This document shows, in pieces, positions 1 to 64,000 of a stretch of DNA of 64,000 nucleotides (the stretch's first letter is position 1; each line of letters opens with the position of its first letter). This DNA comes from an uncultured Methanosarcinales archaeon. Its GTDB lineage: Archaea; Nanobdellota; Nanobdellia; Woesearchaeales; DSVV01. Where the stretch lies: the NCBI GenBank assembly GCA_964453185.1, contig CAYVNN010000002.1:274308-338307 (forward strand), in the 5' to 3' direction. Position numbers and translations under genes: made by a program. Below the pieces are notes generated by a model, which ran no database searches, was not told the DNA's origin, and saw only the letters and a list, made by a program, of their open reading frames with translations.

Positions 1-1270
1 AATTCTTAGAGATAGATTACGAAATGCAGAATATGATGCAAGAACAATTTCTGCTCAATTTAGTGTTACAAATTTAGGTTATATGATTGATTCAGGAGAA
101 TTTAGCACACATCCTGAAAAACTTGTACAAACAGCATTAAAAAGACATTATAGAGATGAAAGGAAAAAAACTCAGGGGAGAGTTAACTTTGTTGTTCCAG
201 GAACACAATTCCTAAGAGATGAAGTTGGTGTTTCAGGAACTAATCTTTTTAGAGCTAAAGAAGTTTGGCCAGAAATTGGAGTATCAAAATATGATTTATT
301 AAGAGATATAAGATTACCATTATCTATTGGCCTAATGGAAGCAATTCTATTAGGTGTGGTTATAGGAGATGGAAATATTCTTGGTATGGAAAAAAGGAAA
401 AAGAGATATAGATTAGAGTTATGGGGTAGAAATGATGACTTTGAATTATATGATTTATTACTTGATCCTTTATTTTTAGACATATTTAATTGTGATTTAC
501 AAGAATTAGAATCAAGTGGTGGAAAAGATAAAAATGGAGTTACTTATACTTATAATATTCCTGGAAGGATTATCTCATCAAAAGCTATCATGACTTGGTT
601 AACAGAACATCTTGATTTAAGTATAGATAGATCTCATAAACAATTACCTTCTCTTTTAACATATGATCCAAAAGCAACAAAGATTCATAAAAAAGGATTG
701 TTTATGGGATTAGTTGCTTCAGAAGCTAGAATATATTCTTTTGAAGAAGAAGGTAGGATAAGATGGAAAATGCAAATTCATTCATCTGATAGAAGATACT
801 TAACTCAAATTAGTCAATTAGCAAATACTCTTAGATATGACTCTAGAATAAATGGAAGGTCATCTAAAGGAGATAGAACATCATATTATTTAAGTTTCTC
901 TCCAGCAGATATTGTGGATATGTTATTTAATGGATTGTTTATTAATCCAAGACATGTTTTAGAAACAATTCCTCTAATGTTAGCTAATTGTCAACCAACT
1001 CATGTTTTTGATAGATTAGATCCTGCTCATAGAGATTTTTATGATAGACTTGTTGTACTTTATAATTGTGGTGTGCATACTGATGAAATCCATTCTCATC
1101 TAGATGTAAATCTATTCCATGATTCCTTAGGTACAGATGCTCTTGGTTCTGTTCTTCATGCAGGTAATCTGGGGTATAGGGTTGTTCATTCTCAAGGTGT
1201 ATTGACTATGCCATTAGAACCAGTATGTCGAGCCTATGATGAACTACTATTACAGCAAGAATCAGCTTAA
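1..1270 (+). CDS. LAGLIDADG-type homing-endonuclease-like protein, 5' end truncated by window edge
   Basis: The reading frame is open from window position 2 into the annotated ORF, so the gene continues upstream. Two LAGLIDADG-like motifs are present: LLGVVIGDGNI and KGLFMGLVASEA. No HN-(C/S/T) intein C-terminal junction was seen. Confidence 0.4.
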   Translation, partial: ILRDRLRNAEYDARTISAQFSVTNLGYMIDSGEFSTHPEKLVQTALKRHYRDERKKTQGRVNFVVPGTQFLRDEVGVSGTNLFRAKEVWPEIGVSKYDLLRDIRLPLSIGLMEAILLGVVIGDGNILGMEKRKKRYRLELWGRNDDFELYDLLLDPLFLDIFNCDLQELESSGGKDKNGVTYTYNIPGRIISSKAIMTWLTEHLDLSIDRSHKQLPSLLTYDPKATKIHKKGLFMGLVASEARIYSFEEEGRIRWKMQIHSSDRRYLTQISQLANTLRYDSRINGRSSKGDRTSYYLSFSPADIVDMLFNGLFINPRHVLETIPLMLANCQPTHVFDRLDPAHRDFYDRLVVLYNCGVHTDEIHSHLDVNLFHDSLGTDALGSVLHAGNLGYRVVHSQGVLTMPLEPVCRAYDELLLQQESA

Positions 1271-2455
1271 TCCATAATAATCTTCCAAAACTATTTTATC
1301 TATTTCTTCAACATCTTGAACAATGTACAACTTACCTTTACTTATACTCACAATCTTCTCAGCTAACTCTGTACCTTTATCATCCAAACTAATTCCAATT
1401 AAAGAAATAGTTATATCATTGTTAGCTGCTTCTTCTACAGCATTCAATGTCTCCTTTTCAGGGTCTTCACCTACAGTAGGTAATGCATCTGTTAATAATA
1501 TCAAATGTTTAGTATTTTGTAGAGAAGAAAATAATTCAACTGACTTTTTAACTGCACAAGTTATACTTGTTTCTTGCATTGCTTTTATTTGGGATATTTC
1601 TTTTAAAAACATTCCAAAGTCATCACAAGGTGCAACTGATTTAGAAACTTCTTTACCAAATATTATCAACCCAACATCATCCTTTTCTTCTATTGCTTTA
1701 AATGCCAATGCTATTCCTGCTTTTTTACATGTATCTATTTTTTTACCTTTCATACTACCTGAAGAATCTAATGCATATATTATTTCACATTTACCTTTTG
1801 CTTCTCTTGTATTAACTCTAAGATCTTCTTTTCTTAACTTATCATGACCTCTTCGAACTGCTAATTTAACAGATCTTCTTGTAGAAATATCTCTGTATCT
1901 ATCTCCTTTTCTATAATTTCGGTAATCAACCTTATCTCCATAATAACTTTCTTTCTTATGAAACTTTTCTCCAAGAAAACCATGTGCTTGTAATCTATCT
2001 ATCTCTTCAACATACATGACCAATGATGCCAATTCTATTCCCTTTTCAGTTATTGTATTACTTTTATCAATAAAATTCTTCTTCTTTAAATCTTTAATTT
2101 TTTCATTTATCTTTTTCTTCATCTCTCTTTGAAACTCAGGAATTTGTATATTCTTCTCAATATATTTTTCATCATAACCTGATAAGTGTTTTAATATTGA
2201 ATCACCATAAATATTCTTTGCTAAACTATAATCTTTAACAAACTGTTCAAACATAAGGTCAGGAGAAAATGCACCCATTGATTGGTTTAATGAATCTTTA
2301 ATTAACTTAGCATCATCTATTGTTTCTTTATCATTCTCCATTACAGAATTCATTAACTTATTTTTTTCATTTGTTGGTTTTAGTTTTCCATCTAATTCAT
2401 CAATCGCAGAGAGTTTTTTAGCCTTAGGCTTCTTCTTGGCTAACTTAGGGGTCAC
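1262..2455 (-). CDS. von Willebrand factor A (vWA) domain protein, partner of MoxR ATPase
   Basis: A MIDAS-type motif, IYALDSSGSM (DxSxS), is present. The K-rich N-terminus is followed by a vWA fold signature. The gene overlaps the upstream MoxR gene end by 11 nt. Confidence 0.65.
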   Translation of the reverse strand: MTPKLAKKKPKAKKLSAIDELDGKLKPTNEKNKLMNSVMENDKETIDDAKLIKDSLNQSMGAFSPDLMFEQFVKDYSLAKNIYGDSILKHLSGYDEKYIEKNIQIPEFQREMKKKINEKIKDLKKKNFIDKSNTITEKGIELASLVMYVEEIDRLQAHGFLGEKFHKKESYYGDKVDYRNYRKGDRYRDISTRRSVKLAVRRGHDKLRKEDLRVNTREAKGKCEIIYALDSSGSMKGKKIDTCKKAGIALAFKAIEEKDDVGLIIFGKEVSKSVAPCDDFGMFLKEISQIKAMQETSITCAVKKSVELFSSLQNTKHLILLTDALPTVGEDPEKETLNAVEEAANNDITISLIGISLDDKGTELAEKIVSISKGKLYIVQDVEEIDKIVLEDYYGLS

Positions 2456-3407
2456 CTTCTTTCTCGGAAGAAGGTGTGTTTAATGAAGAATATTTTTTAT
2501 TTTGTAAAAATTTGTCTAATTCTTCTCTAAGAAATTCTTTTGCATTTTTAAGATACTTAATGCTTGGCTTTAACTTAACTCTATGCGCAATTACTGATTC
2601 AATTATCTCTTCAATATCTTTGTACCCAACTTTATCCTTATTTTTTAACAATGCAATACTTTGACTTCTTTCATATAATCCTAATGTTGCCCTTACACTT
2701 GGTGTTTTTTCTAAATTTTTATTATCTCTTATGTTTCTAACAAAATCTACACAAAAGTTTAACAAATTATCTGGAAATTCAACATCTAAATTTTTCCCAT
2801 TTATTAATACAATCTCTTTTTCAATCTCAAATGTTTCTGGATAATCCATATATACAACATCTAATCTATCAAGTAAAACATCTGAAACCTTTTCAGTACT
2901 TGAATCTTGTGGATTCATTGTTGCAATAAAGATAAAGTTAACATCAAAATCAATATCATAACTTCCAATTGTTACAATTTTTTCTTGTAAAACTTGTAAT
3001 AAAGCATTTTGCAACTTTTCTGGACATCTATTTAACTCATCAAAAAACAAAACACCATTATCTGCTTTGAATAATTTACCTTTTGTGAATGCTTCAACAC
3101 TTAGTGGCCCATATTTTAAAGCTTTGATTGGATCAATATCTCCCAACAAATCTTCAGCAGTTAAATCAGGACTTCCTTGAATTCTAACAAAATTTAACTT
3201 TTCCTTTTTACCTTCTTTAATCTTTGGCATTAATGCTGCTACATTCTTTGCTATTGTTGTCTTTCCTACACCTGGTTTTCCAATTATAACAACATTCCTA
3301 TCTGCTAATATTGCAGACTTTATCTGTTGTTTTGCTTTGTACTGTCCTATGATGTCTTTAAGAACATCTTTCTTTAGTATTGTTTGTTTTAGTTTTGCGA
3401 TTGACAT
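2445..3407 (-). CDS. MoxR-family AAA+ ATPase
   Basis: Walker A GKPGVGKT, Walker B/sensor FFDELNRCPEKLQNALLQVLQE, and a FVRIQGSPDLTAEDLLG motif typical of MoxR/AAA_3. Confidence 0.8.
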   Translation of the reverse strand: MSIAKLKQTILKKDVLKDIIGQYKAKQQIKSAILADRNVVIIGKPGVGKTTIAKNVAALMPKIKEGKKEKLNFVRIQGSPDLTAEDLLGDIDPIKALKYGPLSVEAFTKGKLFKADNGVLFFDELNRCPEKLQNALLQVLQEKIVTIGSYDIDFDVNFIFIATMNPQDSSTEKVSDVLLDRLDVVYMDYPETFEIEKEIVLINGKNLDVEFPDNLLNFCVDFVRNIRDNKNLEKTPSVRATLGLYERSQSIALLKNKDKVGYKDIEEIIESVIAHRVKLKPSIKYLKNAKEFLREELDKFLQNKKYSSLNTPSSEKEGDP

Positions 3408-3440
3408 AAGGCCTGTAGAAGTAATATTTCTTTATAAAAG

Positions 3441-3866
3441 TTATTGTTCTAATAGTTCTTTTAGCTTATTATCTTTAATACTATTTTTTAACTGAAATAT
3501 CTTATTGATCATTTCTTTTCCTTGTTCATAATCAACTTTCTTACCATAATAATTAATACTAATCCTTGCATACCTAAATCTATCAAAACTATGGTAATCA
3601 AAGGCAGGGACTAATTCTCTTAGTAATTCACCCATACAAACATGGTTTGTAACATTATATCCTAGTATAAGACATAATGCTTCAAGTGTTTCTCTTAGAG
3701 CATCATAAGCCATTGGAAGAAATGCATTAACATTATTTTTATCAATATTTGCTGATCTAACTGCTTCTTCTTTTATGTCTGCAATTTCAATTAATGAAAT
3801 AGCTTTTGATTTATTTGGTATTGTAATTTTAATAAAACCTTTACTTTTACATTCGTTTATGTCCAT
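3441..3866 (-). CDS. HEPN-like domain protein, putative toxin partner of the MNT
   Basis: A 141-aa protein directly downstream of a minimal nucleotidyltransferase, overlapping it by 10 nt. This is the classic MNT-HEPN operon arrangement. The Rx4-6H motif is not clearly conserved, so confidence is low to moderate. Confidence 0.4.
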   Translation of the reverse strand: MDINECKSKGFIKITIPNKSKAISLIEIADIKEEAVRSANIDKNNVNAFLPMAYDALRETLEALCLILGYNVTNHVCMGELLRELVPAFDYHSFDRFRYARISINYYGKKVDYEQGKEMINKIFQLKNSIKDNKLKELLEQ

Positions 3867-4381
3867 TGTATTTGACCTTGTAATAATATTCCATTTAATA
3901 CATTATTGGTTAAATGTTTATTCTTTAAATCTTTTAATTCTTTCACAACAAATAATTGTAATGATTTATTAATTTTTTTTTCAAAATCTTTCTTTTCTGG
4001 GAAATCTTTTGTATTTTCGCTTATAATGACTAAATCAATATCACTTGTTTCAGTGTCGAGTCCATATGATGCAGAGCCAAATAGTATAATTGTTGGCTTT
4101 AGATAAAATATATTTAATGATTCAATTAATCCTGAATCTCTTATCTTTTTTATGCTATAGTATTTTTTAAGATCTTTATAATTATCAGATTCTAGATTTG
4201 CTTTGTATAAATCTAGTATTCTTTCTTTTCTATATTTTATTAAATCCTTTTTATTAAGTTCTTTTAATTTTTTACTTATTGTTGCAGGAGTCTTTTCAGT
4301 TATTCTAGCTACTTCTCTTACATTAAATTCTCTGTTTGGTTCTTCAAAGAATATTTTCATTATGTTTAATATTTTGAACAT
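3857..4381 (-). CDS. Minimal nucleotidyltransferase (MNT) with N-terminal wHTH
   Basis: The motif GSASYGLDTETSDIDLVI matches the G[SG]x9-13Dx[DE] nucleotidyltransferase signature. The N-terminal region, REVARITEKTPATISKKLKEL, looks HTH-like. Confidence 0.65.
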   Translation of the reverse strand: MFKILNIMKIFFEEPNREFNVREVARITEKTPATISKKLKELNKKDLIKYRKERILDLYKANLESDNYKDLKKYYSIKKIRDSGLIESLNIFYLKPTIILFGSASYGLDTETSDIDLVIISENTKDFPEKKDFEKKINKSLQLFVVKELKDLKNKHLTNNVLNGILLQGQIQWT

Positions 4382-4571
4382 ATGTTTAATAAAATAAACA
4401 TTTGTTTAAATAATTTTCTGTTTTTACTATGACTTTTTTGTCACATTAACATATCATTAACCTTAAGCATATTTAAATAAACTCCTTACTTCATAGTAAT
4501 CAATATAACAAAAATAACACACTAAACAAAATGAATATACGAAAAATTTATAATCAAGGATGTGAGTAAGA

Positions 4572-5315
4572 ATGACATTAAAATACAAAGGTGGTAATAT
4601 GGCAGATAGTCCAACATTAGATAGTATGGTTGGTGAACTTCAAGGTGGACCAGCAGGTGAAGCTCTTCAACAATATCATGATTTTATGAGTGAAGATAGA
4701 TTAAGAGCATTATCAAAAAATTGTTTTATTCCAGGTGCAGATGAATTTTATAAAACATTTGTAGCACAATTAAAAGAACAAAGTGTTGATGATGAAAAGC
4801 ATACTGTTAAAGATAAAGAAGCAGAAGTAAAAACCGCTTTAACACATGCATTAAAGTCATATTTTGGAAAGGTTAGTCCAGCTTTTCTTGAACATTTAGA
4901 AAATATTGATGAATCTGAACATTATGATGCTCTTGTTAAACACTTTGAAGATACCCATTTTGATAGAGATACTAGGAGAGGGATAAATCTGGATGCATTA
5001 ATCCTTAAACAAAATCAAAAGGCTAAGGTTGGCGAAGTAATAGAATATATGGGTAAGATGAAAGGTGATTTTGGTAAGTATGGTATGGATCATTTAAGTC
5101 AAAAAGTACACTCAAAATTTCTTGGTGCTTATAGATCACAAGATATTGCTGCAGCTTTACATGAGAAAGCTGAGGGCCAAGGTATGACATTAGAAGATCC
5201 AAGTCAATTATATACTAAAGATACAAATGATTTAATGGGTTTATCAACTTATCTTCATACAGGTAAAGGACGAATGGATCATGAACATTATGGATTAGCA
5301 CAACCTGGAAAATAA
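4572..5315 (+). CDS. Hypothetical protein with GC-richer, K-poor composition
   Basis: A long ORF (247 aa) with no recognisable motif. Its composition differs from neighbouring housekeeping genes. The true start may be at M10 (MADSPTLD). Confidence 0.4.
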   Translation: MTLKYKGGNMADSPTLDSMVGELQGGPAGEALQQYHDFMSEDRLRALSKNCFIPGADEFYKTFVAQLKEQSVDDEKHTVKDKEAEVKTALTHALKSYFGKVSPAFLEHLENIDESEHYDALVKHFEDTHFDRDTRRGINLDALILKQNQKAKVGEVIEYMGKMKGDFGKYGMDHLSQKVHSKFLGAYRSQDIAAALHEKAEGQGMTLEDPSQLYTKDTNDLMGLSTYLHTGKGRMDHEHYGLAQPGK

Positions 5316-5366
5316 CCCTAAACCTTTATATATTATCTTTCTTTTCTTTTATAATGTTGGGGTATT

Positions 5367-5945
5367 ATGAATAAAAAAAGATTAATCTCTTTAGTTTCAG
5401 TTAATATTTTATTTACAATAATAGTTATTATTCTAGTTATTATTCTATTAAAACTTAATTCTTCAGTTGAAATTCTAAAGGACAACAAAACAATAGAAAA
5501 TACAACAAATGATATAATAATAGAACAGAACATAGTGATTGAAGAACCCGAAGAAATAATTGAAGAACCAGAAGAACAAACATTAGAAATAACAGAAACA
5601 AACTTAACAGAAGAAAGTTGTGATGCTTGGATTGAAACATTAGATGAAAACAGAATAGATGCTGAACAAGATTACAATGATATTGAATATATGTACTATG
5701 AACAACAAGAAGAATTAAATGAAGCAGAAGAATATGTTCTTGAAATAGAAGCACAGATTGCAAATACAACAGATACAGAATTATTATCAATTCTTTATGA
5801 TGAATATAATGATGCAAAGGATGACTTAGACAGAGAAGAAGATCGTTTTAGAGAAGACAAATATGCACTTAAAATAGCAGACAGAGCAGTAACAGATACA
5901 TTAGATGCTTTAAGGGAAGCATATGATATATGTAGAGATATATAA
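5367..5945 (+). CDS. Membrane-anchored acidic coiled-coil protein (hypothetical)
   Basis: N-terminal TM helix LISLVSVNILFTIIVIILVIILL, followed by an E/D-rich low-complexity region that is probably coiled-coil. Confidence 0.4.
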   Translation: MNKKRLISLVSVNILFTIIVIILVIILLKLNSSVEILKDNKTIENTTNDIIIEQNIVIEEPEEIIEEPEEQTLEITETNLTEESCDAWIETLDENRIDAEQDYNDIEYMYYEQQEELNEAEEYVLEIEAQIANTTDTELLSILYDEYNDAKDDLDREEDRFREDKYALKIADRAVTDTLDALREAYDICRDI

Positions 5946-6126
5946 CATTATTGAAGCCTTTGCCCTTAAGGGCCAGTGAGCCCATTAATTTCTGCTTGCA
6001 CAACGAGGTTTAGCACAATTTTGAAATTGTATTGACATTGTGCGTAGCGAACGAAAAGGTTTCAATAAATGTACCATTACATTTTAACAAAAAACTAAGA
6101 ATTAATGAATTTTGTAAGGGTATAAA

Positions 6127-6696
6127 CTAACGTTCAACAACTTCTCCTTCTTTATCCAATCTAATTATCTTTGAGGGACTACCTTTTTTCTCTCCTTCAT
6201 ATATAATAAACTTAACTCTTGACTTAATCATTGAATCTAGATCTTCAATATTTGTCATAAAATTCATACCATGCATATTTGCACTTGTTGTTATAATTGG
6301 TTTTTCTAACTTTCTAACTATGTCAGTGAACCAATGATCTGGAAATCTTATTCCAATTGTTTCCATTCCATTATTAACTTCAGATGCAATTGCATCTTTA
6401 TTTTTTAATTTTAGAACTAATGTATAAGGTCCTGGTAATTTTTCTACCCATTCTCTTGCATTGTCGTCGACAAAACAATTCTCTAATATCCATTTTTTTG
6501 AAGGTGGTATTATTGAGAAAGGTGTATCTGTTCTTCCTTTTACATCTCTAAGTTTTTTAACTGCCTCTTTATCCTGCGCATTACATCCAATACCATATAT
6601 TGTATCTGTTGGGTAAATAAACAATGCTCCTTTCTCAATATCAAGAAGATAATCATGTAAATATACATTAAACTCATGTTTAGATATTGTTCTCAT
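6127..6696 (-). CDS. tsaC: L-threonylcarbamoyladenylate synthase, YrdC/TsaC/Sua5 family
   Basis: The YrdC motif IYPTDTIYGIGCNA is present, and the length (189 aa) fits a YrdC-only protein. Confidence 0.8.
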   Translation of the reverse strand: MRTISKHEFNVYLHDYLLDIEKGALFIYPTDTIYGIGCNAQDKEAVKKLRDVKGRTDTPFSIIPPSKKWILENCFVDDNAREWVEKLPGPYTLVLKLKNKDAIASEVNNGMETIGIRFPDHWFTDIVRKLEKPIITTSANMHGMNFMTNIEDLDSMIKSRVKFIIYEGEKKGSPSKIIRLDKEGEVVER

Positions 6697-6731
6697 GTAA
6701 AATACAAATTATTGATTACTTAAAAAGTTTT

Positions 6732-7802
6732 TCAAAACTCTGTCAACTTTTTTACACTCTGGAATGTAATTATACTTGTACTTCCTTCTGTTCCACCAGA
6801 TATTTTCTTTATAGAAACAAACTTACCTACTTTTAACTTATTTATCTTTCTATAGAATGTTTTATATGAACTCTTACCACCACTTTCTTGATATATTTTA
6901 AATAAATCCCCAATTTTCTTACCTGAATTTAATTTTATTATTTTCAAAATAAAATCTGTTTCCTGTTCTAATTCTAAATTTGCTTTTGTTGATAATTCAT
7001 CCAATTTACTAATTGCTTTATTGACATGATCAATTCTAATTGTTCTTGAGCTTTCATTTTCTGCAACAAAACCTGCTTCTTTCATTAAATGTAATCCCGA
7101 TCTAATATCTTGTAAATCAAATGTTCGTGCAGCAATTATATCAAATGATTCTTTTAACAAAACATTTGAATTAAATGCATAATCTCTTCTTTGTGCAAGG
7201 ATATCTTTTGTTTCATTTGCATTGTATTCTTTAAAATGTAATAATTCAGGTGATAATCTTGATTTAATTCTATGATCAAGATTAATTAACCACTCTCTAT
7301 AATTAGAAATTAAAACAATTGTTTTTCTATAAATATCTTCTAATAATGTATATAAAAAATCAAAATCTTCAACCTTATCTATTTCATCAAATGCAAAAAC
7401 AACATTTGTTTTATTTAATCTACTAATAACTTCTTTAAACAATTCTTGTGTTTTCTTATTCTGTATAAATTTATATCCTAATAAATCACACATTTCAACT
7501 GCAATCTTATATGTGGTGTTATGTTTCCAGCAATTGATATAGATCGGAGTTACTTCTTCATAATTTTCTTCAATTTCCTTAAATACATGCTTAATTGCTA
7601 GTGTCTTTCCAATACCTGGTTTGCCGTGTACTAATACATTCTTTCCAGTTCTACCTGTGAATAATGGTTTTATGCAGTTAGCTATGTAAAACTGCTCCTT
7701 TTCTCTATGCAGCAATAATTTCGGCTGAAAACTAAAATCTAAAGCTATTTCGTTCTTGAATATCGATTCCCCCTCTTTAAGCATTCCTTCAAATAAGCCC
7801 AT
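6732..7802 (-). CDS. cdc6: Orc1/Cdc6 replication initiator
   Basis: Walker A HGKPGIGKT and Walker B VFAFDEID, followed by a C-terminal winged-helix region. Typical archaeal Orc1/Cdc6 length and architecture. Confidence 0.85.
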   Translation of the reverse strand: MGLFEGMLKEGESIFKNEIALDFSFQPKLLLHREKEQFYIANCIKPLFTGRTGKNVLVHGKPGIGKTLAIKHVFKEIEENYEEVTPIYINCWKHNTTYKIAVEMCDLLGYKFIQNKKTQELFKEVISRLNKTNVVFAFDEIDKVEDFDFLYTLLEDIYRKTIVLISNYREWLINLDHRIKSRLSPELLHFKEYNANETKDILAQRRDYAFNSNVLLKESFDIIAARTFDLQDIRSGLHLMKEAGFVAENESSRTIRIDHVNKAISKLDELSTKANLELEQETDFILKIIKLNSGKKIGDLFKIYQESGGKSSYKTFYRKINKLKVGKFVSIKKISGGTEGSTSIITFQSVKKLTEF

Positions 7803-7842
7803 TTTATAATTGAGAAGTATATGATGTTTATATTGATTGTGC

Positions 7843-8697
7843 TTATTTTAATCTCTTTCTTTTCATAGATTCAATTTCATCATTATAATTATCAGAACTA
7901 ACTACTTTTTCGTTTGTTTCTATTTCTAATTGTTTTCTAGCAATACCTGCAACAGCCCCACCTCTTTTTGCTGTATCTTTATTTTCATTGAAACCTTGTG
8001 CATTCTTCTTTTTTGCAATCTTTGTAGTTGAAGCTTCTCCCAACATGGTAAATATTAATTCTAAATCATTCATATGATCTCTTAAATTTTCTCTTTTCAA
8101 TCCTTTATGTTTCTTGTATTCAGCAGGTGTTAAACCGAATGTTGCTTTGCTGATTTCTGCTGTTAATATTGAATATTCTTTCCCTTTTTTAACTCCTCTT
8201 TTATCCCATTCATCAGTTAATTCATCTCTTACTGCTATTCCTCTAACTCTTTTCTCAATCCAATCATCAGAATAACCTTTTGCTTTGTATAATTCTCTCA
8301 TTCGTTTTTGAGTAAGTTCAGGTTTTTCAATTTCTTGTACTCTTTCATAACCTACTTTAGCTAACCATTTTTTGAAAGGTTCTGCTTTTGGAGAAGGAAT
8401 TGATTGGATTATTCTAAAAATGCCTTCAGTATTAGCACAGTCAGTAACTCGCATTTTACCATCATCTGCGAGTAATTTCAACTGGTGACAAAATGTCACC
8501 ACTTCACTTCCTTCTTCTCTAAGTCTTTGACTAAGCTTATTCCAATATTTCCTTGATCTTTGATATTCTTGCTGATCTACTAAAATAGCAACAACATCAA
8601 TTACAGAAAAATACCATTCTTCATTATACCATTGTCTCCGAATCTTTTTGTCTTGAAATACAATTAGTGATTTATCTGATTCTTTAATGACTAACAC
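7843..8697 (-). CDS. Bro-N domain / DNA-damage-inducible protein D (DinD)-like protein, paralog 1
   Basis: An N-terminal Bro-N-like segment (IRRQWYNEEWYFSVIDVVAIL) is present. The C-terminal HKGLKRENLRDHMNDLEL...KKKNAQGF region resembles E. coli DinD (RKGLKKNQKILDHMGSTEL...). About 60% identical to the ORF at 40841..41680. Confidence 0.65.
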   Translation of the reverse strand: MLVIKESDKSLIVFQDKKIRRQWYNEEWYFSVIDVVAILVDQQEYQRSRKYWNKLSQRLREEGSEVVTFCHQLKLLADDGKMRVTDCANTEGIFRIIQSIPSPKAEPFKKWLAKVGYERVQEIEKPELTQKRMRELYKAKGYSDDWIEKRVRGIAVRDELTDEWDKRGVKKGKEYSILTAEISKATFGLTPAEYKKHKGLKRENLRDHMNDLELIFTMLGEASTTKIAKKKNAQGFNENKDTAKRGGAVAGIARKQLEIETNEKVVSSDNYNDEIESMKRKRLK

Positions 8698-8777
8698 CCC
8701 AAAAAGTTTAAAATCTTAGATATATATAAAATTTCCCAAGCATTTTCCGAATACAACAATAAAACTTCCGGATTTAT

Positions 8778-9146
8778 TTATCTAACTCTAAAACCACAAT
8801 GATTACAGAAATTACTACCTAATGCAATATGTTTTCTACAATTAGGACACACATGGAACTTAGGTTGTTGTTTGTAATAATTTTGTGTTTGTTGTGGATT
8901 TCTTCGCATTGCTTTTTGTTTCTGCATCATTACATCTCTTTGTCTTGCTTTTTCTTCTAACTTTTTTCTATGTTCATCATAGCTACTATGTTTTGGTGTT
9001 CTTAATCTAGTAAGCAAGAATTTAAATAATCCATATGCAAACATAATTATACCAATTATAACAAAAGCCCACATGTCTGTAAAGTATGAAGAAACAGTAA
9101 CAACAAGTCCAACTCCAACAAAGACTCCCCAATTAATGTTTGCCAT
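8778..9146 (-). CDS. Small membrane protein with C-terminal zinc-ribbon
   Basis: Two TM helices at the N-terminus, then CPNC...CNHC. Confidence 0.4.
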   Translation of the reverse strand: MANINWGVFVGVGLVVTVSSYFTDMWAFVIIGIIMFAYGLFKFLLTRLRTPKHSSYDEHRKKLEEKARQRDVMMQKQKAMRRNPQQTQNYYKQQPKFHVCPNCRKHIALGSNFCNHCGFRVR

Positions 9147-9191
9147 AATAGAATTTTTAGCATTAATCTATATAAATTTTACTAAACTTGT

Positions 9192-9533
9192 TTAAAATAT
9201 CATTGCTGACAAATAATTTTTATAGAATATCCATAAAAAAACTAATAAAATAATCCCATGCATAATAACTGTTAGAATTGATAATAATAATAGAAATCTA
9301 TACTTATTTTTTGATCTAATATTTCTTTCTAATAATTTAGATAAATCATCTACTAACCAAACAATAATAGTATATAAAACACAGAAAAAAGAAATTACTT
9401 GGATTTTTGTTTGATCACCAACTAATGTGATAAATAATGAGGCAATTAGTACCAATGATGATAATGCAAATAATGGTTTATAATATGCATTCAATCTTAG
9501 ATTTTTTAAAAATACATTAAATTGTTCAATCAT
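9192..9533 (-). CDS. Small polytopic membrane protein (hypothetical)
   Basis: Three predicted hydrophobic helices. It overlaps the serS stop by 4 nt, which suggests co-transcription. Confidence 0.3.
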   Translation of the reverse strand: MIEQFNVFLKNLRLNAYYKPLFALSSLVLIASLFITLVGDQTKIQVISFFCVLYTIIVWLVDDLSKLLERNIRSKNKYRFLLLLSILTVIMHGIILLVFLWIFYKNYLSAMIF

Positions 9534-10804
9534 TTTTCTATCTTCTTTATTCCATTCATATAAGGCAATAATACTTTAGGAATGTGTATTACTCCTTTCT
9601 TATCCTGGAAGTTTTCTAATATTGCAACAATTGCTCTTGATGTTGCAACACATGTAGAATTTAATGTATGAACAAGAACATTACTTTCTTTACCTCTTAA
9701 TCTAATCCCTAATCTTCTTGATTGATAATCTGTACAATTTGAACATGAAACAACCTCTCTATACTTCTGTTGTGCAGGCATCCAAACTTCTATGTCATAC
9801 TTCTTTGCTGCAACAGTTCCAATATCTCCAGTACAAATACTTTGTACTCTGAAATGTAATCCTAATGATTTAAAGAATTCTTTTGCATTATTCAATAATT
9901 CTTCATGATATTTCCAACTTTCTTCTGGTTTACATATTATTATCTGTTCGATTTTATTAAATTGATGTCCTCTAAAGATTCCTTTTGTATCTTTCCCATG
10001 TGATCCTGCTTCTTTTCTAAAACAACTACTAATCCCACAAGTCTTTATTGGTAAATCTTTTTCTTCCATTATTTCATTCATAAACATTGCTGTCAATGGG
10101 TGCTCTGATGTTGCAATTAAATACAAATCCTCGTCTTCAATCTTATACATGACATCTTCAAAATCTTTTAAATCAGTCACACCTTCATATGACTTTCTGT
10201 TCATCATAAATGGTGGTTGTACAATTATGTATCCTTTATTATACATAAAATCTAATGCATACTTTTGTAATGCAAAGTCTAGCATTGCTAATTTATCTTT
10301 TAAAAACCAAAATCTTGAACCAGAAATCTTTCCAGCTCTTGGAATATCTGCTTGATCATATTCATCAAGAATATCAACATGACTCTTTGTTTTAAAATCA
10401 TGTGTTATTAATTTCCCAACCTTTTCTATAGTTTCATTTTCATCTTCTCCTTCGCCGTAAGGAACAGATTCATGTAAAATATTTGGTAATGTTCTTAATC
10501 CATTTTTAAGTTTATCTTGGATCTTATTTTGTTCTTCTTCAATCTTCTTAATATCTTGAGGAATCTCTGCTGCTAATTTTAATTCTTTTGTAACATCTTT
10601 GCCTTGTTTCTTTAACATAGAAATAATCTTACTAACTTCATTTCGTTTACTTCTCATATGTTGTGCTTGTTGCATTAATTCTCTATTCTGTTTATCCAGC
10701 TCAATTACTTTATCTAACAGCTTTAACTTTTCATTATCTTTTCTTTTTTTTAGATCCTTTTTAATTATCTCAGGACTTTCCCTTATTAACTTTATATCTA
10801 ACAT
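9530..10804 (-). CDS. serS: Seryl-tRNA synthetase
   Basis: N-terminal coiled-coil arm, class II motifs (FRKEAGSHGKDTKGIFRGHQFNKIE), 424 aa. Confidence 0.9.
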   Translation of the reverse strand: MLDIKLIRESPEIIKKDLKKRKDNEKLKLLDKVIELDKQNRELMQQAQHMRSKRNEVSKIISMLKKQGKDVTKELKLAAEIPQDIKKIEEEQNKIQDKLKNGLRTLPNILHESVPYGEGEDENETIEKVGKLITHDFKTKSHVDILDEYDQADIPRAGKISGSRFWFLKDKLAMLDFALQKYALDFMYNKGYIIVQPPFMMNRKSYEGVTDLKDFEDVMYKIEDEDLYLIATSEHPLTAMFMNEIMEEKDLPIKTCGISSCFRKEAGSHGKDTKGIFRGHQFNKIEQIIICKPEESWKYHEELLNNAKEFFKSLGLHFRVQSICTGDIGTVAAKKYDIEVWMPAQQKYREVVSCSNCTDYQSRRLGIRLRGKESNVLVHTLNSTCVATSRAIVAILENFQDKKGVIHIPKVLLPYMNGIKKIEK

Positions 10805-10835
10805 ATGACTATTTAAATAGAACTTATATATAAAC

Positions 10836-12215
10836 TTAATGTGGTATTATACCTAATCTTTTCTGTTCTTTTACTGTTAATCTTACTGCCCTATTCGGAC
10901 CTATATGTTCTTCAAGAAATTCATTATATTCTTTTAAATGTAGGGATTTTCCAGCAATATCTCTTGCTTGTTGTTGTGTTTCATGATCACCAAATTCTTC
11001 AGCCATATCACCAAATGCATAAACTTGAACAGCTAAACGGTGGATACCAGGCAATATGGTATCTTCTCCTCCTTCATATCTTCTATTTAGATCTTGCAAA
11101 GCAATTTCTACACGTTCTAAATAAGAGTCAATATTCTTTAAATGTTGATTTAAGTACTCTCCTTTTGCAACATATTCATCTCTTATTTCTTCACCTGTTT
11201 CCCATCTTCTTAATCTAATCTCTCTTCCATGCATTGGAATTTCTCTTGAATATAATCTTTCATTATAAATATACCACTCACTAACAATATATGTTCCTGA
11301 TTTATGTAAGAATTGTACTTGTGCTCCATCTGGAATTTTTTTATTTTCCCATCTTGGTTCAATTCCAGTCTGTTCTATAAACCTTGCTCTTCTTTCTTCT
11401 GTATCTGTATACCTTCTTTTTTCTTCATCTGTTGCTTCATATTCACTTACTGGTCCATCATAGTTTCCATCTCTAAATCTAAGGAGAAGATATGTGTCCA
11501 TGCCTGCAAATACACAACTTGTTAATTTTGTTAAACCAAGCATTCTATTATCTGTTCTTAAACTAAATGGAGAATTAGCAATAAACTTTTTTCTAAAACC
11601 TGTTTTAACAACAGGATCTAGTGTCCATTGTCGTCTACAAACTTCTTCTACACTAAGTTTTCTTTTTAGTGTAAATTGATTTCTATCAATTTCTGCTTCA
11701 TACAATTCATTATCTTTTAAAACATACAATGGAATTCCTAGTGGTTGTATTCCAGTTAAGATCTTAGGTAAAACATCTTTTCCTTCATCTCCAACATTAT
11801 CTGTTACATAAAATCCCATTATTGTTGGATCATCTATTACAATTTCATTATATCCACCAGTTTCATTAGCTATTGCTTTTTTTACTCTTTCTTCTAATGT
11901 TCCAATACGCATAAATGGTGTTGTTCTTTCTCTTAATGATACAGGTTTTGTTGATCCATCACCTTGAAATGCTTCAGTTATTGTTCCTCTATTAACAACC
12001 ACACCCATAGTAGACCATAAAGCACGTTTAGAACCGCCAAGAACATGAGAACATGCTGCTAATGTAGGATCAAATGCCAAGGCAATCTCTAACTTTGATC
12101 TCCAATCAACTGCTCTGTGTAAATTAGTAATAGTACTAACATCTGTCCCATTCACAATCCCATGTAAGAATATTGCATTATATCTCTGCATAACTTCTTC
12201 TACATCCATAATCAT
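10836..12215 (-). CDS. Hypothetical protein (459 aa) with atypical composition
   Basis: A long ORF with no recognisable motif. It is transcribed divergently from the MTAP-like gene. It has GC-richer codons and is K/N/I-poor relative to its neighbours. Confidence 0.4.
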   Translation of the reverse strand: MIMDVEEVMQRYNAIFLHGIVNGTDVSTITNLHRAVDWRSKLEIALAFDPTLAACSHVLGGSKRALWSTMGVVVNRGTITEAFQGDGSTKPVSLRERTTPFMRIGTLEERVKKAIANETGGYNEIVIDDPTIMGFYVTDNVGDEGKDVLPKILTGIQPLGIPLYVLKDNELYEAEIDRNQFTLKRKLSVEEVCRRQWTLDPVVKTGFRKKFIANSPFSLRTDNRMLGLTKLTSCVFAGMDTYLLLRFRDGNYDGPVSEYEATDEEKRRYTDTEERRARFIEQTGIEPRWENKKIPDGAQVQFLHKSGTYIVSEWYIYNERLYSREIPMHGREIRLRRWETGEEIRDEYVAKGEYLNQHLKNIDSYLERVEIALQDLNRRYEGGEDTILPGIHRLAVQVYAFGDMAEEFGDHETQQQARDIAGKSLHLKEYNEFLEEHIGPNRAVRLTVKEQKRLGIIPH

Positions 12216-12321
12216 AAGGTAATCTAATGTTATTTTTAAATGTTGATAGTATAGTATAATTATATTTTTATATTAAACAATCATTACATTTTCTATTAAT
12301 CTTAAGAAAGGAGGGGATATT

Positions 12322-13254
12322 ATGCTTGATGGATGTAGGGTTGCAGTTATTGGTGGTTCTGGTGTACATGATAGTCCAGGATTTAAAGATTTAAAATGGA
12401 GAAAAATTGATACTAGATATAGAAAGGGAGGAGATGTTTCATTAACAGATAGAGTAGTTGCTAGAATGGGTGGATTAAGAAGAGGTGTTGTTGAATATCA
12501 ATTAAGAGATGATGGTGTTATTTTTATTCCTAGACACGGACATGAAAGAAGGTATGGTCCTTGTGTTACACAATATGGAGCTAATTTAATTGCAGCAAGT
12601 ATGTTGGGAGCTAATGTTGTTGTTGCAACAAGTGCAGTTGGTTCTCTTGATGAAAATATTCCTGTTAAATCACTTATTATTCCAGATGATTATGATGATC
12701 AGACAAATAGGAATGATAATTTATATGGAGAAGGCATTGTTTTACATAGTGATTCAAAACAGGCATTTTCAGAACCATTACGGAGAGTATTGTTAGATGA
12801 ATTGGCTTATTATAGTGATAGATTTGTTCATGTTCATGAGACTGGTACTTATGTTTGTATTCCAGGCGATAGATTTGGAACAAGAGCAGAAGGCCAGAGA
12901 AGAAGATTAGAAGGTGCAAATGTAGTTGGTATGACTGCATGTCCTGAAGCTTCTATGGCTGTTCAACTTGGACTGCATTATGCTATTCTTGCTTTTGCAG
13001 TTGATAATGATTTGGATGCTAATCATGAGCAAGGTACACTAGCAATAATGAGAGAATTATCTAAATCAGATAAAGTTCCTTATGTTGTTGGAAGAATTGT
13101 TGAACAAGCAAAGTCTTTTGCACAAGATGCTCCTCCTTTGCCTCAATTGGTTGGTAATATTATCCCTGGAGATACAACTAGGATTAGACATACATATCTA
13201 AGACAAGTTGCCAGAGAACAAATTGCTAGATATTGCAAAAAGGAAGCAGCATAA
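12322..13254 (+). CDS. Purine nucleoside / 5'-methylthioadenosine phosphorylase family (PNP family 2)
   Basis: Segments align to human MTAP: VAVIGGSGV, IPRHGHERRYGPCVTQYGANLIAASMLGANVVVATSAVGSLDE and GTRAEGQRRRLEGANVVGMTACPEASMAVQLGLHYAILAFAVDND. It has an N-terminal extension and a C-terminal tail. Confidence 0.7.
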   Translation: MLDGCRVAVIGGSGVHDSPGFKDLKWRKIDTRYRKGGDVSLTDRVVARMGGLRRGVVEYQLRDDGVIFIPRHGHERRYGPCVTQYGANLIAASMLGANVVVATSAVGSLDENIPVKSLIIPDDYDDQTNRNDNLYGEGIVLHSDSKQAFSEPLRRVLLDELAYYSDRFVHVHETGTYVCIPGDRFGTRAEGQRRRLEGANVVGMTACPEASMAVQLGLHYAILAFAVDNDLDANHEQGTLAIMRELSKSDKVPYVVGRIVEQAKSFAQDAPPLPQLVGNIIPGDTTRIRHTYLRQVAREQIARYCKKEAA

Positions 13255-13259
13255 CTTAT

Positions 13260-15140
13260 TCACTTAACCAACTCAACATCATGTCCTAGGTTAATAGCAT
13301 CTACTATTACTCTTCCTGGACCTGAATTCTTTTTTATTTTTATTATTCCTTTCTTACTGATTTTTGCAGTCATGTGAAAGTTTCCATTGATTAAAATATT
13401 AACTACTTTATTTCTTGTATTGTCATCTATGTAAAGATTAACATTTTTCTTTCCTATGTCATATCTAAATTCTATTCTTTTACCTTTAGAAACATTTACT
13501 TCTAATTCTCTTATATCAATTCCAATTCCAATATTTTTCTCAATCTCAGCTATTCTTTTTCCTTGCTTACCAATAAGAGAAGCAATCTTGTGTTCTGGAA
13601 CATAAACTATGCATTTGTGGTCGTCAACAACTTCAACTTTTGCATCTTCACAATATTGTTTTATTTCTTTCTCTATCTGTCTTGAAGCTAATTTCTTCGC
13701 AGGACTAGATCCACTATCACCTGAAACAGGAATAACAACAGTTTCTTCACCATAACTATATAATTCAAACTCCAGCTTCCCACTCTCAAAATCATTTACT
13801 ACAACAATTGGTCTTGCTAGATCTGCTTCAGTCATTCCTGAGGGAACTTTAACAACCATGCTTAAACTTAATATTTTACTAACATTACCATTCTTAATAA
13901 AAATAACAGTATCAATAACTTGTGGGATAACTCCTAATTCAATCCTACCAACAAACCTTTGGATTGCATCGATTGGATTAGTTGCGTGTACTATTCCAAT
14001 GAAACCAATTCCTGCTAATCTTAAATCTGCAAACAATTTGAAATCATCAGTATTTCTCATCTCATCAAAGAATGTATGATCAGGTCTACTTAATAACAGA
14101 ATGTCATGTACTTCTTGTGCATCTCCATGACTTATTGCATATTGTGTTATTGATTCAGGTAAAACTAAATCTCTTGGTGCTTCAACAGTCTTAACAACCT
14201 TATCCATTGAAGCATAATGTTCTGCTAGTGCTGCTGCAAATGTTGACTTACCCATCCCTGGAGATCCTGCAATCAATATTCCTTCTGCTTGTTCTCCAAC
14301 TCTGGTTAATAATTTTTCAGATAATTTATATTCTTTTAATGTTAATTTTTTAACAGGTCTAACTGCTGTAATTTCCCATGCATCTGAAAAAGGAGGTCTT
14401 GTTATAACTATTCTAAACTTATCTAACTGTACAATTGTAGATCCTGGTCTTTCAATCTCAATAAAACTATCTCTTCTAACATTTGCTTCTTCAATTATCT
14501 CTCTGCTTATATCTTGAATATCTTCTCTTGTTAATTTCTTTTTACCAACATGTTCAAATTTCCAGCTTCCTGGAAAACCTTTTTTAGCAAATGGTTGGAT
14601 ATTTTCTCTTAAATGCACAGACATGCTAGTTTTATCAAAGAACTTTTCTAATTTTAATTTTTTAGCTACAGAACCAACTTCAACAAAGATTGTTTGTATA
14701 CCTTTTGCTTCAGCAACTTTAGCTTGAACTTTATCAGCTGTCATTAACACAGCTCCTTTCTCATAAGCAAACTCTCTTATTAATGAATCAATCTCACCTA
14801 ATTTTGCATTTTGTATATCATAAAGTTTTGGTCGTGTACCAGCAAAGTCCAATTTTATATTATTCTTATCACAAACTTTTCTTATACTCTTTAATTCATT
14901 TAAACCAAGATAACCTATTGCTCTGTTACTATTAGCTTGATGTTCAAGTTCAGCAATGACTGCTTCATGTATCATAATAACCTGCGGAATTAAACTTTTA
15001 TCCAATATTTTTTTAGAAACATCTCCTTCAATGATTACTGATGTATCAGGAACTAGAATCTCAACTTTCTCTTTTTTTACCATATTCTCACCTTTTTTAG
15101 CATTTAAACCAGCGCCTTGAGTCATTATCAAATTATACAT
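13260..15140 (-). CDS. PIN domain - PhoH/PilT-like ATPase - KH domain protein (COG1855 family)
   Basis: An N-terminal PIN-like motif VEILVPDTSVIIEG, Walker A GSPGMGKST, and a C-terminal KH motif LIGKQGKRIAEIEKNIG. The real start is probably an internal Met near 15083. Confidence 0.7.
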   Translation of the reverse strand: MYNLIMTQGAGLNAKKGENMVKKEKVEILVPDTSVIIEGDVSKKILDKSLIPQVIMIHEAVIAELEHQANSNRAIGYLGLNELKSIRKVCDKNNIKLDFAGTRPKLYDIQNAKLGEIDSLIREFAYEKGAVLMTADKVQAKVAEAKGIQTIFVEVGSVAKKLKLEKFFDKTSMSVHLRENIQPFAKKGFPGSWKFEHVGKKKLTREDIQDISREIIEEANVRRDSFIEIERPGSTIVQLDKFRIVITRPPFSDAWEITAVRPVKKLTLKEYKLSEKLLTRVGEQAEGILIAGSPGMGKSTFAAALAEHYASMDKVVKTVEAPRDLVLPESITQYAISHGDAQEVHDILLLSRPDHTFFDEMRNTDDFKLFADLRLAGIGFIGIVHATNPIDAIQRFVGRIELGVIPQVIDTVIFIKNGNVSKILSLSMVVKVPSGMTEADLARPIVVVNDFESGKLEFELYSYGEETVVIPVSGDSGSSPAKKLASRQIEKEIKQYCEDAKVEVVDDHKCIVYVPEHKIASLIGKQGKRIAEIEKNIGIGIDIRELEVNVSKGKRIEFRYDIGKKNVNLYIDDNTRNKVVNILINGNFHMTAKISKKGIIKIKKNSGPGRVIVDAINLGHDVELVK

Positions 15141-15236
15141 GACACCGCACTAAAAGTCGTAGGCGTTTATCTTATTTCATTTTGAGTCAGACTCGCCCTG
15201 GTTTTAATGCGTTACTAAAACCGCCGTGGTACTAAT
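15100..15236 (+). repeat. Structured intergenic repeat, copy R1 (type-1 stem gcatttaaaccag/ctggttttaatgc), with 3' tail module
   Basis: gcatttaaaccag-CGCCTTGAGTCAtTATC...cgcactaaaagtcgtaggcg...cAGACTCGCC-ctggttttaatgc. A gccgtggtacta tail follows. Confidence 0.75.
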
Positions 15237-15237
15237 T

Positions 15238-17214
15238 TCACATTATTATTCTTTTAATAAACAATTTAACTTTATCCCAAAATGATAAATTAACTAATTC
15301 AACAACAAATGTTTGTTGTTCATTATAACTGTTTCCATATTCATCACTAAATTCAATAGATATCACAATTAAATTCTCTTGTTTAACAAAGTCATTACTA
15401 TTCATATTAATGGACACTGGTTCATCTTGAAATAATTCAACATATGTTATCATATGATTATTATTTCCAATCTCAATATTAACTTCAGCATTTAATGGAT
15501 TAGCTGTTGATTGTTTTAGTAATGTAAAATTAATTGTCATATTTTCTCCCAATCCAACTTCAGTTAATGCATTAATATCACTTATTTTGACACTTGGTTT
15601 ATCTATAACAACAAATTCAATTTCATCAGACTTTGAAATATCATCATTCTTTGCACTGATAAATATTTCATTTGTTCCAACAATAACTTCTTTCAAACCA
15701 AATTCAACAATATCTTCCTGTGCAATAGATAAACTTAATTCTTTACACTCGTCTTCATAACAAATTCCAATATTTTCCTGCATAGTATTGCCAACATTAC
15801 TTATGCTACATATTATTCCTGGTGTTTCTTCAATATAAAACAATTCACTTTCTATTCCACAATCTAAATAAACATCATCTGAATACACTTTTTCACTTTC
15901 TTCTGTTTTTTGTTCTTTGATTTCATTAATTTCCTCTAATGAATAATATCTATAATCTTTTCTTGATTGAAATACTACATCTTCTGATTCATTTGTTAAT
16001 GTGTATGCTCTGATATCAAAATAATATTCATATTGTTGTAGTAAACTGTCGTCGACAATCACTGTCCAGAACAATTTACCTTCTTCATTTGGTAATAATA
16101 ATACTTCTTGACTATAATCTTCTAAATAACTTAATCCTTCTGATCTTGAAACAAAGACAGTTAATGGAATATAATAATTAGCATTATTTTGAACAGTAAC
16201 CTCTAATAAATTATATGAACCAAAGCTTGTTGTTGTTTTAATTATTTCTGCATCTAATGTGTAAGGTGCTGTAAGTTCTTCACCTTTACTTATAACTCTT
16301 GCACTAATTTCTAAATCATGCACTAGTAAATTAACATTATTACCACTCCATTCATAATTAACACTTGTTTTGTCAGAATCTGCAGTATCTTTTAATTTAA
16401 TATGCGTTGCATCAATAAAACCTAATTGATTATATGTAACATCAAATGGTATCCATCCATATTCAGGAAAATAAACTTCAGCCCATCCATGTGCACCCCA
16501 ATTTTCAGTAAATAATTCAGATGTTGTGTATGAAACACCTGTAACAAATCTTGAAGGAACACCTATGCTTCTTAACATTGCAATAAACAAATTAGTCATC
16601 TCATCACAAACACCATATTTATTTTCAATAACCCAGCTTGCAGGTTGAGATGCTTCAGCTGTTACAGTGTTTAAATCATATTCAATATTATTATTAACCC
16701 ACTTAGCAATATCAAACACAACAACATAAAGATCATCTTCACCTGCAGCAATACTATTTGCTGTGTTTCTTATACTTGAATCACTATAATCAATTAAATC
16801 AGTTTCTTGTAAGTATGTAGAAACATTACTTGGTAAATCTAGTAATGGAAACTTTATTTTTTCATTAACCTCAACATATGCAGATTTTGTTTCAATATTA
16901 GAATCAAGTTCAAATTCTAATTTTGTTTCAATCGGGTTTTCCCATTCAAACTCAATTAGTCCTCCCACTTTTGTTGCAAAAGGTTCAGTATCAATGTTTG
17001 TAGGTATTTGTCTATAATCCTCTGCAGGATAAAACTCTAAGTTAGCTTTCACATAATTTAATTGATATCCAGTTGTTTTTGGTTCAATATCAATATAAGA
17101 ATCAATGTTTAGATGTAATGTTAATTCTTCATATGTATATAGTTCATCAGTTTCAGCAATAGCTAATGGAATAATTAATAGACATAATAGTAATATAATT
17201 GTTTTTTTAAACAT
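15238..17214 (-). CDS. Secreted transglutaminase-like (cysteine protease fold) large protein
   Basis: Signal peptide MFKKTIILLLCLLIIPLAIA. The transglutaminase core shows GVCDEMTNLFIAMLRSIGVPSRFVTGVSY then GAHGWAEVYF, placing the Cys and His residues in the expected spacing. Confidence 0.65.
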   Translation of the reverse strand: MFKKTIILLLCLLIIPLAIAETDELYTYEELTLHLNIDSYIDIEPKTTGYQLNYVKANLEFYPAEDYRQIPTNIDTEPFATKVGGLIEFEWENPIETKLEFELDSNIETKSAYVEVNEKIKFPLLDLPSNVSTYLQETDLIDYSDSSIRNTANSIAAGEDDLYVVVFDIAKWVNNNIEYDLNTVTAEASQPASWVIENKYGVCDEMTNLFIAMLRSIGVPSRFVTGVSYTTSELFTENWGAHGWAEVYFPEYGWIPFDVTYNQLGFIDATHIKLKDTADSDKTSVNYEWSGNNVNLLVHDLEISARVISKGEELTAPYTLDAEIIKTTTSFGSYNLLEVTVQNNANYYIPLTVFVSRSEGLSYLEDYSQEVLLLPNEEGKLFWTVIVDDSLLQQYEYYFDIRAYTLTNESEDVVFQSRKDYRYYSLEEINEIKEQKTEESEKVYSDDVYLDCGIESELFYIEETPGIICSISNVGNTMQENIGICYEDECKELSLSIAQEDIVEFGLKEVIVGTNEIFISAKNDDISKSDEIEFVVIDKPSVKISDINALTEVGLGENMTINFTLLKQSTANPLNAEVNIEIGNNNHMITYVELFQDEPVSINMNSNDFVKQENLIVISIEFSDEYGNSYNEQQTFVVELVNLSFWDKVKLFIKRIIM

Positions 17215-17290
17215 TATATAGTATATTTAAATAATCTATATAAATGTTTTTTGGAGAAGTAGATAAGATCATAATAATTAAAAAAGGTAA

Positions 17291-17529
17291 AGTTCGTACG
17301 ACTTTGCTTGCAAATGTCGTACTAGCTGGATTTTGGTTCAGCTTTTAGCTTGCCTAAAAGATGAGGGGATAGGGACTTTCAATGTCCTAAAATGAATTAG
17401 CACATCTTTGAACCCTAGTAGGCACTAAGCCAATAGATTGCTCAGTCATAGCTCCAGATGGAGCTCATCACTCAATGCCGTTTGATAACGCTTGAGTCTA
17501 TCCCGTTTGGCCACTCCGGCATCCCCTCA
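17291..17529. ncRNA. GC-rich structured ncRNA candidate of about 240 nt (class unresolved; RNase P RNA, SRP RNA or other)
   Basis: A sharp GC-rich island inside an otherwise AT-rich 350-nt intergenic gap. GAGGGGAU (17363-17370) pairs with AUCCCCUC (17521-17528). Several perfect local hairpins are present: CGUACGAC..GUCGUAC, CUUUUAG..CUAAAAG and AGCUCCA..UGGAGCU. Conserved SRP helix-8 (GGAAGGGAGCA) or RNase P P4 motifs were not convincingly found by eye. Confidence 0.35.
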
Positions 17530-17564
17530 ATATAAAACAAAAGAAATAAGTTTTATTTATAAAT

Positions 17565-17936
17565 TTAACTCAAACTTCTTAGATCAGATTCAATTGAAGC
17601 AAGATCATCTTCTAGTCTGTCTAACTGTGACTCTGTGAACTTAGGTAGAATCTTTTCATCGGTTTTTTTCTCAACAACAGATTTTACTCTCTTACTTTTT
17701 ACAACAGGTAACAACACCTTTAATCTTTCATTTGCCTCATTTATTTCAGAAACAGTTTGTTTTAACATTTCCATTTTTTGTATCTTTTGTGTTTTGAATT
17801 TTTTATACTTTTCTTCAAAACTTCTTAAACTGTCGATTGTAACTTTAGAACTCTCTAATAGATCTTTTTTAATCTGTTTGGGTTGTTCAATATGTACAAA
17901 ATATAATTTATCATCATCCATTTTATATGTTCTCAC
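17565..17936 (-). CDS. Coiled-coil protein (hypothetical), third gene of a three-gene operon
   Basis: 123 aa, K/E-rich with heptad-like pattern. It overlaps the upstream 77-aa ORF by 14 nt. Confidence 0.35.
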   Translation of the reverse strand: MRTYKMDDDKLYFVHIEQPKQIKKDLLESSKVTIDSLRSFEEKYKKFKTQKIQKMEMLKQTVSEINEANERLKVLLPVVKSKRVKSVVEKKTDEKILPKFTESQLDRLEDDLASIESDLRSLS

Positions 17937-18156
17937 ACTCGACTAAAACACTATCAATAAAGTTGATTTTATCTTCAACTTGATTTAAACTATTTTCCCA
18001 CATTTCTATCTCAGCTTCTTCATCTCTTTTTATCTTTTTAATGTCTTCAATTGTTCCTTTTGCTACCTCTATTTTTGTTTTCATTGTATTCAATAAAGAT
18101 AAAATTTCTTGATATGATTCAAGTTTTACAAAAACTGGTTTTTTATTCTCCATCAT
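17923..18156 (-). CDS. Small coiled-coil protein (hypothetical)
   Basis: 77 aa, helical and E/K-rich. It lies between the two other co-oriented genes. Confidence 0.3.
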   Translation of the reverse strand: MMENKKPVFVKLESYQEILSLLNTMKTKIEVAKGTIEDIKKIKRDEEAEIEMWENSLNQVEDKINFIDSVLVECENI

Positions 18157-18272
18157 TCATCACCTTTCAAATATAGCAAAATTAACAAATTTTGCTTATG
18201 CTCAAAAATTATAAATTTTTGGCACACCAAAAATGCTAATAGGATTTTTTAGTGTTACGAAAAACATTAAGT

Positions 18273-19037
18273 TTAATGCTTTGAGTATAATAACTTTTCT
18301 ACATCTTCTAATTGATCATTAAAATCTTCTAATGAGTTTTGCCATCTTTCAAATAACTTATCTTCTTCATCAGCTAAACTCTTTAATCTATATAATGTAT
18401 CATTTGATATGTTTGTTTCTTCACTTAATGAAGTGGAAACATTCATAAAATCAACAAAATCAGTGATTCTTATAAAATTAAAATTTTTACCTGGAATATG
18501 TTTAAGAACTGGTTGTTTGGGTTCTTCAATTTCTTCATTTAATTCTTGCATTGGTTCTTTTTCTAATTCTTCTTTTTCTTGCATTAATGCAGGGGGTTCA
18601 TCTAATTCTTTTTCTTGATCAGGTAATGGTGCAAACACTGGTTTCTTTTCCTCTACTGGTTTTTCAACCACTGGTTCTTTAATTGGTGCAGGTTTCATAT
18701 TTGAATTATCCATAAAATGATCTTCTTCGTGCGGTACTGGTTTTTCAGGTATAGTAGTTTCTACTTGAGTTTCACTTAAATCCATTGCAGTTCCTGCTAA
18801 GTTAGGTGGTAATGGAAACTCAGGTACTTCTTGACCTGACTTACTAAGTGCTCTTGGCAATTTTGGTGTTCCACCTTCTCTTCCTTTAGGTATGGATGGA
18901 GTATCATCAAAATCTAGAGAAGAATCATGACTAAGCCCTCCACCTTTCATAAGGCTAGGCTCTTCTAATGGCTGTGCTGTATTCCCAGAACTAGCTAGAT
19001 TTGGTTCACTCTTCTTTTTTTTACTAAAAAATCCCAC
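18273..19037 (-). CDS. Hypothetical protein with N-terminal amphipathic/basic segment, Pro/Glu-rich linker and C-terminal globular domain
   Basis: MGFFSKKKK at the N-terminus, then a roughly 150-aa P/E-rich low-complexity region, then a C-terminal domain NFNFIRITDFVDFMNV...LYRLKSLADEEDKLFERW. Confidence 0.35.
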   Translation of the reverse strand: MGFFSKKKKSEPNLASSGNTAQPLEEPSLMKGGGLSHDSSLDFDDTPSIPKGREGGTPKLPRALSKSGQEVPEFPLPPNLAGTAMDLSETQVETTIPEKPVPHEEDHFMDNSNMKPAPIKEPVVEKPVEEKKPVFAPLPDQEKELDEPPALMQEKEELEKEPMQELNEEIEEPKQPVLKHIPGKNFNFIRITDFVDFMNVSTSLSEETNISNDTLYRLKSLADEEDKLFERWQNSLEDFNDQLEDVEKLLYSKH

Positions 19038-19257
19038 ATAGTCACCCCTAATTTATAAATACTAAACACCTCAGTATTAAAACTTTTTGTACTATTGTTT
19101 GATAACAACAGCAAAACCACATAAACAAGAAGAGATACTAACCATTCTATATTTAACTTACTTTTATTTATTCTCATGTTGAAAAATACAAGTTCCCGTA
19201 TACCTATTCTATAATAGTAATCCATTTAAATTATATAGTCATGAAAGAATATTTAAG

Positions 19258-20214
19258 ATGTTTAAAAAAAAGAGAAAAACAACAAAACCTAATTTTAAGA
19301 ACAGAGACATTATTTCTATAAACGATTTATCTAAGCAAGATATTGTTTATGTATTGGAAACAGCGAAGAAGATAGAATCAATGGATATTATAAAGAAATC
19401 AAAACTTTTAAAGAACAAAATAATGGCTTCTTTGTTTTTTGAACCAAGTACAAGAACAAGGCTCAGCTTTGAATCAGCTATGACTCAACTTGGTGGTGAA
19501 ATTATTGGATTTGCAGATCCAAAAGTAAGTTCAGCCACAAAAGGTGAGACAGTCTTTGATACTATCAAGATGTTGGATGTATATTCTAATGTTATTATTA
19601 TGCGGCATCCGTTAGAGGGTGCAGCACGAGTTGCTTCAGAAGCAACAGGTAAACCAGTTATAAATGGAGGAGATGGTGCTAATCAACATCCAACTCAAAC
19701 ATTACTTGATCTTTATAGTATTAAAAAAACACAAGGTAGAATTTCTGGATTAAAAGTAGCATTAGTTGGTGATCTAAAGTATGGAAGAACAGTACATAGT
19801 TTAGCAATTGCTTTAACACATTTTGGATGTAAACAATATTTTGTTTCTCCTTCTATTCTTAAAATGCCAAGTTCAATTTGTGCAGCACTTAAGGATAAAA
19901 ATATTGACTTTAGTCTTCATGAAAAAATTGTAGACATTCTTGATGAAGTTGATATTTTATATATGACGAGAATACAAAAGGAAAGATTTGGTGATCCATT
20001 AGAATATGAAAAGGTAAAAGATGTTTATGTCTTGACAAAAGATATGCTTAAGAATGCAAAAAAGAATTTGAAAGTAATGCATCCATTACCAAGAGTTAAT
20101 GAGATTAGTGTTGATGTTGACACCACACCTCATGCTTATTATTTTCAACAAGCCGCTAATGGAATTCCAATAAGACAAGCATTATTATCATTAACAACAG
20201 GGGTGCTAAAATGA
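19258..20214 (+). CDS. pyrB: Aspartate carbamoyltransferase catalytic subunit
   Basis: The STRTR motif (FFEPSTRTRLSFE), a HPTQ-like motif (ANQHPTQTLLDL) and a C-terminal HPLP motif. Confidence 0.9.
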   Translation: MFKKKRKTTKPNFKNRDIISINDLSKQDIVYVLETAKKIESMDIIKKSKLLKNKIMASLFFEPSTRTRLSFESAMTQLGGEIIGFADPKVSSATKGETVFDTIKMLDVYSNVIIMRHPLEGAARVASEATGKPVINGGDGANQHPTQTLLDLYSIKKTQGRISGLKVALVGDLKYGRTVHSLAIALTHFGCKQYFVSPSILKMPSSICAALKDKNIDFSLHEKIVDILDEVDILYMTRIQKERFGDPLEYEKVKDVYVLTKDMLKNAKKNLKVMHPLPRVNEISVDVDTTPHAYYFQQAANGIPIRQALLSLTTGVLK

Positions 20215-20660
20215 GAGCATACAAAGTTTTTGCAATTGAAAATGGTACAGTTATTGACCATATCAGTAAAGGTTGTGCATTAAAAGTTATTAATATCTTA
20301 AATCTTCAACAATATGATCAAATTGTCACTGTTGGTATTAATCTTGAGAGTAAAAAAGAGGGTAAAAAGGACATTATTAAGATTGAAGACAAGACACTAA
20401 CAAAAAACGAACTTAATAAGATTGCATTAGTTGCACCAGATGCTAGTATTAACATCATCAAAGATCATAAAGTAGTGAAGAAGTTTAAAGTAAATGTACC
20501 TGATGAAATTTTAACAACAATAAAATGCAATAATCCAAAATGTATTACAAACCACCAAGGTGTTGAAACAATCTTTAACAAAGTCTCTGTTTCTCCTCTT
20601 AAACTTAAATGTCATTATTGTGAAAGAATAGTTGAAAACTCAGAAATACATTTAATTTAG
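20211..20660 (+). CDS. pyrI: Aspartate carbamoyltransferase regulatory subunit
   Basis: 149 aa with C-terminal zinc-domain cysteines (CNNPKCITNH...CHYCE). The start overlaps the pyrB stop by 4 nt. Confidence 0.9.
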   Translation: MRAYKVFAIENGTVIDHISKGCALKVINILNLQQYDQIVTVGINLESKKEGKKDIIKIEDKTLTKNELNKIALVAPDASINIIKDHKVVKKFKVNVPDEILTTIKCNNPKCITNHQGVETIFNKVSVSPLKLKCHYCERIVENSEIHLI

Positions 20661-20679
20661 TTTATTGTTAGCACAGTTA

Positions 20680-20817
20680 GCATTTAAACCAGCGCCTTGA
20701 GTCATTATCAAATATCCACATCACATCGCACTAAAAGTCGCAGGCGTTAGTCTTGTTTCACTTTGTACCAGACTCGCCCTGGTTTAAATGCGTACTAAAA
20801 GAGCCGTTGTGGTACTA
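20680..20817 (+). repeat. Structured intergenic repeat, copy R2 (type-1 stem), between pyrI and pyrD
   Basis: Same block order as R1 and 85-90% identical to it. The stem gcatttaaaccag/ctggtttaaatgc is perfect. The tail is agagccgttgtggtacta. Confidence 0.75.
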
Positions 20818-20841
20818 TTTATTATTTTTATGAGGAACTAA

Positions 20842-21756
20842 ATGTTAAAAACAAAATTATTAGGTGTTGAACTAAATAATCCTACTATTTTAGCCTCTGG
20901 TGTTTTGGGAGTGACTTCTGCATCATTATTAAAAATACTAAACCAAGGAGCAGGTGCAGTTACATTAAAATCATTAAGTCTTAAGCCAAGAACAGGACAT
21001 AATAATCCAGTTATTATTACTAATGAAAATTGGATTATGAATGCAGTTGGGTTATCTAATTCTGGAATTAATCATGGCATTGAGATAATTAATGAATTAA
21101 AAAAGAAATCACCAAAACCAGTTATTGCAAGTATATTTGCTTCTTCAATTGAAGAATTTGGATTACTTGCTCAGAAGATTTCTAAGTCATGCCCTGATTT
21201 AGTTGAAGCAAACATTTCATGTCCTAATGTTGAAGACGAGTTTGGTACACCATTCGCAGCAGAAGGTAAAGCAGCAGCTAAGGTTACAAAATTAATTAAA
21301 TCAAAGCTTGGCAAAATTCCGTTGAGTATAAAACTTTCTCCAAATGTATCAAATATTGCATTTATTGCAAAAGAAGTTGAAAAGGCTGGAGCAGATTGTA
21401 TAACTGCATGTAATACTGCAGGTCCTGCAATGTGTATAAATCTTGAAACAGCTAGGCCCATTCTTAAAAATAAGAGAGGGGGACTAAGTGGTCCAGCAAT
21501 TAGACCAATCGTTGTAAGGTGTGTTTATGATATTTATGAGGCAGTTAACATACCAATAATTGCAACAGGCGGAATAACAACAGGTAAGGATGCAATTGAA
21601 ATGATAATGGCTGGAGCAACAGGTATTGGAATTGGTTCAGGTGTTCATTATCGTGGTGTTGATATTTTTAAGAAGATAACTAAAGAAATGGAACAATGGA
21701 TGAAAAAAAATAATTACAAATCATTGGATGAGATAAGAGGGATTGCACATGTGTAA
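20842..21756 (+). CDS. pyrD: Dihydroorotate dehydrogenase (type 1B) catalytic subunit
   Basis: TIM-barrel DHOD motifs: ILASGVLG, NISCPN, GGITTGKDAIEMIMAGATGIGIGS. Confidence 0.85.
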   Translation: MLKTKLLGVELNNPTILASGVLGVTSASLLKILNQGAGAVTLKSLSLKPRTGHNNPVIITNENWIMNAVGLSNSGINHGIEIINELKKKSPKPVIASIFASSIEEFGLLAQKISKSCPDLVEANISCPNVEDEFGTPFAAEGKAAAKVTKLIKSKLGKIPLSIKLSPNVSNIAFIAKEVEKAGADCITACNTAGPAMCINLETARPILKNKRGGLSGPAIRPIVVRCVYDIYEAVNIPIIATGGITTGKDAIEMIMAGATGIGIGSGVHYRGVDIFKKITKEMEQWMKKNNYKSLDEIRGIAHV

Positions 21757-22555
21757 TAATAAACACCTTCCTATTGTGTTAAAGATTGATAAAATTGTTG
21801 AAGAGAGTAGTTTAATTAAAACATTTGTATTTAAGTATTCATTAAAAGCTTCACCTGGACAATTTATTAATGTTTGGCTTCCTGGTTTAGATGAAAAACC
21901 AATGAGTATTAGTTATCAAGATAATAACAGATTTGCATTTAGTGCTGCTGCTGTTGGTCCTTTTACAAAAACTTTACATAAACTAAAACAAGGGGATAAA
22001 TTAGGTATTCGTGGACCATATGGTAATGGGTTTGATGTAAAAGATTACAAAGATATTGTTATTATTGGTGGTGGTTGTGGTTGTGCTCCAATTATGTTTT
22101 TAGCAAATTATGCAAAATTGAAAGGGATTAACCCATTATTGATCATTGGTGCAAAAACAAAAGATGAAATTGCATTTAGAGAAAGAGTTTCAAATGCTTA
22201 TATTAAAACATTGTATTCAACTGATGATGGTAGTTTTGGTTTTAAAGGATTCACAACACAACTATTAGAAAAATTAATCTTAGAAAAAAGAAAGATTGAT
22301 TGTGTGTTTTGTTGTGGCCCAGAAATTATGATGAAAAAAATTGTTGAGTTATGTAATAAGTACAATATTAATTGTCAAGTTTCTTTAGAAAGAATGATGA
22401 AGTGTTCAATTGGTATATGTGGTAGTTGTTGTTTAGATAATACTGGTTGGAGAGTATGTAAAGAAGGACCTGTTTTTGATAAAGAAAAGGTTATTCAAAT
22501 AACTGAGTTTGGGGAATACAAAAGAGATAAATCTGGTTCAAAGGTGTTATTATGA
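21743..22555 (+). CDS. pyrK: Dihydroorotate dehydrogenase electron-transfer subunit
   Basis: FAD/NAD-binding ferredoxin-reductase-like fold with a C-terminal 2Fe-2S cysteine cluster (CSIGICGSCC...C). It overlaps pyrD. Confidence 0.85.
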   Translation: MHMCNNKHLPIVLKIDKIVEESSLIKTFVFKYSLKASPGQFINVWLPGLDEKPMSISYQDNNRFAFSAAAVGPFTKTLHKLKQGDKLGIRGPYGNGFDVKDYKDIVIIGGGCGCAPIMFLANYAKLKGINPLLIIGAKTKDEIAFRERVSNAYIKTLYSTDDGSFGFKGFTTQLLEKLILEKRKIDCVFCCGPEIMMKKIVELCNKYNINCQVSLERMMKCSIGICGSCCLDNTGWRVCKEGPVFDKEKVIQITEFGEYKRDKSGSKVLL

Positions 22556-23724
22556 ATGATTTATTAATTAAGAATTGTAAATTATCTACAAAAGATTTAA
22601 ATGTTATTAGGGATATTTTAATTGTTGATGGTAAAATAAGAAAAATTGGTAAAAATTTGATTAGTAATGTTAAAACATTTGATGTTTGTTATAATCATGT
22701 TATTCCTGGATTAGTTGATTCTCATGTTCATTTCAGAGACTTTGAACAAAAACATAAAGAAGATTGGCTTTCAGGATCAATTGCAGCATTATCTGGAGGA
22801 GTAACAACTGTTATGGATATGCCAAATAATAATCCTTCAATGTTAACTCTTGATTTACTTAAACAAAAAAGAAGATTAGCTAAAAAAACAAAGATTAATT
22901 CTTTCTTTCATTTTGGTTCTAGTAAAGATAATCTTGATGAAATCAGAAAAGCTTCATTAGAACATGATGTTGTTTCTACAAAGATTTACATGAATCATAC
23001 TACTGGGAATTTATTATTAAATAAAGATGAAGATTTAGATCTAATTTTTAGAACAGCCAAAATAATTTCTGTTCATGCTGAAAGTGAAATGCTAAAAAAG
23101 GCAATAAAATTAGCAAAAAAATATCATAATTATCTTTATGTTTGTCATGTTTCTTCAAGACAAGATCTGGATATTGTAAAGAAAGCTAAACAAGAATTAA
23201 AAAATAGAATCTTTTGTGAAGTAACACCTCATCATTTATTTTTAACAGAAAATGAAGAAAAAAAGCAAGGTGTATTTGCTAGGATGATGCCTTCATTAAA
23301 ATCTGGTAGAGATGTTCAGGCTTTATGGAAAGCTATTGCAGATGGTTATGTTGACACTATTGGTACAGACCATGCTCCGCATACTATTGAGGAAAAGAAA
23401 AAAGGAGCATTTGGTGTTCCTGGTGTTGAAACAATACTACCTTTATTATTGGATTCTGTTAACAATGGTGTTTTATCATTAACACAGGTTGTTAGGTTAT
23501 GTTCATCAAATCCAGCAGAGATTTTTGGTTTAAAAAATAAAGGGAAAATTAAACCTGGATATGATGGGGATTTAGTGGTTATTGATATGAATAAAAGAAA
23601 GAAAGTAGAACATTTAAAAACAAAATGTGGATGGAGTCCTTTTACAGGTAAAATATTAAAAGGATGGCCTCTATTAACTATAATAAAAGGGGAGATTTTG
23701 TGGGGGGATACAAGTGTCTTTTGA
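22552..23724 (+). CDS. pyrC: Dihydroorotase
   Basis: Amidohydrolase metal-binding motifs (DSHVHFRD, VHAE, GTDHAPH). Its position in the pyr operon supports the assignment. Confidence 0.75.
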   Translation: MNDLLIKNCKLSTKDLNVIRDILIVDGKIRKIGKNLISNVKTFDVCYNHVIPGLVDSHVHFRDFEQKHKEDWLSGSIAALSGGVTTVMDMPNNNPSMLTLDLLKQKRRLAKKTKINSFFHFGSSKDNLDEIRKASLEHDVVSTKIYMNHTTGNLLLNKDEDLDLIFRTAKIISVHAESEMLKKAIKLAKKYHNYLYVCHVSSRQDLDIVKKAKQELKNRIFCEVTPHHLFLTENEEKKQGVFARMMPSLKSGRDVQALWKAIADGYVDTIGTDHAPHTIEEKKKGAFGVPGVETILPLLLDSVNNGVLSLTQVVRLCSSNPAEIFGLKNKGKIKPGYDGDLVVIDMNKRKKVEHLKTKCGWSPFTGKILKGWPLLTIIKGEILWGDTSVF

Positions 23725-24391
23725 TGTGCATAAATTTGATGAGTTTCTTTTAAGAAATAATGTTGTTGGTTTTTTTGAGAATGAAATAACTTTAGTATCT
23801 GGTAGAAAATCACACTGGTATGCTAATTGTAGGGTTTTACAAGATAATGTTAATAATATTAATAGGTTATCTAAATTTATATTAAATTTTGTTGATGAAA
23901 GAAATCTTAGATTTGACTATTTTTTTGGTGTTCCAGAAGGTGTAACAAAATTAGCAACAGTTCTTAATTATAAAAGAGGGGTTATTAATGTTGACATGGA
24001 ACATAGATTAGTTATTGGCAGAGCAAAACCAAAATTGCATGGTATGCCCAAGGATAAATATTTTGTAGGTGATGTCAGACAAGATGATAGGGTTGTTATG
24101 ATTGAAGATGTTACAACAACAGGTGGATCATTATTAAGATCAATAGATAAGTTAAATGAAGTTGGTTTAAACATTGTTGCAGTGATTGGAATTGTGAACA
24201 GAATGGAAAAAAGGGATGATGGTAAATCAGTTGAACAAGCAATTGCAGCTAAAGGCATTCCTTACTTTTACTTAAGCAATTCATTAAGATTATTGCCAGT
24301 TGTTGCAAGAGATAAAAAGATTGATAAAGATATATTAAACAAAGTAGAACAAGGCTTTGAACAGTATGGTGTTGAGGTTTTAAAATTTTAA
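23714..24391 (+). CDS. pyrE: Orotate phosphoribosyltransferase
   Basis: PRPP-binding motif VVMIEDVTTTGGS and an N-terminal FxLxSGRxS region (ITLVSGRKSHWY). Confidence 0.75.
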   Translation: MSFDVHKFDEFLLRNNVVGFFENEITLVSGRKSHWYANCRVLQDNVNNINRLSKFILNFVDERNLRFDYFFGVPEGVTKLATVLNYKRGVINVDMEHRLVIGRAKPKLHGMPKDKYFVGDVRQDDRVVMIEDVTTTGGSLLRSIDKLNEVGLNIVAVIGIVNRMEKRDDGKSVEQAIAAKGIPYFYLSNSLRLLPVVARDKKIDKDILNKVEQGFEQYGVEVLKF

Positions 24392-24392
24392 A

Positions 24393-25253
24393 ATGGATTT
24401 CATAGAAAAACTAAAACAAAGAACAAAAGAAGTTAATTCCATTGTTTGCATGGGCTTAGATCCAGTTATTGATAAAATTCCTTTTCCTGAAGACGAGAAA
24501 AAAGAATCTCCGGGAAGAGTTATTGCATATTTTTATCTAGACATTCTTGAAGAAATGAAAAAACAAAATGTTTTCCCAGCAATTGTCAAACCAAACATCG
24601 CATTCTATGAACAATATGGTTTTGAAGGATTACATGCTCTAAAACTTATAATTACAAAATATAAAGAAGCAGGTATTCCTATTTTATTAGATGCAAAACG
24701 TGGTGATATTGGAAAAACCTCTAGAGCATATGCAAGAGCATTGTTTGACTTTTGGGATGCAGATGCAATCACAATTGCTCCTTACATGGGTTCAGATTCT
24801 GTTAGTCCATTTTTAGAATATTGTGAACAAGGAAAAGGTGTTTATGTTTTATGTAGAACTTCAAATAAAGGAGCTATTGACATGCAAAATTTAGTTGTTG
24901 GTGATGTTCCAATTTATATGAAAACAGCTGAAAAGATTTCTAATGATTGGTTTAAGCAAGGAATTGGTGCAGTAATTGGTGCAACATATCCTAAGGAGTT
25001 GGAAGAAATCTCTAAGTTTATGCAAAACAAACAAGTTCCGTTTTTAATACCTGGTGTAGGTGCGCAAGGTGGTTCAGCAACAGAAGTTGTTAAAGCATTG
25101 AAGAACTCTGGACAAGACATAAGTATTCATAGAATTAACTCTAGCAGTGGTATAAATTATGCTTATCTTAAGAAAAACACAGACAACTATGCCAAAGCAG
25201 CAGTAGATGCACTGAAAGAGTTAAATGAAGAAATAAATAAAAATTTAATTTAA
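24393..25253 (+). CDS. pyrF: Orotidine 5'-phosphate decarboxylase (long type-2 form)
   Basis: The LDAKRGDIGKTS catalytic Asp/Lys motif and a 286-aa length. It is the last gene of the pyr cluster. Confidence 0.75.
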   Translation: MDFIEKLKQRTKEVNSIVCMGLDPVIDKIPFPEDEKKESPGRVIAYFYLDILEEMKKQNVFPAIVKPNIAFYEQYGFEGLHALKLIITKYKEAGIPILLDAKRGDIGKTSRAYARALFDFWDADAITIAPYMGSDSVSPFLEYCEQGKGVYVLCRTSNKGAIDMQNLVVGDVPIYMKTAEKISNDWFKQGIGAVIGATYPKELEEISKFMQNKQVPFLIPGVGAQGGSATEVVKALKNSGQDISIHRINSSSGINYAYLKKNTDNYAKAAVDALKELNEEINKNLI

Positions 25254-26219
25254 TTCATATGTTGTTTTTACTTTATCCCTCATTTCTCTAACATGTCTTA
25301 AAAATGCAGGTTGCATTCCAGCGTTATCTCTCAAATATTCATCCCATAATTCAACAGCTCTTCTAGCTGTTCCTCTTAAATGTTCTTCACTAGAATCATC
25401 TTTTAGGGCATTAATGTATTCTTGGACATATGTTTTAGTAGATTCCATTTCTCTTTTAGCTTGTTCATTTGCTCTAACTGGGATTGAACCATTTTCTCCA
25501 TACCTTCTTTCTATTTGCTCAACAATTCCTTGAAAATATATACCATACATTGCAATATGTCTTGCATCATCAAAGGAATCTTTGAATGCTTTTTTTATTC
25601 CACCAGCTCGTCCAGTTTTAATTCTAGTATATGTATGTAAAGATGTTTGAGCTAACTTACTTACTATGTTTGCTGCAACTGTTGCATATCTACTTACTGC
25701 TGTTTCAATTGCATGTCCTTCTATTTCTACATAAGGAAGTAAAGCTTTTCTTGGAATTAATTCTCTACATACTGCTTCAGTTTCATCCCCAAATATGAAT
25801 ACTAATTTACTTACTCCTCTTGATAATTCTGTTACTTTAATTGCTCTTCCAATTCTATTATTAATAGCATGAACATTAACTCTTCCATCTCCATCATAAA
25901 ACGAAGAAATTCTTGTTTCTAAAACATCTGCTGATGTTTCAAGAACACTTGTAGCTAATGTTGTCATTGGAACGAGTTCAGCAACAGCACTAGCTTGATA
26001 TTCTGAAACAGTTCCATCAGTAATATTTGGATAAAAACTTAATTTTCTAACAAGGTCATCTCTTATTACTTCTGCTTCAGTATCTCTATCATCTTTTGGC
26101 TTTAATTTTCCAATATATTGTTCCCATAATTTGGTTGATTTACTAAAATCTGTTTCAGCTATAGCTGCTTCTTGTAATTGTGTTTTATTTTTTCCAAATA
26201 ATATATTCCATAATCCCAT
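25245..26219 (-). CDS. Hypothetical protein (324 aa) with atypical composition
   Basis: A long ORF with no recognised motif. It is GC-richer and K-poor. Confidence 0.4.
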   Translation of the reverse strand: MGLWNILFGKNKTQLQEAAIAETDFSKSTKLWEQYIGKLKPKDDRDTEAEVIRDDLVRKLSFYPNITDGTVSEYQASAVAELVPMTTLATSVLETSADVLETRISSFYDGDGRVNVHAINNRIGRAIKVTELSRGVSKLVFIFGDETEAVCRELIPRKALLPYVEIEGHAIETAVSRYATVAANIVSKLAQTSLHTYTRIKTGRAGGIKKAFKDSFDDARHIAMYGIYFQGIVEQIERRYGENGSIPVRANEQAKREMESTKTYVQEYINALKDDSSEEHLRGTARRAVELWDEYLRDNAGMQPAFLRHVREMRDKVKTTYELN

Positions 26220-26327
26220 TTGTATCCCTCATAAGTATTAATATAAATAAGAAATAGAGTTTTATTTATAAACGTTACTACTTTTGCCACTATTTAGTGA
26301 TTTAAAAACAAAAGAAAAATAAAATAA

Positions 26328-26978
26328 TTATTTACCTTCGAACTTTGCCCATCCATCTAAGAATTCTTTAATAGTTGATTCTGTTCTTGGATGATATACA
26401 CTTTTTAATAACAATGGTCCTGGTACTGTTAAGATGTGTGCACCTGATGCCATTGATTTATTCAAATCAGTATTTGTTCTTATACTTCCTAAAATAATTT
26501 CAGTGTCATATCCATGTAAATCAAGCATTGCTCTTAATTCATTTGTAACTTGTTCTGCATCATATCCCATGTCTTCAATTCTTCCCCAGAATAAACTTGC
26601 ATATGTTGCACCTGCTTTTGCAGCTAGAATACATTGTCTTGCATTCATACATACAGTTACATTTGTTTTAATGCCTTCTTTACTTAGTACAGTTACTGCT
26701 TTTAATCCTTCAGGTGTTATAGGTATTTTAATAGCAATATCATCACACCAAGCATTATATTCTCTTGCTTCTCTTATTATTCCTTCAGCATCTTCAGCAA
26801 TAACTTCAACACTAAGTGGTCCTTTAACAATTTGTCTTATTTCTAAGATTCTTTGTTTAAAATTACAATCCTTTTCTTTCGCTACAATCAATGGATTGGT
26901 TGTTACACCATCAATAATTCCCCATGTAGCTAATTCTCTAAGTTCTTCTAAGTTTGCGGTATCTGCAAATATTTTCAT
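26328..26978 (-). CDS. Transaldolase / fructose-6-phosphate aldolase (MipB/TalC subfamily)
   Basis: MKIFADTANLEEL N-terminus, an active-site Lys region (KIPITPEGLKA), and 216 aa. Confidence 0.8.
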   Translation of the reverse strand: MKIFADTANLEELRELATWGIIDGVTTNPLIVAKEKDCNFKQRILEIRQIVKGPLSVEVIAEDAEGIIREAREYNAWCDDIAIKIPITPEGLKAVTVLSKEGIKTNVTVCMNARQCILAAKAGATYASLFWGRIEDMGYDAEQVTNELRAMLDLHGYDTEIILGSIRTNTDLNKSMASGAHILTVPGPLLLKSVYHPRTESTIKEFLDGWAKFEGK

Positions 26979-27010
26979 TTTATCCCTCCAATTTAATTAA
27001 TGCCATTAAT

Positions 27011-27117
27011 AATAGTGCCACCGCCTTGGCTCACTATCGGAATTATTTTCCAATAGCGACAAATGCTCGGATTCGTTCATCATATATTTGTATTGAATCA
27101 GAGCCGCTGTGGTACTA
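27011..27117 (+). repeat. Structured intergenic repeat, copy R6 (type-3 stem agtgccaccgcc/gccgctgtggtact; inner stem GGCTC/GAGCC)
   Basis: Block B is conserved (CGCCTTGGCTCACTATC). The 3' arm is cAGAGCCGC-tgtggtactatta, and both stems show compensatory changes relative to R1-R3. Confidence 0.65.
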
Positions 27118-27771
27118 TTATTTCACTACAGTATCTGATATTTCATTATCAAATACTTCCATTTCACCTTTATAGTTTTTAATTAATTCTTTCAACCTAA
27201 ATATAATTAAATGTTGAATATCACAATGGAATCCTTCTACTAATGGTGTTGAATCTTTTGGAACAATTATACATGCATCTGCTATTTCTTTGAATGCACC
27301 ACCATCAAATCCAGACATTCCTATAACTTGTCCACCTTTGTCTTTTATGAATTGCATTGCTTTTGTCAAGTTCTGACTCCATGGTCCACCTTTGTCTCTT
27401 CCTTTTCCACCATGTACACTTATAGCAATTCCAATATCTCCTGGCTGACAAAAGTTTTCTAATTGTCCAACATAAACATTTTCCCACCCTGAATCATTTA
27501 TCCATGCAGTTACTAATGGAACATTATCAAACAATGAGATTCCTTTGAATCTTCTTTTTCCTTCAATGATTGTTGTTTTTGTTAAGTCTGCTGCAAAATG
27601 TGTTGCAGTTGACGCACTTCCACCATTTCCAAACAAGAAAATTTGTTTATCATTTTTCCAAGCTTCAAATAAAATATTAATTGCTTTATCAATTTCATTC
27701 TTATCAATTGTTTCTGTAATATTAACAACTTCTTTCATATAATTTTCAATATATCCTATGTTATTTACCAT
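27118..27771 (-). CDS. gmhA: SIS-domain D-sedoheptulose-7-phosphate isomerase
   Basis: GNGGSASTATHFAADL is a GmhA-like SIS motif. The protein is 217 aa and sits next to heptose kinase, phosphatase and nucleotidyltransferase genes. Confidence 0.7.
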   Translation of the reverse strand: MVNNIGYIENYMKEVVNITETIDKNEIDKAINILFEAWKNDKQIFLFGNGGSASTATHFAADLTKTTIIEGKRRFKGISLFDNVPLVTAWINDSGWENVYVGQLENFCQPGDIGIAISVHGGKGRDKGGPWSQNLTKAMQFIKDKGGQVIGMSGFDGGAFKEIADACIIVPKDSTPLVEGFHCDIQHLIIFRLKELIKNYKGEMEVFDNEISDTVVK

Positions 27772-27782
27772 TTTAATTCCTC

Positions 27783-28790
27783 CTAAAACATATCTCCTTT
27801 GAATAATACTCTTGATCCATCAAAATCAAATTCAATAGGTGTATAGACTAATCCTTCTTTTTCAAATAACTCTTTGATTCTTTCATGGTTAGATTCTGCA
27901 TATAACATTAAGAACCCTCCTCCTCCAGCACCAATTATCTTTCCACCTAATGCACCATTTGCTAATGCCATTGTGTACCATTCATTGATTTTTTGATTAG
28001 ACATTTTGCTAGAAATTCCTCTCTTTAATTCCCAATGGATATTCATCCATTCTCCAAATCTTCTTAGGTTTCCTGTTTCTAAAGCTTTTTTACTTTCATC
28101 TCCTATTTTTTTAATTTCATGATAATAATCAAAGATATCTTTTTCACTTCTTTCTTCCTTTTTCTCTTCAGATTTATCTTTTTGATCTTTTAATACAGGA
28201 TCTGCACTTCTTCTGAATCCAGTATAAAACATCATTAAGTTTTTCTGTAGTTTTTTAATATCTTCAAAACTCATGTTTAATGGAGAAGCTGTAACTCTTC
28301 CTGATTGAGAAATTTTGAAATGATTAATGTTTCCAAATGCACATGCATATTGATCTTGTTTACCGCAATGTTCTTTTAGAATTTCCATTGTGATCTTTGA
28401 TGTATCTTCTGCTAATTTGTACTTGGAAACAATTTCTCCTTTGTAATAATATAATGCATTAAGTAACCCTACTAAGAATGAACCTGATGAACCAAGTCCT
28501 GTTCCAGATGGTATTTCAGCCATTGAATGAATCTCAATTCCGCCAGTAATACCAACTAATTTTAATGCTTCCCTAATCAAAGGGTGTTGTATTTCATCTA
28601 CTGTGTTTACTATTTCTGTTTTGGAGTAATTAAGTTTAATATCTCCTTGTACTCTGTCTCCAACCATAATGTAGATATACTTCTTTATTGCTCCTGAAAG
28701 CAAGGAAGCTCCAAATTTGTCTGCATAGAAGGGAAGGTCAGTGCCTCCGCCCCCCATGGATATTCTCAAAGGTGTTCTTGTAACAATCAT
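27783..28790 (-). CDS. hddA: GHMP kinase, D-glycero-alpha-D-manno-heptose 7-phosphate kinase (HddA-like)
   Basis: The N-terminal RTPLRISMGGGGTD motif is diagnostic of HddA/fucokinase-type GHMP kinases. The ATP-binding loop PSGTGLGSSGS is present. Confidence 0.7.
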   Translation of the reverse strand: MIVTRTPLRISMGGGGTDLPFYADKFGASLLSGAIKKYIYIMVGDRVQGDIKLNYSKTEIVNTVDEIQHPLIREALKLVGITGGIEIHSMAEIPSGTGLGSSGSFLVGLLNALYYYKGEIVSKYKLAEDTSKITMEILKEHCGKQDQYACAFGNINHFKISQSGRVTASPLNMSFEDIKKLQKNLMMFYTGFRRSADPVLKDQKDKSEEKKEERSEKDIFDYYHEIKKIGDESKKALETGNLRRFGEWMNIHWELKRGISSKMSNQKINEWYTMALANGALGGKIIGAGGGGFLMLYAESNHERIKELFEKEGLVYTPIEFDFDGSRVLFKGDMF

Positions 28791-28923
28791 TGTAATTTCT
28801 TTCAGAAATTTACTCCTATATAAAGCTTTCGCAGAAAGGTTTAAAAAGGGGAAATGTTTATTACTTAGTTTAAGTGTAATTATGTCGGAATGTTTATATA
28901 TATCAATTATTTGGAAGTTTGAT

Positions 28924-29967
28924 ATGAAACAAATAAGCCTTTATTGGATAACATTGCTTCTTATGTTTATTTGTGTATTATTCCTAACCAGTTGTTCCAC
29001 TAATAATAATGAATCAAATGACTTCTTAATCAATATCTATGACCAAGACAAAGCTCAGGATGGAACAACATTATTCTTTACAGATATTGATGGTTCTCTT
29101 TGTATTGTTGAAGTAGATATGGAAGGAAATATTATTTGGAGATATGATTTAGAAGGAGAAATAAAGGAACATACATCTCCTGGTTTTGATATTGAAATAT
29201 TAGACAATAATAACTTACAATTATTAGCTCCAAAACTTGGTGTTTTTGAAATCACAAGAAATGGTGAAATAGTACGGTCATATTATGATGAAAAGGTTTC
29301 ACATGATGCAGACAGATTAGATAATGGTAATGTACTGATTGCATATGGAGCATCGGACACAAAAGAAGATGCTCAGGCTAAAGAAATTGATCATGAAGGA
29401 AATGTTGTGTGGGAATGGTATGCTGCTGAACACTTTGATTATGATATTTCTTGTTCTGGATTTACACATACAAATGCGGTTGAAAGATTAAAAAATGGAA
29501 ATACTTTGATCAGCTTAAGAAATTTTAATTTTTTAGTTATTGTTGATGAAGAGGGGGAAATAGTTCGTAAAGTTGGAGAAGGTATCTTGTATTCTCCTCA
29601 TGATCCTGAAGTTCTAGGCAATACAATTACTGTTGCATCACAAGGTACCTTAGATTGTTATCTTAATCAAATGGATGATTACACTGCAGCAATGGAGATG
29701 AATCTTTATAATGATGAAATCCTTTGGCAGTATGATGAGGGAGAGTGGAGTGATTCTCTTTGTGGTCAAAAAAAGCCATGTGATAATCAGTTAGTAAGAG
29801 ACGTTAATAAATTATCCAATGGAAATTATCTTATTGTGGGTACAGCTAAAATAATTGAAGTAACAACTAATGGAGAAATTGTTTGGGAGTTAGAAACTAA
29901 TAACGAGATCAACAATGATTCTAAGGCAAGACTTGGATTCTATAAAGCTATAAGAATAGAAAGTTAG
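28924..29967 (+). CDS. Secreted/lipoprotein beta-propeller protein with NGN-repeat (arylsulfotransferase/PQQ-like)
   Basis: The likely true start is MKQISLYWITLLLMFICVLFLTSC, giving a lipobox-like LTSC. The upstream part of the annotated ORF overlaps hddA. Repeated blades carry DNGNVLI, KNGNTLI and SNGNYLI. Confidence 0.45.
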   Translation: MKQISLYWITLLLMFICVLFLTSCSTNNNESNDFLINIYDQDKAQDGTTLFFTDIDGSLCIVEVDMEGNIIWRYDLEGEIKEHTSPGFDIEILDNNNLQLLAPKLGVFEITRNGEIVRSYYDEKVSHDADRLDNGNVLIAYGASDTKEDAQAKEIDHEGNVVWEWYAAEHFDYDISCSGFTHTNAVERLKNGNTLISLRNFNFLVIVDEEGEIVRKVGEGILYSPHDPEVLGNTITVASQGTLDCYLNQMDDYTAAMEMNLYNDEILWQYDEGEWSDSLCGQKKPCDNQLVRDVNKLSNGNYLIVGTAKIIEVTTNGEIVWELETNNEINNDSKARLGFYKAIRIES

Positions 29968-30542
29968 TTCCCTAGTATCTTCTCTACTGCTTCTAATAAA
30001 TCTTTTACAACAAAGTCAGGTGTAGCTTCTAAACCTTGTTCATGTCTTGCTCCAGACCCTCCGCCTAAAACAAACACAGTTTTACATCCTGCTTTTTGAC
30101 CTGCAACAATGTCTGACTTAGAATCACCTATCATCCAAGAATTATTTAAATCAATATCATGTTCTTTTGCAGCCTTTAACAACATTCCTGGCTTTGGTTT
30201 TCTACAATCACAATCTATCTTTAACTCAACAATTTCACCTTCAAAACCTTTTTCAGGATGATGTGGACAATAATAAATATCATCAATCTTTGCATCTACT
30301 AATTCTTTTAGTTTAATATGTATTGCATCAATCTGTTCAAATGTAATAAATCCTTTTGAAACTTTTGGTTGGTTTGTAACTACAATAGCCAAATAACCTG
30401 CATCATTAATCATCTTAACAGCTTTACTTGTTCTTTTTCTATCTATTAATGAATATTTTTCAGGTGTTAATTCTATTTTTTCTTGTGTTTTATAATTTCT
30501 ATTAAAAATCCCATCTCTGTCAATAAATATTGCTTTGTTCAT
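29964..30542 (-). CDS. gmhB: D,D-heptose 1,7-bisphosphate phosphatase (HAD family, GmhB-like)
   Basis: HAD motif I FIDRDG, HAD motif II VTNQ, and a CxHxxxxC zinc site (YYCPHHPEKG...CDCRKP) typical of GmhB. Confidence 0.7.
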   Translation of the reverse strand: MNKAIFIDRDGIFNRNYKTQEKIELTPEKYSLIDRKRTSKAVKMINDAGYLAIVVTNQPKVSKGFITFEQIDAIHIKLKELVDAKIDDIYYCPHHPEKGFEGEIVELKIDCDCRKPKPGMLLKAAKEHDIDLNNSWMIGDSKSDIVAGQKAGCKTVFVLGGGSGARHEQGLEATPDFVVKDLLEAVEKILGN

Positions 30543-31306
30543 AATATTACCTCTTTATCTTTGAATTCTTCTAAAAACTTTTCATACTTTTCAACTCTTC
30601 CAATTTCTCTAAAGAATTCTTCTGTTGGATATCCTTGAAATTTCAAACCCTTTTCCATTAACAAAGGAAATAATTGTTTACAAAAATCAAACTTAGTATT
30701 TTCAGGTATTAATTCAAATATTTCTTTCTTAAAAGCATATATTCCTGAATTAATATATCTTTTCTCATCCTTATACTTCTCAATTTCTTCTATAGGTGGT
30801 TTTTCTAAAAATACTTTAATACTATCATTATCATTTAATGTTATTACGCTTGAACTTTTATAGCCAGAAGGCAGAGGCCTCATACATATTGTTGCAATTG
30901 CTCCACTTTCTTTATGTGCTTGTAAAAACTTATCAAAATCCATGTTTGTTAAGTTGTCTCCATAATAAACAATAAAATCATCTTCAACTAATCCTTCAAC
31001 TAATTTAACACTACCTGCTGTTCCCATTAACTCATCTGTTTCTTGTACATATTGAACATTTAATCCAAACCGACCTCCATCTCCAAAATGTTCTTTAACC
31101 TTCTCAGCTAGATGTGCAACACAAAATATAATCTCAGTATATCCTTTTTTCTTTAGAAAGTTTAGTTGTCTTTCAATCAATGGTATTCCATTAATATCAA
31201 TTAAACATTTAGGAATCTCTTCAGTTATTGGCTTCATTCTAGTAGCAAGGCCACCTGCAACAATTATTATTTTAGTCATTTTTACTTTTCCAATATTCAA
31301 GAACAT
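30539..31306 (-). CDS. hddC: Sugar-1-phosphate nucleotidyltransferase (D-glycero-alpha-D-manno-heptose 1-phosphate guanylyltransferase-like)
   Basis: N-terminal IIVAGGLATRMKPITEEIPKCLIDI, matching the GxGxRL-type motif. The likely start is at the MTKIII Met. It lies in the heptose pathway cluster. Confidence 0.65.
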   Translation of the reverse strand: MFLNIGKVKMTKIIIVAGGLATRMKPITEEIPKCLIDINGIPLIERQLNFLKKKGYTEIIFCVAHLAEKVKEHFGDGGRFGLNVQYVQETDELMGTAGSVKLVEGLVEDDFIVYYGDNLTNMDFDKFLQAHKESGAIATICMRPLPSGYKSSSVITLNDNDSIKVFLEKPPIEEIEKYKDEKRYINSGIYAFKKEIFELIPENTKFDFCKQLFPLLMEKGLKFQGYPTEEFFREIGRVEKYEKFLEEFKDKEVIL

Positions 31307-32171
31307 CTTTTAATGTATCTTTTATATTAATCTCTGGCTTCCATCCTGTATCTTTGTTAAATTTTGAATAATCTCCAATTAATTTTAAAATATCATTTTT
31401 CCTTAATTTTGATTCATCTATTTTAATTTCAAAATTATTATCACTTAACTCTTTATATGCATCTAATATTTTCCTTCCAGTTAACTCTTGTCCTGAACAA
31501 ATATTATACACTTCACCTTTTCCACCTTTCATAACAGCTAAAACATATGCTCTAACAACATCTCTAACATCAGTATAATCTCGTTTTGTATCAATGTTTC
31601 CTACTAATATTGTTTTATTACCATCAACAATTTGTTTAGCAAAATCACTTGCTATGAACCCCAGTGGTTGTCCTGGTCCTATGTGATTAAAGCTTCTAGA
31701 AATAACTATATGTAATTCAGGAAATTCTTTACATACTTGTTCTTGCATTAATTTACTTCTTGTGTATGCATTTAATGCATCCTCTCCTTTGATTGGTGTT
31801 TCTTCTGTAATAACACCATCTTCAGGTATTTCATAAACATATGAAGAACTTATTACTAATGTCTTACAATCTATCTCTAATTCTTTAACACACAACAAAA
31901 CATTTCTTGTTCCATTTTCTGCAATATCCATTGCTATTTCAGGAATTTCTTCACATCTACTTGGAACACTGATTGCTGCAAGATGAAATACTAGATCTGG
32001 TTTAATTTTCTCTAAGATGCTTTTTAATTCTTCTTTATTCAAAATATCACACTTAAGAGCACCATTATTCCCTACTCTATCAACACCAAAAACTTCAATG
32101 TTATTTCTCTCTAATTCTTTTCTTAAATAATTTCCAACAAATCCATTTATTCCTGTAATAAACGCCTTCAT
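31272..32171 (-). CDS. NAD(P)-dependent sugar-nucleotide reductase/epimerase (Rmd/GDP-4-keto-6-deoxy-mannose reductase-like)
   Basis: Rossmann motif [10 protein letters not shown] and a YxxxK catalytic region. It is co-oriented with the downstream GMD gene and overlaps it by 4 nt. Confidence 0.65.
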
Positions 32172-33208
32172 TTGCCTAACTCTTTTAGATCTGCTTCATA
32201 CATTATTTTAACTAATTCTTTAAATGTAACTCTTGGTACCCAACCAAGTTCAGTCTTTGCTTTTGTTGGATCTCCAAGTAATATTTCAACTTCTGCTGGT
32301 CTAAAATATTTTGGATTAATCTTTAACACAACTTCACCATTATCAGTTCTAGTATATTCTTCTTCTAATCCTGTTTTACCATTACTTTTTACTTCAATAC
32401 CTGCCGCTTCAAATGCAGCTTCGACAAACTCTCTTACAGTATGTGTTTCTCCTGTTGCTAACACATAATCATCTGGTTTTTCTTGCTGTAACATTAACCA
32501 CATTCCTTCAACATAGTCTTTAGCATATCCCCAATCTCTTTTAGCATCAATATTTCCAAGAGAGAAACATTTACTCTTTCCTAACTTAATCTTTGCTACT
32601 TCTCTTGTTATTTTTCTAGTTACAAAGTTTTCTCCTCTTCTTGGGGATTCATGATTAAACAAGATACCATTACATGTAAACATATCATAACTTTCTTTAT
32701 AATTTTTACAAATCCAGAATGCATACAACTTTGCACAACCATATGGACTTCTTGGATAGAATGGTGTTGTTTCTTTTTGTGGTGTTTCAACTACTTTTCC
32801 AAACAATTCAGATGTTGATGCTTGGTAGAATTTAATCTTTTTACCTGTTTCATTAATTATTGTTCTTATTGCTTCTAACAATCTTACTGTTCCTAAAGCA
32901 TTAACATCTCCAGTGTATTCTGGTTGATCAAAACTAATCTTAACATGACTCTGTGCAGCTAGGTTATATACTTCATCAGGGGTATATTTTCTCATTATAT
33001 TATTTATTGAACTAGAATCACTTAAATCTCCATATTCAAGAATTAAATTAGGGTTATTTCTTAAATGATCTATTCTTTGTCTGTTAAATATAGATATTCT
33101 TCTTACAATTCCTATAACTTTGTACCCTTTTTCAAGTAAAAATTCAACTAGATAAGATCCATCCTGACCTGTAACTCCAGTAATTAATGCTGTTTTCATA
33201 ATAATCAC
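32168..33208 (-). CDS. gmd: GDP-mannose 4,6-dehydratase family
   Basis: [31 protein letters not shown] then an Sx(24)YxxxK arrangement (STSELFG...[10 protein letters not shown]), and 346 aa. Confidence 0.8.
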
Positions 33209-33259
33209 CTGTTTATTTATTAATTAAATATCAGAATTATACTTGTTATATAAAGTTTA

Positions 33260-34306
33260 TTATATATTATTTAATATCTTATACAACTTCTCAGCACTTT
33301 TCTTCCAGCTGAACCTTTTTGCATTTTTAAGGCCTTTTTTAATCAAAATTTCTCTTAATTTCTTATTTTTAAGAACTTTATTTACTTCTTTAGTAATCTC
33401 TTTTTCATTAATATCTCTTAATATGATTGCTGCATCTCCTACTACTTCTTTTAATGATGTTTTATGTGTGGTAATAACTGGACAACCGCAAGCCATTGCT
33501 TCTAATGGTGGGATACCGAATCCTTCAAAAACACTGGGGAAAACAAATACCTTAGCTATGTTATAGAAAGAAACAAGATCTTCTTCACAAACATTTTCTA
33601 GTATAAATACTCTCTTTTCTAATTTTAATTCTTTAATTAACTCAAGATTTTTCTTTCTATTCTCAGAATTTTGATGTACTCCAATTTTAACAAAGATAAT
33701 ATCTTTTAACAAACTCATTGCTTTGATTATTTTATCAACATTTTTTCTGTTTTGTTCAGTTCCTACATATAGTATAATCTTTTTATCAGGTAAGTTATAC
33801 TTTTTTAATAATGATTTTTTATTAACTTTCTTTTGCTTATGTATTGAATGATTAATTGCAGGATTAACAATTTCAATATTATATGTTTTTAATTTTTTAA
33901 TTATCTCTTGTTTTGAATATTCACTTATTGTAATTATTTTATCAGCTTTTTTCATATATCTCCAATTAATGATTGTTAAAAAATATCCTAATTTTTGCAT
34001 TAAACTACCTTCTTTTTTCGCATTTAAATCATAACATACAATTACCTTTTTCCCTGGACAAAATAATAAATTTAGTCCTAAGGATGGGTCAAGAAAGTAG
34101 TTTAATTCATAGCTGTAATTAAAGAATAATTTTGTTGGTAAAATAACATACTGTTTAAATAGTCTTATTAAACCAAATTGTTTTGCTTTGTAAGAATATT
34201 CATTTATTTTTATTTTATTTTTTATCTCAGAAAATAATGAATTATTATATTTATCTATGCTGTTAATATATTCTCTTTTTAATCCTCTAACTAAATTAAT
34301 TTTCAT
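33260..34306 (-). CDS. Glycosyltransferase family 4
   Basis: C-terminal EX7E-type motif [25 protein letters not shown]. Confidence 0.7.
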
Positions 34307-35277
34307 GTTCTGCCTTCTTCTCTCTCTAAAACTTCAGGATTTTCAAGAATATATCTTGCAGTCATTCTGATTGCTTCTTTCACAGGTGTCTTTGCTTCCC
34401 ATCCTAATTCTTTTAATCGCTTTGTACATAACTTTACAAATGGTGCATCTCCTTTCCATCCTCTGTCTCCACCTGTAAATGTGTATTTAACATCTTTTAA
34501 TCCCATCTCTTCACATACTATGTTTGCAAGTTCAATAACATTTAGATGATCTTTATGACCTAAGTTAAAGACATTTTTATTACCTTTTGCATTCTTAATT
34601 GCAAAAAACATTCCTTCAATTCCATCCTTAACATATAGATAAGATTTCTTTTGTTGTCCATCTCCTAATATCTCCATTTCTTTTGGATTATTTTTTAATT
34701 TTTTAATAAAATCAAAAACAGCTCCATGGGTATATCGTTCACCCATCCAAGAAACAAAACGGAAAATCCATGATCTCATATCATAGTATTCACAATATGC
34801 TTGTATCATTCCTTCTCCAGCTAACTTTGATGCTCCATATAATGATGTTTGGATTAATGGATAATCTTCTGGTGTTGGAAAAACATCAGGCTCACCATAA
34901 ACACAAGAGGTACTTGAGAATACTATGTTTTTGATATTATTTATTCTCATTGCTTCAAGAACATTCCATGTTGCAATTGTATTCTGTTCAAGATCAACTC
35001 TTGTTTTATTAATTCCACCTCTAACATCAGCATTAGCTTGGAGATGAAAAACAAAATCATGTCCTTTCATAGATTCAGTTAATGTTTTTAGATCTAATAC
35101 ATCAGCTTTAATTACTTTAAACTTAGGATTGTCTTGATTATGTTTGATGAATAGTTTTCTTCCAGTACAAAAGTTATCATATACAGTAACCTCATTACCC
35201 TCTTCTAATAACTTATCCACAATATGTGAGCCAATAAACCCTGCTCCACCTGTAACAAATGCTTTCATAATAATCAC
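34303..35277 (-). CDS. NAD-dependent epimerase/dehydratase (UDP-sugar 4-epimerase-like)
   Basis: Rossmann motif VTGGAGFIGSH, a YxxxK motif (YGASKLAGE) and 324 aa. Confidence 0.75.
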   Translation of the reverse strand: MIIMKAFVTGGAGFIGSHIVDKLLEEGNEVTVYDNFCTGRKLFIKHNQDNPKFKVIKADVLDLKTLTESMKGHDFVFHLQANADVRGGINKTRVDLEQNTIATWNVLEAMRINNIKNIVFSSTSCVYGEPDVFPTPEDYPLIQTSLYGASKLAGEGMIQAYCEYYDMRSWIFRFVSWMGERYTHGAVFDFIKKLKNNPKEMEILGDGQQKKSYLYVKDGIEGMFFAIKNAKGNKNVFNLGHKDHLNVIELANIVCEEMGLKDVKYTFTGGDRGWKGDAPFVKLCTKRLKELGWEAKTPVKEAIRMTARYILENPEVLEREEGRT

Positions 35278-35279
35278 CT

Positions 35280-36269
35280 TTATTTTATATTATCCAATAA
35301 AAACTTAGGAAAGTATGTCATTTTATATGTTTTTTCTAATTGTAAACTCTCTATATTTTGGATAAGTAGTCCGAACTTGCTTCTGATTTCTCTCTCAACC
35401 TTTTTGAATTGAATCATATCTTCTGTTTCAATCATTATTTCAATATCCCATTCCCCTAATGTCTTAACTAAACTTGTTACATAAGGATGCATTTTTAGAT
35501 AATTTACTAGATTATTTTCTAATTTTGTAGAAACATTATGGTATTTGATTAATAATATTATTGCTGTTCTATTTATTTCTCTTGGATCAACTAGCATTCT
35601 AAATCCTTTTATTATATTTCTTTTTTTTAATTCTTTAATTCGATTAATAATTGTTTTAGGTGTTAGTTCTAATTCTTGACTTAATTTTACAGAACTAGTC
35701 CTAGCATCTTCAGAAAGTTTTTTTAACAGTTTTATATCTATGTTATTCAACTTCTCTGGTTCTTTATCTCCTCCTATCATCATCTGAGGTGTTTTTGACA
35801 TATCTTTAAACAAATACTTTTTTCCAAATAATCTTATTACAATGGTAGTTAATATTGTATAATTTTGTAATTGTTTAGGAAATTCTTCCATAATTGATCT
35901 AAGAATCTTGTTAAATAAAGAAACATTTGATGCAAGGAATGTACATATTAGATCATATCTTCCACTACATGTTTTAACCCAATATGTGTTAGGATGTGAT
36001 TCAAAGAATTCTAATAATTTATCAAATCTTTTTTCACTCATATAATTAATTCGAAAATAAACTCTAAATCCTATAAGATTTAGTTTTGAATAATCAATTC
36101 CAGTATAAAATCCTTTAATAATTCCTCTTTTCTTTAGTGAATTAACAATATAACTAACTCTTTGTTGACTCATTCTTGTTTTTTTACCTATCTTAGAAAA
36201 TGCTATTCTTGAGTTTATTTCTAATTCTCGCAACACAGAAATTTCAGTTTTTTTCAACTTTGAAGCCAT
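35280..36269 (-). CDS. Tandem Lrp/AsnC-type transcriptional regulator (two HTH-RAM units fused)
   Basis: Two HTH_AsnC-like segments, ISVLRELEINSRIAFSKIGKKTRMSQQRV and IKLLKKLSEDARTSSVKLSQELELTPKTIINRI, each followed by a RAM-like region. 329 aa. Confidence 0.6.
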   Translation of the reverse strand: MASKLKKTEISVLRELEINSRIAFSKIGKKTRMSQQRVSYIVNSLKKRGIIKGFYTGIDYSKLNLIGFRVYFRINYMSEKRFDKLLEFFESHPNTYWVKTCSGRYDLICTFLASNVSLFNKILRSIMEEFPKQLQNYTILTTIVIRLFGKKYLFKDMSKTPQMMIGGDKEPEKLNNIDIKLLKKLSEDARTSSVKLSQELELTPKTIINRIKELKKRNIIKGFRMLVDPREINRTAIILLIKYHNVSTKLENNLVNYLKMHPYVTSLVKTLGEWDIEIMIETEDMIQFKKVEREIRSKFGLLIQNIESLQLEKTYKMTYFPKFLLDNIK

Positions 36270-36486
36270 ATCTTTGTGATATTGTACTTTTAGTATATAA
36301 AATCTATGTTTTTACAAAAAAGTATGTGTTATTATATTATAAATAAGTGTCTTGATTATTAATAATATTAATTAATATGTGAAGGAATAATATGTCTCAT
36401 TTAATCGGGTGGGGAAAATCTTTTTAAATGAGCACTCATTACTCTAAAGTAGTATTTAACAAATTTAATATTGGTGGTGAATAATA

Positions 36487-37074
36487 ATGGATGGTGGAAG
36501 TCAAAATACAAGTGGTCCGTATGGAGGAGATGTAGCTCAAAGACCTACTCTTGAAACAGTAGGTAGAATTGTTATTCAAATGTATAAACCAGCTTATTTT
36601 TCTGCAGATGGATTCAGAGAAATAACAGGAAGCCACGGTTTGGGTGGATTAGAAGCAGAACTAGTTGGTGATAAGGAGATGTTAGATAGGTTCCAAGAGG
36701 GTTCTGGTTTTGCTATGCATCACCTTGCTAAACCAGAAGTAGATATGATTATGTTACAATTATATACAACTTGGATTATGTACAAGGGTGTTCAAGGTCA
36801 TTTTCCTAATATGGAGGCAAGTTCTCCAGAAGAATGGTTTGATACTCAGGTTGAAAGGTATGTTATTAAAGGTGGTACTTTTCAATTTAATAGAAGAATA
36901 GACCCTAATGAGGAAATAACTGCTCGTATGGATGTAACTGCTTTGGAAGAAAGAGGAAGGAATGGTAATTATCACTTAGAATTCACTTACACTATAACAG
37001 GTCATGAATCAGGTAATACACATACTGGATCATATTGTATGGTGATTTTGAAGGAAGATTTAAAACAAAATTAA
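36487..37074 (+). CDS. Hypothetical protein (195 aa), atypical composition
   Basis: A long ORF that is G/T/H/Y-rich and K-poor. No known motif recognised. Confidence 0.4.
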   Translation: MDGGSQNTSGPYGGDVAQRPTLETVGRIVIQMYKPAYFSADGFREITGSHGLGGLEAELVGDKEMLDRFQEGSGFAMHHLAKPEVDMIMLQLYTTWIMYKGVQGHFPNMEASSPEEWFDTQVERYVIKGGTFQFNRRIDPNEEITARMDVTALEERGRNGNYHLEFTYTITGHESGNTHTGSYCMVILKEDLKQN

Positions 37075-37194
37075 TTTTTCTTTTCCCTTCTCTTTCATTA
37101 CCAACCAGTAATCTTATTTTCTTATCATTATGATTCCAAAACCTTTATATACTTCTCCCTAATGAATTCTCTCTGTAAAGAGGGGATAATTTTA

Positions 37195-40100
37195 ATGACT
37201 AGGATTCAAAAGATAGTAATGAAGGGCTTTAAGTCATTTGGAGAGAAAACTGAACTAGTTTTTGATAGTAATTTTAGCTGTATTCTTGGACCAAATGGAT
37301 CTGGAAAATCTAATGTTGGTGATGCACTTTGCTTTGTTCTAGGAAAAGGTTCTGCTAAGGGTATGAGAGCTGAAAAATCAGCAAATCTAATATACAATGG
37401 TGGAAAAACAAAAAATCCAGCAAAATCAGGTGAAGTTTCTATTTTCTTTGACAATTCAAGTAAAATATTCCCAGCAGACACTGACATAATAAAATTAACA
37501 AGAACAATAAAAAATAGTGGACAAAGTATTTACAGAATTAATGATAAAAGAAGAACAAGACATGAAATACGTGAACTTCTAAGCATTGCAAACATTGATC
37601 CAGATGGTTATAATGTAATTCTTCAAGGTGATATTGTAAGGTTTGTTGAAATGTCTACAAATGACAGAAGACTAGTTATTGAAGATATTGCAGGCATTGG
37701 TGTATATGAAGAAAAAAAGAAAAAAGCCTTGAAAGAATTAGAAAAAGTTGAAACTAGACTAAATGAAGCAGAAATTATTCTTACAGAAAGAAAAACATAT
37801 CTTAAGGAATTAAAAAAAGAAAGAGATCAAGCTGCTAAGTATAAAGAATTAGGAGATAAAATAAATAGAAATAAAGCAACATACCTTAAAGCAAGATTTG
37901 ATACAAGAAATAAAAAGATTGAACAAATCAATAAATACATAACAAATCACCAAGATAATATTGACAAGATGCAGGAAAAGATTAACAAATTAAAACAAGA
38001 TGTTGTAACAAATAAAGAAGGGGTTCGTCAAATAACAAAAGAAGTTGAACAAAAAGGTGAAAAAGAACAAGTTGAAATGTTAAAAGTTATAGAAAAACTT
38101 AAGGTTGATGTTGCATCTGACAAAAACAGGATCAGTACATGTGAAAATGAACTTCAAAGAGTTTCTACAAGAAAAGATCAATTAAATGCTTCATTCTCAG
38201 AAATTGAATCTAAAATTAAGGAATTAAGTAATGAAACCAATGAAATAAACAAAGAAAAAGCAAGAGTTCAAAAAGATATTTCTTTGATTGAATCCAAAAT
38301 TCAGCAATTTAGAAAAAAGAATAAACTTGATGGAGCAGAAGGTATTGATAAAGAGATTGAAACTATTGATAAAGAAGCTGAAGAAAAACAAAAAGAAATT
38401 CAGGAATTAAGAGAAAAACAACAAAATCTTTTAAGAGAAAAAGATAAAGTTGAATATCAAATTCATTCTATTGATGAGAAAATTAACAAGGTTCTTGAGG
38501 TTGAGAAACAAAACAAAGGCGAAATACAAAAACTTAAACAAATGAAAGAAGAGTTTAAGAAAGCCACATCTGAACTTAACAAATGTTTAAATGAAGATTC
38601 TAACTTAGCTGCTCAAATAGGTAATGCACGTGATAAATTATCAAGTGCTCAATCAGAACTTGCAAAATTAAATGCTAAAAATACAAGTATAAAAGAATCA
38701 GCTGCTTTAAGCATTGGTATTAAATCAATTTTAGACAATAAAAAGAAACTTGGCAATGTATTTGGTACTGTTTCTGAATTAGGTAAAGTAAAAAGTAAGT
38801 TTGCTTTGGCATTAGAAATAGCAGCAGGTTCAAGGTTAAAGAGTATTGTTGTTGATAATGATAAAACAGCATCAGATTGTATTAAATATTTAAAAAATAA
38901 GAAACTAGGTACTGCTACTTTTTTACCTTTAAACAAAATAAAAGCACCAAAAGAGGTTTCTAACATTGATTCTCTTAAAAAAGCAAATGGTGTTTATGGA
39001 AAGGCTGTTGATCTTGTTGATTATGATAATAAATTTAGAAATGTATTCAAATATATTTATGGAAGTACGCTTGTAGTTGATAATATTGATGTTGCTAGAA
39101 GGATTGGTATTGGAAGTACAAGGATGGTAACATTAGATGGGGATATGACAGAACTAAGCGGTGCAATGCATGGCGGATTTAGAGATAAAAAGAGAGCTTC
39201 CCTTGGTTTCCAAGAAAAAGAAGTTGTTGAAGATATTAATAAGAATGAAAAGATTGTTGGAGATTTAACAAGATTAATGGATGTATTACAAAAAAAGAGA
39301 AATGAAAACGAGCAGAATATTACAAGATTAAGAACTTTTAAAGCAAATCTTGAAGGAGACATTATCACAAAAGAAAAATCATTACATCTTGAATCCGGGG
39401 ATCTTGATGCTTCAAGAAATCTTAAGAAAGATTTATCAAAACAAGTTGATGAATATGGAAAAAAGTTAATGCAAGATAATATGAAGATCTCTGCTTGTAA
39501 CAAATCACTTGCAGAACTTAAAATTAAGAAGCAACAATTAAGAGGAAGAATCTCAGAACTAAGAAATCCAAGGTTAATCGCAGAATTAAATACATTTGAA
39601 CAAAAGAGGGGTGAATTAAAAGAAACAGTTATGACTCTTGATGGTAATCTTAAGAATATTAATATGCAGACTAAGAACATTCTCTCTCCTGAACAAAATA
39701 ATATTTTAAAAATATTAAAACAACATGATAAAGAAGAAGAAGGATTTAGAGAAGAAATAAAGGATCTTAAAGAAAAGATAAAATTAGAAGAAGTTGATCT
39801 TAAAGAAAAGGAAAAATTACAAAAACAATTCTATGGTCAATTTAAAGGATTATTCCAACAGAGAGAAAAACTTAATGAAATTATACAGAAATTAGAAAAT
39901 AAAATTATTATACTTGAAGAGAACATTAGAGCAACAGAAGGAAAGAAAAATACTTATTCAATTGAAAATGCTAAGATTAAAGCAGAACTTGCAGGTATTG
40001 AAGAAGAATACAAGAGATATGAGAAATATCCTGTTTATACAAACAAATCAGAAGAACAACTTAAGAAAGAAATCTGGGAATTTGAAAGAATGGTTGAAAG

Positions 40101-40692
40101 ACTAGGTAATGTAAATCTTAAAGCTCTTGAAATCTATGATTCTGTTGAAAAAGAATATAATCGTTTATTAGATAAAAAGAATTTATTATTAAAAGAAAAA
40201 GATGTAGTTTTTGTAATGATTAATGAGATTGAAACAAAGAAAACAGAACTTTTCATGAAAACATTTGAAATAATCAATGAACACTTTAAAGAAATGTTTA
40301 AAGCAATCTCTTCAAAAGGTGAAGCATTCCTTGATCTAGAAAATCCAAAAGATCCATTGTCAGAAGGAGTCAGGATTAAAGTAAGGATTTCAGGTAAAAA
40401 GTTCTTAGATATTAGAAGTTTAAGTGGTGGAGAAAAAACAATGACTGCTTTAGCATTCATCTTTGCAATCCAGGAACATGAACCAGCATCATTCTATATC
40501 TTTGATGAAGTCGATGCAGCATTAGATAAACATAACTCAGATAAATTATCTAAATTAATCAAAAACTACACAGACAAAGCACAATACATCATTATCACAC
40601 ACAATGATGGTTTAATCTCAGAAGCAGACACATTATATGGTGTTTCAATGACTTCAAACAGCATGAGTAAAGTTGTTAGTTTGAAAGTATAA
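37195..40692 (+). CDS. smc: Chromosome segregation protein SMC
   Basis: N-terminal Walker A (GPNGSGKSN), long coiled-coil arms, a hinge, and a C-terminal signature LSGGEKTMTALAFIFAIQ plus Walker B FYIFDEVDAALD. The start is set to MTRIQKIVMKGFKSF. Confidence 0.9.
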   Translation: MTRIQKIVMKGFKSFGEKTELVFDSNFSCILGPNGSGKSNVGDALCFVLGKGSAKGMRAEKSANLIYNGGKTKNPAKSGEVSIFFDNSSKIFPADTDIIKLTRTIKNSGQSIYRINDKRRTRHEIRELLSIANIDPDGYNVILQGDIVRFVEMSTNDRRLVIEDIAGIGVYEEKKKKALKELEKVETRLNEAEIILTERKTYLKELKKERDQAAKYKELGDKINRNKATYLKARFDTRNKKIEQINKYITNHQDNIDKMQEKINKLKQDVVTNKEGVRQITKEVEQKGEKEQVEMLKVIEKLKVDVASDKNRISTCENELQRVSTRKDQLNASFSEIESKIKELSNETNEINKEKARVQKDISLIESKIQQFRKKNKLDGAEGIDKEIETIDKEAEEKQKEIQELREKQQNLLREKDKVEYQIHSIDEKINKVLEVEKQNKGEIQKLKQMKEEFKKATSELNKCLNEDSNLAAQIGNARDKLSSAQSELAKLNAKNTSIKESAALSIGIKSILDNKKKLGNVFGTVSELGKVKSKFALALEIAAGSRLKSIVVDNDKTASDCIKYLKNKKLGTATFLPLNKIKAPKEVSNIDSLKKANGVYGKAVDLVDYDNKFRNVFKYIYGSTLVVDNIDVARRIGIGSTRMVTLDGDMTELSGAMHGGFRDKKRASLGFQEKEVVEDINKNEKIVGDLTRLMDVLQKKRNENEQNITRLRTFKANLEGDIITKEKSLHLESGDLDASRNLKKDLSKQVDEYGKKLMQDNMKISACNKSLAELKIKKQQLRGRISELRNPRLIAELNTFEQKRGELKETVMTLDGNLKNINMQTKNILSPEQNNILKILKQHDKEEEGFREEIKDLKEKIKLEEVDLKEKEKLQKQFYGQFKGLFQQREKLNEIIQKLENKIIILEENIRATEGKKNTYSIENAKIKAELAGIEEEYKRYEKYPVYTNKSEEQLKKEIWEFERMVERLGNVNLKALEIYDSVEKEYNRLLDKKNLLLKEKDVVFVMINEIETKKTELFMKTFEIINEHFKEMFKAISSKGEAFLDLENPKDPLSEGVRIKVRISGKKFLDIRSLSGGEKTMTALAFIFAIQEHEPASFYIFDEVDAALDKHNSDKLSKLIKNYTDKAQYIIITHNDGLISEADTLYGVSMTSNSMSKVVSLKV

Positions 40693-40701
40693 TCTTTTCT
40701 A

Positions 40702-40840
40702 GCATTTAAACCAGCGCCTTGAGTCACTATCTAAATATTTATCAAATCGCACTAAAAAATGTTGCGGTAGTAATATTATTTCTTAGAATCAGACTCGCCC
40801 TGGTTTAAATGTACTATTTATCAGAGCCGTTGTAGTATTA
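40702..40840 (+). repeat. Structured intergenic repeat, copy R3 (type-1 stem), between smc and dinD-like paralog 2
   Basis: gcatttaaaccag-CGCCTTGAGTCACTATC...cgcactaaaaaatgttgcg...cAGACTCGCC-ctggtttaaatg. The tail is cagagccgttgtagtatta. Confidence 0.75.
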
Positions 40841-41680
40841 TTATTTTAACTTCTTTTTATCTTTATTTTTTAAATAATTATCTTTAGATATAATTGATTC
40901 TCCTAAATTATTTTCTAAATCTTTTCTTGTTCTTTTTGCAATATTTCCACCTTTCTTAGCAGAATCTTTACATTCATCAAATCCTTGGGAATCTTTTTTC
41001 TTTGTTATGTCTGTAGTTGCTTTTTCTCCAATCATGTTTAAGATCAATTCCCAATCAGTCATGTGATCTCTTAAGTTTTGATTTGGTCTTTTTAGTCCTT
41101 TGTAATTCTTATATTCTCCTACTGTTTTTCCAAATGTAGCTTTACTAATTTCATTTGTTAATATTGCAAACTCTTTGCCTTCCTTAACATTTCTATTCTT
41201 CCATTCTTCTGTTAAATCTTGCCGTATTGCAATTCCTCTTAACCTTTTATCTATCCATTCCTTTGGATAACCTTTAAGTTCGTAATATTTTTTAATTCTA
41301 TCTTGTCCTAATTCAGGATTTTCTATTTCTTCAATTCTTTCATATCCAATCTGAGCTAACCATTGTTTAAATGGCTCTGCTTTCTTAGAAGGAATTGATT
41401 GAATAATTCTAAACATAGATTTAGTATTAGCACAGTCTGTAAGTCTCATTTTACCATCTTCTGCTTGTAGTTTCAACTGTACGATTATATCGTACACTTC
41501 AAATCCTTCTTCTTTTAATGTCCTTTTTAAATCAGACCAATACCTTTTTGGAATAGAACTTACTTCTAATGCTGTAACTACATCTACTACAGAAAAATAC
41601 CATTCATCATTATGCCATGTCCTTCTTATGTTTTTACCTTGAAAAACTACTAGTTTATTGACTTCCCCCATAAAAACCAC
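40841..41680 (-). CDS. Bro-N / DinD-like protein, paralog 2
   Basis: About 60% identical over its full length to the ORF at 7843..8697. The shared motifs are the same: NIRRTWHNDEWYFSVVDVV and YKGLKRPNQNLRDHMTDWELI. Confidence 0.65.
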   Translation of the reverse strand: MVFMGEVNKLVVFQGKNIRRTWHNDEWYFSVVDVVTALEVSSIPKRYWSDLKRTLKEEGFEVYDIIVQLKLQAEDGKMRLTDCANTKSMFRIIQSIPSKKAEPFKQWLAQIGYERIEEIENPELGQDRIKKYYELKGYPKEWIDKRLRGIAIRQDLTEEWKNRNVKEGKEFAILTNEISKATFGKTVGEYKNYKGLKRPNQNLRDHMTDWELILNMIGEKATTDITKKKDSQGFDECKDSAKKGGNIAKRTRKDLENNLGESIISKDNYLKNKDKKKLK

Positions 41681-41828
41681 TATGTATAATTAATATAAAA
41701 AATGAATTATTTTAAGCTTAAATCTTATTATCAGAGTGCATAATTTGTAATTTTCAATATTTCCTTTACCCAGAAGTAATCAAAAGAATAAACCTTTATA
41801 AACGTATATTCATTCCTTTATTATTAAC

Positions 41829-42872
41829 ATGAGAAGAACATTATTATTGACAAGTCTTTTATTTGGATCTGCGCAGGCAGCAGAACCTTCTTTTCTTAGA
41901 CCTCTTGAGTTAGAACAACAAGTTTTATCTGATCCTACAACTTCAGTTGTACCAGCAGTACAATCTTCTCTTGAATTTGCTCAAAGAATTGAAGAAACAC
42001 TTAGAGCTCAACAAGTATTTAGTTGGGAAGCCGTTGCAGGATATCAAACATGTGAAGGGGTAGTTTTACAAATCCAACAATTTGATCCTCATTCACCAAG
42101 TCACATTTCATTGTATAGAATTGTGAATAGAAATAATGACCCACAAGATATAAATAATTTACACGTTTTAAAATATGATCCTGATTCAATTGATCCAACT
42201 TTATTTCATCCAGTCCTTGGTTACAGTGGGAATTATTTAGAATTACAAGAACCTCTAAAAGCTAGAGCAATAGCTTCTAGATATGAAATCTTTTTAGATG
42301 GTTTAAGGACAACAGTATATGAAATTAATTCAGACCTTAAAGAAAGAAGATTAGCATTGCTTCGTGAAGAAGATATTGACTATGCTAGGGCAGTTGGTCA
42401 AATTGACGAACAACATAAAACTTTTGAAGATGTTTTTCATGATTATTTTACCAATCTTAGAGGTTTAGAACATACTTCTCAATTATCTGATAAAACATAT
42501 AAAAAAACACGTTATTCTCATGGTTGGAAACTAACACCAAGAAGAAGTTCTCCTTGTAGAGAAACTGCAAAGAACGCTATGATTATGAAAAATCTTGCAG
42601 GAATTGATCGTGATGAATATGTAACTGTTATGTATGCTGATGGAGATAATTATGTTGTTTATAATGAAGCAACTGGTTTAACATATGACATTGAACAAAG
42701 AAGGGATAAACCTATTCAAGATATTTTACCAACAATACTTAGAAGACTAGAGGGACCTGTTCTTTTAGATGAGAGTATTTTTCCAGAGGGATTATCTACA
42801 AGACTTCCAAAATCAACTAGTATTCGACCACTAGGTTCTGAGAATTACAGATTTCTTTTATTAGAAGATTAA
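41829..42872 (+). CDS. Secreted hypothetical protein with bacterial-type signal peptide
   Basis: MRRTLLLTSLLFGSAQA|AEP is a classic Sec signal with an AxA cleavage site. The composition is atypical, and no known domain was recognised. Confidence 0.4.
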   Translation: MRRTLLLTSLLFGSAQAAEPSFLRPLELEQQVLSDPTTSVVPAVQSSLEFAQRIEETLRAQQVFSWEAVAGYQTCEGVVLQIQQFDPHSPSHISLYRIVNRNNDPQDINNLHVLKYDPDSIDPTLFHPVLGYSGNYLELQEPLKARAIASRYEIFLDGLRTTVYEINSDLKERRLALLREEDIDYARAVGQIDEQHKTFEDVFHDYFTNLRGLEHTSQLSDKTYKKTRYSHGWKLTPRRSSPCRETAKNAMIMKNLAGIDRDEYVTVMYADGDNYVVYNEATGLTYDIEQRRDKPIQDILPTILRRLEGPVLLDESIFPEGLSTRLPKSTSIRPLGSENYRFLLLED

Positions 42873-44008
42873 TCTTCTTTTGGTGTATACTTCTCAACTA
42901 TTTTAATAATTTCTTTAGCTGTTTTTTTCCAATTATAATTCTTAACAATTGTTTCTCTAGCTTTTCGACCTAAATATTCTCTTAACTCTTTGTCTTTATA
43001 CAGAATTTCAATTTTCATAGCTAATACTGTTGGGTTTTTGAACGGAAACAACATACCATTCTCTCTTTCTTTAATATATTCTTTAACATAACCAACTGGT
43101 GTAACAACAGGAGGAATACCACAAGCCATTGCTTCCATTGTTGCTAATGATGTTGTCTCAGTTAAACTTGACAATACAAAAACATCCATTGTTTGAAGAT
43201 AAGGAACAACATTATCTTGTGAACCAACCATAATAATATTTCTTGAAGAACTAAACTCTTCTTCTAAATCTTTTATTCCTTTTCCAACAATAAGTAATTT
43301 AACATTATCATATTTTCTTTCTAACCTTCTAAATGCTCTATATAATGTTATTAAATTTTTTTCTCTACCTATTCTTCCACAAAAGCCAATAACAAATGTT
43401 CCTTTCTCAACAGCCAATAAATCTTTAGCCTTTTCTTTATTTTTTGTTGGAACAAATATTTCTGTATCAGTTCCTAACGCAACAACCTCTTTGCTTGCTT
43501 TAATACCTACTTTTGTTAATTTTTCTAATGTTTCAAGAGAAGGACATATTAATAAATCACATTTACTATAGAAATATTTAGCTAATGTTTTTGTTCCGAT
43601 ATTAATTGCATGTTTAAATCTGTCAATACTTTTTGTTGTTAATTCCCAATCAATTGAATGTATGTATGAAATAACAGGTTTATTATATTTTTTTGCAGCT
43701 AAAATTCCACACATTCCAATTGGACCAATGCATTGATTAAATACAACATCTGCTTTTTCAATTATTTTTTTAATTTTTGAATATTCAAATTTACTAAAAT
43801 AAATATCTGCAACTTCCATATTGTACAATGGCAATCTAATAACAACTGCTCCAGTGATTCCTTTAAACTTACCTGGAAACTTAGGTGCTAAGACAGTTAT
43901 CTTATATTCATCTTTTAGTTTTGGAATTATCTCTGATAAAAACCTAGTTACACCATCCCATCTGGGCATAAAACAATCAGTTGTTATTACAAGATGTTTT
44001 TTCTTCAT
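42869..44008 (-). CDS. Glycosyltransferase family 4 (PIG-A/BshA/MshA-like)
   Basis: C-terminal motif SSLTETTSLATMEAMACGIPPVVTPVG. The likely start is MKKKHLVITTD. The longer annotated start would overlap a repeat element. Confidence 0.7.
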   Translation of the reverse strand: MKKKHLVITTDCFMPRWDGVTRFLSEIIPKLKDEYKITVLAPKFPGKFKGITGAVVIRLPLYNMEVADIYFSKFEYSKIKKIIEKADVVFNQCIGPIGMCGILAAKKYNKPVISYIHSIDWELTTKSIDRFKHAINIGTKTLAKYFYSKCDLLICPSLETLEKLTKVGIKASKEVVALGTDTEIFVPTKNKEKAKDLLAVEKGTFVIGFCGRIGREKNLITLYRAFRRLERKYDNVKLLIVGKGIKDLEEEFSSSRNIIMVGSQDNVVPYLQTMDVFVLSSLTETTSLATMEAMACGIPPVVTPVGYVKEYIKERENGMLFPFKNPTVLAMKIEILYKDKELREYLGRKARETIVKNYNWKKTAKEIIKIVEKYTPKED

Positions 44009-44025
44009 TTTTATTACCTTAACTA

Positions 44026-44154
44026 ATAATGCCACCGCTTTAAGCATTAGTACTGTCGCCTTGGCTCACTATCAAATAAAATCATAAGTACGCACTAAAC
44101 TATGTTGCGTTAGTAGTATCTGCACATATAGTCAGAGCCGCCACAGTACTAGTG
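44026..44154 (+). repeat. Structured intergenic repeat, copy R7 (composite: partial type-3 5' arm + type-4 element gcattagtactgt/acagtactagtgc)
   Basis: aataatgccaccgc, then gcattagtactgt-CGCCTTGGCTCACTATC...cgcactaaactatgttgcg...cAGAGCCGCC-acagtactagtgc. Confidence 0.65.
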
Positions 44155-44165
44155 CCTTGCTATTA

Positions 44166-44831
44166 TTATTTTATTTTAGTAAATACCTCAGCATATCTAT
44201 ATCCATATTCTAAACCATTTAATATTGCTCTAGTATAAATTATTGGTATCATTTGTAATAATACCATCTTCTGGCTGTTATGTAATTTAAATGCTTTGAT
44301 CATAACATCTAAAGTTTTAGTAATATCTACAACAAGTTTTGGTTCATTTCTTTTTCTAATATTAATTGGGTTCCATACATCAAATGAATAGACATCACAT
44401 TTATACTTTAATTCATTTAATATTTCTAATATTATTTTTAATACTGCTTGATGATCTGGGTGTGGGTCATCTATTGAATGCGTAAAGATTTTTGTTGGCT
44501 TTTTTTCTTTTATCACTCTTGTAACACTTTTTTTAAGATCTTTATTCTTGAACTCTTCTTTAAACTTTCCTTCCTTTAATCCATAGTATATAACTCCACT
44601 TCCTCCCATTACTTTATCACATTTCTGTGATTCAACAACTCTTGTTTCAACAATTGCCTTTCTATTGTAATGTGGATGAGAGCTTTCACCATATGAAAAT
44701 ATGTATGTATAGAAATTCTTGCCTTCTTTTGCATATTTAACTAATGTTCCACCACAACCAATTACTTGGTCATCATTATGTGCACAGAAAACAAACACAT
44801 TTTCTTCTTTCTTACTATCTTGATTCTTCAT
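44166..44831 (-). CDS. PIG-L / LmbE family N-acetylglucosaminyl deacetylase
   Basis: VFCAHNDDQVIGCGG matches the AHPDDE motif, and HPDH is also present. 221 aa. Confidence 0.7.
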   Translation of the reverse strand: MKNQDSKKEENVFVFCAHNDDQVIGCGGTLVKYAKEGKNFYTYIFSYGESSHPHYNRKAIVETRVVESQKCDKVMGGSGVIYYGLKEGKFKEEFKNKDLKKSVTRVIKEKKPTKIFTHSIDDPHPDHQAVLKIILEILNELKYKCDVYSFDVWNPINIRKRNEPKLVVDITKTLDVMIKAFKLHNSQKMVLLQMIPIIYTRAILNGLEYGYRYAEVFTKIK

Positions 44832-44882
44832 ATGTAATAGGTATTTATAAATTAATTAATAAAGTTTGTTAATATTAGTATT

Positions 44883-44998
44883 AAAACCAGCATTTGTACT
44901 AGCGCCTTAACTCACTATATATTAACCCATGTGTTGCTCTAAAAAATGTTGCGGTAATAAGAATATACTTAGAGCCAGAGTCGCCCTAGTACAAATGC
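44883..44998 (+). repeat. Structured intergenic repeat, copy R4 (type-2 stem gcatttgtactag/ctagtacaaatgc, preceded by aaaaccag remnant)
   Basis: aaaaccag-catttgtactag-CGCCTTAACTCACTAT...gttgctctaaaaaatgttgcg...cAGAGTCGCC-ctagtacaaatgc. It lies in the divergent promoter region between the PIG-L gene and ppdK. Confidence 0.7.
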
Positions 44999-45096
44999 AT
45001 ATTCTTATAATCACTATATGTTCTATTTCCACAACATTTTTTAACAAGAACACTGTCCATATTTAGATAATTACTATTATAGGGAGGGATTTAAAA

Positions 45097-47721
45097 ATGG
45101 AGAAAAATGTATACTTTTTTGGAGCAGGAAAAACAGATGGAAATCAATCAATGAAGGAAGAATTGGGAGGAAAAGGTGCAAATCTAGCAGAAATGGCTAA
45201 TTTAGGAATAAATGTTCCACCTGGCTTTACAATCTCAACAAAGGCATGTGAATTATTTTATGAATCTAATAAAACATTACCACTTAATGTTCTTGAAGAA
45301 ATTCATCAGAATCTAGAACAACTAGAATCTTCTATGGGTAAAAAACTAGGAGATATAAATGATCCATTGCTAGTATCAGTAAGAAGTGGAGCAGCTATCT
45401 CAATGCCAGGAATGATGGATACTGTTCTTAATTTGGGGCTAAATGATACAACAATACAAGCATTAATACAAAAGAGTAATAATCCCAGATTTGCTTATGA
45501 TGCATACAGACGATTATTACAAATGTTTGGAGATGTTGTAATGAATGTTTCCCATACTAAGTTTGAACATGCATTAACAAAATTAAAAGAGACAAAAGGA
45601 GTTAAGTATGATACAGAATTAAATTCAGATGATCTAAAATCTTTAATTGAATCATATAAACAAATAATTAAAGAAACCACTGGTAAAGATTTTCCACAAG
45701 AACCAATTGAACAGCTTAATATGGCTGTCTCTGCGGTTTTCTCTTCGTGGAATAATAATAGAGCAATTTCATACAGAAGGATTAATAAAATTCATGGATT
45801 AAAAGGAACAGCAGTTAATGTTCAATCAATGGTATTTGGTAATATGGGTGAATCATCAGGTACAGGTGTTTGTTTTACAAGAGATCCATCAACAGGTGCA
45901 AAAGTATTTTATGGTGAATATTTAATGAATGCACAAGGTGAAGATGTTGTTGCAGGTACCAGAACACCACAACCACTTGATACACTAAATAATGTAATGA
46001 CAAACTGTTATCAAGAACTTACTGCTATTATGGACAAATTAGAAAAACATTATACAGATATGCAAGACATGGAATTTACAATTCAGGAAGGTAAATTATA
46101 TATTTTACAGACAAGAACAGGTAAAAGAACAGCACATGCAGCAGTTAAGATTGCAGTCGACATGGAACAGGAAGGATTAATTAACAAAGAAACTGCAATA
46201 TTAAGAGTTCAACCTGATCAATTAGATCAATTATTACATAAACAATTAGATGCTGTTGCAAAACAAGAAGCAGAGATTGTTGCCAAAGGTTTACCTGCTT
46301 CACCTGGTGCAGCTGTTGGCCAGGTTGTGTTTAATGCAGATGATGCGAAGAAATGGGCAGATGAAGGTAAAATTGTTATTTTAGTAAGAACAGAAACATC
46401 ACCTGAAGATATTGAAGGTATGCATGCAGCTCAAGGTATCTTAACATCACGAGGAGGGATGACTTCACATGCAGCAGTTGTTGCAAGAGGAATGGGTAAA
46501 TGTTGTGTTGCAGGTTGTGATGATGTTTTGATTAAAGAAAATGAAAGATTCATGCAGGTTGCTGATTTAAAAATAAATGAAGGTGATTGGATTACACTTG
46601 ATGGTTCAACAGGTGAAGTTATTAATGGTAAAATGCCTGTTGTTGATCCTGAGTTAAAGAGTGAGTTTAAAACATTAATGTCGTGGGCAGATGAAGTTAA
46701 GACATTAATTGTTAGAACAAACGCTGACACACCATATGATTCAAAAGTTGCTAGGGATTTTGGTGCAGAAGGAATTGGCTTATGTAGAACTGAGCATATG
46801 TTTTTTGAAGGTGACAGAATTAAAGCAGTTAGAGAGATGATTCTTTCAAAAGATCTCGACGGAAGAAAAAATGCTTTGGCAAAACTTAAACCAATGCAAA
46901 AGAATGATTTTAAAGGATTGTTTGAAGTAATGAGTGGTCATCCAGTTGTAATTAGATTACTTGATCCTCCATTACACGAATTCTTACCAAAAGAAGATGA
47001 AGATATTAAAACAATGGCAACAGAGATGAATATTGAAGTTAATAAAATCAAAGACTTAATCAAATCATTACATGAGTTCAATCCTATGCTTGGTTTCAGA
47101 GGATGTAGATTAGCAGTAAGATATCCAGAGATTGGAGAAATGCAAGCTCAGGCAATACTTGAAGCAGCAGTAGAAGCAAAACAACAAGGACATGATGCAC
47201 AACCATGGATTGAAGTTCCATTGATTGGAGATGTTAAAGAGTTTACATTGGTTAAAGACATTATTGAAAATGTTGCAAATGGATTAAATTTAGAGAGAGG
47301 GAGAGATTATCAAATTGGAACAATGATTGAAGTTCCGAGAGCAGCATTAACAGCAGACGAGATTGCAAAAGAAACAGACTTTATGTCTTTCGGTACAAAT
47401 GATTTAACTCAAATGGGTTGTGGATTTAGTAGAGATGATTCAGGTAAATTTCTTAGTGAATATGTTGAAAAAGGGATCTATGCTGTAGATCCTTTCCAAA
47501 GCATTGATCAGCAAGGAATTGGTGAGTTGATGAAGATTTGTGTTAACAAAGCTAGATCAATTAAACCTGATATACATATTGGTATTTGCGGTGAACATGC
47601 TGGTGAACCTGTATCAGTTGAATTCTGTCATAAGATAGGATTAAACGATGTAAGCTGTTCTCCATACAGGGTACCAATAGCTAGACTAGCAGCAGCACAT
47701 GCAGTTATTAAAGGTAAGTAA
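45097..47721 (+). CDS. ppdK: Pyruvate, phosphate dikinase
   Basis: The 874-aa length, the N-terminal GGKGANLAEM ATP-grasp region, the phospho-His region GGMTSHAAVVARGMG, and the C-terminal PEP-utilising TIM barrel with GICGE. Confidence 0.85.
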   Translation: MEKNVYFFGAGKTDGNQSMKEELGGKGANLAEMANLGINVPPGFTISTKACELFYESNKTLPLNVLEEIHQNLEQLESSMGKKLGDINDPLLVSVRSGAAISMPGMMDTVLNLGLNDTTIQALIQKSNNPRFAYDAYRRLLQMFGDVVMNVSHTKFEHALTKLKETKGVKYDTELNSDDLKSLIESYKQIIKETTGKDFPQEPIEQLNMAVSAVFSSWNNNRAISYRRINKIHGLKGTAVNVQSMVFGNMGESSGTGVCFTRDPSTGAKVFYGEYLMNAQGEDVVAGTRTPQPLDTLNNVMTNCYQELTAIMDKLEKHYTDMQDMEFTIQEGKLYILQTRTGKRTAHAAVKIAVDMEQEGLINKETAILRVQPDQLDQLLHKQLDAVAKQEAEIVAKGLPASPGAAVGQVVFNADDAKKWADEGKIVILVRTETSPEDIEGMHAAQGILTSRGGMTSHAAVVARGMGKCCVAGCDDVLIKENERFMQVADLKINEGDWITLDGSTGEVINGKMPVVDPELKSEFKTLMSWADEVKTLIVRTNADTPYDSKVARDFGAEGIGLCRTEHMFFEGDRIKAVREMILSKDLDGRKNALAKLKPMQKNDFKGLFEVMSGHPVVIRLLDPPLHEFLPKEDEDIKTMATEMNIEVNKIKDLIKSLHEFNPMLGFRGCRLAVRYPEIGEMQAQAILEAAVEAKQQGHDAQPWIEVPLIGDVKEFTLVKDIIENVANGLNLERGRDYQIGTMIEVPRAALTADEIAKETDFMSFGTNDLTQMGCGFSRDDSGKFLSEYVEKGIYAVDPFQSIDQQGIGELMKICVNKARSIKPDIHIGICGEHAGEPVSVEFCHKIGLNDVSCSPYRVPIARLAAAHAVIKGK

Positions 47722-47749
47722 TTAGCACCACTTTAATTAGCATTTGTAC

Positions 47750-47850
47750 TGGCGCCTTGAGTCACTATCTAATAACTTATAATACCGCACTAAAATATGT
47801 TGCGTTGATAATATAATTACATAGAATCAGACTCGCCCTAGTACAAATGC
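47750..47850 (+). repeat. Structured intergenic repeat, copy R5 (type-2 stem gcatttgtactgg/ctagtacaaatgc), downstream of ppdK
   Basis: gcatttgtactgg-CGCCTTGAGTCACTATC...cgcactaaaatatgttgcg...cAGACTCGCC-ctagtacaaatgc. Confidence 0.75.
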
Positions 47851-48039
47851 ATTTTAAGGCTAAGATAATTAATAATCTTTCTCAGAATCAAAAATCGATC
47901 AATCACATCTTTCGAGTAAGGTTTTTACCGCCGTAAGACGAACCTATAGGATTCAACTCCGAAAACCTCTGCTTTCGAATGCGATTGACCAAGACTATTT
48001 CTGACAGAACTCATATTTAAATTTATTGAAAATAAAGAA

Positions 48040-48156
48040 TGCGCCGGCCGAGATTCGAATTTCCGGTTGCTTTAGGCAACGCTCGGATCAACGGCTCCCT
48101 TCTTAGCTATTAAGCCAAATGGAAGGCCGCTATACTAGCCATTGTACTACCGGCGC
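48040..48156 (-). tRNA. tRNA-Gly (anticodon UCC) with two putative introns (anticodon loop 37/38 and T-arm 53/54)
   Basis: The minus-strand transcript is GCGCCGG UA GUAC AAUGGCUA GUAU A GCGGC CUUCCA[23-nt intron]A GCCGU UGAU CCGAG[22-nt intron with GUUGC-CUAAA-GCAAC hairpin] UUCGAAU CUCGG CCGGCGC A. It has a perfect acceptor stem, the consensus T-loop UUCGAAU and the archaeal tRNA-Gly 5' end GCGCCGGUAG. No CCA is encoded. Confidence 0.6.
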
Positions 48157-48190
48157 ATACAACCGTAAGAAATGTGATTTATTTATAAAT

Positions 48191-48634
48191 TTAACGTTCA
48201 ATCATATCAATTCTTCTTTGATGTCTTCCACCTTCAAATTCTGTAGATAAAAATGTATCTATCATTCTATAAGCATCTTCAGGACTTAAACCATTCCCAT
48301 CTATTCCTCTAGCACCTAAACATAATATATTAGCATTATTATGTCCTTTTGCCATTCTAACTAAATAATCAGAATTACATACTGCTGCTCTTATTCCACT
48401 GTATTTATTAGCAGTCATTGCCATACCTTGTCCTGTTCCACATATAAGAATGCCTATGTCATCTTCACCTTTTTGTACTGCTTCAGCAACTTTATGAGCA
48501 TAATCTGGATAATGACAACTCTCTGCACTATAACAACCAACATCTTCATAAGTTAATCCTTTGCCTTCAAACCACTCAATTATCTTTTGTTTTAGATCAA
48601 ATCCACCATGATCACATCCAATGTAAACTTTCAT
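48191..48634 (-). CDS. rpiB: Ribose-5-phosphate isomerase B
   Basis: MKVYIGCDHGGFDLK N-terminus in a 147-aa RpiB/LacAB-family protein. Confidence 0.8.
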   Translation of the reverse strand: MKVYIGCDHGGFDLKQKIIEWFEGKGLTYEDVGCYSAESCHYPDYAHKVAEAVQKGEDDIGILICGTGQGMAMTANKYSGIRAAVCNSDYLVRMAKGHNNANILCLGARGIDGNGLSPEDAYRMIDTFLSTEFEGGRHQRRIDMIER

Positions 48635-49296
48635 TATCTTTCACCTTTCATTTTTTTAATAACTGTAGAATAATCTTCACTCTTAAATATCCCTGAACCA
48701 GAAACTAGAACATCTACTCCTGCTTCTATAGGTATCCAAGCATTCTCTGCCTTGATTCCACCGTCTACCTCAATAATCACTTTATTATTAAAGAATCTAC
48801 TGTCATTCTTGAGATCAAATATCTTATCATTTATTTTATCTATATATTCTTGTCCACCTTTACCTGGAACAACAGACATAAACAACACCAGATCAATTTT
48901 CTCTAAAAATGGATAAATTATTTCTAGTTGTGTTTCTGGATTTAATGAAATGCCAACTTTAATATTTCTTTTTTTAATCTCTTTGATAACTTCTTCAGCT
49001 TCATCATCACTTTCAATGTGAAATGTAATTATTGAAGCCCCTGCTTTAGCAAATGAGTCAATATATTTTAATGGGTTTTTAACCATTAAATGAACATCTA
49101 AACAGATTCCTTCAAAGTTCTCATTTAATATATCTGTATATTTTGGATCTAATAACCAATTTTCCTTCTCGACAAACCCACTTTCATCCATTACATCAAT
49201 ATGTATCCAATCTGCACCAGCATCTAATACTTTCTTTGTTTCATAAACTAAATCATCTTTATTAAGTCCTAATACTGAGGGTGCAATTATTACCAT
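48634..49296 (-). CDS. rpe: Ribulose-phosphate 3-epimerase
   Basis: IAPSVLGLNKDDL...HIDVMDESGFV matches the RPE N-terminal motif. The start shares a nucleotide with rpiB. Confidence 0.8.
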   Translation of the reverse strand: MVIIAPSVLGLNKDDLVYETKKVLDAGADWIHIDVMDESGFVEKENWLLDPKYTDILNENFEGICLDVHLMVKNPLKYIDSFAKAGASIITFHIESDDEAEEVIKEIKKRNIKVGISLNPETQLEIIYPFLEKIDLVLFMSVVPGKGGQEYIDKINDKIFDLKNDSRFFNNKVIIEVDGGIKAENAWIPIEAGVDVLVSGSGIFKSEDYSTVIKKMKGER

Positions 49297-49563
49297 AATT
49301 CTAAATAATAATTTAATTTTTATAAATTTAATTAATCTGGATTTTTTCCAAAACCAGAACTTTTAAATACAAGTTAGTACTTTATGTTTTATAGATTTTT
49401 GACTCTGAAGTTAAAACTTAAGTTCATCTTTCGTGGGTGAACACACAGAGGATGTTGAAAATCGTAACATTTTAATAGTAGTACTACGAATTTGTCTTTT
49501 GTTGGGGTCGAAAAATACTTTTTTTTATGGGACCTAAAGACAAAAAAAGTAGGGGTGATTTAA

Positions 49564-50379
49564 ATGATTGTGAAAGAAGAATTTTTAAGTAAATTGAGAA
49601 GATATTTCTCATTAAACCTATACGAGGTTAAGATCTGGGCAGCTCTTTTGTCAAGAGGAGTTTCTACAGCAGGTGAACTAAGCGACATTGCTAATGTTCC
49701 TAGATCCAGGAGTTATGATGTTTTAGAGAGCTTAGAAAAGAAAGGGTTTGTTGTTATGAAATTAGGAAAGCCAATTAAATATATGGCAGTTCCACCTACT
49801 GAAGTTCTTGAACGAGTTAAGAAAAACATGAGACAAGAAGCAGAAGGTAAAGTAAAAAGACTTGATGAATTAAAAGATACTGAAGTATTGAATGAGTTAA
49901 ACTCATTACATTCACAAGGAATTGAACTTGTTGAACCATCTGATTTATCAGGAAGTTTAAGAGGACGACATAATTTATACAACCATTTAGAATTAACAAT
50001 TAGAAATGCAGAAGAAACAGTAACAATAATGACAACATCTCAAGGCTTGATGAGAAAAATTGAAGGTTTAAAACCTACCTTTGAAAAAATCAAGAAGAGA
50101 GGAGTTAAAATTAGGATTGCAGCACCATTAACAAAAGAAACCTTTAATGCAGTTAAAGATATTCAAGATGTTGCTGAAGTCAGACACACAGATAACAAAG
50201 CAAGATTCTGCGTAGTTGATGGAAAAGAAATTGTTTTCATGGTCTTAGATGATCAAGAAGTTCATCCAACATATGATATAGGTATCTGGATAAACACACC
50301 ATTCTTTGCAGGTGCAATGGATGAATTATTCGACCTTGCATGGAAAGGAATGAAACCATCAAACAAACTAGTTAAGTAA
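49564..50379 (+). CDS. TrmB-family transcriptional regulator
   Basis: N-terminal TrmB wHTH (LYEVKIWAALLSRGVSTAGELSDIANVPRSRSYDVLESLEKKGFV) and a C-terminal TrmB-like domain. A 10-bp palindrome GTAGTACTAC lies about 85 bp upstream. Confidence 0.7.
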   Translation: MIVKEEFLSKLRRYFSLNLYEVKIWAALLSRGVSTAGELSDIANVPRSRSYDVLESLEKKGFVVMKLGKPIKYMAVPPTEVLERVKKNMRQEAEGKVKRLDELKDTEVLNELNSLHSQGIELVEPSDLSGSLRGRHNLYNHLELTIRNAEETVTIMTTSQGLMRKIEGLKPTFEKIKKRGVKIRIAAPLTKETFNAVKDIQDVAEVRHTDNKARFCVVDGKEIVFMVLDDQEVHPTYDIGIWINTPFFAGAMDELFDLAWKGMKPSNKLVK

Positions 50380-50477
50380 TTTTTTATTACTTTCTTTTTT
50401 TCTATTTCTTATTATATTCTCAACACAGCTTCTCTACCCAAAACTTTATATATAAATCATATATATACAATCATTCT

Positions 50478-52031
50478 ATGGGAGAAGATATTCAAGGATT
50501 AATAGAGAAATTGCATCCATTAGAAAGAAAAGTAGTTCCATTTCTAAATAAACATAAACAATTCAATGATTTAGTTAAAGAATCAAAGCTTAAAGAGATT
50601 GAAGTAATGCGAGCATTGCAGTGGTTACAAAACAAGCAGGTTCTAAAAATAAATGAACAAGTAACACAAGTTGTGTCCCTAGACAAAAATGGTTTATTAT
50701 ATCAGAAACAGGGCTTCCCTGAAAAGAGGTTTTTAAAAGTATTAAATAATTCAAAGGATTTAACATTACCAATGGATGAAATTGCAAAAAAAGCAAAGCT
50801 TGACAAAAATGAAATCAATGTTTGCATTGGTGCACTAAAAAGAAAAGCAGCAATTGATGTTTTAAAAGATAAAGGATTAAAAGCAAAATTATCAGATAAT
50901 GGAAAAAGATTATTAGAAAAAGATTCATTAGAAGAACTTTTCATTAAATCTTTAAAACAACCAAGAGATTTAGAAAAACTTAAAGATGAAGAAAAATTTG
51001 CACTTAATGAATTAAAAAAGAGAAAAGAAATTATTAAACTTGATGTTATAAAAACAATTTCTATTAAACTTTCATCTTTAGGAAAAAATTTAGTACAAGA
51101 AAAGATTGAAGACACTGGAGTTATTGATAGATTAACACCAGCAATGCTTAAATCTGGTCAATGGAAAAATAAAAAGTTTCGAAAATATGATGTTGGTATT
51201 AATGTTCCTAATGTTTCTGGAGGAAAAAGACATTTTGTTAATCAAACAATGGAATATGTTAAACAAATATGGCTTGACCTTGGTTTTAAAGAAATGGAAG
51301 GTAATATGATTCATACTTCATTCTGGGATTTGGATAGTTTATTTGTTCCACAAGATCATCCAGCAAGAGCAATGCAAGATACTTTTTATATTAAAGAACC
51401 AAAATCAGGAAAACTTCCAAAAAATTTTTACAAAACAATAAAAGCTGTTCATGAAAATGGTGGAGATACTGGAAGTACTGGTTGGAAAATGCCATGGTCA
51501 GAGGAAAAAGCTAAAGAATTATTATTAAGAACACATACTACTGTGCTTAGTGCACAAACCTTACATAAATTAAAAACAGAACAATTACCTGCAAAGTTTT
51601 TTGCAGTAGGTAAAGTTTTTAGAAATGAAAACCTTGATTGGAAACATTTGTTTGAATTTTATCAAGTTGAAGGTATTGTTGTTGATCCTGACGGTAATTT
51701 TAAAAATTTAATTGGATATTTGAAAGAATTTTTTGGTAAAATGGGATATAAAGATGCACGTATTCGTCCTGCTCATTTTCCATATACAGAGCCTTCAGCA
51801 GAAATTGATGTTTTACATCCAGAAAAGGATGAATGGATTGAACTTGGTGGATGTGGTATATTTAGACCAGAGGTAACAAAATCATTGATTGGAATAGAAG
51901 TTCCAGTACTTGCTTGGGGTTTTGGCTTAGGAAGAATACTTTGTCCTTATTATGGTATAAAAGATTTAAGAGATCTTTATAAGAATGATCTTAAACAATT
52001 AAGAGAGATGAAATCATGGATGAGATTATAA
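50478..52031 (+). CDS. pheS: Phenylalanyl-tRNA synthetase alpha subunit (archaeal/eukaryal type)
   Basis: The class II core (FRNENLDWKHLFEFYQVEG, GLGRILCPYYGI) with an approximately 250-aa N-terminal wHTH extension. Confidence 0.9.
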   Translation: MGEDIQGLIEKLHPLERKVVPFLNKHKQFNDLVKESKLKEIEVMRALQWLQNKQVLKINEQVTQVVSLDKNGLLYQKQGFPEKRFLKVLNNSKDLTLPMDEIAKKAKLDKNEINVCIGALKRKAAIDVLKDKGLKAKLSDNGKRLLEKDSLEELFIKSLKQPRDLEKLKDEEKFALNELKKRKEIIKLDVIKTISIKLSSLGKNLVQEKIEDTGVIDRLTPAMLKSGQWKNKKFRKYDVGINVPNVSGGKRHFVNQTMEYVKQIWLDLGFKEMEGNMIHTSFWDLDSLFVPQDHPARAMQDTFYIKEPKSGKLPKNFYKTIKAVHENGGDTGSTGWKMPWSEEKAKELLLRTHTTVLSAQTLHKLKTEQLPAKFFAVGKVFRNENLDWKHLFEFYQVEGIVVDPDGNFKNLIGYLKEFFGKMGYKDARIRPAHFPYTEPSAEIDVLHPEKDEWIELGGCGIFRPEVTKSLIGIEVPVLAWGFGLGRILCPYYGIKDLRDLYKNDLKQLREMKSWMRL

Positions 52032-52630
52032 CTAAAACTATTGAAAATTTGAAAAATCATAATATAGACGCATTTTATGTAGAAAATAAAGAAGATGCTG
52101 TAAAGAAAGTTTTAGAACTTATCCCATCAAATACAAAGATTGGTTTTGGAGGAAGCATGACACTTAAAGATCTAAACATATTTAACCATTTAAGAGAGAA
52201 AGGTTGTGAAATATTAGATTGGACTGATCCAACAAAATCAATAGAAGAGAATGTTAAAACAAGAAAAATGAACTTTTTTGCAGATTATTATTTATCATCA
52301 TCAAATGCAGTAACAATGGAAGGAGAATTAGTTAATATTGATGGGAGAGGAAATAGGGTTGCAGCAATGACTTATGGTCCAGAAAAAGTTATTGTTATTA
52401 TAGGTAAGAATAAGATTGTTAAAGATAGGGAAGCAGCCTTTGAAAGAATCAGAAAAACAGCTGCACCGCTTAATGCAAAAAGATTAAACAAAAAAACACC
52501 ATGTACTGCAAAAGGAGAATGTCAAGATTGTAATTCTCCAGACAGAATTTGCAGAACAACAGTGATTCATAACAACCAATACACAAACAGGATGAGTGTA
52601 ATTATAATTAATGAGGATTTAGGTTATTAA
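52016..52630 (+). CDS. LUD-domain (LutC/YkgG-like, DUF162) protein
   Basis: A VTMEGELVNIDGRGNRVAAMTYGPEKVIVIIGKNKIV segment characteristic of the LUD/YkgG fold. A C-terminal cysteine cluster (CTAKGECQDCNSPDRIC) is also present. The start overlaps the pheS stop by 16 nt and ends 1 nt before pheT. Confidence 0.55.
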   Translation: MDEIITKTIENLKNHNIDAFYVENKEDAVKKVLELIPSNTKIGFGGSMTLKDLNIFNHLREKGCEILDWTDPTKSIEENVKTRKMNFFADYYLSSSNAVTMEGELVNIDGRGNRVAAMTYGPEKVIVIIGKNKIVKDREAAFERIRKTAAPLNAKRLNKKTPCTAKGECQDCNSPDRICRTTVIHNNQYTNRMSVIIINEDLGY

Positions 52631-52631
52631 A

Positions 52632-54275
52632 ATGCCAACAGTAACATTAAGTAAAAAGGTTTTTGAAAAACTAGTTGGAAAAAAGCTTTCATTAGATAAA
52701 CTTAAAGATAGAATTAGTTATCTTGGTACAGATTTGGAAAAGATTGAAGGCGATGAAATCCACGTAGAGATCTTTCCAAATAGACCTGATATGTTATCTG
52801 AGCAAGGCTTAGCTAGAGCATTCTCTTCATTTATTGGAGTAAAGACAGGATTGAGAAAGTATGATGTTAAAAAATCCGGACATAAAGTAATTGTTGATCC
52901 TTCAGTTTCAATGCGTCCTTATACTGCATGTGCTATTGTAAAAAATATTAAATTTAATGATGAAAGAATAAGAGAAATTATGCAGATGCAAGAAAAACTT
53001 GCAAAAACTCATGGTAGAAACAGATTAAAGTCTGCTTATGGTGTTTATCCAATCAACAATGTTAAGTTTCCAGTAACATATATTGCTAAAGATCCTAAAA
53101 AAGTTATGTTTCAGCCTTTGGGCTTTGATAAAAAAATGCCTGCTCATAAAGTAGAACAACTTCATCCAAAGGGAAGAGAATATGCTTATGTTGCAGAAGG
53201 TTGGAAAAAATATCCTTTCTTTATTGATAGTAATGAAAATGTTATGTGTATGTTACCTTATACTAATTCCCACGATACAGGAAAGGTTGATGAAAATACA
53301 AGTGAAGTATTTATTGAATGTACTGGTACTGATTTAGAGAATGTACAAATTGCTTTAAATATCTTTGTTACAATGTTTGCTGATATGGGTGCTGATATTT
53401 ATAGTTTAGATATTGTTTATAAAAATAAGACAATAACTACACCAAATCTTTCTCCAAGAAAAATGAAGATAGATCTTAACTACGTAAACAAAAGATTAGG
53501 ATTAGAATTAAAAGAAAAAGACCTAAAACAACTTTTAGAAAGAATGGGCTTTGGTTATGAAAAGAAAACAGTTTTAATTCCAGCTTATAGAAATGACATT
53601 TTACATCAAATTGACTTTATTGAAGATATTGCAATTGCTTATGGTTATGAAAATTTTGAAGCAGTCATACCAAAAGTAGCAACTATTGCTGACGAGAGTA
53701 AACTTGAAAAATTCAAAAAGAAAATCGCTTACTTATTATGTGGTTTAGGATTACAAGAGGTAAGTACATATCATTTATTGTCTAAAGAAGATTTAATGGA
53801 TAACATGAACTCAGATTATCCAGGGATAATGCTTGCAAATTCATTGTCAAAAGAATATGATACATTAAGAAGTTGGATGATTCCTAGTTTAATGTGTGTT
53901 TTAAAGACTAATAAACACAATGAGTATCCTCAGAATATATTTGATATTGGTAGAGTTTTTGTTAAAGATAAAAAAACAGAATCATTAACAAATGAATTTG
54001 AAAGATTAGCAGTAATTCTTTGCGATAAAAAAACAGACCTTACAAATGCAAGACAGGTATTAGACTATCTAATGAGAATGATTGATATAAAATATGAAGT
54101 AATTGATACTAAACATAATTCATTTATTCCAGGGAGAGTAGGAAGAGTGGTTGTCAAAGGCAAAGAGGTAGCATATATTGGAGAAATCAATCCTGCAGTC
54201 CTAGAAAACTTTGAATTAGAAATGCCTGTAGCAGGCTTTGAATTGAATCTAACTGAGTTATTTAAGTTGATTTAA
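52632..54275 (+). CDS. pheT: Phenylalanyl-tRNA synthetase beta subunit (archaeal type)
   Basis: 547 aa, with B3/B4 and B5 domains and an archaeal beta core. It sits immediately after pheS and the LUD gene. Confidence 0.9.
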   Translation: MPTVTLSKKVFEKLVGKKLSLDKLKDRISYLGTDLEKIEGDEIHVEIFPNRPDMLSEQGLARAFSSFIGVKTGLRKYDVKKSGHKVIVDPSVSMRPYTACAIVKNIKFNDERIREIMQMQEKLAKTHGRNRLKSAYGVYPINNVKFPVTYIAKDPKKVMFQPLGFDKKMPAHKVEQLHPKGREYAYVAEGWKKYPFFIDSNENVMCMLPYTNSHDTGKVDENTSEVFIECTGTDLENVQIALNIFVTMFADMGADIYSLDIVYKNKTITTPNLSPRKMKIDLNYVNKRLGLELKEKDLKQLLERMGFGYEKKTVLIPAYRNDILHQIDFIEDIAIAYGYENFEAVIPKVATIADESKLEKFKKKIAYLLCGLGLQEVSTYHLLSKEDLMDNMNSDYPGIMLANSLSKEYDTLRSWMIPSLMCVLKTNKHNEYPQNIFDIGRVFVKDKKTESLTNEFERLAVILCDKKTDLTNARQVLDYLMRMIDIKYEVIDTKHNSFIPGRVGRVVVKGKEVAYIGEINPAVLENFELEMPVAGFELNLTELFKLI

Positions 54276-55220
54276 TCACTTTCTAGCTTTTGTATAAAAT
54301 AAATACATATAATTAACATAGAAGACACTAAATGGTAAAAGAATAACTGCTATTGAAAATATAAATAATAATAACAATATAAAACCTACAGGAATACCTA
54401 ATATTATTAATGGTATTAGTAATACTTTAGATAATGATACCAACAAAACACCAATTAAAACTAATATCAAACAAATAAATAATAATATTAACAATAATGG
54501 TACTATTAATAACAATGAAATAATTCCAGTAACAAATCCTAATAATACCCTCATTACAAAATATATTATCACATCGATAAAGTTTTCTTTAACAACATTT
54601 AGTGAATAAATAAATGAAGGCCAAAACATCTTATTCTTTATATACATTTCAATAACAGTAAAATTAAACATAATTGCACTAATAAACATAAATAACATTA
54701 TCATTAAACCTAAATAAAATGCATACAAGATAATAAAGAATAGACTTATTCCAAGGGCAGATAGACTAAGATCACCCACATTTCTTAAAACTGAAATAAT
54801 TATTGGGATAGATGGAACTACTAATAACACTATCAAACATACAAACAATAACATATTCCATAAAAACAATGATGTTCCTTTTTTACTATGTTTATTAAAA
54901 TAATCTTTTATCAATGTCTTCTTTGTAATTATAGAATCAACAAAGACAAAAGTAAAAATACATGAAATCCATTGAAATGCAAGAATAAATAATGATAAAA
55001 CACCTGTGGCTGCTAAAACAGTTGCTAGGTTTGACATAAGGATATCAAACAGGGATTCATCCAAAAGATTTGATGGCCCTCTTATGCTGTTAATTGAAGA
55101 ATTCTTCTTACTCAGCAAAGAAACTAGTCCTAATTTCAACCATTCCTTATATTTAATTGGAAATAATAGATTCTTGGTATTATTAATTGCAGGTTTGATT
55201 AAATTAATAGCTATGCTCAT
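54276..55220 (-). CDS. Polytopic membrane protein (hypothetical)
   Basis: Six to eight strongly hydrophobic helices. No known motif recognised. Confidence 0.4.
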   Translation of the reverse strand: MSIAINLIKPAINNTKNLLFPIKYKEWLKLGLVSLLSKKNSSINSIRGPSNLLDESLFDILMSNLATVLAATGVLSLFILAFQWISCIFTFVFVDSIITKKTLIKDYFNKHSKKGTSLFLWNMLLFVCLIVLLVVPSIPIIISVLRNVGDLSLSALGISLFFIILYAFYLGLMIMLFMFISAIMFNFTVIEMYIKNKMFWPSFIYSLNVVKENFIDVIIYFVMRVLLGFVTGIISLLLIVPLLLILLFICLILVLIGVLLVSLSKVLLIPLIILGIPVGFILLLLFIFSIAVILLPFSVFYVNYMYLFYTKARK

Positions 55221-55252
55221 TAATAAAATAATAAAAGAAATAATATAAAAAC

Positions 55253-55708
55253 TTATTGTTTAGCTTCTTCAACTGGTTTGGTTTCAACTTTTGCTTTTTC
55301 TTCAGTCTTAGGCTTTTCTACTTTAGCTTCTGCTTTTTTCTCTACAACCTTTTCTTCTTTTTTAGGTTTCTCTTTCTTCTCTGCTTTTGGCTTTGCTTTC
55401 TTTTCTAGTTTCTCTTTAACCTTTCTTTGTTTTCTTGGTCTTTCTGTATTCTTTGTTTCTTTTGCTTTTCTTTCTTTGCATTCAATACCTGCTTCAGTTA
55501 AAGCTTTAACAACTTCAGCATTAGAAGCTCCCTTTTTAATCTTTAAAACTTGATTTAATGGTTCAAGATGTGATATATTACACTTCTTTCTTCTTGTTTG
55601 TCCATCTAACATGACATAACCATTCTCTAGAACATCTACAATAACACCTTTCTTTCTAGCATCTCTGCCAGCAATCTTAATAACTAATCTTCCTACTTCA
55701 AATACCAT
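55253..55708 (-). CDS. rpl14e: Ribosomal protein eL14 with long Lys/Glu/Ala-rich C-terminal extension
   Basis: KOW-like N-terminus MVFEVGRLVIKIAGRDARKKGVIVDV...ISHLEP, then a roughly 70-aa KEKxxK repeat tail. Confidence 0.8.
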   Translation of the reverse strand: MVFEVGRLVIKIAGRDARKKGVIVDVLENGYVMLDGQTRRKKCNISHLEPLNQVLKIKKGASNAEVVKALTEAGIECKERKAKETKNTERPRKQRKVKEKLEKKAKPKAEKKEKPKKEEKVVEKKAEAKVEKPKTEEKAKVETKPVEEAKQ

Positions 55709-55767
55709 TCTTTCTCACCCTTAATCTCTCATTTCTTGCTCTACAGTCGCCTGTATAGAGAAGAGAC

Positions 55768-56037
55768 TTATTCTGCTCTGACTTCTGCAATTATTTTCTT
55801 TCTACTACAAGGACTACACAATACACCACCAAAAGGTCTTTCTGGTCTTTTAGCTGTTTTTGGCATATTTCTCATTTTTGCACGACTTTCTCTAGGAACT
55901 CCTGGAAGTACTTTTCCACAGTCTGCACATTGAGGTTTTCCAGTCTTCTTACTTCTATAATGTGTAACTGTCTTTCCTCCTGGGGTCCTAACTTTGACTC
56001 TTTTAACTGATCTTGATCTTAATCCTGGTCTTGGCAT
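55768..56037 (-). CDS. rpl34e: Ribosomal protein eL34
   Basis: RSRSVKRVKVRTPGGK...C..C...C..C zinc-ribbon pattern in an 89-aa protein. Confidence 0.8.
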   Translation of the reverse strand: MPRPGLRSRSVKRVKVRTPGGKTVTHYRSKKTGKPQCADCGKVLPGVPRESRAKMRNMPKTAKRPERPFGGVLCSPCSRKKIIAEVRAE

Positions 56038-56192
56038 ATTTAATCACCTTATATTATTTATATTAACTCAAGAATCAGGGCTTATTTAAAAAGCTTGTGG
56101 ATTTATATATATGACTGACTTTTCTCCAATAACCTTTATATATTATACCCACTTCCCCTACTATATTAATTATACTATATGGGGGGATATAG

Positions 56193-56804
56193 ATGGGTAG
56201 AGGATTTAATTTTTTTATGTTAGGTTGCGCAGTAGCTATGCCTTTAGGATATATAGAACGACACAATGATTGGTTTGGTATTCACACACCTGAACCAATA
56301 GCACAAGCACCTGAAGCACCAGCTGAGGGATTAGAAGGCACACTAGGACCTAGTCCAGATGCAGCTAAACCAGTACCACCACCAAAAGCATTGCCAACAT
56401 TTGAACCAGATTCTAATTTAAGTAGTGATAAACTACTAGCAAATACATCAGAACCTGGTTGTATAACTGTTTACTTTGATACAGCATATAAAGATGGTAA
56501 ATTAGTACTTGATGGAGCTAATTCTGATTCATTAACAGGCAGAGATCAATCTGATTTAGCAGGATATTGTAGAGCAGTTAAAGAATATGAAGCAGATGGT
56601 CTAAGTTTCTTAGTAACTGGATACAGAGGTAAAGATGAAGCTAGAATGTCAGGACCTAGAGCAGATGCAGTAATTGGATATGTTACTAAGTCAAGTCAAG
56701 ACTGTAAAGGATTAGTTAAAGAAGGTAATTTAACTAGAAACATTGTTGCTCTTGAAGAAAAAGGACCAACAACTAGATATGCTACTGTTTGTATTACAAA
56801 ATAA
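56193..56804 (+). CDS. Hypothetical membrane-anchored protein with possible OmpA/MotB-like C-terminal domain
   Basis: N-terminal hydrophobic segment, a Pro/Ala-rich linker, then VYFDTAYKDGKLVLD...FLVTGYRGKDEARMSGPRADAVIGYV resembling the OmpA_C core (V.F...L......GhTD..G....N..LS..RA..V..YL). It has GC-richer composition. It is embedded on the opposite strand inside the r-protein cluster. Confidence 0.35.
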   Translation: MGRGFNFFMLGCAVAMPLGYIERHNDWFGIHTPEPIAQAPEAPAEGLEGTLGPSPDAAKPVPPPKALPTFEPDSNLSSDKLLANTSEPGCITVYFDTAYKDGKLVLDGANSDSLTGRDQSDLAGYCRAVKEYEADGLSFLVTGYRGKDEARMSGPRADAVIGYVTKSSQDCKGLVKEGNLTRNIVALEEKGPTTRYATVCITK

Positions 56805-56818
56805 TTTCTTTTTTTCTT

Positions 56819-57583
56819 TTAATATACTTTAAACAGTTTTCTAAATAATATACTAAATACTAAAGAAAACACTATGTATGATGCTAACCATCCTGGATTC
56901 CATCCAAATATACTTAGATCTCCGAATGGAGTCATTTTCTTATTAGAAACAACTATTGAATCAAGAACACCATCTTTTGATTTAGTCAAAGGTTGTTCAT
57001 ATCTTTTATCTTTAATATCTTCAGTAATTATAATGTTCTGACTATAATCTTTCGAATTAAAATTAAAATACAAGGTATATTCACCTGGAATTCCTTTCAT
57101 TGTCCAGTCAGCTTTACTTTCATAAATCTCTTGATCTATTTCACTTAATAGTGTTATTCCATCTGGTGTAACAATTGAAACATTGCCATTAAAACCTTCT
57201 TCAAAATTAAGTGTAGTACTAAACTCTTGTCCATCGATTATTGGTAAGAATGCCATATGTGCATTTAACCATCCAAAGATTATAATGATTGGTATAAATG
57301 TATATAATGTTGGTTTTAATGAATGCATCATATACTTCATATTAGTTTCCATTGCTTTTTTCTGTACAGCCATCATTTTTTCAGGATGACTCTTTAACTC
57401 TTTAGCTTCTGCTTGTAATTCTTTAATTTCTGTTTTTAATCTTTTCATTAAATCTTGGTCAGTAACATACTTATACACTAGAACAATTATCAATGAAATA
57501 ATAATAGAAATAATAAATATAGCTAATAATGTTGGTAAATACAATAACGGTGATAATACTGGATTAAGTAAATTAGCAAACAT
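56819..57583 (-). CDS. DUF106 / EMC3-TMCO1-Oxa1-like membrane protein (archaeal YidC-like) with C-terminal extension
   Basis: Three TM helices with a coiled-coil between TM1 and TM2 (KRLKTEIKELQAEAKELK). It holds the conserved post-secY position seen in archaea. At 254 aa it is longer than the usual roughly 190 aa. Confidence 0.6.
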   Translation of the reverse strand: MFANLLNPVLSPLLYLPTLLAIFIISIIISLIIVLVYKYVTDQDLMKRLKTEIKELQAEAKELKSHPEKMMAVQKKAMETNMKYMMHSLKPTLYTFIPIIIIFGWLNAHMAFLPIIDGQEFSTTLNFEEGFNGNVSIVTPDGITLLSEIDQEIYESKADWTMKGIPGEYTLYFNFNSKDYSQNIIITEDIKDKRYEQPLTKSKDGVLDSIVVSNKKMTPFGDLSIFGWNPGWLASYIVFSLVFSILFRKLFKVY

Positions 57584-57601
57584 TCTTTTTTAACCTCTTT
57601 T

Positions 57602-59074
57602 TTATTCCATCATTTGCCTTAACATAGGATGCATATCCATCATATGTTGTTTAGCAATTTCTTCATATAATCTATAAATAATCATAACACAAAGTAATAG
57701 TCCTGTTCCTCTTCCTAATGCACCAGTCACATCTGCAATTGCTGCTAAGAAACCAATTACTGCTCCACCCATTATTGTTAAAGGATTAATATATCTATTT
57801 AGTAATCTTTGTAAAATTCTTTCATCTCTTCTAAATCCAGGAATTTGTAATCCTGATGACATAATATTTTTAGCTTGACTCTTTGCATCCATACCTGAGG
57901 TTTGTACCCAGAAATATGAAAATACAACACAACCAATTATCATTATAACCATATAAACAATTGTTTGTAAATAAGGTTTCCATCCAATTAATAATGTACC
58001 TTGACTAATAACCATACCAACTAATCCATTTTGTCCACCTGGACCACTAAACCATGCGACAATACCTGATTGTGCTACACCATTAGCACCAATATGTCCT
58101 AATAATGGATAACCCCAGTTTTCTAAGAATTTAGCTAATAATTGTACATTAGCAAGTAATGCTGAAACTAAGATAACTGGAATAACATTTGCGTATGTAA
58201 AACTTAATGGCCATCTTATTCCATGTCCTCTTATTCTACCAAATGATAAAGGTATTTCAATTTTCATAGCCTGTACATATACAGCAATAACAAACACTAA
58301 TATGGTTGAAACAAGAGCAGCTCCTGCTACTAGTGCTGTTTGTGGATCTCCATTATATAATGCTTGAAATAATTGAGGTACTTTTCCTGAAGCATATGAG
58401 AAATCTCCTCCTACACCTTGTCCACTCATCCAACTAAATGCTCTAACAAAGATAGACTTTGATACACCTGCTGCGATGAATAAACTGATACCTGAACCAA
58501 ATCCCCATTTACTTACAACTTCATCCATTAACATAATAATTAATCCACCTAATGTAAGTTGTACTATTAATAATAATTTTAATGAAAATATCATTGAAGC
58601 TGATAATGAGATAACTCCTGCTACAGCTTGAGCTGTGAATTGTTGTGTTGCTGGATTAAAAAATAATCCTGGAGATAATCCTCCCATCATTACATAAATA
58701 ATTGCTTCAAATACAATAAAGAATATTGATAATAATTTTTGTACTCCTTGGAATGTTCTTTTTCCTTCAGCAGTCGCCAAATCAAATTTAAATATTCCAG
58801 AACCATTTAATAATTGTAATACAATGGATGCAGTAACAATTGGACCAATACCTAATGATATAATTGAACCAAACTCAGCACCTAGAATCATAGATAAGTA
58901 TTCAAACTGTGCTAATGCATTTTCTCCTAAACCAAATAATGGAATAATTCCAAGAACAAAATAAACAACAAGAATAATTCCTGTCCATTTTAATTTCTCT
59001 TTAAAAGAAAGTCTTTTTTGTGTTGGGCCTGAAACCTCAGGCAGATTCATCAGAATACTTTTCCAAGCTGACAT
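57602..59074 (-). CDS. secY: Preprotein translocase subunit SecY
   Basis: A 490-aa, 10-TM protein. It follows uL15 directly, which is the conserved gene order. Confidence 0.9.
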   Translation of the reverse strand: MSAWKSILMNLPEVSGPTQKRLSFKEKLKWTGIILVVYFVLGIIPLFGLGENALAQFEYLSMILGAEFGSIISLGIGPIVTASIVLQLLNGSGIFKFDLATAEGKRTFQGVQKLLSIFFIVFEAIIYVMMGGLSPGLFFNPATQQFTAQAVAGVISLSASMIFSLKLLLIVQLTLGGLIIMLMDEVVSKWGFGSGISLFIAAGVSKSIFVRAFSWMSGQGVGGDFSYASGKVPQLFQALYNGDPQTALVAGAALVSTILVFVIAVYVQAMKIEIPLSFGRIRGHGIRWPLSFTYANVIPVILVSALLANVQLLAKFLENWGYPLLGHIGANGVAQSGIVAWFSGPGGQNGLVGMVISQGTLLIGWKPYLQTIVYMVIMIIGCVVFSYFWVQTSGMDAKSQAKNIMSSGLQIPGFRRDERILQRLLNRYINPLTIMGGAVIGFLAAIADVTGALGRGTGLLLCVMIIYRLYEEIAKQHMMDMHPMLRQMME

Positions 59075-59080
59075 ATTTTA

Positions 59081-59599
59081 TTATTCCTCTTTAACTTTAG
59101 GCTCTTCTTTCTTAGTTTTCTCTATTTTTTCCTTTGGTTTTTTTGTTGTCTCTTTACCTGCGGAGATAATAACTTCTCCCCCTTTTTTCTTAATTTTTTC
59201 AATAACATTAGGTGTAGCATATTTTACTGTGATTTTATATTTTCTGCTAATATTTCCTTTGCTTAATAACTTATCAAATCCAAGTTCTTTTAAATTAATA
59301 ATAATTAATCCATTGTTTTCTTTAATTTTTCCTTCTTTTAGTAATGTTTCACAACTCTTTTCAATATAAAACATATTACATGATTTAATTTCAGGACTAT
59401 TCTTAGATTTAAATCCATATTTTCCAAAATATTTTGGATTTCTATGTGTCATCTTTGACTTTTTACAGTCTCCTCTTTTACCTGAGCCTGCATTACCTCT
59501 ACCTCCTCTATTTCCAGCACCTCGATGCTTTTTCATAGAGCCCCATCCATGGGTTTTGCTTCCTCTCTGTTTAATATTTTTCTTTGGTTTGAATCTCAT
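59081..59599 (-). CDS. rpl15: Ribosomal protein uL15 with K/E-rich C-terminal tail
   Basis: Gly/Arg-rich N-terminus GAGNRGGRGNAGSGKRG typical of uL15. A C-terminal KKPKEKIEKTKKEEPKVKEE extension follows. Confidence 0.85.
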   Translation of the reverse strand: MRFKPKKNIKQRGSKTHGWGSMKKHRGAGNRGGRGNAGSGKRGDCKKSKMTHRNPKYFGKYGFKSKNSPEIKSCNMFYIEKSCETLLKEGKIKENNGLIIINLKELGFDKLLSKGNISRKYKITVKYATPNVIEKIKKKGGEVIISAGKETTKKPKEKIEKTKKEEPKVKEE

Positions 59600-59600
59600 T

Positions 59601-59981
59601 TTACAACATTCTCATTATTAAATCATTAATTTTATCTTTTCTATATCCTAATGCTCCGCCTTGAACAAGAGTTTTCTTAATTCCTCCCTTTTCAAGACCT
59701 TTTTTAGGTGAATTTAATCTAAAATATGCTTTTAATTTTTTTGAATCTTTTGGGTCTGGTTGTCCTCTTTTATCTTTAAGTTCTTTTAATGTTTCTTCAT
59801 TAATTTCTCCCCATGTGATAAAATCTTTTGCTTTGTTAACCATTCCCATGATACTTGGTGTTTTTTCATATACAACACAAACATTTCTCTTTTGTAATCT
59901 TAACATTTTTAGTGTATCCTTTACTTCAGTTCTTGCGCCAATGGTTCCTCTTAATTGAATAATTGCGATTTTTTCTGCCAT
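59601..59981 (-). CDS. rpl30: Ribosomal protein uL30
   Basis: MAEKIAIIQLRGTIGARTEVKDTLKMLRL is a uL30 ferredoxin-like N-terminal motif. Confidence 0.85.
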   Translation of the reverse strand: MAEKIAIIQLRGTIGARTEVKDTLKMLRLQKRNVCVVYEKTPSIMGMVNKAKDFITWGEINEETLKELKDKRGQPDPKDSKKLKAYFRLNSPKKGLEKGGIKKTLVQGGALGYRKDKINDLIMRML

Positions 59982-59983
59982 TT

Positions 59984-60883
59984 TTATTCATCTACTTCCT
60001 TTTCCTTTACAGGTGATTTTCCTTCAACAATATTTAACTTTTCGTTGTGTTCTATAAAGGTTTTTGTTGCTATTAATTTTTTTAATGCTTTTTCACAAGC
60101 TTTAATAGTATTAATCTTTGTTTTTGTTTGTCCAATTGTTTTTGACCAAACATCTTTGATTCCAGCAACCCCTAATATCTTTGCACATTCTTTTTCAACA
60201 CAAAGACCTGTACCTTTAGGTGCTGGGATTAATTTAATAATAACTGATCCACATTTCCCTTCAACACTAAACGGGATTGAATGGTGATCTTTACAATTAC
60301 ATTCCCAAGACCCACATCCTCTTCTAATTTTGAAGACATTAAGCTTAGCATTTCTCAATGCTTTTTCTCTAGCAGGAACAGTTTCTTTTGCTTTTCCATA
60401 ACCAACACCCACAATACCATTCTTATTACCGGCTAATGCATATGTTGCGAACTTAGGTTTATTTCCTTCTTTTGTCTTTTTTTGTGTTTGTCTAAAAACT
60501 CTTCTTTGACCGCCACCAAACTTTCCTTTTGATTGACCAATTAATAATAAATCTGTTTGAATATCTTTAACTAAAACATCAACAATTTCTGATTCTAATA
60601 TATTATACCCATTATTGAATAAATCTTCAATATCAGTAATTTCACCATTTTTAACTTGTTTTCCAACTTCAGTCTTAGGATTCCATCCACCCATATCAAA
60701 TTTTTTCTCATATCTATTAGGTTTACGTTTATCATCTTTTTCTTTAACTTCGACTACCTCAGCATCTTTTTCTTCAACTTCAATTACTTTTTCATCATCA
60801 TTAACTACTTTTTCTTGAACAGGCTCAGTCTTTTCTTCTTCTGCCTTTGTTTCAACTTTTTCTTTCGGTTCTTCTTTTGTCAT
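59984..60883 (-). CDS. rps5: Ribosomal protein uS5 with about 80-aa acidic/Lys-rich N-terminal extension
   Basis: The uS5 core is GWNPKTEVGKQV...KFATYALAGNKNGIVGVGYGKAKE. The N-terminal E/K/V low-complexity region is not typical for archaeal uS5. Confidence 0.85.
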   Translation of the reverse strand: MTKEEPKEKVETKAEEEKTEPVQEKVVNDDEKVIEVEEKDAEVVEVKEKDDKRKPNRYEKKFDMGGWNPKTEVGKQVKNGEITDIEDLFNNGYNILESEIVDVLVKDIQTDLLLIGQSKGKFGGGQRRVFRQTQKKTKEGNKPKFATYALAGNKNGIVGVGYGKAKETVPAREKALRNAKLNVFKIRRGCGSWECNCKDHHSIPFSVEGKCGSVIIKLIPAPKGTGLCVEKECAKILGVAGIKDVWSKTIGQTKTKINTIKACEKALKKLIATKTFIEHNEKLNIVEGKSPVKEKEVDE

Positions 60884-60884
60884 T

Positions 60885-61403
60885 TTATTTCTCCATGATC
60901 TTTTGTTTTAATGATTCAAAATCTTTTGTGATATCCTTTGATTTTTGATTATAATCACTAATATGTTTACCCTTTATTCTTTCTTCAGAAGGCATTATCT
61001 CTTCAGAATATGGTATTTTTAGTCCTGCATCAGTTGCACCTTTAACAACTGCAAATAATTTTGATCCTTTTATAATTGTTTGTAAACCTGTATCTACAAT
61101 AGCTTCCTTAACTTTATTATTTAATGCCATTTTACCAAGCAATAATCCAACAAGATAACATGCAGGGATATTATTCTTTGAATGTTTCCATCCTAATTTA
61201 ACAATATTACTTGAATGTGAACTTGCTAATATCTTATCGCCTTTTTCATCATATCCCACAATTTGAGCAGTCATATTTTTAAGACTCTTTCTAATAACTA
61301 ATCTAGGTTTTCTTGATATTAATAAAGATAGTCTCTTCTTATAATCTGTTTTTCCTTCAGATTTTCTTCTAAATTCTATCTTCTTAATTGTTTTTCTTGC
61401 CAT
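60885..61403 (-). CDS. rpl18: Ribosomal protein uL18
   Basis: RLVIRKSLKNMTAQIV...NIPACYLVGLLLG, which is the eL5/uL18 pattern. Confidence 0.85.
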   Translation of the reverse strand: MARKTIKKIEFRRKSEGKTDYKKRLSLLISRKPRLVIRKSLKNMTAQIVGYDEKGDKILASSHSSNIVKLGWKHSKNNIPACYLVGLLLGKMALNNKVKEAIVDTGLQTIIKGSKLFAVVKGATDAGLKIPYSEEIMPSEERIKGKHISDYNQKSKDITKDFESLKQKIMEK

Positions 61404-61854
61404 CTTTAGTATTCACCAAATTATGTTCATTAATATAAAGGTCAATATGTCTTTTACTTCTAAAATATCCACCTTTTGCTTTGTTATATAACATTCTATA
61501 TGATTCTAAATTGATAATTTTTTTCTCTTTTAATTTTGCTAAAAATGCTCTTTGTGATCTTATTTTATTAATCCATGTTCTTTTTCTAGGTTCTCTTGCA
61601 TTCTTTGTTCCTTTTCTCTTACCTTGTCCTCTTTGTCTTCCTTTCTTTTTCTGTTCTTTCTTTTTTCTGGTTCTTCCTTTAGAAACTCCTTTTGACTTCT
61701 CAATAACTATTGCTTTATCTTTGATTAATCCTCTAATATCAATCTTCGTAATAGCCTCTTTAATATCCTTAAGACTATCTAAGTTAAACTTGACTTTCTT
61801 TTCAGAGCATCCTGAGATTGTTGCTGCTAATCTTTTTTGTAATGATAATTTCAT
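61384..61854 (-). CDS. rpl19e: Ribosomal protein eL19
   Basis: MKLSLQKRLAATISGCSEKKVKF at the N-terminus, with a basic central region. Confidence 0.85.
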   Translation of the reverse strand: MKLSLQKRLAATISGCSEKKVKFNLDSLKDIKEAITKIDIRGLIKDKAIVIEKSKGVSKGRTRKKKEQKKKGRQRGQGKRKGTKNAREPRKRTWINKIRSQRAFLAKLKEKKIINLESYRMLYNKAKGGYFRSKRHIDLYINEHNLVNTKDGKKNN

Positions 61855-61865
61855 TTTTTTAACCT

Positions 61866-62465
61866 TTATTGATTTTGAGCTAGGAATTTATCCATTTTTT
61901 TCTTTTCTTCAGCTTTTTTCTCTTCACTTAGTTCTGTTTCTGCAATACTATCAATGCTTTTGTCTTTCTTCTTAGCTTCTTTTTCCTTTTCTTTAGATTT
62001 CTTTTCCTTTACTTTTGTCTTTTTTGCTTTTTCTTCAGCTTTTTTCTTTAATTTATCCTCAACTGATTTTAAATAATCTTGAGGATTCTTTAAATTACAA
62101 ATGATCATGTTTGATTTTAATGCTTCTTTTACAATGTCAATTTTTTTCTTTTGTCCAACAGTACCACTTATTTTTACAGCTTGTGTTTTAATGTCTTTAA
62201 TATTCTTTAGATCATTAACATTCTTAACCATTATTTCTTCATGTCCTTCTCTATTTAAACCTCGAACCAGTTTTGGTGATTTATATCCTTTTGAAACCAT
62301 CTTATTGTATCCTTTCTTATGTAATCTCATCTTACTTTGGATACCTCTTGGTCTTCTCCACCCTTTCTTAATTCTTGGTTTTTTATGAGTATCTTGACTA
62401 TTAAATTCAGGTTTTTTCTTTTTCAATTGTTTTCTTATTCTTAGTAATGTTTCTTTGTTTGACAT
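61866..62465 (-). CDS. rpl32e: Ribosomal protein eL32 with long Lys/Glu-rich C-terminal extension
   Basis: The core is HKKPRIKKGWRRPRGIQSKMR. A roughly 70-aa KEK-repeat tail follows. Confidence 0.8.
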   Translation of the reverse strand: MSNKETLLRIRKQLKKKKPEFNSQDTHKKPRIKKGWRRPRGIQSKMRLHKKGYNKMVSKGYKSPKLVRGLNREGHEEIMVKNVNDLKNIKDIKTQAVKISGTVGQKKKIDIVKEALKSNMIICNLKNPQDYLKSVEDKLKKKAEEKAKKTKVKEKKSKEKEKEAKKKDKSIDSIAETELSEEKKAEEKKKMDKFLAQNQ

Positions 62466-62474
62466 TTTTTTAAC

Positions 62475-63023
62475 CTACATAATTTTTCCAGCTTTTTCAG
62501 TAATATATATTCCTGGTTGAAATATTCTTCTATCAAAGCCAGGTCTTTTACATAATTGTTCAATTGAAGCTGCTGTTTGTCCAGAAACTTCTTTATTAAT
62601 ATGTGTTACAGTGATGATATCTCCTTCAACTTTTAAATCAACACCTTGTTGAATCTTAAGTTTTCTTGGAATCTTTTCTCCAATAAAATTTTTAACACTT
62701 AATTCATTGTTTGAATATGATACATTCATTGGAAAATGACCTGAACAAATCTTTAATTTGTATACGTATGGTTCTTTTACTCCTTTTAACATATTTTTAA
62801 TATGTGATTTAAATGTTCCAACCATTGTTTTTTCATTTTTTGTTAAAACTTTAACAAAAATAATTACTTTATTATTTTCTACACTAATTTTAATTTTAGG
62901 ATCACGAAGAGCTCTCTTAATTTCACCTTTTTCTCCTTTTACATAAATAAGATTACCTTCACTAACTGTAACTTCAACACCTTCTGGGATTTCAATTTCT
63001 TCTTTATAATCTTTAAATTTCAT
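62475..63023 (-). CDS. rpl6: Ribosomal protein uL6
   Basis: A two-domain uL6 pattern of 182 aa, in its canonical position between eL32 and uS8. Confidence 0.85.
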   Translation of the reverse strand: MKFKDYKEEIEIPEGVEVTVSEGNLIYVKGEKGEIKRALRDPKIKISVENNKVIIFVKVLTKNEKTMVGTFKSHIKNMLKGVKEPYVYKLKICSGHFPMNVSYSNNELSVKNFIGEKIPRKLKIQQGVDLKVEGDIITVTHINKEVSGQTAASIEQLCKRPGFDRRIFQPGIYITEKAGKIM

Positions 63024-63034
63024 TTTTTCTTACC

Positions 63035-63427
63035 TTAGTAACAATATGCTATTAGTTTTCCACCCATCTTTTGTTTCTTTGCTTCATCATGTGTCATAAC
63101 TCCTTTTGGAGTTGATACAATCAATAAACCGAAATCTTTTGCAGGTAAAAACCTTTTCTCGAATTTAATAAATTCTGTGTGTTTCACATTAAATCTTGGT
63201 TTAATAACTCCACATTTATTTAAATTACCTAATAAATTTATTTTAATAATATTACCTTTTCCGTCAATAATTTCTTCGAAACTACCAATATATTTATTAT
63301 CATTCATGATTGTTAATATTTTTTTGATTATCTTTGATGAATGTTTAACTACACACTCATTTTTACCTAATCTTTCGTAATTAAGCATGTTTGATAATAC
63401 ATTTGCGATTGGATCATTTAATGTCAT
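63035..63427 (-). CDS. rps8: Ribosomal protein uS8
   Basis: MTLNDPIANVLSNMLNYERLGK N-terminus and a C-terminal STPKGVMTHDEA. Confidence 0.85.
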   Translation of the reverse strand: MTLNDPIANVLSNMLNYERLGKNECVVKHSSKIIKKILTIMNDNKYIGSFEEIIDGKGNIIKINLLGNLNKCGVIKPRFNVKHTEFIKFEKRFLPAKDFGLLIVSTPKGVMTHDEAKKQKMGGKLIAYCY

Positions 63428-63439
63428 ATTTTTTACACC

Positions 63440-63682
63440 TTATCTATATTTTTTAAAACCTAAATCAACTGCAACCTCTCTAAAACATTGTCTGCAAAAG
63501 TCTAAGCCATATTTTTTAATGACTGCTCTTATTCTTCCACATCTTCTACATTTATATTTGCTGTAGCCAGTGGTTCTTTCCTTCGGAGCATTATGTTTTT
63601 TAAACTTTTGAAGTTTTTCAGGCTTAACCTTTAATTGTTTGAATGTTTTTTTATGATCGCTATAACTCACTTTATTCCTCAC
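63440..63682 (-). CDS. rps14: Ribosomal protein uS14 (zinc-binding type)
   Basis: C-terminal [25 protein letters not shown] zinc ribbon. Confidence 0.8.
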
Positions 63683-64000
63683 CTACATTGATTTTAAATT
63701 CTTTTTTCATAAATTCAATTGCATCTTCTTTGTTAACTCTGTGTTTGTTTGGAACTTTTTTATTCTTAATTCTTCTATTTTTGATTCTATATCCATTTCT
63801 TTTAAGTGTAATGCAAATTTCAAAACCCATAATTCCAATGTCTGGGTTATATTTTGTATCTGGAATGTCAATATACTCATGAATTCCAAATGCCACATTT
63901 CCTTGATTATCGAATTGTTTAATAACTAATTTGTTATCTTTAGCTTTTAGGAATCTTGATAATAAATCTTTAGTTAATTTTGGATCTCTTATTGTAAGTT
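63672..64000 (-). CDS. rpl5: Ribosomal protein uL5, 5' end (N-terminus) beyond window
   Basis: The frame is open to the window end. The C-terminal uL5 sequence present is ...[29 protein letters not shown].... The annotated start is a GTG inside the real gene. Confidence 0.8.

Follow-up and report, generated by a model that had tools for sequence, protein, structure and literature searches.

That DPANN genomes acquire genes by lateral transfer is documented, families common with CPR/Patescibacteria included (PMC8204110 and the works cited there). Amelioration is likewise established (PMC4462595, citing Lawrence and Ochman 1997): ameliorating genes are out of equilibrium with the host, unequally across codon positions, with position 3 relaxing first and positions 1 and 2 lagging. 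Genomic islands and integrated elements, for their part, are accessory, of atypical composition and placed at variable sites.

The seven ORFs described here come from one stretch of 64,000 nucleotides (hereafter the window), and have something of each of these systems. They resemble the DPANN case in being scattered genes, absent from relatives, in a small-genome woesearchaeote, and the family of one of them likewise occurs in Patescibacteria and on an archaeal contig; they differ in that most genes lack a detectable homologue, and that the one enzyme among them appears archaeal in type, not bacterial. Their disequilibrium is also unequal across codon positions, but position 3 and the six-fold codon choice are here wholly equilibrated, even slightly past the native mean. 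In contrast to islands, they lie as singles or pairs over 52 kb, each with a native-type promoter. The better-known pattern, AT-rich islands in bacteria of higher GC, runs the other way: here the genes are GC-type and the host is AT-rich.

Amino-acid composition of the seven ORFs

All seven ORFs, designated below by their first coordinate, were present at their coordinates and were compared with the other 57 genes of the window. The preliminary description gave the range 4572-42872, which covers six of them, the seventh (56193..56804) falling outside. GC content was calibrated from amino-acid content on 104 related archaeal loci (|r| 0.87-0.89), and the resulting value is termed equivalent GC.

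4572..5315, + strand, 247 aa: GC-type composition (equivalent GC 0.47), stand-alone, TATA at -25
10836..12215, - strand, 459 aa: widespread uncharacterised family, in the variable slot between PIN and SerRS
12322..13254, + strand, 310 aa: predicted nucleoside phosphorylase of the MTAP (S-methyl-5'-thioadenosine phosphorylase) family, in that slot beside 10836 and divergent from it in orientation
25245..26219, - strand, 324 aa: GC-type composition (equivalent GC 0.49), convergent with pyrF
36487..37074, + strand, 195 aa: directly upstream of SMC
41829..42872, + strand, 347 aa: orphan with a putative N-terminal Sec-type signal peptide
56193..56804, + strand, 203 aa: orphan, N-terminus hydrophobic and lipobox-like, linker rich in Pro/Ala

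The set was poor in K/N/I (0.141 vs 0.264 in the other 57 genes) and rich in D/E/G/T/H/R (0.384 vs 0.299), as had been described. FYMINK content was 0.245 vs 0.364, GARP 0.262 vs 0.183, pI 5.8 vs 9.0 and R/(K+R) 0.59 vs 0.24 (p = 5e-4; this and the other p-values of the set are post hoc, because the ORFs were chosen as outliers), and D+E was the same as in the other genes (p = 0.31). Arg replaces Lys in these proteins, A/G/P are raised and I/N/K lowered, a signature of the mutation-driven, neutral GC-tracking kind. GC1 (0.50 vs 0.41) and GC2 (0.39 vs 0.30) were both raised, and the compositional oddity is genuine and confined to codon positions 1 and 2, i.e. to the amino-acid content. The equivalent GC of the seven proteins was 47-61%, highest in 12322 (0.61), whereas the remaining genes had a median equivalent GC of 30%, which is their true value. 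The ORF 4572, with R/(K+R) of only 0.23, fits an acquisition less well for that reason.

Nine of the 64 window genes had FYMINK values of 0.272 or lower, including two that had not been singled out:

83..1270, + strand, 395 aa: LAGLIDADG-like ORF, FYMINK 0.246, R/(K+R) 0.60, GC3 0.121
18273..19037, - strand, 254 aa: Pro/Glu-rich, borderline, FYMINK 0.260, R/(K+R) 0.17

The former, whose match to LAGLIDADG_3 (E = 7e-4) is below the cutoff, has the same GC-type composition as the set, and the low FYMINK of the latter is probably due to low complexity. Beyond 0.272 the distribution runs on without a break (0.282, 0.287 and onward), with the ordinary genes RpiB, PPDK, SecY and transaldolase ranked just after the low tail; the seven ORFs are the extreme of this tail, not a discrete class. 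The nine genes are all accessory or unannotated, the MTAP-like gene excepted.

As a baseline, 391 ORFs in the loci of 24 AT-rich relatives were used. FYMINK of 0.272 or lower was found in 7 of these against the nine window genes (Fisher p = 6e-5, on a baseline that leans towards conserved regions), and low FYMINK together with R/(K+R) of at least 0.4 in 2/391 against 7/64 (p = 2e-5), an enrichment of about 20-fold. The nearest relatives (SecY 65-76% identity) also have a GC of 0.30-0.34, so AT-richness is old in the clade and recent lineage-wide AT drift fails to explain the signature; genes long resident would therefore be expected to have converted.

Silent sites, codon choice and promoters

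The "GC-richer codons" of the preliminary description proved to be the opposite at silent sites: GC3 was lower in the set (0.119 vs 0.162), synonymous choice was native, and per-gene statistics set these ORFs apart in amino-acid content but not in codon usage. After correction of GC3 for amino-acid content, 6/7 ORFs had negative z values (p = 0.003), the lowest being that of 25245 (z = -3.1), and 36487 was the sole gene with GC3 not low. Six-fold codon choice was as in the other genes (Arg AGA 79 vs 84%, p = 0.33; Leu, p = 0.50; Ser, p = 0.41). Donor-like synonymous usage is thus absent from the set and, since silent sites and six-fold choice are fully native, any transfer must have been old, not recent.

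All seven genes are stand-alone units, with upstream spacers of 106-484 bp against a median of 33 bp, and their TATA and SD signals matched in frequency those of the remaining genes that have a spacer of their own. C-ending NNY codons were slightly fewer, the sole expression-related hint and one that would fit weak translational selection. The ORFs are scattered along the window and are not paralogues of one another; they form no system and have no shared function. The proposal of a lineage-specific set under an expression regime of its own is not supported.

Variable slots and the genes within them

Four of the seven genes (10836, 12322, 41829 and 56193) are absent from the syntenic position in woesearchaeal relatives, where the slots are empty or differently filled, and no relative of any of the seven proteins was found in 2.1 Mb of loci from related archaea. 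This suggests gain as the direction of change; since these relatives are distant (at best 62% identity for SerRS and 76% for SecY), loss in them could stand in place of gain here.

PIN and SerRS are adjacent in two relatives (L020, 37 bp; L022, 78 bp), but are separated by 12322 and 10836 in the window, and four other relatives (L021, L024, L028 and L030) have unrelated cargo in this slot. The 10836 family comprised 297 homologous clusters at E<=1e-3, with a best identity of 32%, and most members are of about 600 aa, with an additional N-terminal part of about 160 aa. The alignment has invariant G71, G77, A82, D86, N123, E124 and G238; no Pfam domain covered the homologous region in the ten homologues scanned, and the predicted model (pLDDT 73.7) resembled no fold in PDB or BFVD. 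The family occurs in Patescibacteria, in one context with RNase Y and HU, and also on an archaeal contig that carries L15e. Its FYMINK reaches 0.37 in other genomes, yet the window copy has the family's median value (0.26); this composition is thus not dictated by function.

The neighbouring ORF, 12322, passes the gathering score of PF01048 (PNP_UDP_1, the trimeric/hexameric purine nucleoside phosphorylase superfamily; 2e-23, 83.5 bits, cutoff 25.1), and its best PDB matches, over residues 6-254, are crenarchaeal MTAPs (1e-30 to 1e-20). It differs from MTAP in scoring well under the NCBIfam equivalog cutoffs (TIGR01694, 161 bits against 275), and in that the aligned region ends near residue 260 of 310, about 50 C-terminal residues being without a match. 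It is a member of this superfamily and a predicted one of the MTAP family, and appears archaeal in type; the earlier view that no ORF of the set has an assignable function does not hold for this one.

Another slot lies between SMC and a glycosyltransferase, which abut in one relative (L028); in the window, 41829 and the first of two Bro-N genes stand between them:

40841..41680, - strand: Bro-N domain gene of native composition, beside 41829
7843..8697, - strand: second Bro-N gene, a 57%-identical paralogue of 40841..41680

No match to the second copy was found between SerRS and Orc1/Cdc6 in L028, L030 or L071. The N-terminus of 41829, MRRTLLLTSLLFGSAQA/AEP, has a positively charged n-region, a hydrophobic h-region and an A-x-A cleavage motif, as read by eye. 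A search of 5.8 billion proteins at word-index sensitivity recovered 41829 alone, and a pattern scan of IMG/VR for it returned nothing.

The ORF 56193 lies in a ribosomal-protein cluster and runs opposite to its two neighbours, DUF106/EMC3 and L34e, which are adjacent (<=200 bp) in 20/32 relatives and have unrelated cargo between them in 11/32. At word-index sensitivity its homologues were limited to its own cluster. An OmpA-like domain (OmpA C-terminal-like, peptidoglycan-associated) had been reported in this protein; its C-terminal 123 residues had no Pfam match even at E<=10, and the top PDB match, an "outer membrane associated protein", was non-significant (E = 0.7), although that alignment spans the whole C-terminal part and includes an S..RA.AV..Y motif. 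The similarity is a weak lead only, and the single-sequence model (pLDDT 41) was unusable.

For 4572, 25245 and 36487 the searches covered Pfam, NCBIfam, PHROGs, PADLOC and PDB, tblastn against plasmid and phage records, and the 2.1 Mb of relatives. None of the three had a match in the five databases; tblastn of 4572 against plasmid and phage records found nothing, and its 90% cluster has one member. Assembly L005 has a single-gap difference in the region of 36487, and two ORFs (70 and 119 aa) are called there in place of the 195-aa one. The label of ORFans consequently suits at best 5/7 of the set, holding for 41829 and 56193 at word-index sensitivity and failing for 10836, with its many clusters, and for 12322. 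As judged from sequence, the predicted roles would be one nucleoside phosphorylase (purine/MTA salvage), one CPR/DPANN family, two exported or membrane-anchored orphans and three cytoplasmic orphans.

A structured hairpin repeat is also present in the window, in seven copies, and may be a more novel item than the seven ORFs.

Origin of the atypical genes

We consider it probable, with room for doubt, that the seven ORFs are heterogeneous accessory genes, gained long ago from GC-richer donors and incompletely ameliorated. An AT-rich woesearchaeal (DPANN) lineage would have gained genes singly or in pairs from such putative donors, and the genes would have settled in permissive intergenic slots between conserved genes. 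Over a long residence, silent sites, including six-fold codon choice, would have come to the AT-biased equilibrium of the host, each gene having a native-type promoter, while purifying selection would retain donor-type amino acids (Arg over Lys; more Ala, Gly, Pro, Thr and His; less Ile, Asn and Lys). This would place the genes late in amelioration, when positions 1 and 2 still trail position 3. Of the origins first proposed, horizontal acquisition is thus the best supported, by the variable slots of four genes, the equivalent GC and the AT-richness of the relatives, though not as a recent event. Counting against it, five of the seven genes are without a detectable homologue in the searches given above, which is unexpected for ordinary GC-richer donors, hallmarks of mobile elements were looked for without success, and no donor was found.

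The lack of homologues would be accommodated if the genes were native, vertically inherited and lineage-specific, their composition being set by function (exported, surface, partner-interacting or acidic proteins), that is, by selection and not by history. Five genes without homologues are what fast-evolving lineage-specific genes would give; two N-termini are of export type, the acidic pI, the silent sites and the promoters agree with such an origin, and for many DPANN-specific families a membrane-bound or extracellular location is predicted (PMC8204110). We nevertheless regard this account as unlikely: the shift is mainly near-neutral GC-tracking (Arg vs Lys, A/G/P vs I/N) and not in D+E, fast evolution in an AT-rich genome should raise FYMINK, not lower it, only 2/7 proteins look exported, members of the 10836 family in other genomes are rich in FYMINK, and four genes stand in slots that are empty in relatives. 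Decidedly unlikely is the absence of any common cause, each gene of the tail being an outlier for its own reason, such as a Gly/Ala/Val-rich enzyme, a low-complexity linker or a signal peptide. The unbroken distribution with ordinary genes just behind, the circularity of tests on a chosen set, the Pro/Ala-rich linker of 56193 and the low complexity of 18273 all agree with it, but not the accessory or unannotated character of the nine lowest genes other than the MTAP-like one, nor the excess of low-FYMINK, high-Arg genes over the relatives' ORFs, nor the coincidence, for four genes, with an independent property, variable-slot location.

Delivery as cargo of a virus or mobile element of the lineage, along with Bro-N and LAGLIDADG-type genes, would explain why 41829 adjoins a Bro-N gene in a slot closed in L028, why a second Bro-N copy sits in another slot and why the LAGLIDADG-like ORF has the same composition. 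It is very improbable, however, given that the seven ORFs had no match in PHROGs, in PADLOC or among 50,697 phage and 72,556 plasmid records, that the IMG/VR scan of 41829 was empty, and that no tRNA or flanking direct repeat was found near these genes and no integrase among the Pfam annotations of their neighbours; scattered singly, they are not a genomic island or integrated element. The Bro-N genes, moreover, are native in composition and so have a history separate from that of their neighbours. As for spurious ORFs, wrong frames, chimeric assembly or GC-richer contamination, the atypical composition alone speaks for an artefact, and this reading is effectively refuted by ORFs that run for 195-459 codons although stop codons are frequent at 30% GC, by a GC1>GC2>GC3 order as in true coding frames with native GC3 and codon choice, by the same arrangement at 99.9-100% identity in independently assembled contigs from several samples, and by clear homologues for 10836 and 12322.

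Old acquisition with incomplete amelioration, if correct, would make this an ordinary case of that process and not a new system. Detectors based on nucleotide composition or codon usage would miss these genes, in which the signal survives in the amino-acid content only.

Source organism and population

The window has a GC content of ~30% and carries archaeal housekeeping genes, including an L6...L30-L15-SecY ribosomal-protein cluster, Orc1/Cdc6, SMC, SerRS, PheRS, a pyrimidine operon, PPDK and sugar-nucleotide genes. Its SerRS was at most 62% identical to that of any species representative, the top matches being Candidatus Woesearchaeota MAGs, and no metagenome contig exceeded 76% identity for SecY, indicating that the organism belongs to a fairly isolated woesearchaeal (DPANN) lineage.

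Nineteen contigs (L001-L019), fetched for four window proteins from several samples and assemblies, matched the window at 99.9-100% identity across as much as 21 kb, and this recurrence across samples indicates a real clonal population and excludes an assembly chimera. The population was strikingly clonal, with all the fetched contigs (19/19) near-identical to the window; dN/dS could not be derived from strain variants, since every contig with flagged genes showed this identity. A single-gap difference was observed in L005 (positions 649-1246, window ~36487-37074), where two ORFs of 70 and 119 aa replace the 195-aa ORF 36487; this is an assembly error or else a population variant with a frameshift.

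Composition of the flagged ORFs

Seven ORFs (4572..5315, 10836..12215, 12322..13254, 25245..26219, 36487..37074, 41829..42872 and 56193..56804, hereafter named by their start coordinates) were compared with the 57 other genes of a non-overlapping set of 64 window genes. GC was higher in the flagged ORFs at codon position 1 (0.50 vs 0.41) and position 2 (0.39 vs 0.30), the K/N/I fraction was lower (0.141 vs 0.264) and the D/E/G/T/H/R fraction higher (0.384 vs 0.299). The summed fraction of F, Y, M, I, N and K (FYMINK) was 0.245 vs 0.364, that of G, A, R and P (GARP) 0.262 vs 0.183, and pI 5.8 vs 9.0, while R/(K+R) reached 0.59 vs 0.24 (p = 5e-4; the p-values of these flagged-versus-others comparisons are circular, as the ORFs had been chosen as outliers).

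GC3, on the other hand, was lower in the flagged genes (0.119 vs 0.162), a deficit that survived correction for amino acids, with negative z in 6/7 genes (Mann-Whitney p = 0.003). Within the six-fold codon families, where donor codons would persist longest, the AGA share of Arg was 79% in flagged and 84% in native genes (p = 0.33), and Leu and Ser codon choice was indistinguishable from native (p = 0.50 and p = 0.41). The sole small synonymous difference was a slight deficit of C-ending NNY codons (AAC 7 vs 17%, GAC 7 vs 14%), a hint of weaker translational selection. The anomaly is confined entirely to amino-acid content, not silent positions; the atypical composition reported in the preliminary description was therefore real at the protein level, whereas its "GC-richer codons" were wrong.

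The nine lowest FYMINK values in the window included two unflagged genes, 83..1270 and 18273..19037, and the distribution ran on at 0.282 beyond them, so that the flagged set is the extreme tail rather than a sharply separate class. The first of these two genes is a free-standing LAGLIDADG-like ORF (LAGLIDADG_3, E = 7e-4, below cutoff) with a GC-type composition like that of the flagged set; its exact sequence was absent from the protein collection, perhaps due to a different called start. The second is Pro/Glu-rich.

Calibration against related archaeal loci

Given the circularity of the within-window p-values, an external baseline was built from related archaeal loci. Pooled protein composition tracked locus GC in 104 such loci (FYMINK r = -0.87, GARP r = 0.89, KNI r = -0.88), as did GC3 (r = 0.98). 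When the regressions were inverted, the unflagged window genes yielded a median equivalent GC of 0.30, matching the true value, the flagged genes 0.47-0.61, and the GC3 of the flagged genes only about 0.26.

FYMINK values of 0.272 or less were found in 9/64 window genes and in 7/391 ORFs from the loci of 24 AT-rich relatives (p = 6e-5), a baseline in which accessory genes are under-sampled, the loci being centred on conserved anchor genes. Those seven ORFs encoded SecY, a ribosomal protein, an S-layer-like protein, a His-rich secreted protein and similar products, mostly with low Arg usage. Low FYMINK combined with R/(K+R) of at least 0.4 was observed in 7/64 window genes vs 2/391 in the relatives (p = 2e-5).

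Similarity searches for individual genes

The seven flagged proteins are mutually non-paralogous. ORF 12322 is, judging from its matches, an MTAP-family nucleoside phosphorylase: it matched PF01048 (2e-23) and TIGR01694 (161 bits, under the 275-bit cutoff), and its top PDB matches were MTAPs (1e-30 to 1e-20), led by the crenarchaeal enzymes 2a8y, 1wta and 1v4n.

The adjoining 10836 had been described as an ORFan, a label that did not survive an exhaustive HMMER search, which recovered 297 cluster representatives at E<=1e-3 (50% identity level). The top identity to 10836 was 32%, and many matches were full-length. Family members are mostly about 600 aa, with an extra ~160 N-terminal residues, while the window copy has 459 aa. 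In the family alignment G71, G77, A82, D86, N123, E124 and G238 were invariant and H18 near-invariant; Pfam returned no domain over the homologous region in the 10 homologues scanned, and one member (P0101) is fused to HTH_3 domains. The AlphaFold model of 10836 (pLDDT 73.7) comprised a confident N-terminal alpha/beta domain and a C-terminal helical bundle; neither PDB nor BFVD contained a significant match to it. One member carries the annotation of a hypothetical protein from a Patescibacteria group bacterium, another adjoins RNase Y and HU, and the best match comes from a 535-kb contig that also encodes ribosomal protein L15e, indicating that this contig is archaeal; the family occurs in both Patescibacteria and DPANN-like archaea. 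FYMINK across the family ranged from 0.21 to 0.37, showing that an AT-type composition is tolerated, yet the window copy fell at the median. The idea that 10836 works together with the adjacent MTAP-like gene found no support, there being no phosphorylase beside the homologues P0029-P0032.

ORF 41829 has a predicted classic Sec-type N-terminus; it retrieved nothing but itself among 5.8 billion proteins (at word-index sensitivity), and a pattern scan of IMG/VR gave no match. For 56193 only its own cluster was recovered from the protein database. The protein starts with a hydrophobic N-terminus containing a lipobox-like ...MLGC, after which comes a Pro/Ala-rich linker. The OmpA-like domain attributed to it had no counterpart in Pfam even at E<=10; the top PDB match, 6u83_A ("outer membrane associated protein"), was non-significant (E = 0.7), its alignment spanning the whole C-terminal part, including S..RA.AV..Y, and a single-sequence AlphaFold model was unusable (pLDDT 41). 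ORFs 4572, 25245 and 36487 had no match in Pfam, NCBIfam, PHROGs, PADLOC, PDB, plasmid or phage records, or 2.1 Mb of related archaeal DNA.

Gene slots and promoters

All seven flagged genes stand alone, with upstream spacers of 106-484 bp, while the remaining genes have a median spacer of 33 bp. A TTTA[TA]A box was present at -25 to -58 in 6/7 of them, as in their neighbours, and among genes with spacers of at least 60 bp the TATA and SD frequencies were alike in flagged and other genes (p = 0.38 and p = 0.19), giving no sign of a special promoter regime. The proteins being unrelated to one another as well, the preliminary description's lineage-specific set with a distinct expression regime is not supported; the flagged genes form no coherent system.

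Synteny was informative for four flagged genes (10836, 12322, 41829 and 56193). The order TGase-PIN-SerRS-Orc1 is common to relatives, and PIN and SerRS are adjacent in two relatives' loci (37 bp in L020, 78 bp in L022). Four others (L021, L024, L028 and L030) carry 1.7-3.4 kb of mutually unrelated cargo in this slot: a TrmB-like with a PEP-utilizer-like ORF; two unannotated ORFs; a HisKA-like ORF; and an unannotated 506-aa ORF. The window's occupants of this slot are the MTAP-like gene and 10836. L028 has PIG-L, glycosyltransferase and SMC in this order, the last two abutting, whereas in the window a Bro-N gene and 41829 separate glycosyltransferase from SMC. DUF106/EMC3 and L34e are adjacent (<=200 bp) in 20/32 relatives, separated by a 282-bp gap in one and by unrelated cargo in 11, including an opposite-strand ORF of ~160 aa with a pilin-type N-terminus (5 relatives), a 110-aa ORF read as HTH-like (2 relatives) and a His-rich protein of ~370 aa (3 relatives); the window has a 781-bp gap here, where 56193 lies on the opposite strand. 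The cargo of the relatives' slots never resembled the window genes. These variable slots are recurrently used, permissive sites for accessory genes.

The ~160-aa ORF (L113, L115, L117, L118 and L123, at about 12.2-12.9 kb in each) bears a class-III (pilin-type) signal sequence, KKGVSPLIATVLLIAFAVALG..., and shares the position and orientation of 56193, with no detectable similarity to it.

Repeats and other elements

A hairpin element was found at seven positions:

15091-15218, 20671-20799, 27016-27117, 40693-40819, 44036-44160, 44887-45002 and 47731-47860, + strand: seven copies of a ~125-nt hairpin element

All the copies are intergenic, point in the + direction whichever strand the adjacent genes occupy, and share conserved ends TAGCATTTAAACCAGCGCCTTGAGTCA...CAGACTCGCCCTGGTTTAAATGC. 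GC was 0.40-0.43 in the two copies measured (genome 0.30), and the element folds as a long hairpin (z -2.8 to -3.6 in the two copies folded). RNAalifold gave 24 pairs, with compensatory double changes in 12/24, and six wobble pairs fitted the + strand vs one for the - strand. Four of the seven copies start 8-17 nt past a stop codon; the element is not simply a terminator, since 4/7 copies lie among - strand genes. It matched no Rfam family, no copy was found in 160 relatives' loci, and two exact 18-mer matches in IMG/VR, covering just ~20-30 nt, are no more than chance would give. Possible identities are a structured sRNA, a 3' element or a MITE-like repeat. A tie to the flagged genes found no support, as just 1/7 copies borders an insertion.

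Bro-N genes usually go with viruses and mobile elements. Two Bro-N paralogues (7843-8697 and 40841-41680) are 57% identical and of native composition; the latter sits in the SMC-glycosyltransferase slot that is closed in L028, and the former had no match between SerRS and Orc1 in L028, L030 and L071. A TrmB-family regulator (49564-50379), with one of the window's highest corrected GC3 values (z = +2.7), is 79-82% identical in L152 and L112, whose SecY is only 61-65% identical, and is either unusually conserved or exchanged among Woesearchaeota. An unannotated K-rich ORF of 151 aa (55253-55708), with weak KOW and Ribosomal_L14e matches and orthologues after L34e in 30 relatives, is probably ribosomal protein L14e. 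The genes adk and cmk, usual in such archaeal ribosomal-protein stretches, were not seen in the cluster stretch around it.

Origin of the anomaly

On balance, we favour late-stage amelioration as the simplest account, a process described in PMC4462595 with reference to Lawrence and Ochman 1997; there is good documentation of laterally acquired genes in DPANN genomes (PMC8204110). Genes would have arrived from GC-richer donors after the clade turned AT-rich; their silent sites would then have reached equilibrium, the divergence since the nearest sampled relative being deep enough for this many times over, and purifying selection would have slowed the drift of their amino-acid content. The nearest relatives (L103-L106, L108, L109 and L112; SecY 65-76% identical, with L103, L104 and L106 at 71-76%) have a GC of 0.30-0.34, and long-resident genes had ample time to convert, as the native ones did. 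A recent lineage-wide AT drift with lagging or "protected" genes is unlikely for the same reason, the closest relatives being equally AT-rich. The horizontal transfer proposed in the preliminary description is reasonable, though only partly proven. Among its weak points is that five flagged genes had no homologue in the searches made, and since the relatives are distant, losses in them are a possible alternative to gains.

Native lineage-specific genes with a composition driven by function would equally be orphans, but this seems unlikely, as the exchanges that make up the signature (Arg for Lys; A/G/P/T up; I/N/K down) are near-neutral and follow GC rather than being functionally loaded, which points to mutational history and not to function. 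Halophile-type adaptation was rejected, D+E content being no different between flagged and other genes and the shift being from Lys to Arg plus GARP residues. A heterogeneous tail lacking a common cause, with which the continuous FYMINK distribution would agree, is rather improbable. The flagged set gave no PHROGs or PADLOC match, tblastn of the six uncharacterized ORFs against plasmid and phage records gave none either, and no tRNA, integrase or Rfam RNA was found in the window; cargo of a mobile element is very improbable, and an artefact hardly credible. It is quite doubtful that the genes were a GC-type cohort captured from one GC-richer partner, such as the host of this presumably episymbiotic woesearchaeote, and the scatter of their equivalent GC, below that of native genes (SD about 0.06 vs 0.09), is compatible with a single source. 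Were this so, the "frozen" amino-acid composition would be a fingerprint of the host genome that could help to identify the host, and 10836 and the predicted exported orphans 41829 and 56193 would be candidates for host-interaction functions.

Late-stage amelioration is a known phenomenon, of which this would be a fresh instance, with no novel system or mechanism. Its value lies chiefly in method: when a reduced genome is very AT-rich, acquired genes can evade detectors based on GC, GC3 and codon usage, while amino-acid content (Arg/Lys ratio, FYMINK/GARP) still reveals their GC-richer past, and calibrating composition against GC across relatives is a simple way to list ameliorated acquired genes. 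For DPANN biology, it yields a short list of lineage-specific candidates for partner interaction, including the two predicted exported orphans and 10836.

Follow-up and report, generated by a model that had tools for sequence, protein, structure and literature searches.

The window, a 64-kb stretch of DNA, belongs to a DPANN (Woesearchaeota-like) archaeon with a G+C content of 30%, for which metagenomes are the sole source and whose genome is probably about 1 Mb in size. It encodes housekeeping functions, among them the pyr and heptose pathway operons, SMC and pyruvate phosphate dikinase (PPDK), with an orc1/cdc6 gene (6732-7802) to one side. A search of the window for the 5′ box CGCCTTG(A/G)(G/C)TCA(C/T)TATC at up to 2 mismatches revealed seven sites, all on the plus strand (chance expectation 0). 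The same seven full copies, and no others, were recovered both by an nhmmer profile and by a covariance model, all on the plus strand, consistent with the number originally predicted. A contig reached via a TnpB search (L124), which appears to come from the same genome, yielded one further locus with two copies, R8 (6553-6665, plus strand) and R9 (6686-6849, minus strand), which adjoin in opposite orientation. The family thus has nine copies in ~112 kb of host-assigned sequence (window, 7; contig L124, 2), with units of ~113-165 nt and complementary arms of 13-15 nt. R9 carries an internal insertion of ~50 nt.

R1 (15098-15212, plus strand) has the arms GCATTTAAACCAG / CTGGTTTTAATGC, which contain one T·T mismatch, and is flanked by minus-strand genes for a PIN-domain PRK13764-type ATPase and a transglutaminase-like protein. 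About 10 nt downstream, a second 3′ end survives as a relic, CCGCCGTGGTACTAATT (15221-15237, plus strand), directly adjoined by the transglutaminase-like stop codon (15238-15240). R2 (20678-20793, plus strand) lies inside the pyr operon, in the pyrI-pyrD spacer, and is followed by a second 3′ end relic, GAGCCGTTGTGGTACTATTTAT (20801-20822, plus strand), whose 3′ box and arm are as in the short-armed R3. R1 and R2 are each other's nearest relatives, identical at 87% of positions across 131 nt that take in the extra 3′ end. R3 (27007-27122, plus strand) is a short-armed "D-type" unit whose arms, TAATAATAGTGCCAC / GTGGTACTATTATT, are joined straight to the core and whose 3′ arm contains the stop codon of a gmhA-like gene (27118-27120). 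R4 (40700-40813, plus strand) has convergent SMC and Bro-N genes on either side, the latter conserved across DPANN and not a paralogue family; its second 3′ end relic, CAGAGCCGTTGTAGTATTATTATT (40822-40845, plus strand), includes the Bro-N stop codon (40841-40843).

Two minus-strand genes, for a GT4 glycosyltransferase and a PIG-L deacetylase, flank R5 (44042-44156, plus strand; arms GCATTAGTACTGT / ACAGTACTAGTGC, inner stem GGCTC/GAGCC). This copy is preceded by an outer 5′ arm relic, TAATAATGCCACCGC (44024-44038, plus strand), consisting of a D-type arm and the start of a 5′ box, and is followed by a degenerate outer 3′ arm, TATTATTATT (44161-44170), with the deacetylase stop codon inside it. 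R6 (44888-45000, plus strand; arms GCATTTGTACTAG / CTAGTACAAATGC) has one A·C in its inner stem, AACTC/GAGTC, and separates the divergent deacetylase and PPDK genes. R7 (47738-47850, plus strand), whose arms GCATTTGTACTGG / CTAGTACAAATGC include one G·T, occupies the gap between the convergent PPDK and rpiB genes, behind an outer 5′ arm relic, TAATTAGCACCAC (47719-47731, plus strand), whose first 3 bases are the TAA stop of PPDK.

All copies are intergenic, as had been proposed, yet their termini touch or overlap stop or start codons of adjacent genes. The varied contexts described in the original prediction (convergent, divergent, inside the pyr operon) were seen, along with co-directional ones on either coding strand, and gene direction has no fixed relation to copy orientation. 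The claim that every copy lies on the same strand holds within the window (7/7 on the plus strand) and breaks down on contig L124, where R8 and R9 are opposed. The repeat has no coding capacity: stops occur in all of its frames, and a protein search with translated repeats was rejected for that reason. Extra 3′ boxes with arms follow R1, R2 and R4, and extra 5′ arms precede R5, R7 and R9. As most long-armed copies adjoin such second-end relics, they are compound or nested copies. The repeats also have a practical effect, with at least one assembly break within a copy (contig L109 ends inside R2, at window position 20706, and contig L143 ends ~50 nt before R4) and gene callers that extend or start genes inside copies.

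Each unit opens with a variable arm and an invariant box (CGCCTT-helix-AYTAT), passes through an apical filler that drifts quickly and contains a small hairpin, and closes with a second box (TCAGA-helix-GCC) and the complementary arm. Conservation is highest in the two boxes and in three features outside the helices, namely a C·C mismatch (also C·T), a CUU bulge and a 4×4 loop (AYUA/RYCA). The boxes are nearly identical among the nine copies, and the arms fall into four types (plus one variant); arm positions closest to the core are the most variable, whereas mismatches and bulges do not vary. The grouping of the copies by their arms disagrees with that by their apical parts, a mosaicism expected if repeat copies exchange sequence. 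R1 is an apparent intermediate, its T·T mismatch being resolved to A:T in R9. The arm variants quoted in the original prediction were correct, as was an inner stem alternating between GAGTC/GACTC and GGCTC/GAGCC, to which the copy at 44903 adds the third variant AACTC/GAGTC. The middle block cgcacuaaaa(n)auguugcg, said to be common to all seven copies, is present at 40715, 44057 and 47753 and nearly so at 44903; the copies at 15113 and 20693 have a variant (..AAAAGTCGYAGGCG), and the block is absent at 27022.

Each window copy folds into one long rod-like hairpin and does so better than shuffled sequence (z-scores, −3.8 to −5.7). RNAalifold returned 24 consensus pairs, in 12 of which both partners have changed; across analyses the consensus has 24-27 base pairs, with pair-keeping double-sided changes in 12. 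In the nine-copy alignment 93% of cells are paired, compared with 81% in shuffles and 30-42% when partners are slid, and the double changes (12 pairs, 33 cells) reach a level attained by 0-2 of 500 shuffles. The terminal stem has a mean pairwise difference of 34%, yet is 97.8% paired; the corresponding differences are 42% in the apical filler, 17% in the inner stems and 16% in the non-helical bulges and loops. Between R1 and R2 there is one difference in 40 stem positions and there are 10 in 58 apical positions. These data bear out the proposed compensatory preservation of the stems and support the hairpin, not the arm sequence, as the conserved thing.

From the covariation the original prediction had argued for a folded RNA or cruciform DNA over a transposase-recognised terminal inverted repeat (TIR). 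The poor fit to a TIR stands; the covariation does not single out an RNA gene, since REPINs vary alike. Compensatory covariation among repeats within one genome should therefore not be taken, by itself, to identify an RNA gene.

One alternative is that the host uses the copies as structured RNA, in the form of small RNA genes or of mRNA hairpins acting in processing, stability, termination or insulation, with the fold selected at each locus. The same role has been proposed for the bacterial ERIC, REP and Correia elements. The strong covariation and the three conserved unpaired features would suit such an RNA, as would an apical hairpin loop, CUAAAA, kept in 6 of the 9 copies, and stems that stay intact though the closest copies differ by ~20% in unconstrained parts. 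All copies lie in spacers that must be transcribed, in a very compact genome. Non-Watson-Crick cells are biased on the plus strand (11 G·U against 3 A·C), so one strand seems to matter, an observation that also favours the mobile-element reading preferred below. However, the reverse strand folds about equally; as RNA it does at least as well in 6 of the 7 copies. Where the flanking genes are co-directional, the plus strand is sense at R2 only and antisense at the other three copies (R1, R3 and R5), which is at odds with a single cis-acting RNA role. Nor does the reading account readily for compound and truncated copies, for the 50-nt insertion or for the family's absence from three relatives, and no conserved promoter-like block is visible upstream in the aligned flanks. 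We consider a host-used RNA unlikely.

Comparison with known RNA families points the same way. No Rfam family matched anywhere in the window at gathering score, and at E ≤ 10 there were just far sub-threshold miRNA, snoRNA or leader matches on the minus strand; the family is thus novel with respect to Rfam, as had been proposed. A tRNA-derived origin was rejected, ARAGORN finding no tRNA. A K-turn-like register exists on the minus strand only (GAG-UCU-GA.. / ..GA-CUC), where the bulge bases can also pair normally; it fails in 3 of 9 copies, the A required at position 2b being G in R2, R6 and R8, and a K-turn or box C/D RNA binding L7Ae was rejected. A bulge-helix-bulge was rejected as well, because the central helix has 5 bp and the second "bulge" is the 4×4 loop.

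The family has the makings of a classical TIR-MITE: a short non-coding unit with terminal inverted repeats, dispersed (n = 9) and intergenic. As ordinary cut-and-paste MITEs, the copies would carry arms that serve as double-stranded TIRs for DDE transposases, and the different arms would trace back to several related parent insertion sequences. Since both ends must suit one transposase, subfamilies with matched arm pairs would be expected. Four arm types among nine copies would nevertheless call for several cognate transposases in a genome of probably ~1 Mb, R1 looks like an intermediate (T·T where R9 has A:T), and the invariant mismatches and bulges would be invisible to a reader of double-stranded DNA. 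Flanking target-site duplications (TSDs), which the original prediction had named as a sign of a plain MITE, were looked for and not found: no TSD or consistent flanking motif occurs at any possible boundary of the copies, the longest flank matches being 5-7 nt, AT-rich and inconsistent in position, although old copies could have lost their TSDs. No transposase or integrase is encoded in the 64-kb window, and no parent insertion sequence with matching ends was seen there or in ~48 kb of further host sequence. Ordinary MITEs are, in our view, a decidedly poor candidate.

The sole transposon genes in the ~112 kb belong to two TnpB-only IS605-type elements (contig L120, 19002-20111; contig L124, 10001-11164). 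The ends of these elements, with boundaries drawn by comparing the two copies, have no similarity to the repeat, and neither the profile nor the covariance model matched there. None of the called genes of the ~112 kb matched Y1_Tnp, and no RAYT gene was present among them.

The repeat was absent from ~58 kb of the three nearest relatives fetched (contigs L116, L117 and L148), as determined by profile and covariance model; the PyrB proteins of the nearest relatives are only 72-73% identical to that of the window. In one relative (L117) pyrI and pyrD abut or overlap, compared with a 181-nt spacer filled by R2 in the window. A match to AATAATGCCAC in L116 covers the leader and 5′ end of two genes that by eye look tRNA-like. 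Contigs that encode window proteins all match the window at 99.9-100% identity, and the assemblies, from many samples, are clonal; accordingly, no insertion polymorphism was seen among them. Near-identical copies were absent among those sampled (closest pair, 87% identical), and there is thus no sign of recent activity. A 17-mer box scan of genome contigs returned at least 102 loci, and all those inspected were chance matches without the 3′ box. Two scans of metagenome contigs, a collection without this organism, gave 0 and then 3 chance matches, and a scan of viral contigs and BLAST against plasmids and phages gave nothing relevant. A P0162 match was rejected as further host sequence since it comes from a different organism.

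The shared direction of the seven window copies, which has a probability of 1 in 64 by chance, could also point to a folded single-strand recombination site of the attC/VCR type or to a hairpin for replication or segregation, oriented with replication and not itself mobile. A length of ~115-130 nt, an imperfectly palindromic build, a fold and unpaired bases that are conserved while the sequence varies, and the orc1/cdc6 gene to one side all accord with such a site. The arms, however, lack the RYYYAAC/GTTRRRY core sites, the window has no integrase, the genes between copies belong to the housekeeping operons and are not cassettes, and R8 and R9 are adjacent and opposed. No ORB-like or other origin-like repeats were found beside orc1/cdc6, and GC skew tracks gene direction only. 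We regard a site of this kind as highly improbable.

The reading we prefer, with a probability of roughly 55%, is that the family is a lineage-specific, non-autonomous, non-coding palindromic mobile element that is read as a folded single strand. One strand would fold into the rod, and a protein supplied in trans would recognise the fold with its three constant irregularities and ignore the sequence of the arms; the mismatch, bulge and loop would set the two strands, and the two ends, apart. If the arm sequence is not read, a mutation in one arm is acceptable only if its pairing partner changes too, which would produce the covariation. New copies would go into the scarce non-coding sequence where one gene meets the next, in many cases within or next to an older copy, and compound units with a spare end would result. 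The repeat family, its fold, the covariation, its confinement to this lineage within the sequence sampled and the compound copies are observed; mobility, a single-stranded intermediate and an enzyme acting in trans are inferred. The original prediction had left a choice between a novel RNA family and an unusual MITE-like element, and the evidence leans to the second because of the absence from three relatives, the abutment of pyrI and pyrD, the compound copies, the 50-nt insertion in R9, the mosaic arms and interiors, and the lack of a fixed relation to gene direction. If the copies are old, on the other hand, their very few broken pairs imply constraint or arm-to-arm correction in place, which also fits a host function. 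The evidence base is nine copies from ~112 kb. DPANN genomes are very small and tightly packed, and dispersed repeats are not expected to persist in them.

Bacterial ERIC/IRU sequences, Rickettsia palindromic elements and Correia repeats are imperfect palindromes of ~100-150 nt that occupy transcribed spacers in either orientation, keep their fold by paired changes and are often wedged at gene ends. The archaeal family shares these general features: imperfect palindromes in intergenic spacers, in either orientation, with a fold kept by pairs and sites at gene ends. It has no sequence relation to them, its arms are arranged in two nested tiers, and spare ends stand beside many of its copies. 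Correia and many ERIC copies carry TA duplications; none was found here. With attC/VCR sites the family shares a variable sequence on a fixed fold with fixed unpaired bases that set polarity, a length within ~60-140 nt, neighbouring copies in the same direction and, presumably, reading as a folded single strand. It differs in having no R″ RYYYAAC / R′ GTTRRRY in register (arms GCATTTAAACCAG / CTGGTTTAAATGC and variants; the other arm types lack even a partial resemblance to an attC core) and in having copies kilobases apart, with housekeeping operons between them and no nearby integrase or cassette array.

PATEs, derived from IS200/IS605, are likewise non-coding, structured and without a TSD, with strand-specific behaviour expected, and TnpB-type IS605 elements are present on the sampled contigs. 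The ends of these resident elements are nonetheless unrelated to the repeat, and an IS200/IS605 end folds into a hairpin by itself, unlike the two ends of this repeat, which pair with each other. Archaeal TIR-MITEs (Sulfolobus SM-type, haloarchaeal) have TIRs in common with an identifiable parent insertion sequence, and TSDs are present. The family resembles them as a set of short, non-coding, dispersed repeats with inverted ends, but its arm sequence is free and its fold fixed, and neither a parent element nor a TSD was found.

A REPIN is a repeat of ~100 nt that forms a hairpin, its conserved ends enclosing a variable spacer; compensatory changes are frequent, giving the same pattern of covariation as here, and the elements are believed to work as single-stranded DNA in its folded form (PMC3116915). 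Like REPINs, the family is extragenic and non-autonomous, with two conserved inverted ends around a variable spacer, a long hairpin, compensatory changes and no evident TSD. The differences are an archaeal host, no sequence similarity, only nine copies seen, and no gene in ~112 kb for RAYT (TnpA-REP), which mobilises the bacterial REPINs. Its ends are not REP-type palindromes (~14-20 nt), the self-complementary cores of the arms being only 4-6 nt (TTTAAA, GTAC, AGTACT), and no conserved GTAG/CGTC tag is present. The repeat thus resembles REPINs and ERIC in behaviour and lies outside the REPINs by these features. REPINs have been reported as "not detected in archaea" (bioRxiv 10.1101/2021.07.10.451892), and the present family of hairpin elements comes from a DPANN archaeon. 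It is conceivable, if doubtful, that it represents the first equivalent in archaea of mobile or recombination systems that read the structure of a single strand, of the REPIN-RAYT or attC kind, or else a new class of structured RNA adopted by the host. In such a system an unseen enzyme would recognise the rod with its C·C mismatch, CUU bulge and 4×4 loop, and the copies would persist under selection. A conserved fold with conserved irregularities and free stem sequence points to a structure-reading enzyme or an RNA-binding partner in these organisms.

Seven full copies of the repeat, all on the plus strand of the window, were recovered by three routes: matches to the conserved block at the 5′ end of the unit (5′ box; ≤2 mismatches, chance expectation 0), an HMM profile of the copies (nhmmer --max, exactly seven) and a covariance model (exactly seven). 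The family described in the original prediction is therefore real. Numbered here in window order, which differs from the earlier numbering, the hairpin units lie at 15098-15212 (R1), 20678-20793 (R2), 27007-27122 (R3, short-armed), 40700-40813 (R4), 44042-44156 (R5), 44888-45000 (R6) and 47738-47850 (R7). In three cases the profile HMM and the covariance model also matched a short 3′-end segment immediately downstream of the copy.

Two further copies lie on contig L124, which we reached through a paralogue of a TnpB gene sited just beyond the window and which probably belongs to the same genome, since it comes from the same samples and has the window's G+C content of 30%. R8 (6553-6665, +) is short-armed and R3-like, and R9 (6686-6849, −) is long-armed, with a ~50-nt insertion in its apical part; the two share one spacer and face each other. 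The R9 insertion (6735-6785) itself forms two small hairpins (ACTTTACGCAGTAAAGT; TAATCTCGATCTTTAGTCGGGATTA). The seven-of-seven strand agreement (chance, 1 in 64), which had been proposed as a property of the family, thus holds within the window only and is not continued on the second contig. The opposed R8/R9 pair also speaks against an attC-like or replication-related site, which fails in addition on core sites and genomic context and which we consider very remote; attC sites themselves were rejected for lack of core sites and cassettes and because the window has no integrase. The other host-assigned sequence fetched (~48 kb) held no further copies, giving nine in ~112 kb of host-assigned sequence.

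The terminal stem measures 13 bp in all nine copies. Each copy also has a 1x1 mismatch (C·T in R3, R8 and R9, otherwise C·C), a GC/GC helix of 2 bp, a CUU bulge of 3 nt that never varies, a 5-bp inner helix, a 4x4 internal loop and a weaker helix of 4 bp. In the 5-bp helix the outer two pairs covary and the inner two (U:A, C:G) are fixed; the loop, with A-Y-U-A facing R-Y-C-A, is unpaired in every copy. The apical region is variable and includes a small hairpin, with the loop CUAAAA retained in six of the nine copies; the middle block, said to be shared by all seven window copies, is intact in about four of them and not in the others. Mean pairwise difference is 42% in the apical region, 34% in the terminal stem, 17% in the inner helices and 16% in the non-helical features. 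Because the terminal stem differs by 34% with 97.8% of its cells paired across the nine copies, its sequence is almost free and its pairing is retained.

The most conserved part of the repeat is its non-helical irregularities, which tell one strand, and one end, of the unit from the other. They would be visible to a reader of the folded single strand and invisible to a reader of double-stranded DNA. Classical MITEs with double-stranded terminal inverted repeats would leave these invariant mismatches unexplained and would need several cognate transposases, and we regard this explanation as quite improbable. No target-site duplications, which the original prediction had named as a mark of plain MITEs, were found at the copies, and the window contains no transposase or integrase genes.

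Every unit from R1 to R7 folds as a single long rod (z-scores −3.8 to −5.7 versus dinucleotide shuffles), and the reverse strand folds about equally well. RNAalifold gave 24 consensus pairs, 12 of which carry pair-keeping changes on both sides. In the alignment of R1-R9, standard pairs fill 93% of pair cells, compared with 81% for shuffled partners and 30-42% for partners slid by 1-3 columns, and double changes in 12 pairs (33 cells) were equalled by 0-2 of 500 shuffles. The arm variants and the alternation of GAGTC/GACTC with GGCTC/GAGCC on which covariation was first proposed were read correctly. Among non-Watson-Crick cells, G·T outnumbers A·C on the plus strand (11 versus 3; one-sided binomial about 0.03), a modest hint that this is the strand that folds. 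R1 looks like an intermediate of a pair switch, as it has a T·T mismatch where R9 shows the completed change from T:A to A:T. About half of the switches are of the transversion type (A:T to T:A, G:C to C:G) and cannot pass through a wobble pair, so that correction from one hairpin arm to the other is no less plausible than stepwise selection. Stems nearly unbroken in copies that differ by ~20% elsewhere would also suit a structured RNA used by the host, the main rival explanation, which we hold to be possible though unlikely. Rfam covariance models matched no known family to the repeats, even at E≤10. A K-turn was rejected, the K-turn-like register occurring on the minus strand only and failing in three copies.

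The arms fall into four types (TAGCATTTAAACCAG, TAGCATTTGTACTRG, AAGCATTAGTACTGT and TAATAATAGTGCCAC), related to one another mostly by transitions, the fourth being joined directly to the core in R3 and R8. A second, R3-type end relic adjoins six of the seven long-armed copies: ~10 nt downstream of R1, R2 and R4 stands (CA)GAGCCGYTGTGGTACTATT, a second 3′ box and arm, and TAATAATGCCAC(CGC) with a T-rich linker lies upstream of R5, R9 and, less clearly, R7. As the 87% identity of R1 and R2 (131 nt) runs from the inner 5′ arm through the outer 3′ relic, either the relic may have moved along with the unit or both may derive from one compound copy. Copy groupings differ between arms and apical parts, R4 having the arms of R1 and R2 and the interior of R7, which suggests exchange between copies. 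R6 and R7 have arms in common and differ in the inner stem. Dispersed mobile repeats typically show mosaicism, spare ends and nested or compound copies, all of which are hard to fit to independent RNA genes.

The copies occupy almost the entire spacer at each locus. A protein-coding repeat was rejected, with stops in every frame. Five flanking genes have their stops within or abutting the repeat-terminal TAATAAT/ATTATTA: the TAA of a dikinase gene (47719-47721) is the opening three bases of the R7 outer arm, the terminal ATTATTA of R3, R4 and R5 holds the stops of gmhA-like (27118-27120), Bro-N (40841-40843) and deacetylase (44166-44168) genes, and the stop of a transglutaminase-like gene (15238-15240) lies directly against the R1 relic. 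Since these termini bring TAA stops on both strands, insertions at gene ends would be harmless. Gene prediction puts two start codons within copies. Gene callers extend a PIN-domain ATPase (626-aa version) into the repeat (15084-15140), its true start likely being 15083, with GGTGAG ahead of it, and place the ATG of a GT4 glycosyltransferase at 44047 (stretch 44042-44047), within the R5 5′ arm. Two of R1-R7 lie between convergent genes, one between divergent genes, three among minus-strand genes and one among plus-strand genes; the copies have no common relation to transcription. The favoured strand is antisense at three loci, which counts against a structured RNA.

The window's gene content is archaeal in type: it includes a PIN-domain ATPase of the PRK13764 kind (PINA is the weaker match), SMC and PyrI, as well as an operon of archaeal ribosomal proteins. 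For PyrB, the best-named relatives, Candidatus Woesearchaeota/Nanoarchaeota MAGs, reach only 72-73% identity, and exact-protein look-ups turned up this sequence in numerous assemblies from JGI, ENA and Logan. As all of them match the window at 99.9-100% identity, the host is a clonal, uncultivated DPANN archaeon without sampled sister species. No tRNA genes, and no Rfam families at gathering score, were found across the 64-kb window despite its full ribosomal protein operon (53-64 kb). Within the ribosomal protein L6 gene, assembly ERZ23499064 (L114 10787-10849) has 61 nt against 33 nt in the window (62607-62641), a difference due to strain variation or to an assembly artefact. Contigs of three relatives (L116, L117 and L148; ~58 kb) contain no repeat copies, a further point against an RNA in host use. 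In L117 the pyrI stop overlaps the pyrD start, and in the window the two genes are 181 nt apart, a gap occupied by R2. L116 (JGI 3300021183) carries identical 32-nt blocks (CTACTGTAAACAATAATGCCACGGTGGGACAA; 10173-10204 and 10307-10338, spacing 134 nt), which by eye appear to be the common leader and 5′ end of two neighbouring tRNA-like genes; its match to the repeat outer arm, AATAATGCCAC, is probably coincidental.

TnpB-only IS605/IS1341-type elements lie ~6 kb beyond the window start (L120 19002-20111, −) and on L124 (10001-11164, +), neither with TnpA beside it. Their proteins are 84% identical, and ~1.37 kb of shared DNA sets their ends, which are unrelated to the repeat; an origin from these resident elements was rejected. 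An Orc1/Cdc6-family replication initiator gene (6732-7802, −; TIGR02928 above cut-off) has no ORB-like repeats or large spacer beside it, and so does not place an origin. Bro-N domain paralogues (7843-8697 and 40841-41680; ~72% DNA identity over 300 nt) adjoin orc1/cdc6 and R4, respectively. Bro-N homologues at 70-80% identity are found in many lineages of DPANN and in some others, and this conservation, far above that of PyrB, suggests a horizontally moving gene.

The repeats are best explained, at a probability of roughly 55%, as non-autonomous palindromic elements that form a lineage-specific family. Copying would proceed via a folded single strand, which a trans-acting enzyme would recognise by its shape and fixed irregularities. 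Bacteria are well known to carry palindromic hairpin repeats with compensatory changes; such a family in a DPANN archaeon appears previously undescribed. A full-text literature search for Woesearchaeota and intergenic repeats found nothing, and REPINs are stated to be undetected in archaea (bioRxiv 10.1101/2021.07.10.451892). The behaviour proposed here, copying via a folded single strand, matches what has been described for REPINs of bacteria, whose hairpins commonly carry compensatory changes (PMC3116915). The likeness to REPIN-RAYT systems is one of behaviour, membership not being established: because neither end is a REP palindrome and the host-assigned sequence yielded no RAYT, the family is better said to work like a REPIN-RAYT system than to be one.

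Follow-up and report, generated by a model that had tools for sequence, protein, structure and literature searches.

The locus analysed here raises the question of what a GC-rich island encodes when it lies between protein-coding genes of an archaeal genome and escapes the standard searches for structured RNA. An initial annotation had proposed a single RNA of about 240 nt, naming RNase P RNA and SRP RNA as the classes that its size and composition would fit. We favour a different answer. The larger part of the island, 17362-17528 on the minus strand, is almost certainly a tRNA-Leu(CAA) gene with two BHB introns, belonging to a Woesearchaeota-like DPANN archaeon. The first of these introns carries an additional conserved element that may have a function of its own.

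A GC-rich island in an intergenic gap

The window, by which we mean the whole 64,000-nt stretch of DNA that was analysed, has a GC content of 29.9%. Positions 17291-17529 reach 45.2%, the highest value among all its 239-nt windows, and contain a 50-nt peak of 58%, so that the island described initially (locally above 50% in a genome of about 30% GC) is real. A region of equal GC rank is found at only one other position in the 64 kb, 47927-48166, and corresponds to a second hidden tRNA gene (see below). In the region 10836-13254, nucleotide-level GC is just 30-36%.

The island lies in a gap of 350 bp (17215-17564) between two minus-strand ORFs at 15238-17214 and 17565-17936. As had been claimed, the gap has no ORF of its own, the sole ORF touching it being a trivial 48-aa TTG ORF (17492-17638, plus strand). 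Also present is the adjoining trio of small coiled-coil-type genes, which spans 17565-19037 and consists of the ORFs at 17565-17936, 17923-18156 and 18273-19037, all on the minus strand. For the neighbouring PIN-ATPase, the best named relatives come from Woesearchaeota and Nanoarchaeota, and an archaeal ribosomal protein/SecY operon is present in the window. An exact-sequence look-up returned no match for the 123-aa neighbour protein, and no att-site duplicate of the tRNA 3' end was found in the window. Four separate metagenome assemblies agree at 100% identity over the 350-bp intergenic sequence, and the GC island is therefore not an assembly artefact.

Strong secondary structure is evident on both strands. 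Folding of a 251-nt stretch gave z = -4.3 for the plus strand and z = -4.4 for the minus strand, and none of 200 shuffles was as good. A perfect 9-nt inverted repeat pairs 17362-17370 with 17521-17529; this is the closing helix noticed initially, and it represents the acceptor stem of the tRNA. The reported hairpins were also recovered in perfect or near-perfect form, namely GTACGAC/GTCGTAC at 17296-17322, AGCTGGAT/GTTCAGCT at 17324-17343, and GCTCC(A)/(T)GGAGC at 17451-17464, the last being the C-stem of the kink-turn in intron 1. The 239 nt consist of two units, the gene at 17362-17528 and something else at 17291-17361, so that instead of one RNA of about 240 nt there is a gene of 167 nt and, to its left, a separate flank of 70 nt. 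The GC content of the island is high because a tRNA body with 52% GC sits in a genome with 30% GC.

Evidence for a tRNA-Leu(CAA) gene

Rfam 15 gave no match at gathering score in the whole window. At E<=10, both strands of 17150-17650 produced chance-level snoRNA-type matches only, without RNase P or SRP RNA among them; these two classes, as well as other Rfam families, were consequently rejected. ARAGORN, applied to the raw window with and without the option for an anticodon-loop intron, found no tRNA and no tmRNA, and the latter class was likewise dismissed.

When the minus strand is read, the sequence begins GAGGGGAUGCCGGAGUGGCCAAACGGGAUAGACUCAAG, in which an acceptor strand is followed by a D arm of class II and by the stem-loop of the anticodon CAA. 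The 3' anticodon strand (A-UCUAU) is found 52 nt downstream and is followed by a long variable arm and UAGGG-UUCAAA, while the T-stem and acceptor strands (U-CCCUA-UCCCCUC-A) follow after another 31 nt. The pre-tRNA body (17362-17528, minus strand) of 167 nt, with a mature length of 84 nt and no encoded CCA, is thus divided into five parts. Exon 1 (17491-17528) holds the acceptor 5' strand, the D arm, the 5' strand of the anticodon stem and the loop up to G37, with the anticodon CAA at 17494-17492. Intron 1 (17439-17490, 52 nt) interrupts the anticodon loop at 37/38, and all of its model pairs are valid. Exon 2 (17407-17438) continues with A38, the 3' strand of the anticodon stem, the long variable arm, the 5' strand of the T stem and the T loop to A59, where intron 2 (17376-17406, 31 nt) is inserted at the non-canonical position 59/60. 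Exon 3 (17362-17375) supplies U60, the 3' strands of the T stem and the acceptor stem, and the discriminator A73. All of these lie on the minus strand.

In-silico splicing of both introns results in a sequence of 84 nt that ARAGORN calls as tRNA-Leu(caa) with a class II cloverleaf. Removal of intron 2 only leads to a miscall, Val(cac) with a shifted intron, and removal of intron 1 only leads to no call. The gene is missed by Rfam and ARAGORN because the T-loop intron breaks the cloverleaf. The spliced product has a 7-bp acceptor stem, a D-loop GG, a 5-bp anticodon stem with a 7-nt loop containing U33 and G37, a long variable arm, and a 5-bp T stem with the 7-nt T loop UUCAAAU, and it ends in A73. 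Among the positions long established as conserved in tRNAs, the mature sequence GAGGGGAUGCCGGAGUGGCC...CUCAAGA...GGGUUCAAAUCCC...CUCA shows U8, G18G19, U33, a purine at 37, the pair G53-C61, a UUCRANN T loop and A73.

In the model that combines the cloverleaf with two BHB motifs, each pair is a standard pair. This conformer has a free energy of -52.8 kcal/mol, which is 9.5 above the nearest-neighbour MFE of -62.3 kcal/mol. The MFE structure of the mature tRNA sequence is likewise not a cloverleaf, and the gap is therefore weak evidence against the model.

Putative signals for expression are found on both sides of the gene. Upstream, TTTATAAATA (17554-17563, minus strand) is a probable TATA box. 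The distance from its 3' end to G1 is 25 nt, and there is overlap with the region of the stop codon of the upstream ORF. Directly after the discriminator, a UCUUUU run (17356-17361, minus strand) is likely to be an archaeal oligo-T termination site, a role consistent with what is generally known of transcription termination in Archaea.

The expected pathway can be outlined from these elements. The gene would be transcribed from its own TATA box (17563-17554), and transcription would terminate at UCUUUU (17361-17356). The 167-nt precursor presents the 52-nt and 31-nt introns in canonical BHB motifs, and this anatomy of the substrate, with its cloverleaf and its conservation, is the part of the scheme that the sequences show directly. 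If processing follows the archaeal pathway, the splicing endonuclease would cut in the four 3-nt bulges, RNA ligase would join the three exons to the 84-nt class II tRNA, and the ends would be trimmed. CCA would be added afterwards, because it is not encoded. While the precursor is still unspliced, UUGAG and the kink-turn of intron 1 may recruit L7Ae and fibrillarin/Nop5, so resulting in Cm34.

Splicing motifs of the two introns

The same two introns were the only solution at the gene in a blind scan for strict hBHBh' motifs (a helix of 4 bp between two bulges of 3 nt, flanked by helices of >=2 bp), in which each spliced variant was re-scanned with ARAGORN. For intron 1, the central helix H is CUCA/UGAG (4/4), with bulges AG|C and CA|A, a helix h of 6 bp and a helix h' of 5 bp (GUUAU/AUGAC). 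For intron 2, H is UUCA/UGAA (4/4), with bulges AA|G and AG|U, the T stem (5 bp) serving as h and an h' of 4 bp (AUGU/ACAU). The first two anticodon bases are located inside H of the 37/38 intron, an arrangement that has been described for introns at this position (PMC4090602). Both BHBs are strict, and the splice sites lie in the bulges. Multiple and non-canonical introns, including those at 59/60, are known from Archaea (PMC4090602), and EndA variants with an L3 loop occur in diverse DPANN lineages (PMC5829648).

Conservation among orthologs

When species-representative genomes were scanned for a pattern derived from exon 1, at least 120 loci were identified, nearly all from DPANN archaea, and 117 of these were usable for intron counts. 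At 71 of the 117, tRNA-Leu(CAA) is intronless. A 37/38 intron is present at 44 (46 by the automatic rule, the long cases L031 and L080 being artefacts), and upon removal of this intron a clean tRNA-Leu(caa) is obtained for 105 of the 117 loci. The 84 nt of the spliced product from the window is the modal length, shared with 83 of 109 orthologs. Its sequence is 90.5% identical, ungapped, to that of an intronless Woesearchaeota ortholog (L030) and 95.2% identical to that of a two-intron ortholog (L101). The initial proposal of a structured housekeeping RNA gene in the GC island was thus correct at this general level.

The intronless ortholog L030 served as a control and was identified both by Rfam (RF00005 tRNA, 54 bits) and by ARAGORN (tRNA-Leu(caa)). 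Neither program made a call for the intron-bearing orthologs L101, L132, L133 and L059, which explains their negative results on the window. The lack of an Rfam match, which had been suggested as one of the reasons to abandon the candidate, would have led to the loss of a real gene.

An intron at 59/60 is shared by six species (the window, L101, L132, L133, L036 and L077), and H is perfect in all of them. Within H, position 57 pairs with the intron as A-U in four species and as G57-C in two, a compensatory change, and h' of intron 2 has five different sequences and is paired in all six. The most informative case is L133, which came from a metagenome scan. Its exons are identical to those of the window and are interrupted at the same two positions, its intron sequences are quite different, and the motif TTTATAAATAAA is found upstream at nearly the same distance as in the window. 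The adjacency of the tRNA gene to the gene for a 77-aa coiled-coil protein is kept in L101, L132 and L133. A 69%-identical relative (L007/L008) is without a tRNA at the corresponding position, so that no comparison was gained from it. Comparison with relatives, as had been recommended initially, thus gave a divided result: the tRNA exons and splice helices are kept, and the left 70 nt are essentially unconserved.

The left flank and alternative identities

The left unit is a 3'-flanking hairpin cluster (17291-17360) that is not part of the tRNA. It consists of three partly overlapping hairpins (17296-17322, 17324-17343 and 17342-17360) and has T-runs on both strands. The fold of the flank has -25.4 kcal/mol on the plus strand (z -3.7) and -19.0 kcal/mol on the minus strand (z -3.3). 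Within the window, 17291-17361 is single copy and was thus rejected as a repeat or mobile element, and the hairpins, inspected by eye, are without the ACA box or pseudouridylation pocket of an H/ACA RNA. No homolog was found downstream of the syntenic tRNAs in L101 and L132. Across all 130 fetched loci, there was one marginal 21-nt match only, where the hairpin CUUUUAG-GCAAG-CUAAAAG agrees with L133 at 18 of 21 positions and shows two compensatory changes. Our best guess, made with low confidence, is that the flank is a terminator, or an insulator that separates the tRNA gene from the promoter of the transglutaminase-like gene.

We consider it unlikely that 17291-17361 is instead an independent small RNA of the plus strand, a Y-shape of about 70 nt that is closed by a 9-bp stem, bears two hairpins and would be expressed divergently from the AT-rich promoter region at 17215-17285. 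The fold is indeed better on the plus strand, four of its G-U pairs would turn into A-C mismatches on the minus strand, and the single terminator-like site found by the scan is a plus-strand hairpin with UUUU behind it. TATA-like strings are ubiquitous at 16-18% GC and therefore have no weight as evidence for a plus-strand promoter. However, the T-run at 17342-17345 would end such a transcript before its closing stem forms, Rfam has no match to it, no second copy exists in the window, and apart from the short marginal match in L133 no homolog is found near the syntenic tRNA in L101 or L132. Far less probable still, to the point that we give it hardly any credence, is a single RNA of another class that extends over the whole of the approximately 240 nt, be it a divergent or minimal RNase P or SRP RNA, a tmRNA or a new housekeeping RNA. 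Such an RNA would agree with the strong folding of both strands (z about -4.3) and with the position of the GC island within a gene gap, but the Rfam and ARAGORN screens speak against all of the named classes, the tRNA exons and BHB introns account for every feature of 17362-17528, with 90-95% identity to orthologs, and the left 70 nt are unconserved beside these orthologs.

The gene might also be a dead tRNA-Leu copy with two insertions, the functional copy being elsewhere in the genome. Rejection by the standard tRNA finders would be expected for a pseudogene, and the gene survey covered the 64-kb window alone. We nevertheless regard this as very improbable, since both insertions are located in perfect hBHBh' motifs, which random insertion would not create. 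Moreover, L101, L132 and L133 are interrupted at the same two positions, with introns that have diverged and splice helices that are held by compensation, the exons are identical to those of L133 and free of defects, and the promoter motif is conserved. The tRNA-Gly(UCC) gene of the window, furthermore, shares the two-intron style. A functional tRNA-Leu(CAA) gene with two BHB introns is thus the interpretation that we favour, and the remaining question concerns its first intron.

The putative kink-turn module of intron 1

Intron 1 contains the element UUGAG (17471-17475, minus strand), which is complementary to C32-A36 of the tRNA and has its G opposite C34. It is followed by a kink-turn module (17446-17468, minus strand) that is composed of a D'-like AUGA (17468-17465), the C-stem hairpin GCUCC-AUCU-GGAGC (17464-17451) and the 3-nt bulge UAU plus GA (17450-17446). 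Of the 40 distinct introns at 37/38, 19 contain the composite motif, where shuffles led to an expectation of 0.09. With seven further introns, which fit with one imperfection or stem from metagenome loci, the family comprises at least 26 introns from DPANN archaea. Its general form is 4-15 variable nt, UUGAG, 2 nt, NNGA, a hairpin, a 3-nt bulge ending in U, GA, 1-14 nt (69 in L096) and the BHB strand UGAG.

In a trimmed alignment (A2) of 22 of the 26 family introns, U1, U2 and G3 of UUGAG are invariant, and A4 and G5 are conserved to >=90%. Also invariant are the 5' GA, the G-C closing pair, the 3' UGA and the 3-nt bulge. The C-stem shows covariation, with 89.8% of cells paired versus 63.8% in shuffles and a score of 0.70 versus 0.22 (0 of 500 shuffles as high); slid controls had far lower scores. 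Judged by sequence, the anatomy is that of a C'/D'-type kink-turn, with GA 5' of the canonical stem and the 3-nt bulge plus GA 3' of it. A kink-turn protein-binding module in intron 1 is a well supported prediction, and the protein that it would bind is most likely L7Ae.

The spacing of the elements recalls that of box C/D guides. In 25 of the 26 members listed, a spacer of exactly 2 nt separates UUGAG from NNGA (L088 has an insertion in the antisense element), which makes the G that faces C34 the fifth nucleotide ahead of the NNGA box. By the box C/D rule, the nucleotide opposite this position is the one that is methylated. The guide duplex has 6-7 bp only (A31-A36/G37), which is below the typical guide length. 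The U after UUGAG has a possible partner in A31, a nucleotide found in 23 of 24 family members as compared to 41% of other loci, figures that ignore phylogeny. The bipartite C/D architecture is absent: there is one conserved kink-turn and no second one, and the sequences GUGAUGA and CUGA of the window are unconserved as boxes in the family. For this reason, intron 1 was rejected as a bipartite box C/D sRNA and is described only as working, presumably, like half of one. Its Rfam match to sR5 under permissive settings is weak (E=0.48), and a regex scan of the window detected no canonical C/D sRNA. In the short intron 1 of the window, the sequence AUGAC serves both in h' of the BHB and in the kink-turn, whose GA it includes. 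The two folds are consequently mutually exclusive there, and a conformational switch is needed.

The module may direct 2'-O-methylation of C34 by fibrillarin/Nop5 prior to splicing, a possibility that we hold somewhat short of even. At least as tentative is the broader proposal that the introns of the family (at least 26) represent a new class of guides with a single kink-turn. L7Ae, Nop5 and fibrillarin would assemble on pre-tRNA-Leu(CAA), or the intron might act on a second molecule after its excision or circularisation, and Cm34 would be made before the switch to the BHB fold. Genes for C/D machinery were absent from the annotated part of the window (Pfam), and nothing specific was found in the literature on fibrillarin or Nop5 in DPANN archaea.

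There is an almost even chance that the module is not a guide, and that it binds a kink-turn protein for intron folding or for presentation of the BHB, or is a relic hairpin flanked by a duplicated UGAG. The single kink-turn, the lack of a conserved terminal box C/D pair and the short guide duplex fit such a non-guide role, as does the variation of A2 positions 8-9, by which GUGAUGA of the window is not conserved as a box C. Weak and imprecise activity was observed in vitro for single-motif ("hemi") C/D complexes (PMC1635284). A relic is suggested by the resemblance of UUGAG and the 3' UGAG to a direct repeat. Against a non-guide role, UUGAG is nearly invariant while the adjacent leader, loop and spacer vary freely, the 2-nt spacing places C34 at N+5, and A31 is frequent in the family (a comparison that, as stated, ignores phylogeny). 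In addition, a C/D target has been predicted at C34 of tRNA-Leu(CAA) in Pyrococcus (PMC7668247).

Hidden tRNA genes and wider implications

The other GC island of the window led, by the same BHB splicing procedure, to a gene for tRNA-Gly(UCC), which spans 48156-48040 and is interrupted by introns at 37/38 and 53/54. Within 64 kb, the two most pronounced GC islands thus correspond to two tRNA genes that are invisible to ARAGORN and to the Rfam tRNA model. Genes of this type affect estimates of completeness for DPANN MAGs as well as claims of "missing" tRNAs, and they can be recovered by a step in which BHB motifs are enumerated, the sequence is spliced and the product is re-scanned. Unidentified disrupted tRNA genes have already been suspected in DPANN archaea (PMC5829648). 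As multiple and non-canonical BHB introns are well known and hidden DPANN tRNAs were anticipated, the gene belongs to a known kind, and an archaeal tRNA gene interrupted by two BHB introns is in itself an ordinary finding of a type that has already been accounted for.

Intron 1 may be of more general significance. A conserved kink-turn with an antisense element would provide a concrete reason for retention of the intron across Woese-, Pace- and Nanoarchaeota. Should the proposed guidance of Cm34 be true, this would be the second known intron-encoded guide for tRNA modification, after that of pre-tRNA-Trp, and would widen the single textbook example in which an intron acts on the tRNA that carries it. 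Such an element would, moreover, amount to a naturally occurring "hemi" C/D RNP, of which in vitro work would lead one to expect hardly any function, and would offer a minimal C/D RNP for testing why the bipartite architecture is thought to be required.

Comparison with known systems

As regards its gene structure, the tRNA-Leu(CAA) gene resembles the multi-intron tRNA genes of Thermoproteales (e.g. tRNA-Pro(UGG) of Pyrobaculum, with three introns) and Nanoarchaeota, which likewise have hBHBh' motifs that are cut in the 3-nt bulges (PMC4090602). Those genes also combine a canonical 37/38 intron with a non-canonical one, 59/60 being on the published list of positions (PMC4090602), and they are overlooked by standard finders in the same way. 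They differ in that the host here is a mesophile-like DPANN archaeon of the Woesearchaeota type with 30% GC rather than a crenarchaeon, in that both BHBs here are strict and not relaxed, and in the additional conserved RNP-type module of the 37/38 intron.

[quoted passage not shown] That intron is also inserted at 37/38 and also carries an antisense element to its own anticodon loop beside a box D'/C'-type kink-turn, with C34 opposite the fifth nucleotide upstream of the box. Its guide and BHB folds compete, as they do in the short form found in the window. The differences are considerable, however. The tRNA is Leu(CAA) here, there is one kink-turn instead of a full C/D plus C'/D' arrangement and one guide instead of two, the duplex is restricted to 6-7 bp, the introns have 39-66 nt (one has 111) rather than about 65-105 nt, and the present guide is a candidate predicted from sequence.

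Two further systems share the tRNA and the target nucleotide. In Pyrococcus furiosus, C34 of tRNA-Leu(CAA) is the predicted target of a trans-acting C/D sRNA (snoRNAdb, PMC7668247), which is a stand-alone bipartite guide, whereas the candidate described here would reside within the intron of the tRNA itself. Eukaryotic Trm4 modifies C34 of the same tRNA and requires the intron-containing precursor (PMC4090602). Unlike the putative guide of the DPANN introns, it is a protein-only enzyme that reads the precursor structure, employs neither kink-turn nor guide RNP, and carries out a different chemistry.

A second disrupted tRNA gene

Besides the two-intron tRNA-Leu(CAA) gene, the window carries a tRNA-Gly(UCC) gene (48040-48156, minus strand) that is interrupted by two introns, each with a strict bulge-helix-bulge (BHB) splice motif. 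One is a 23 nt intron at position 37/38 (UUUGGCUUAAUAGCUAAGAAGGG), the other a 22 nt intron at position 53/54 in the T arm (48081-48060, minus strand). Neither ARAGORN nor Rfam called a tRNA-Gly(UCC) at 48040-48156. Apart from the tRNA-Leu(CAA) island, this is the only stretch of the window that reaches 45% GC over 239 nt.

A family of kink-turn introns

The 37/38 introns of a set of tRNA-Leu(CAA) genes share a conserved kink-turn module, UUGAG-NN-NNGA-hairpin-NNUGA, in which UUGAG is antisense to the anticodon. The family comprises the loci L015, L032, L036, L040, L043, L048, L050, L059, L060, L062, L066, L068, L074, L077, L086, L088, L094, L096, L101, L104, L105, L120, L123, L132 and L133, its hosts are Woese-, Pace- and Nanoarchaeota MAGs, and Rfam has no entry for it. 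The longer introns of the family have an additional spacer of 9-14 nt, often ...CAUUUG, placed between the kink-turn and the BHB strand.

Five of the fetched loci (L029, L048, L066, L070 and L090) come from records labelled “uncultured Methanosarcinales”, yet exon 1 of their tRNA-Leu(CAA) is of the DPANN type; two of them, L048 and L066, possess the kink-turn intron. The label may stem from mis-binning or mislabelling of the MAGs.

The closest relative among those found is L133 (Ga0209211_10003723, about 3560-3990), with tRNA-Leu exons identical to those of the window. The orientation of its tRNA gene relative to the coiled-coil operon is inverted. About 120 nt downstream of this tRNA gene lies a partial extra copy of the tRNA 3' part, consisting of UGCCUACUAGGGUUCGAA, a 42-nt insert and UCCCUAUCCCCUCA. 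One possibility is that this copy is an att-like remnant left by integration or recombination; another is that it represents an alternative 3' half.

The tRNA-Leu(CAA) of L075 (about 5005-5120) has an insertion of ~41 nt in its T loop (ACAAAC...AAAAG, between GGTTCGAAT and TCCTG), for which strict and relaxed BHB searches returned no spliceable tRNA. A relaxed or unusual splice motif may be involved, or the gene may be damaged.

Lineage-specific and mobile-element-type genes

A gene pair at 10836-13254, flanked by the genes for the PIN-ATPase and for seryl-tRNA synthetase, codes for a 459-aa protein, which gave no match in Pfam, and a 310-aa PNP_UDP_1 phosphorylase. As the corresponding site in L007/L008, a relative with 69% identity, lacks both genes, the pair is a lineage-specific insertion; with a nucleotide GC content of only 30-36%, it does not form a compositional island.

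Two further genes, at 7843-8697 and 40841-41680 (both minus strand), code for BRO-N domain proteins, the former adjoining an Orc1/Cdc6-like AAA gene. The BRO-N domain is typical of viruses and mobile elements.
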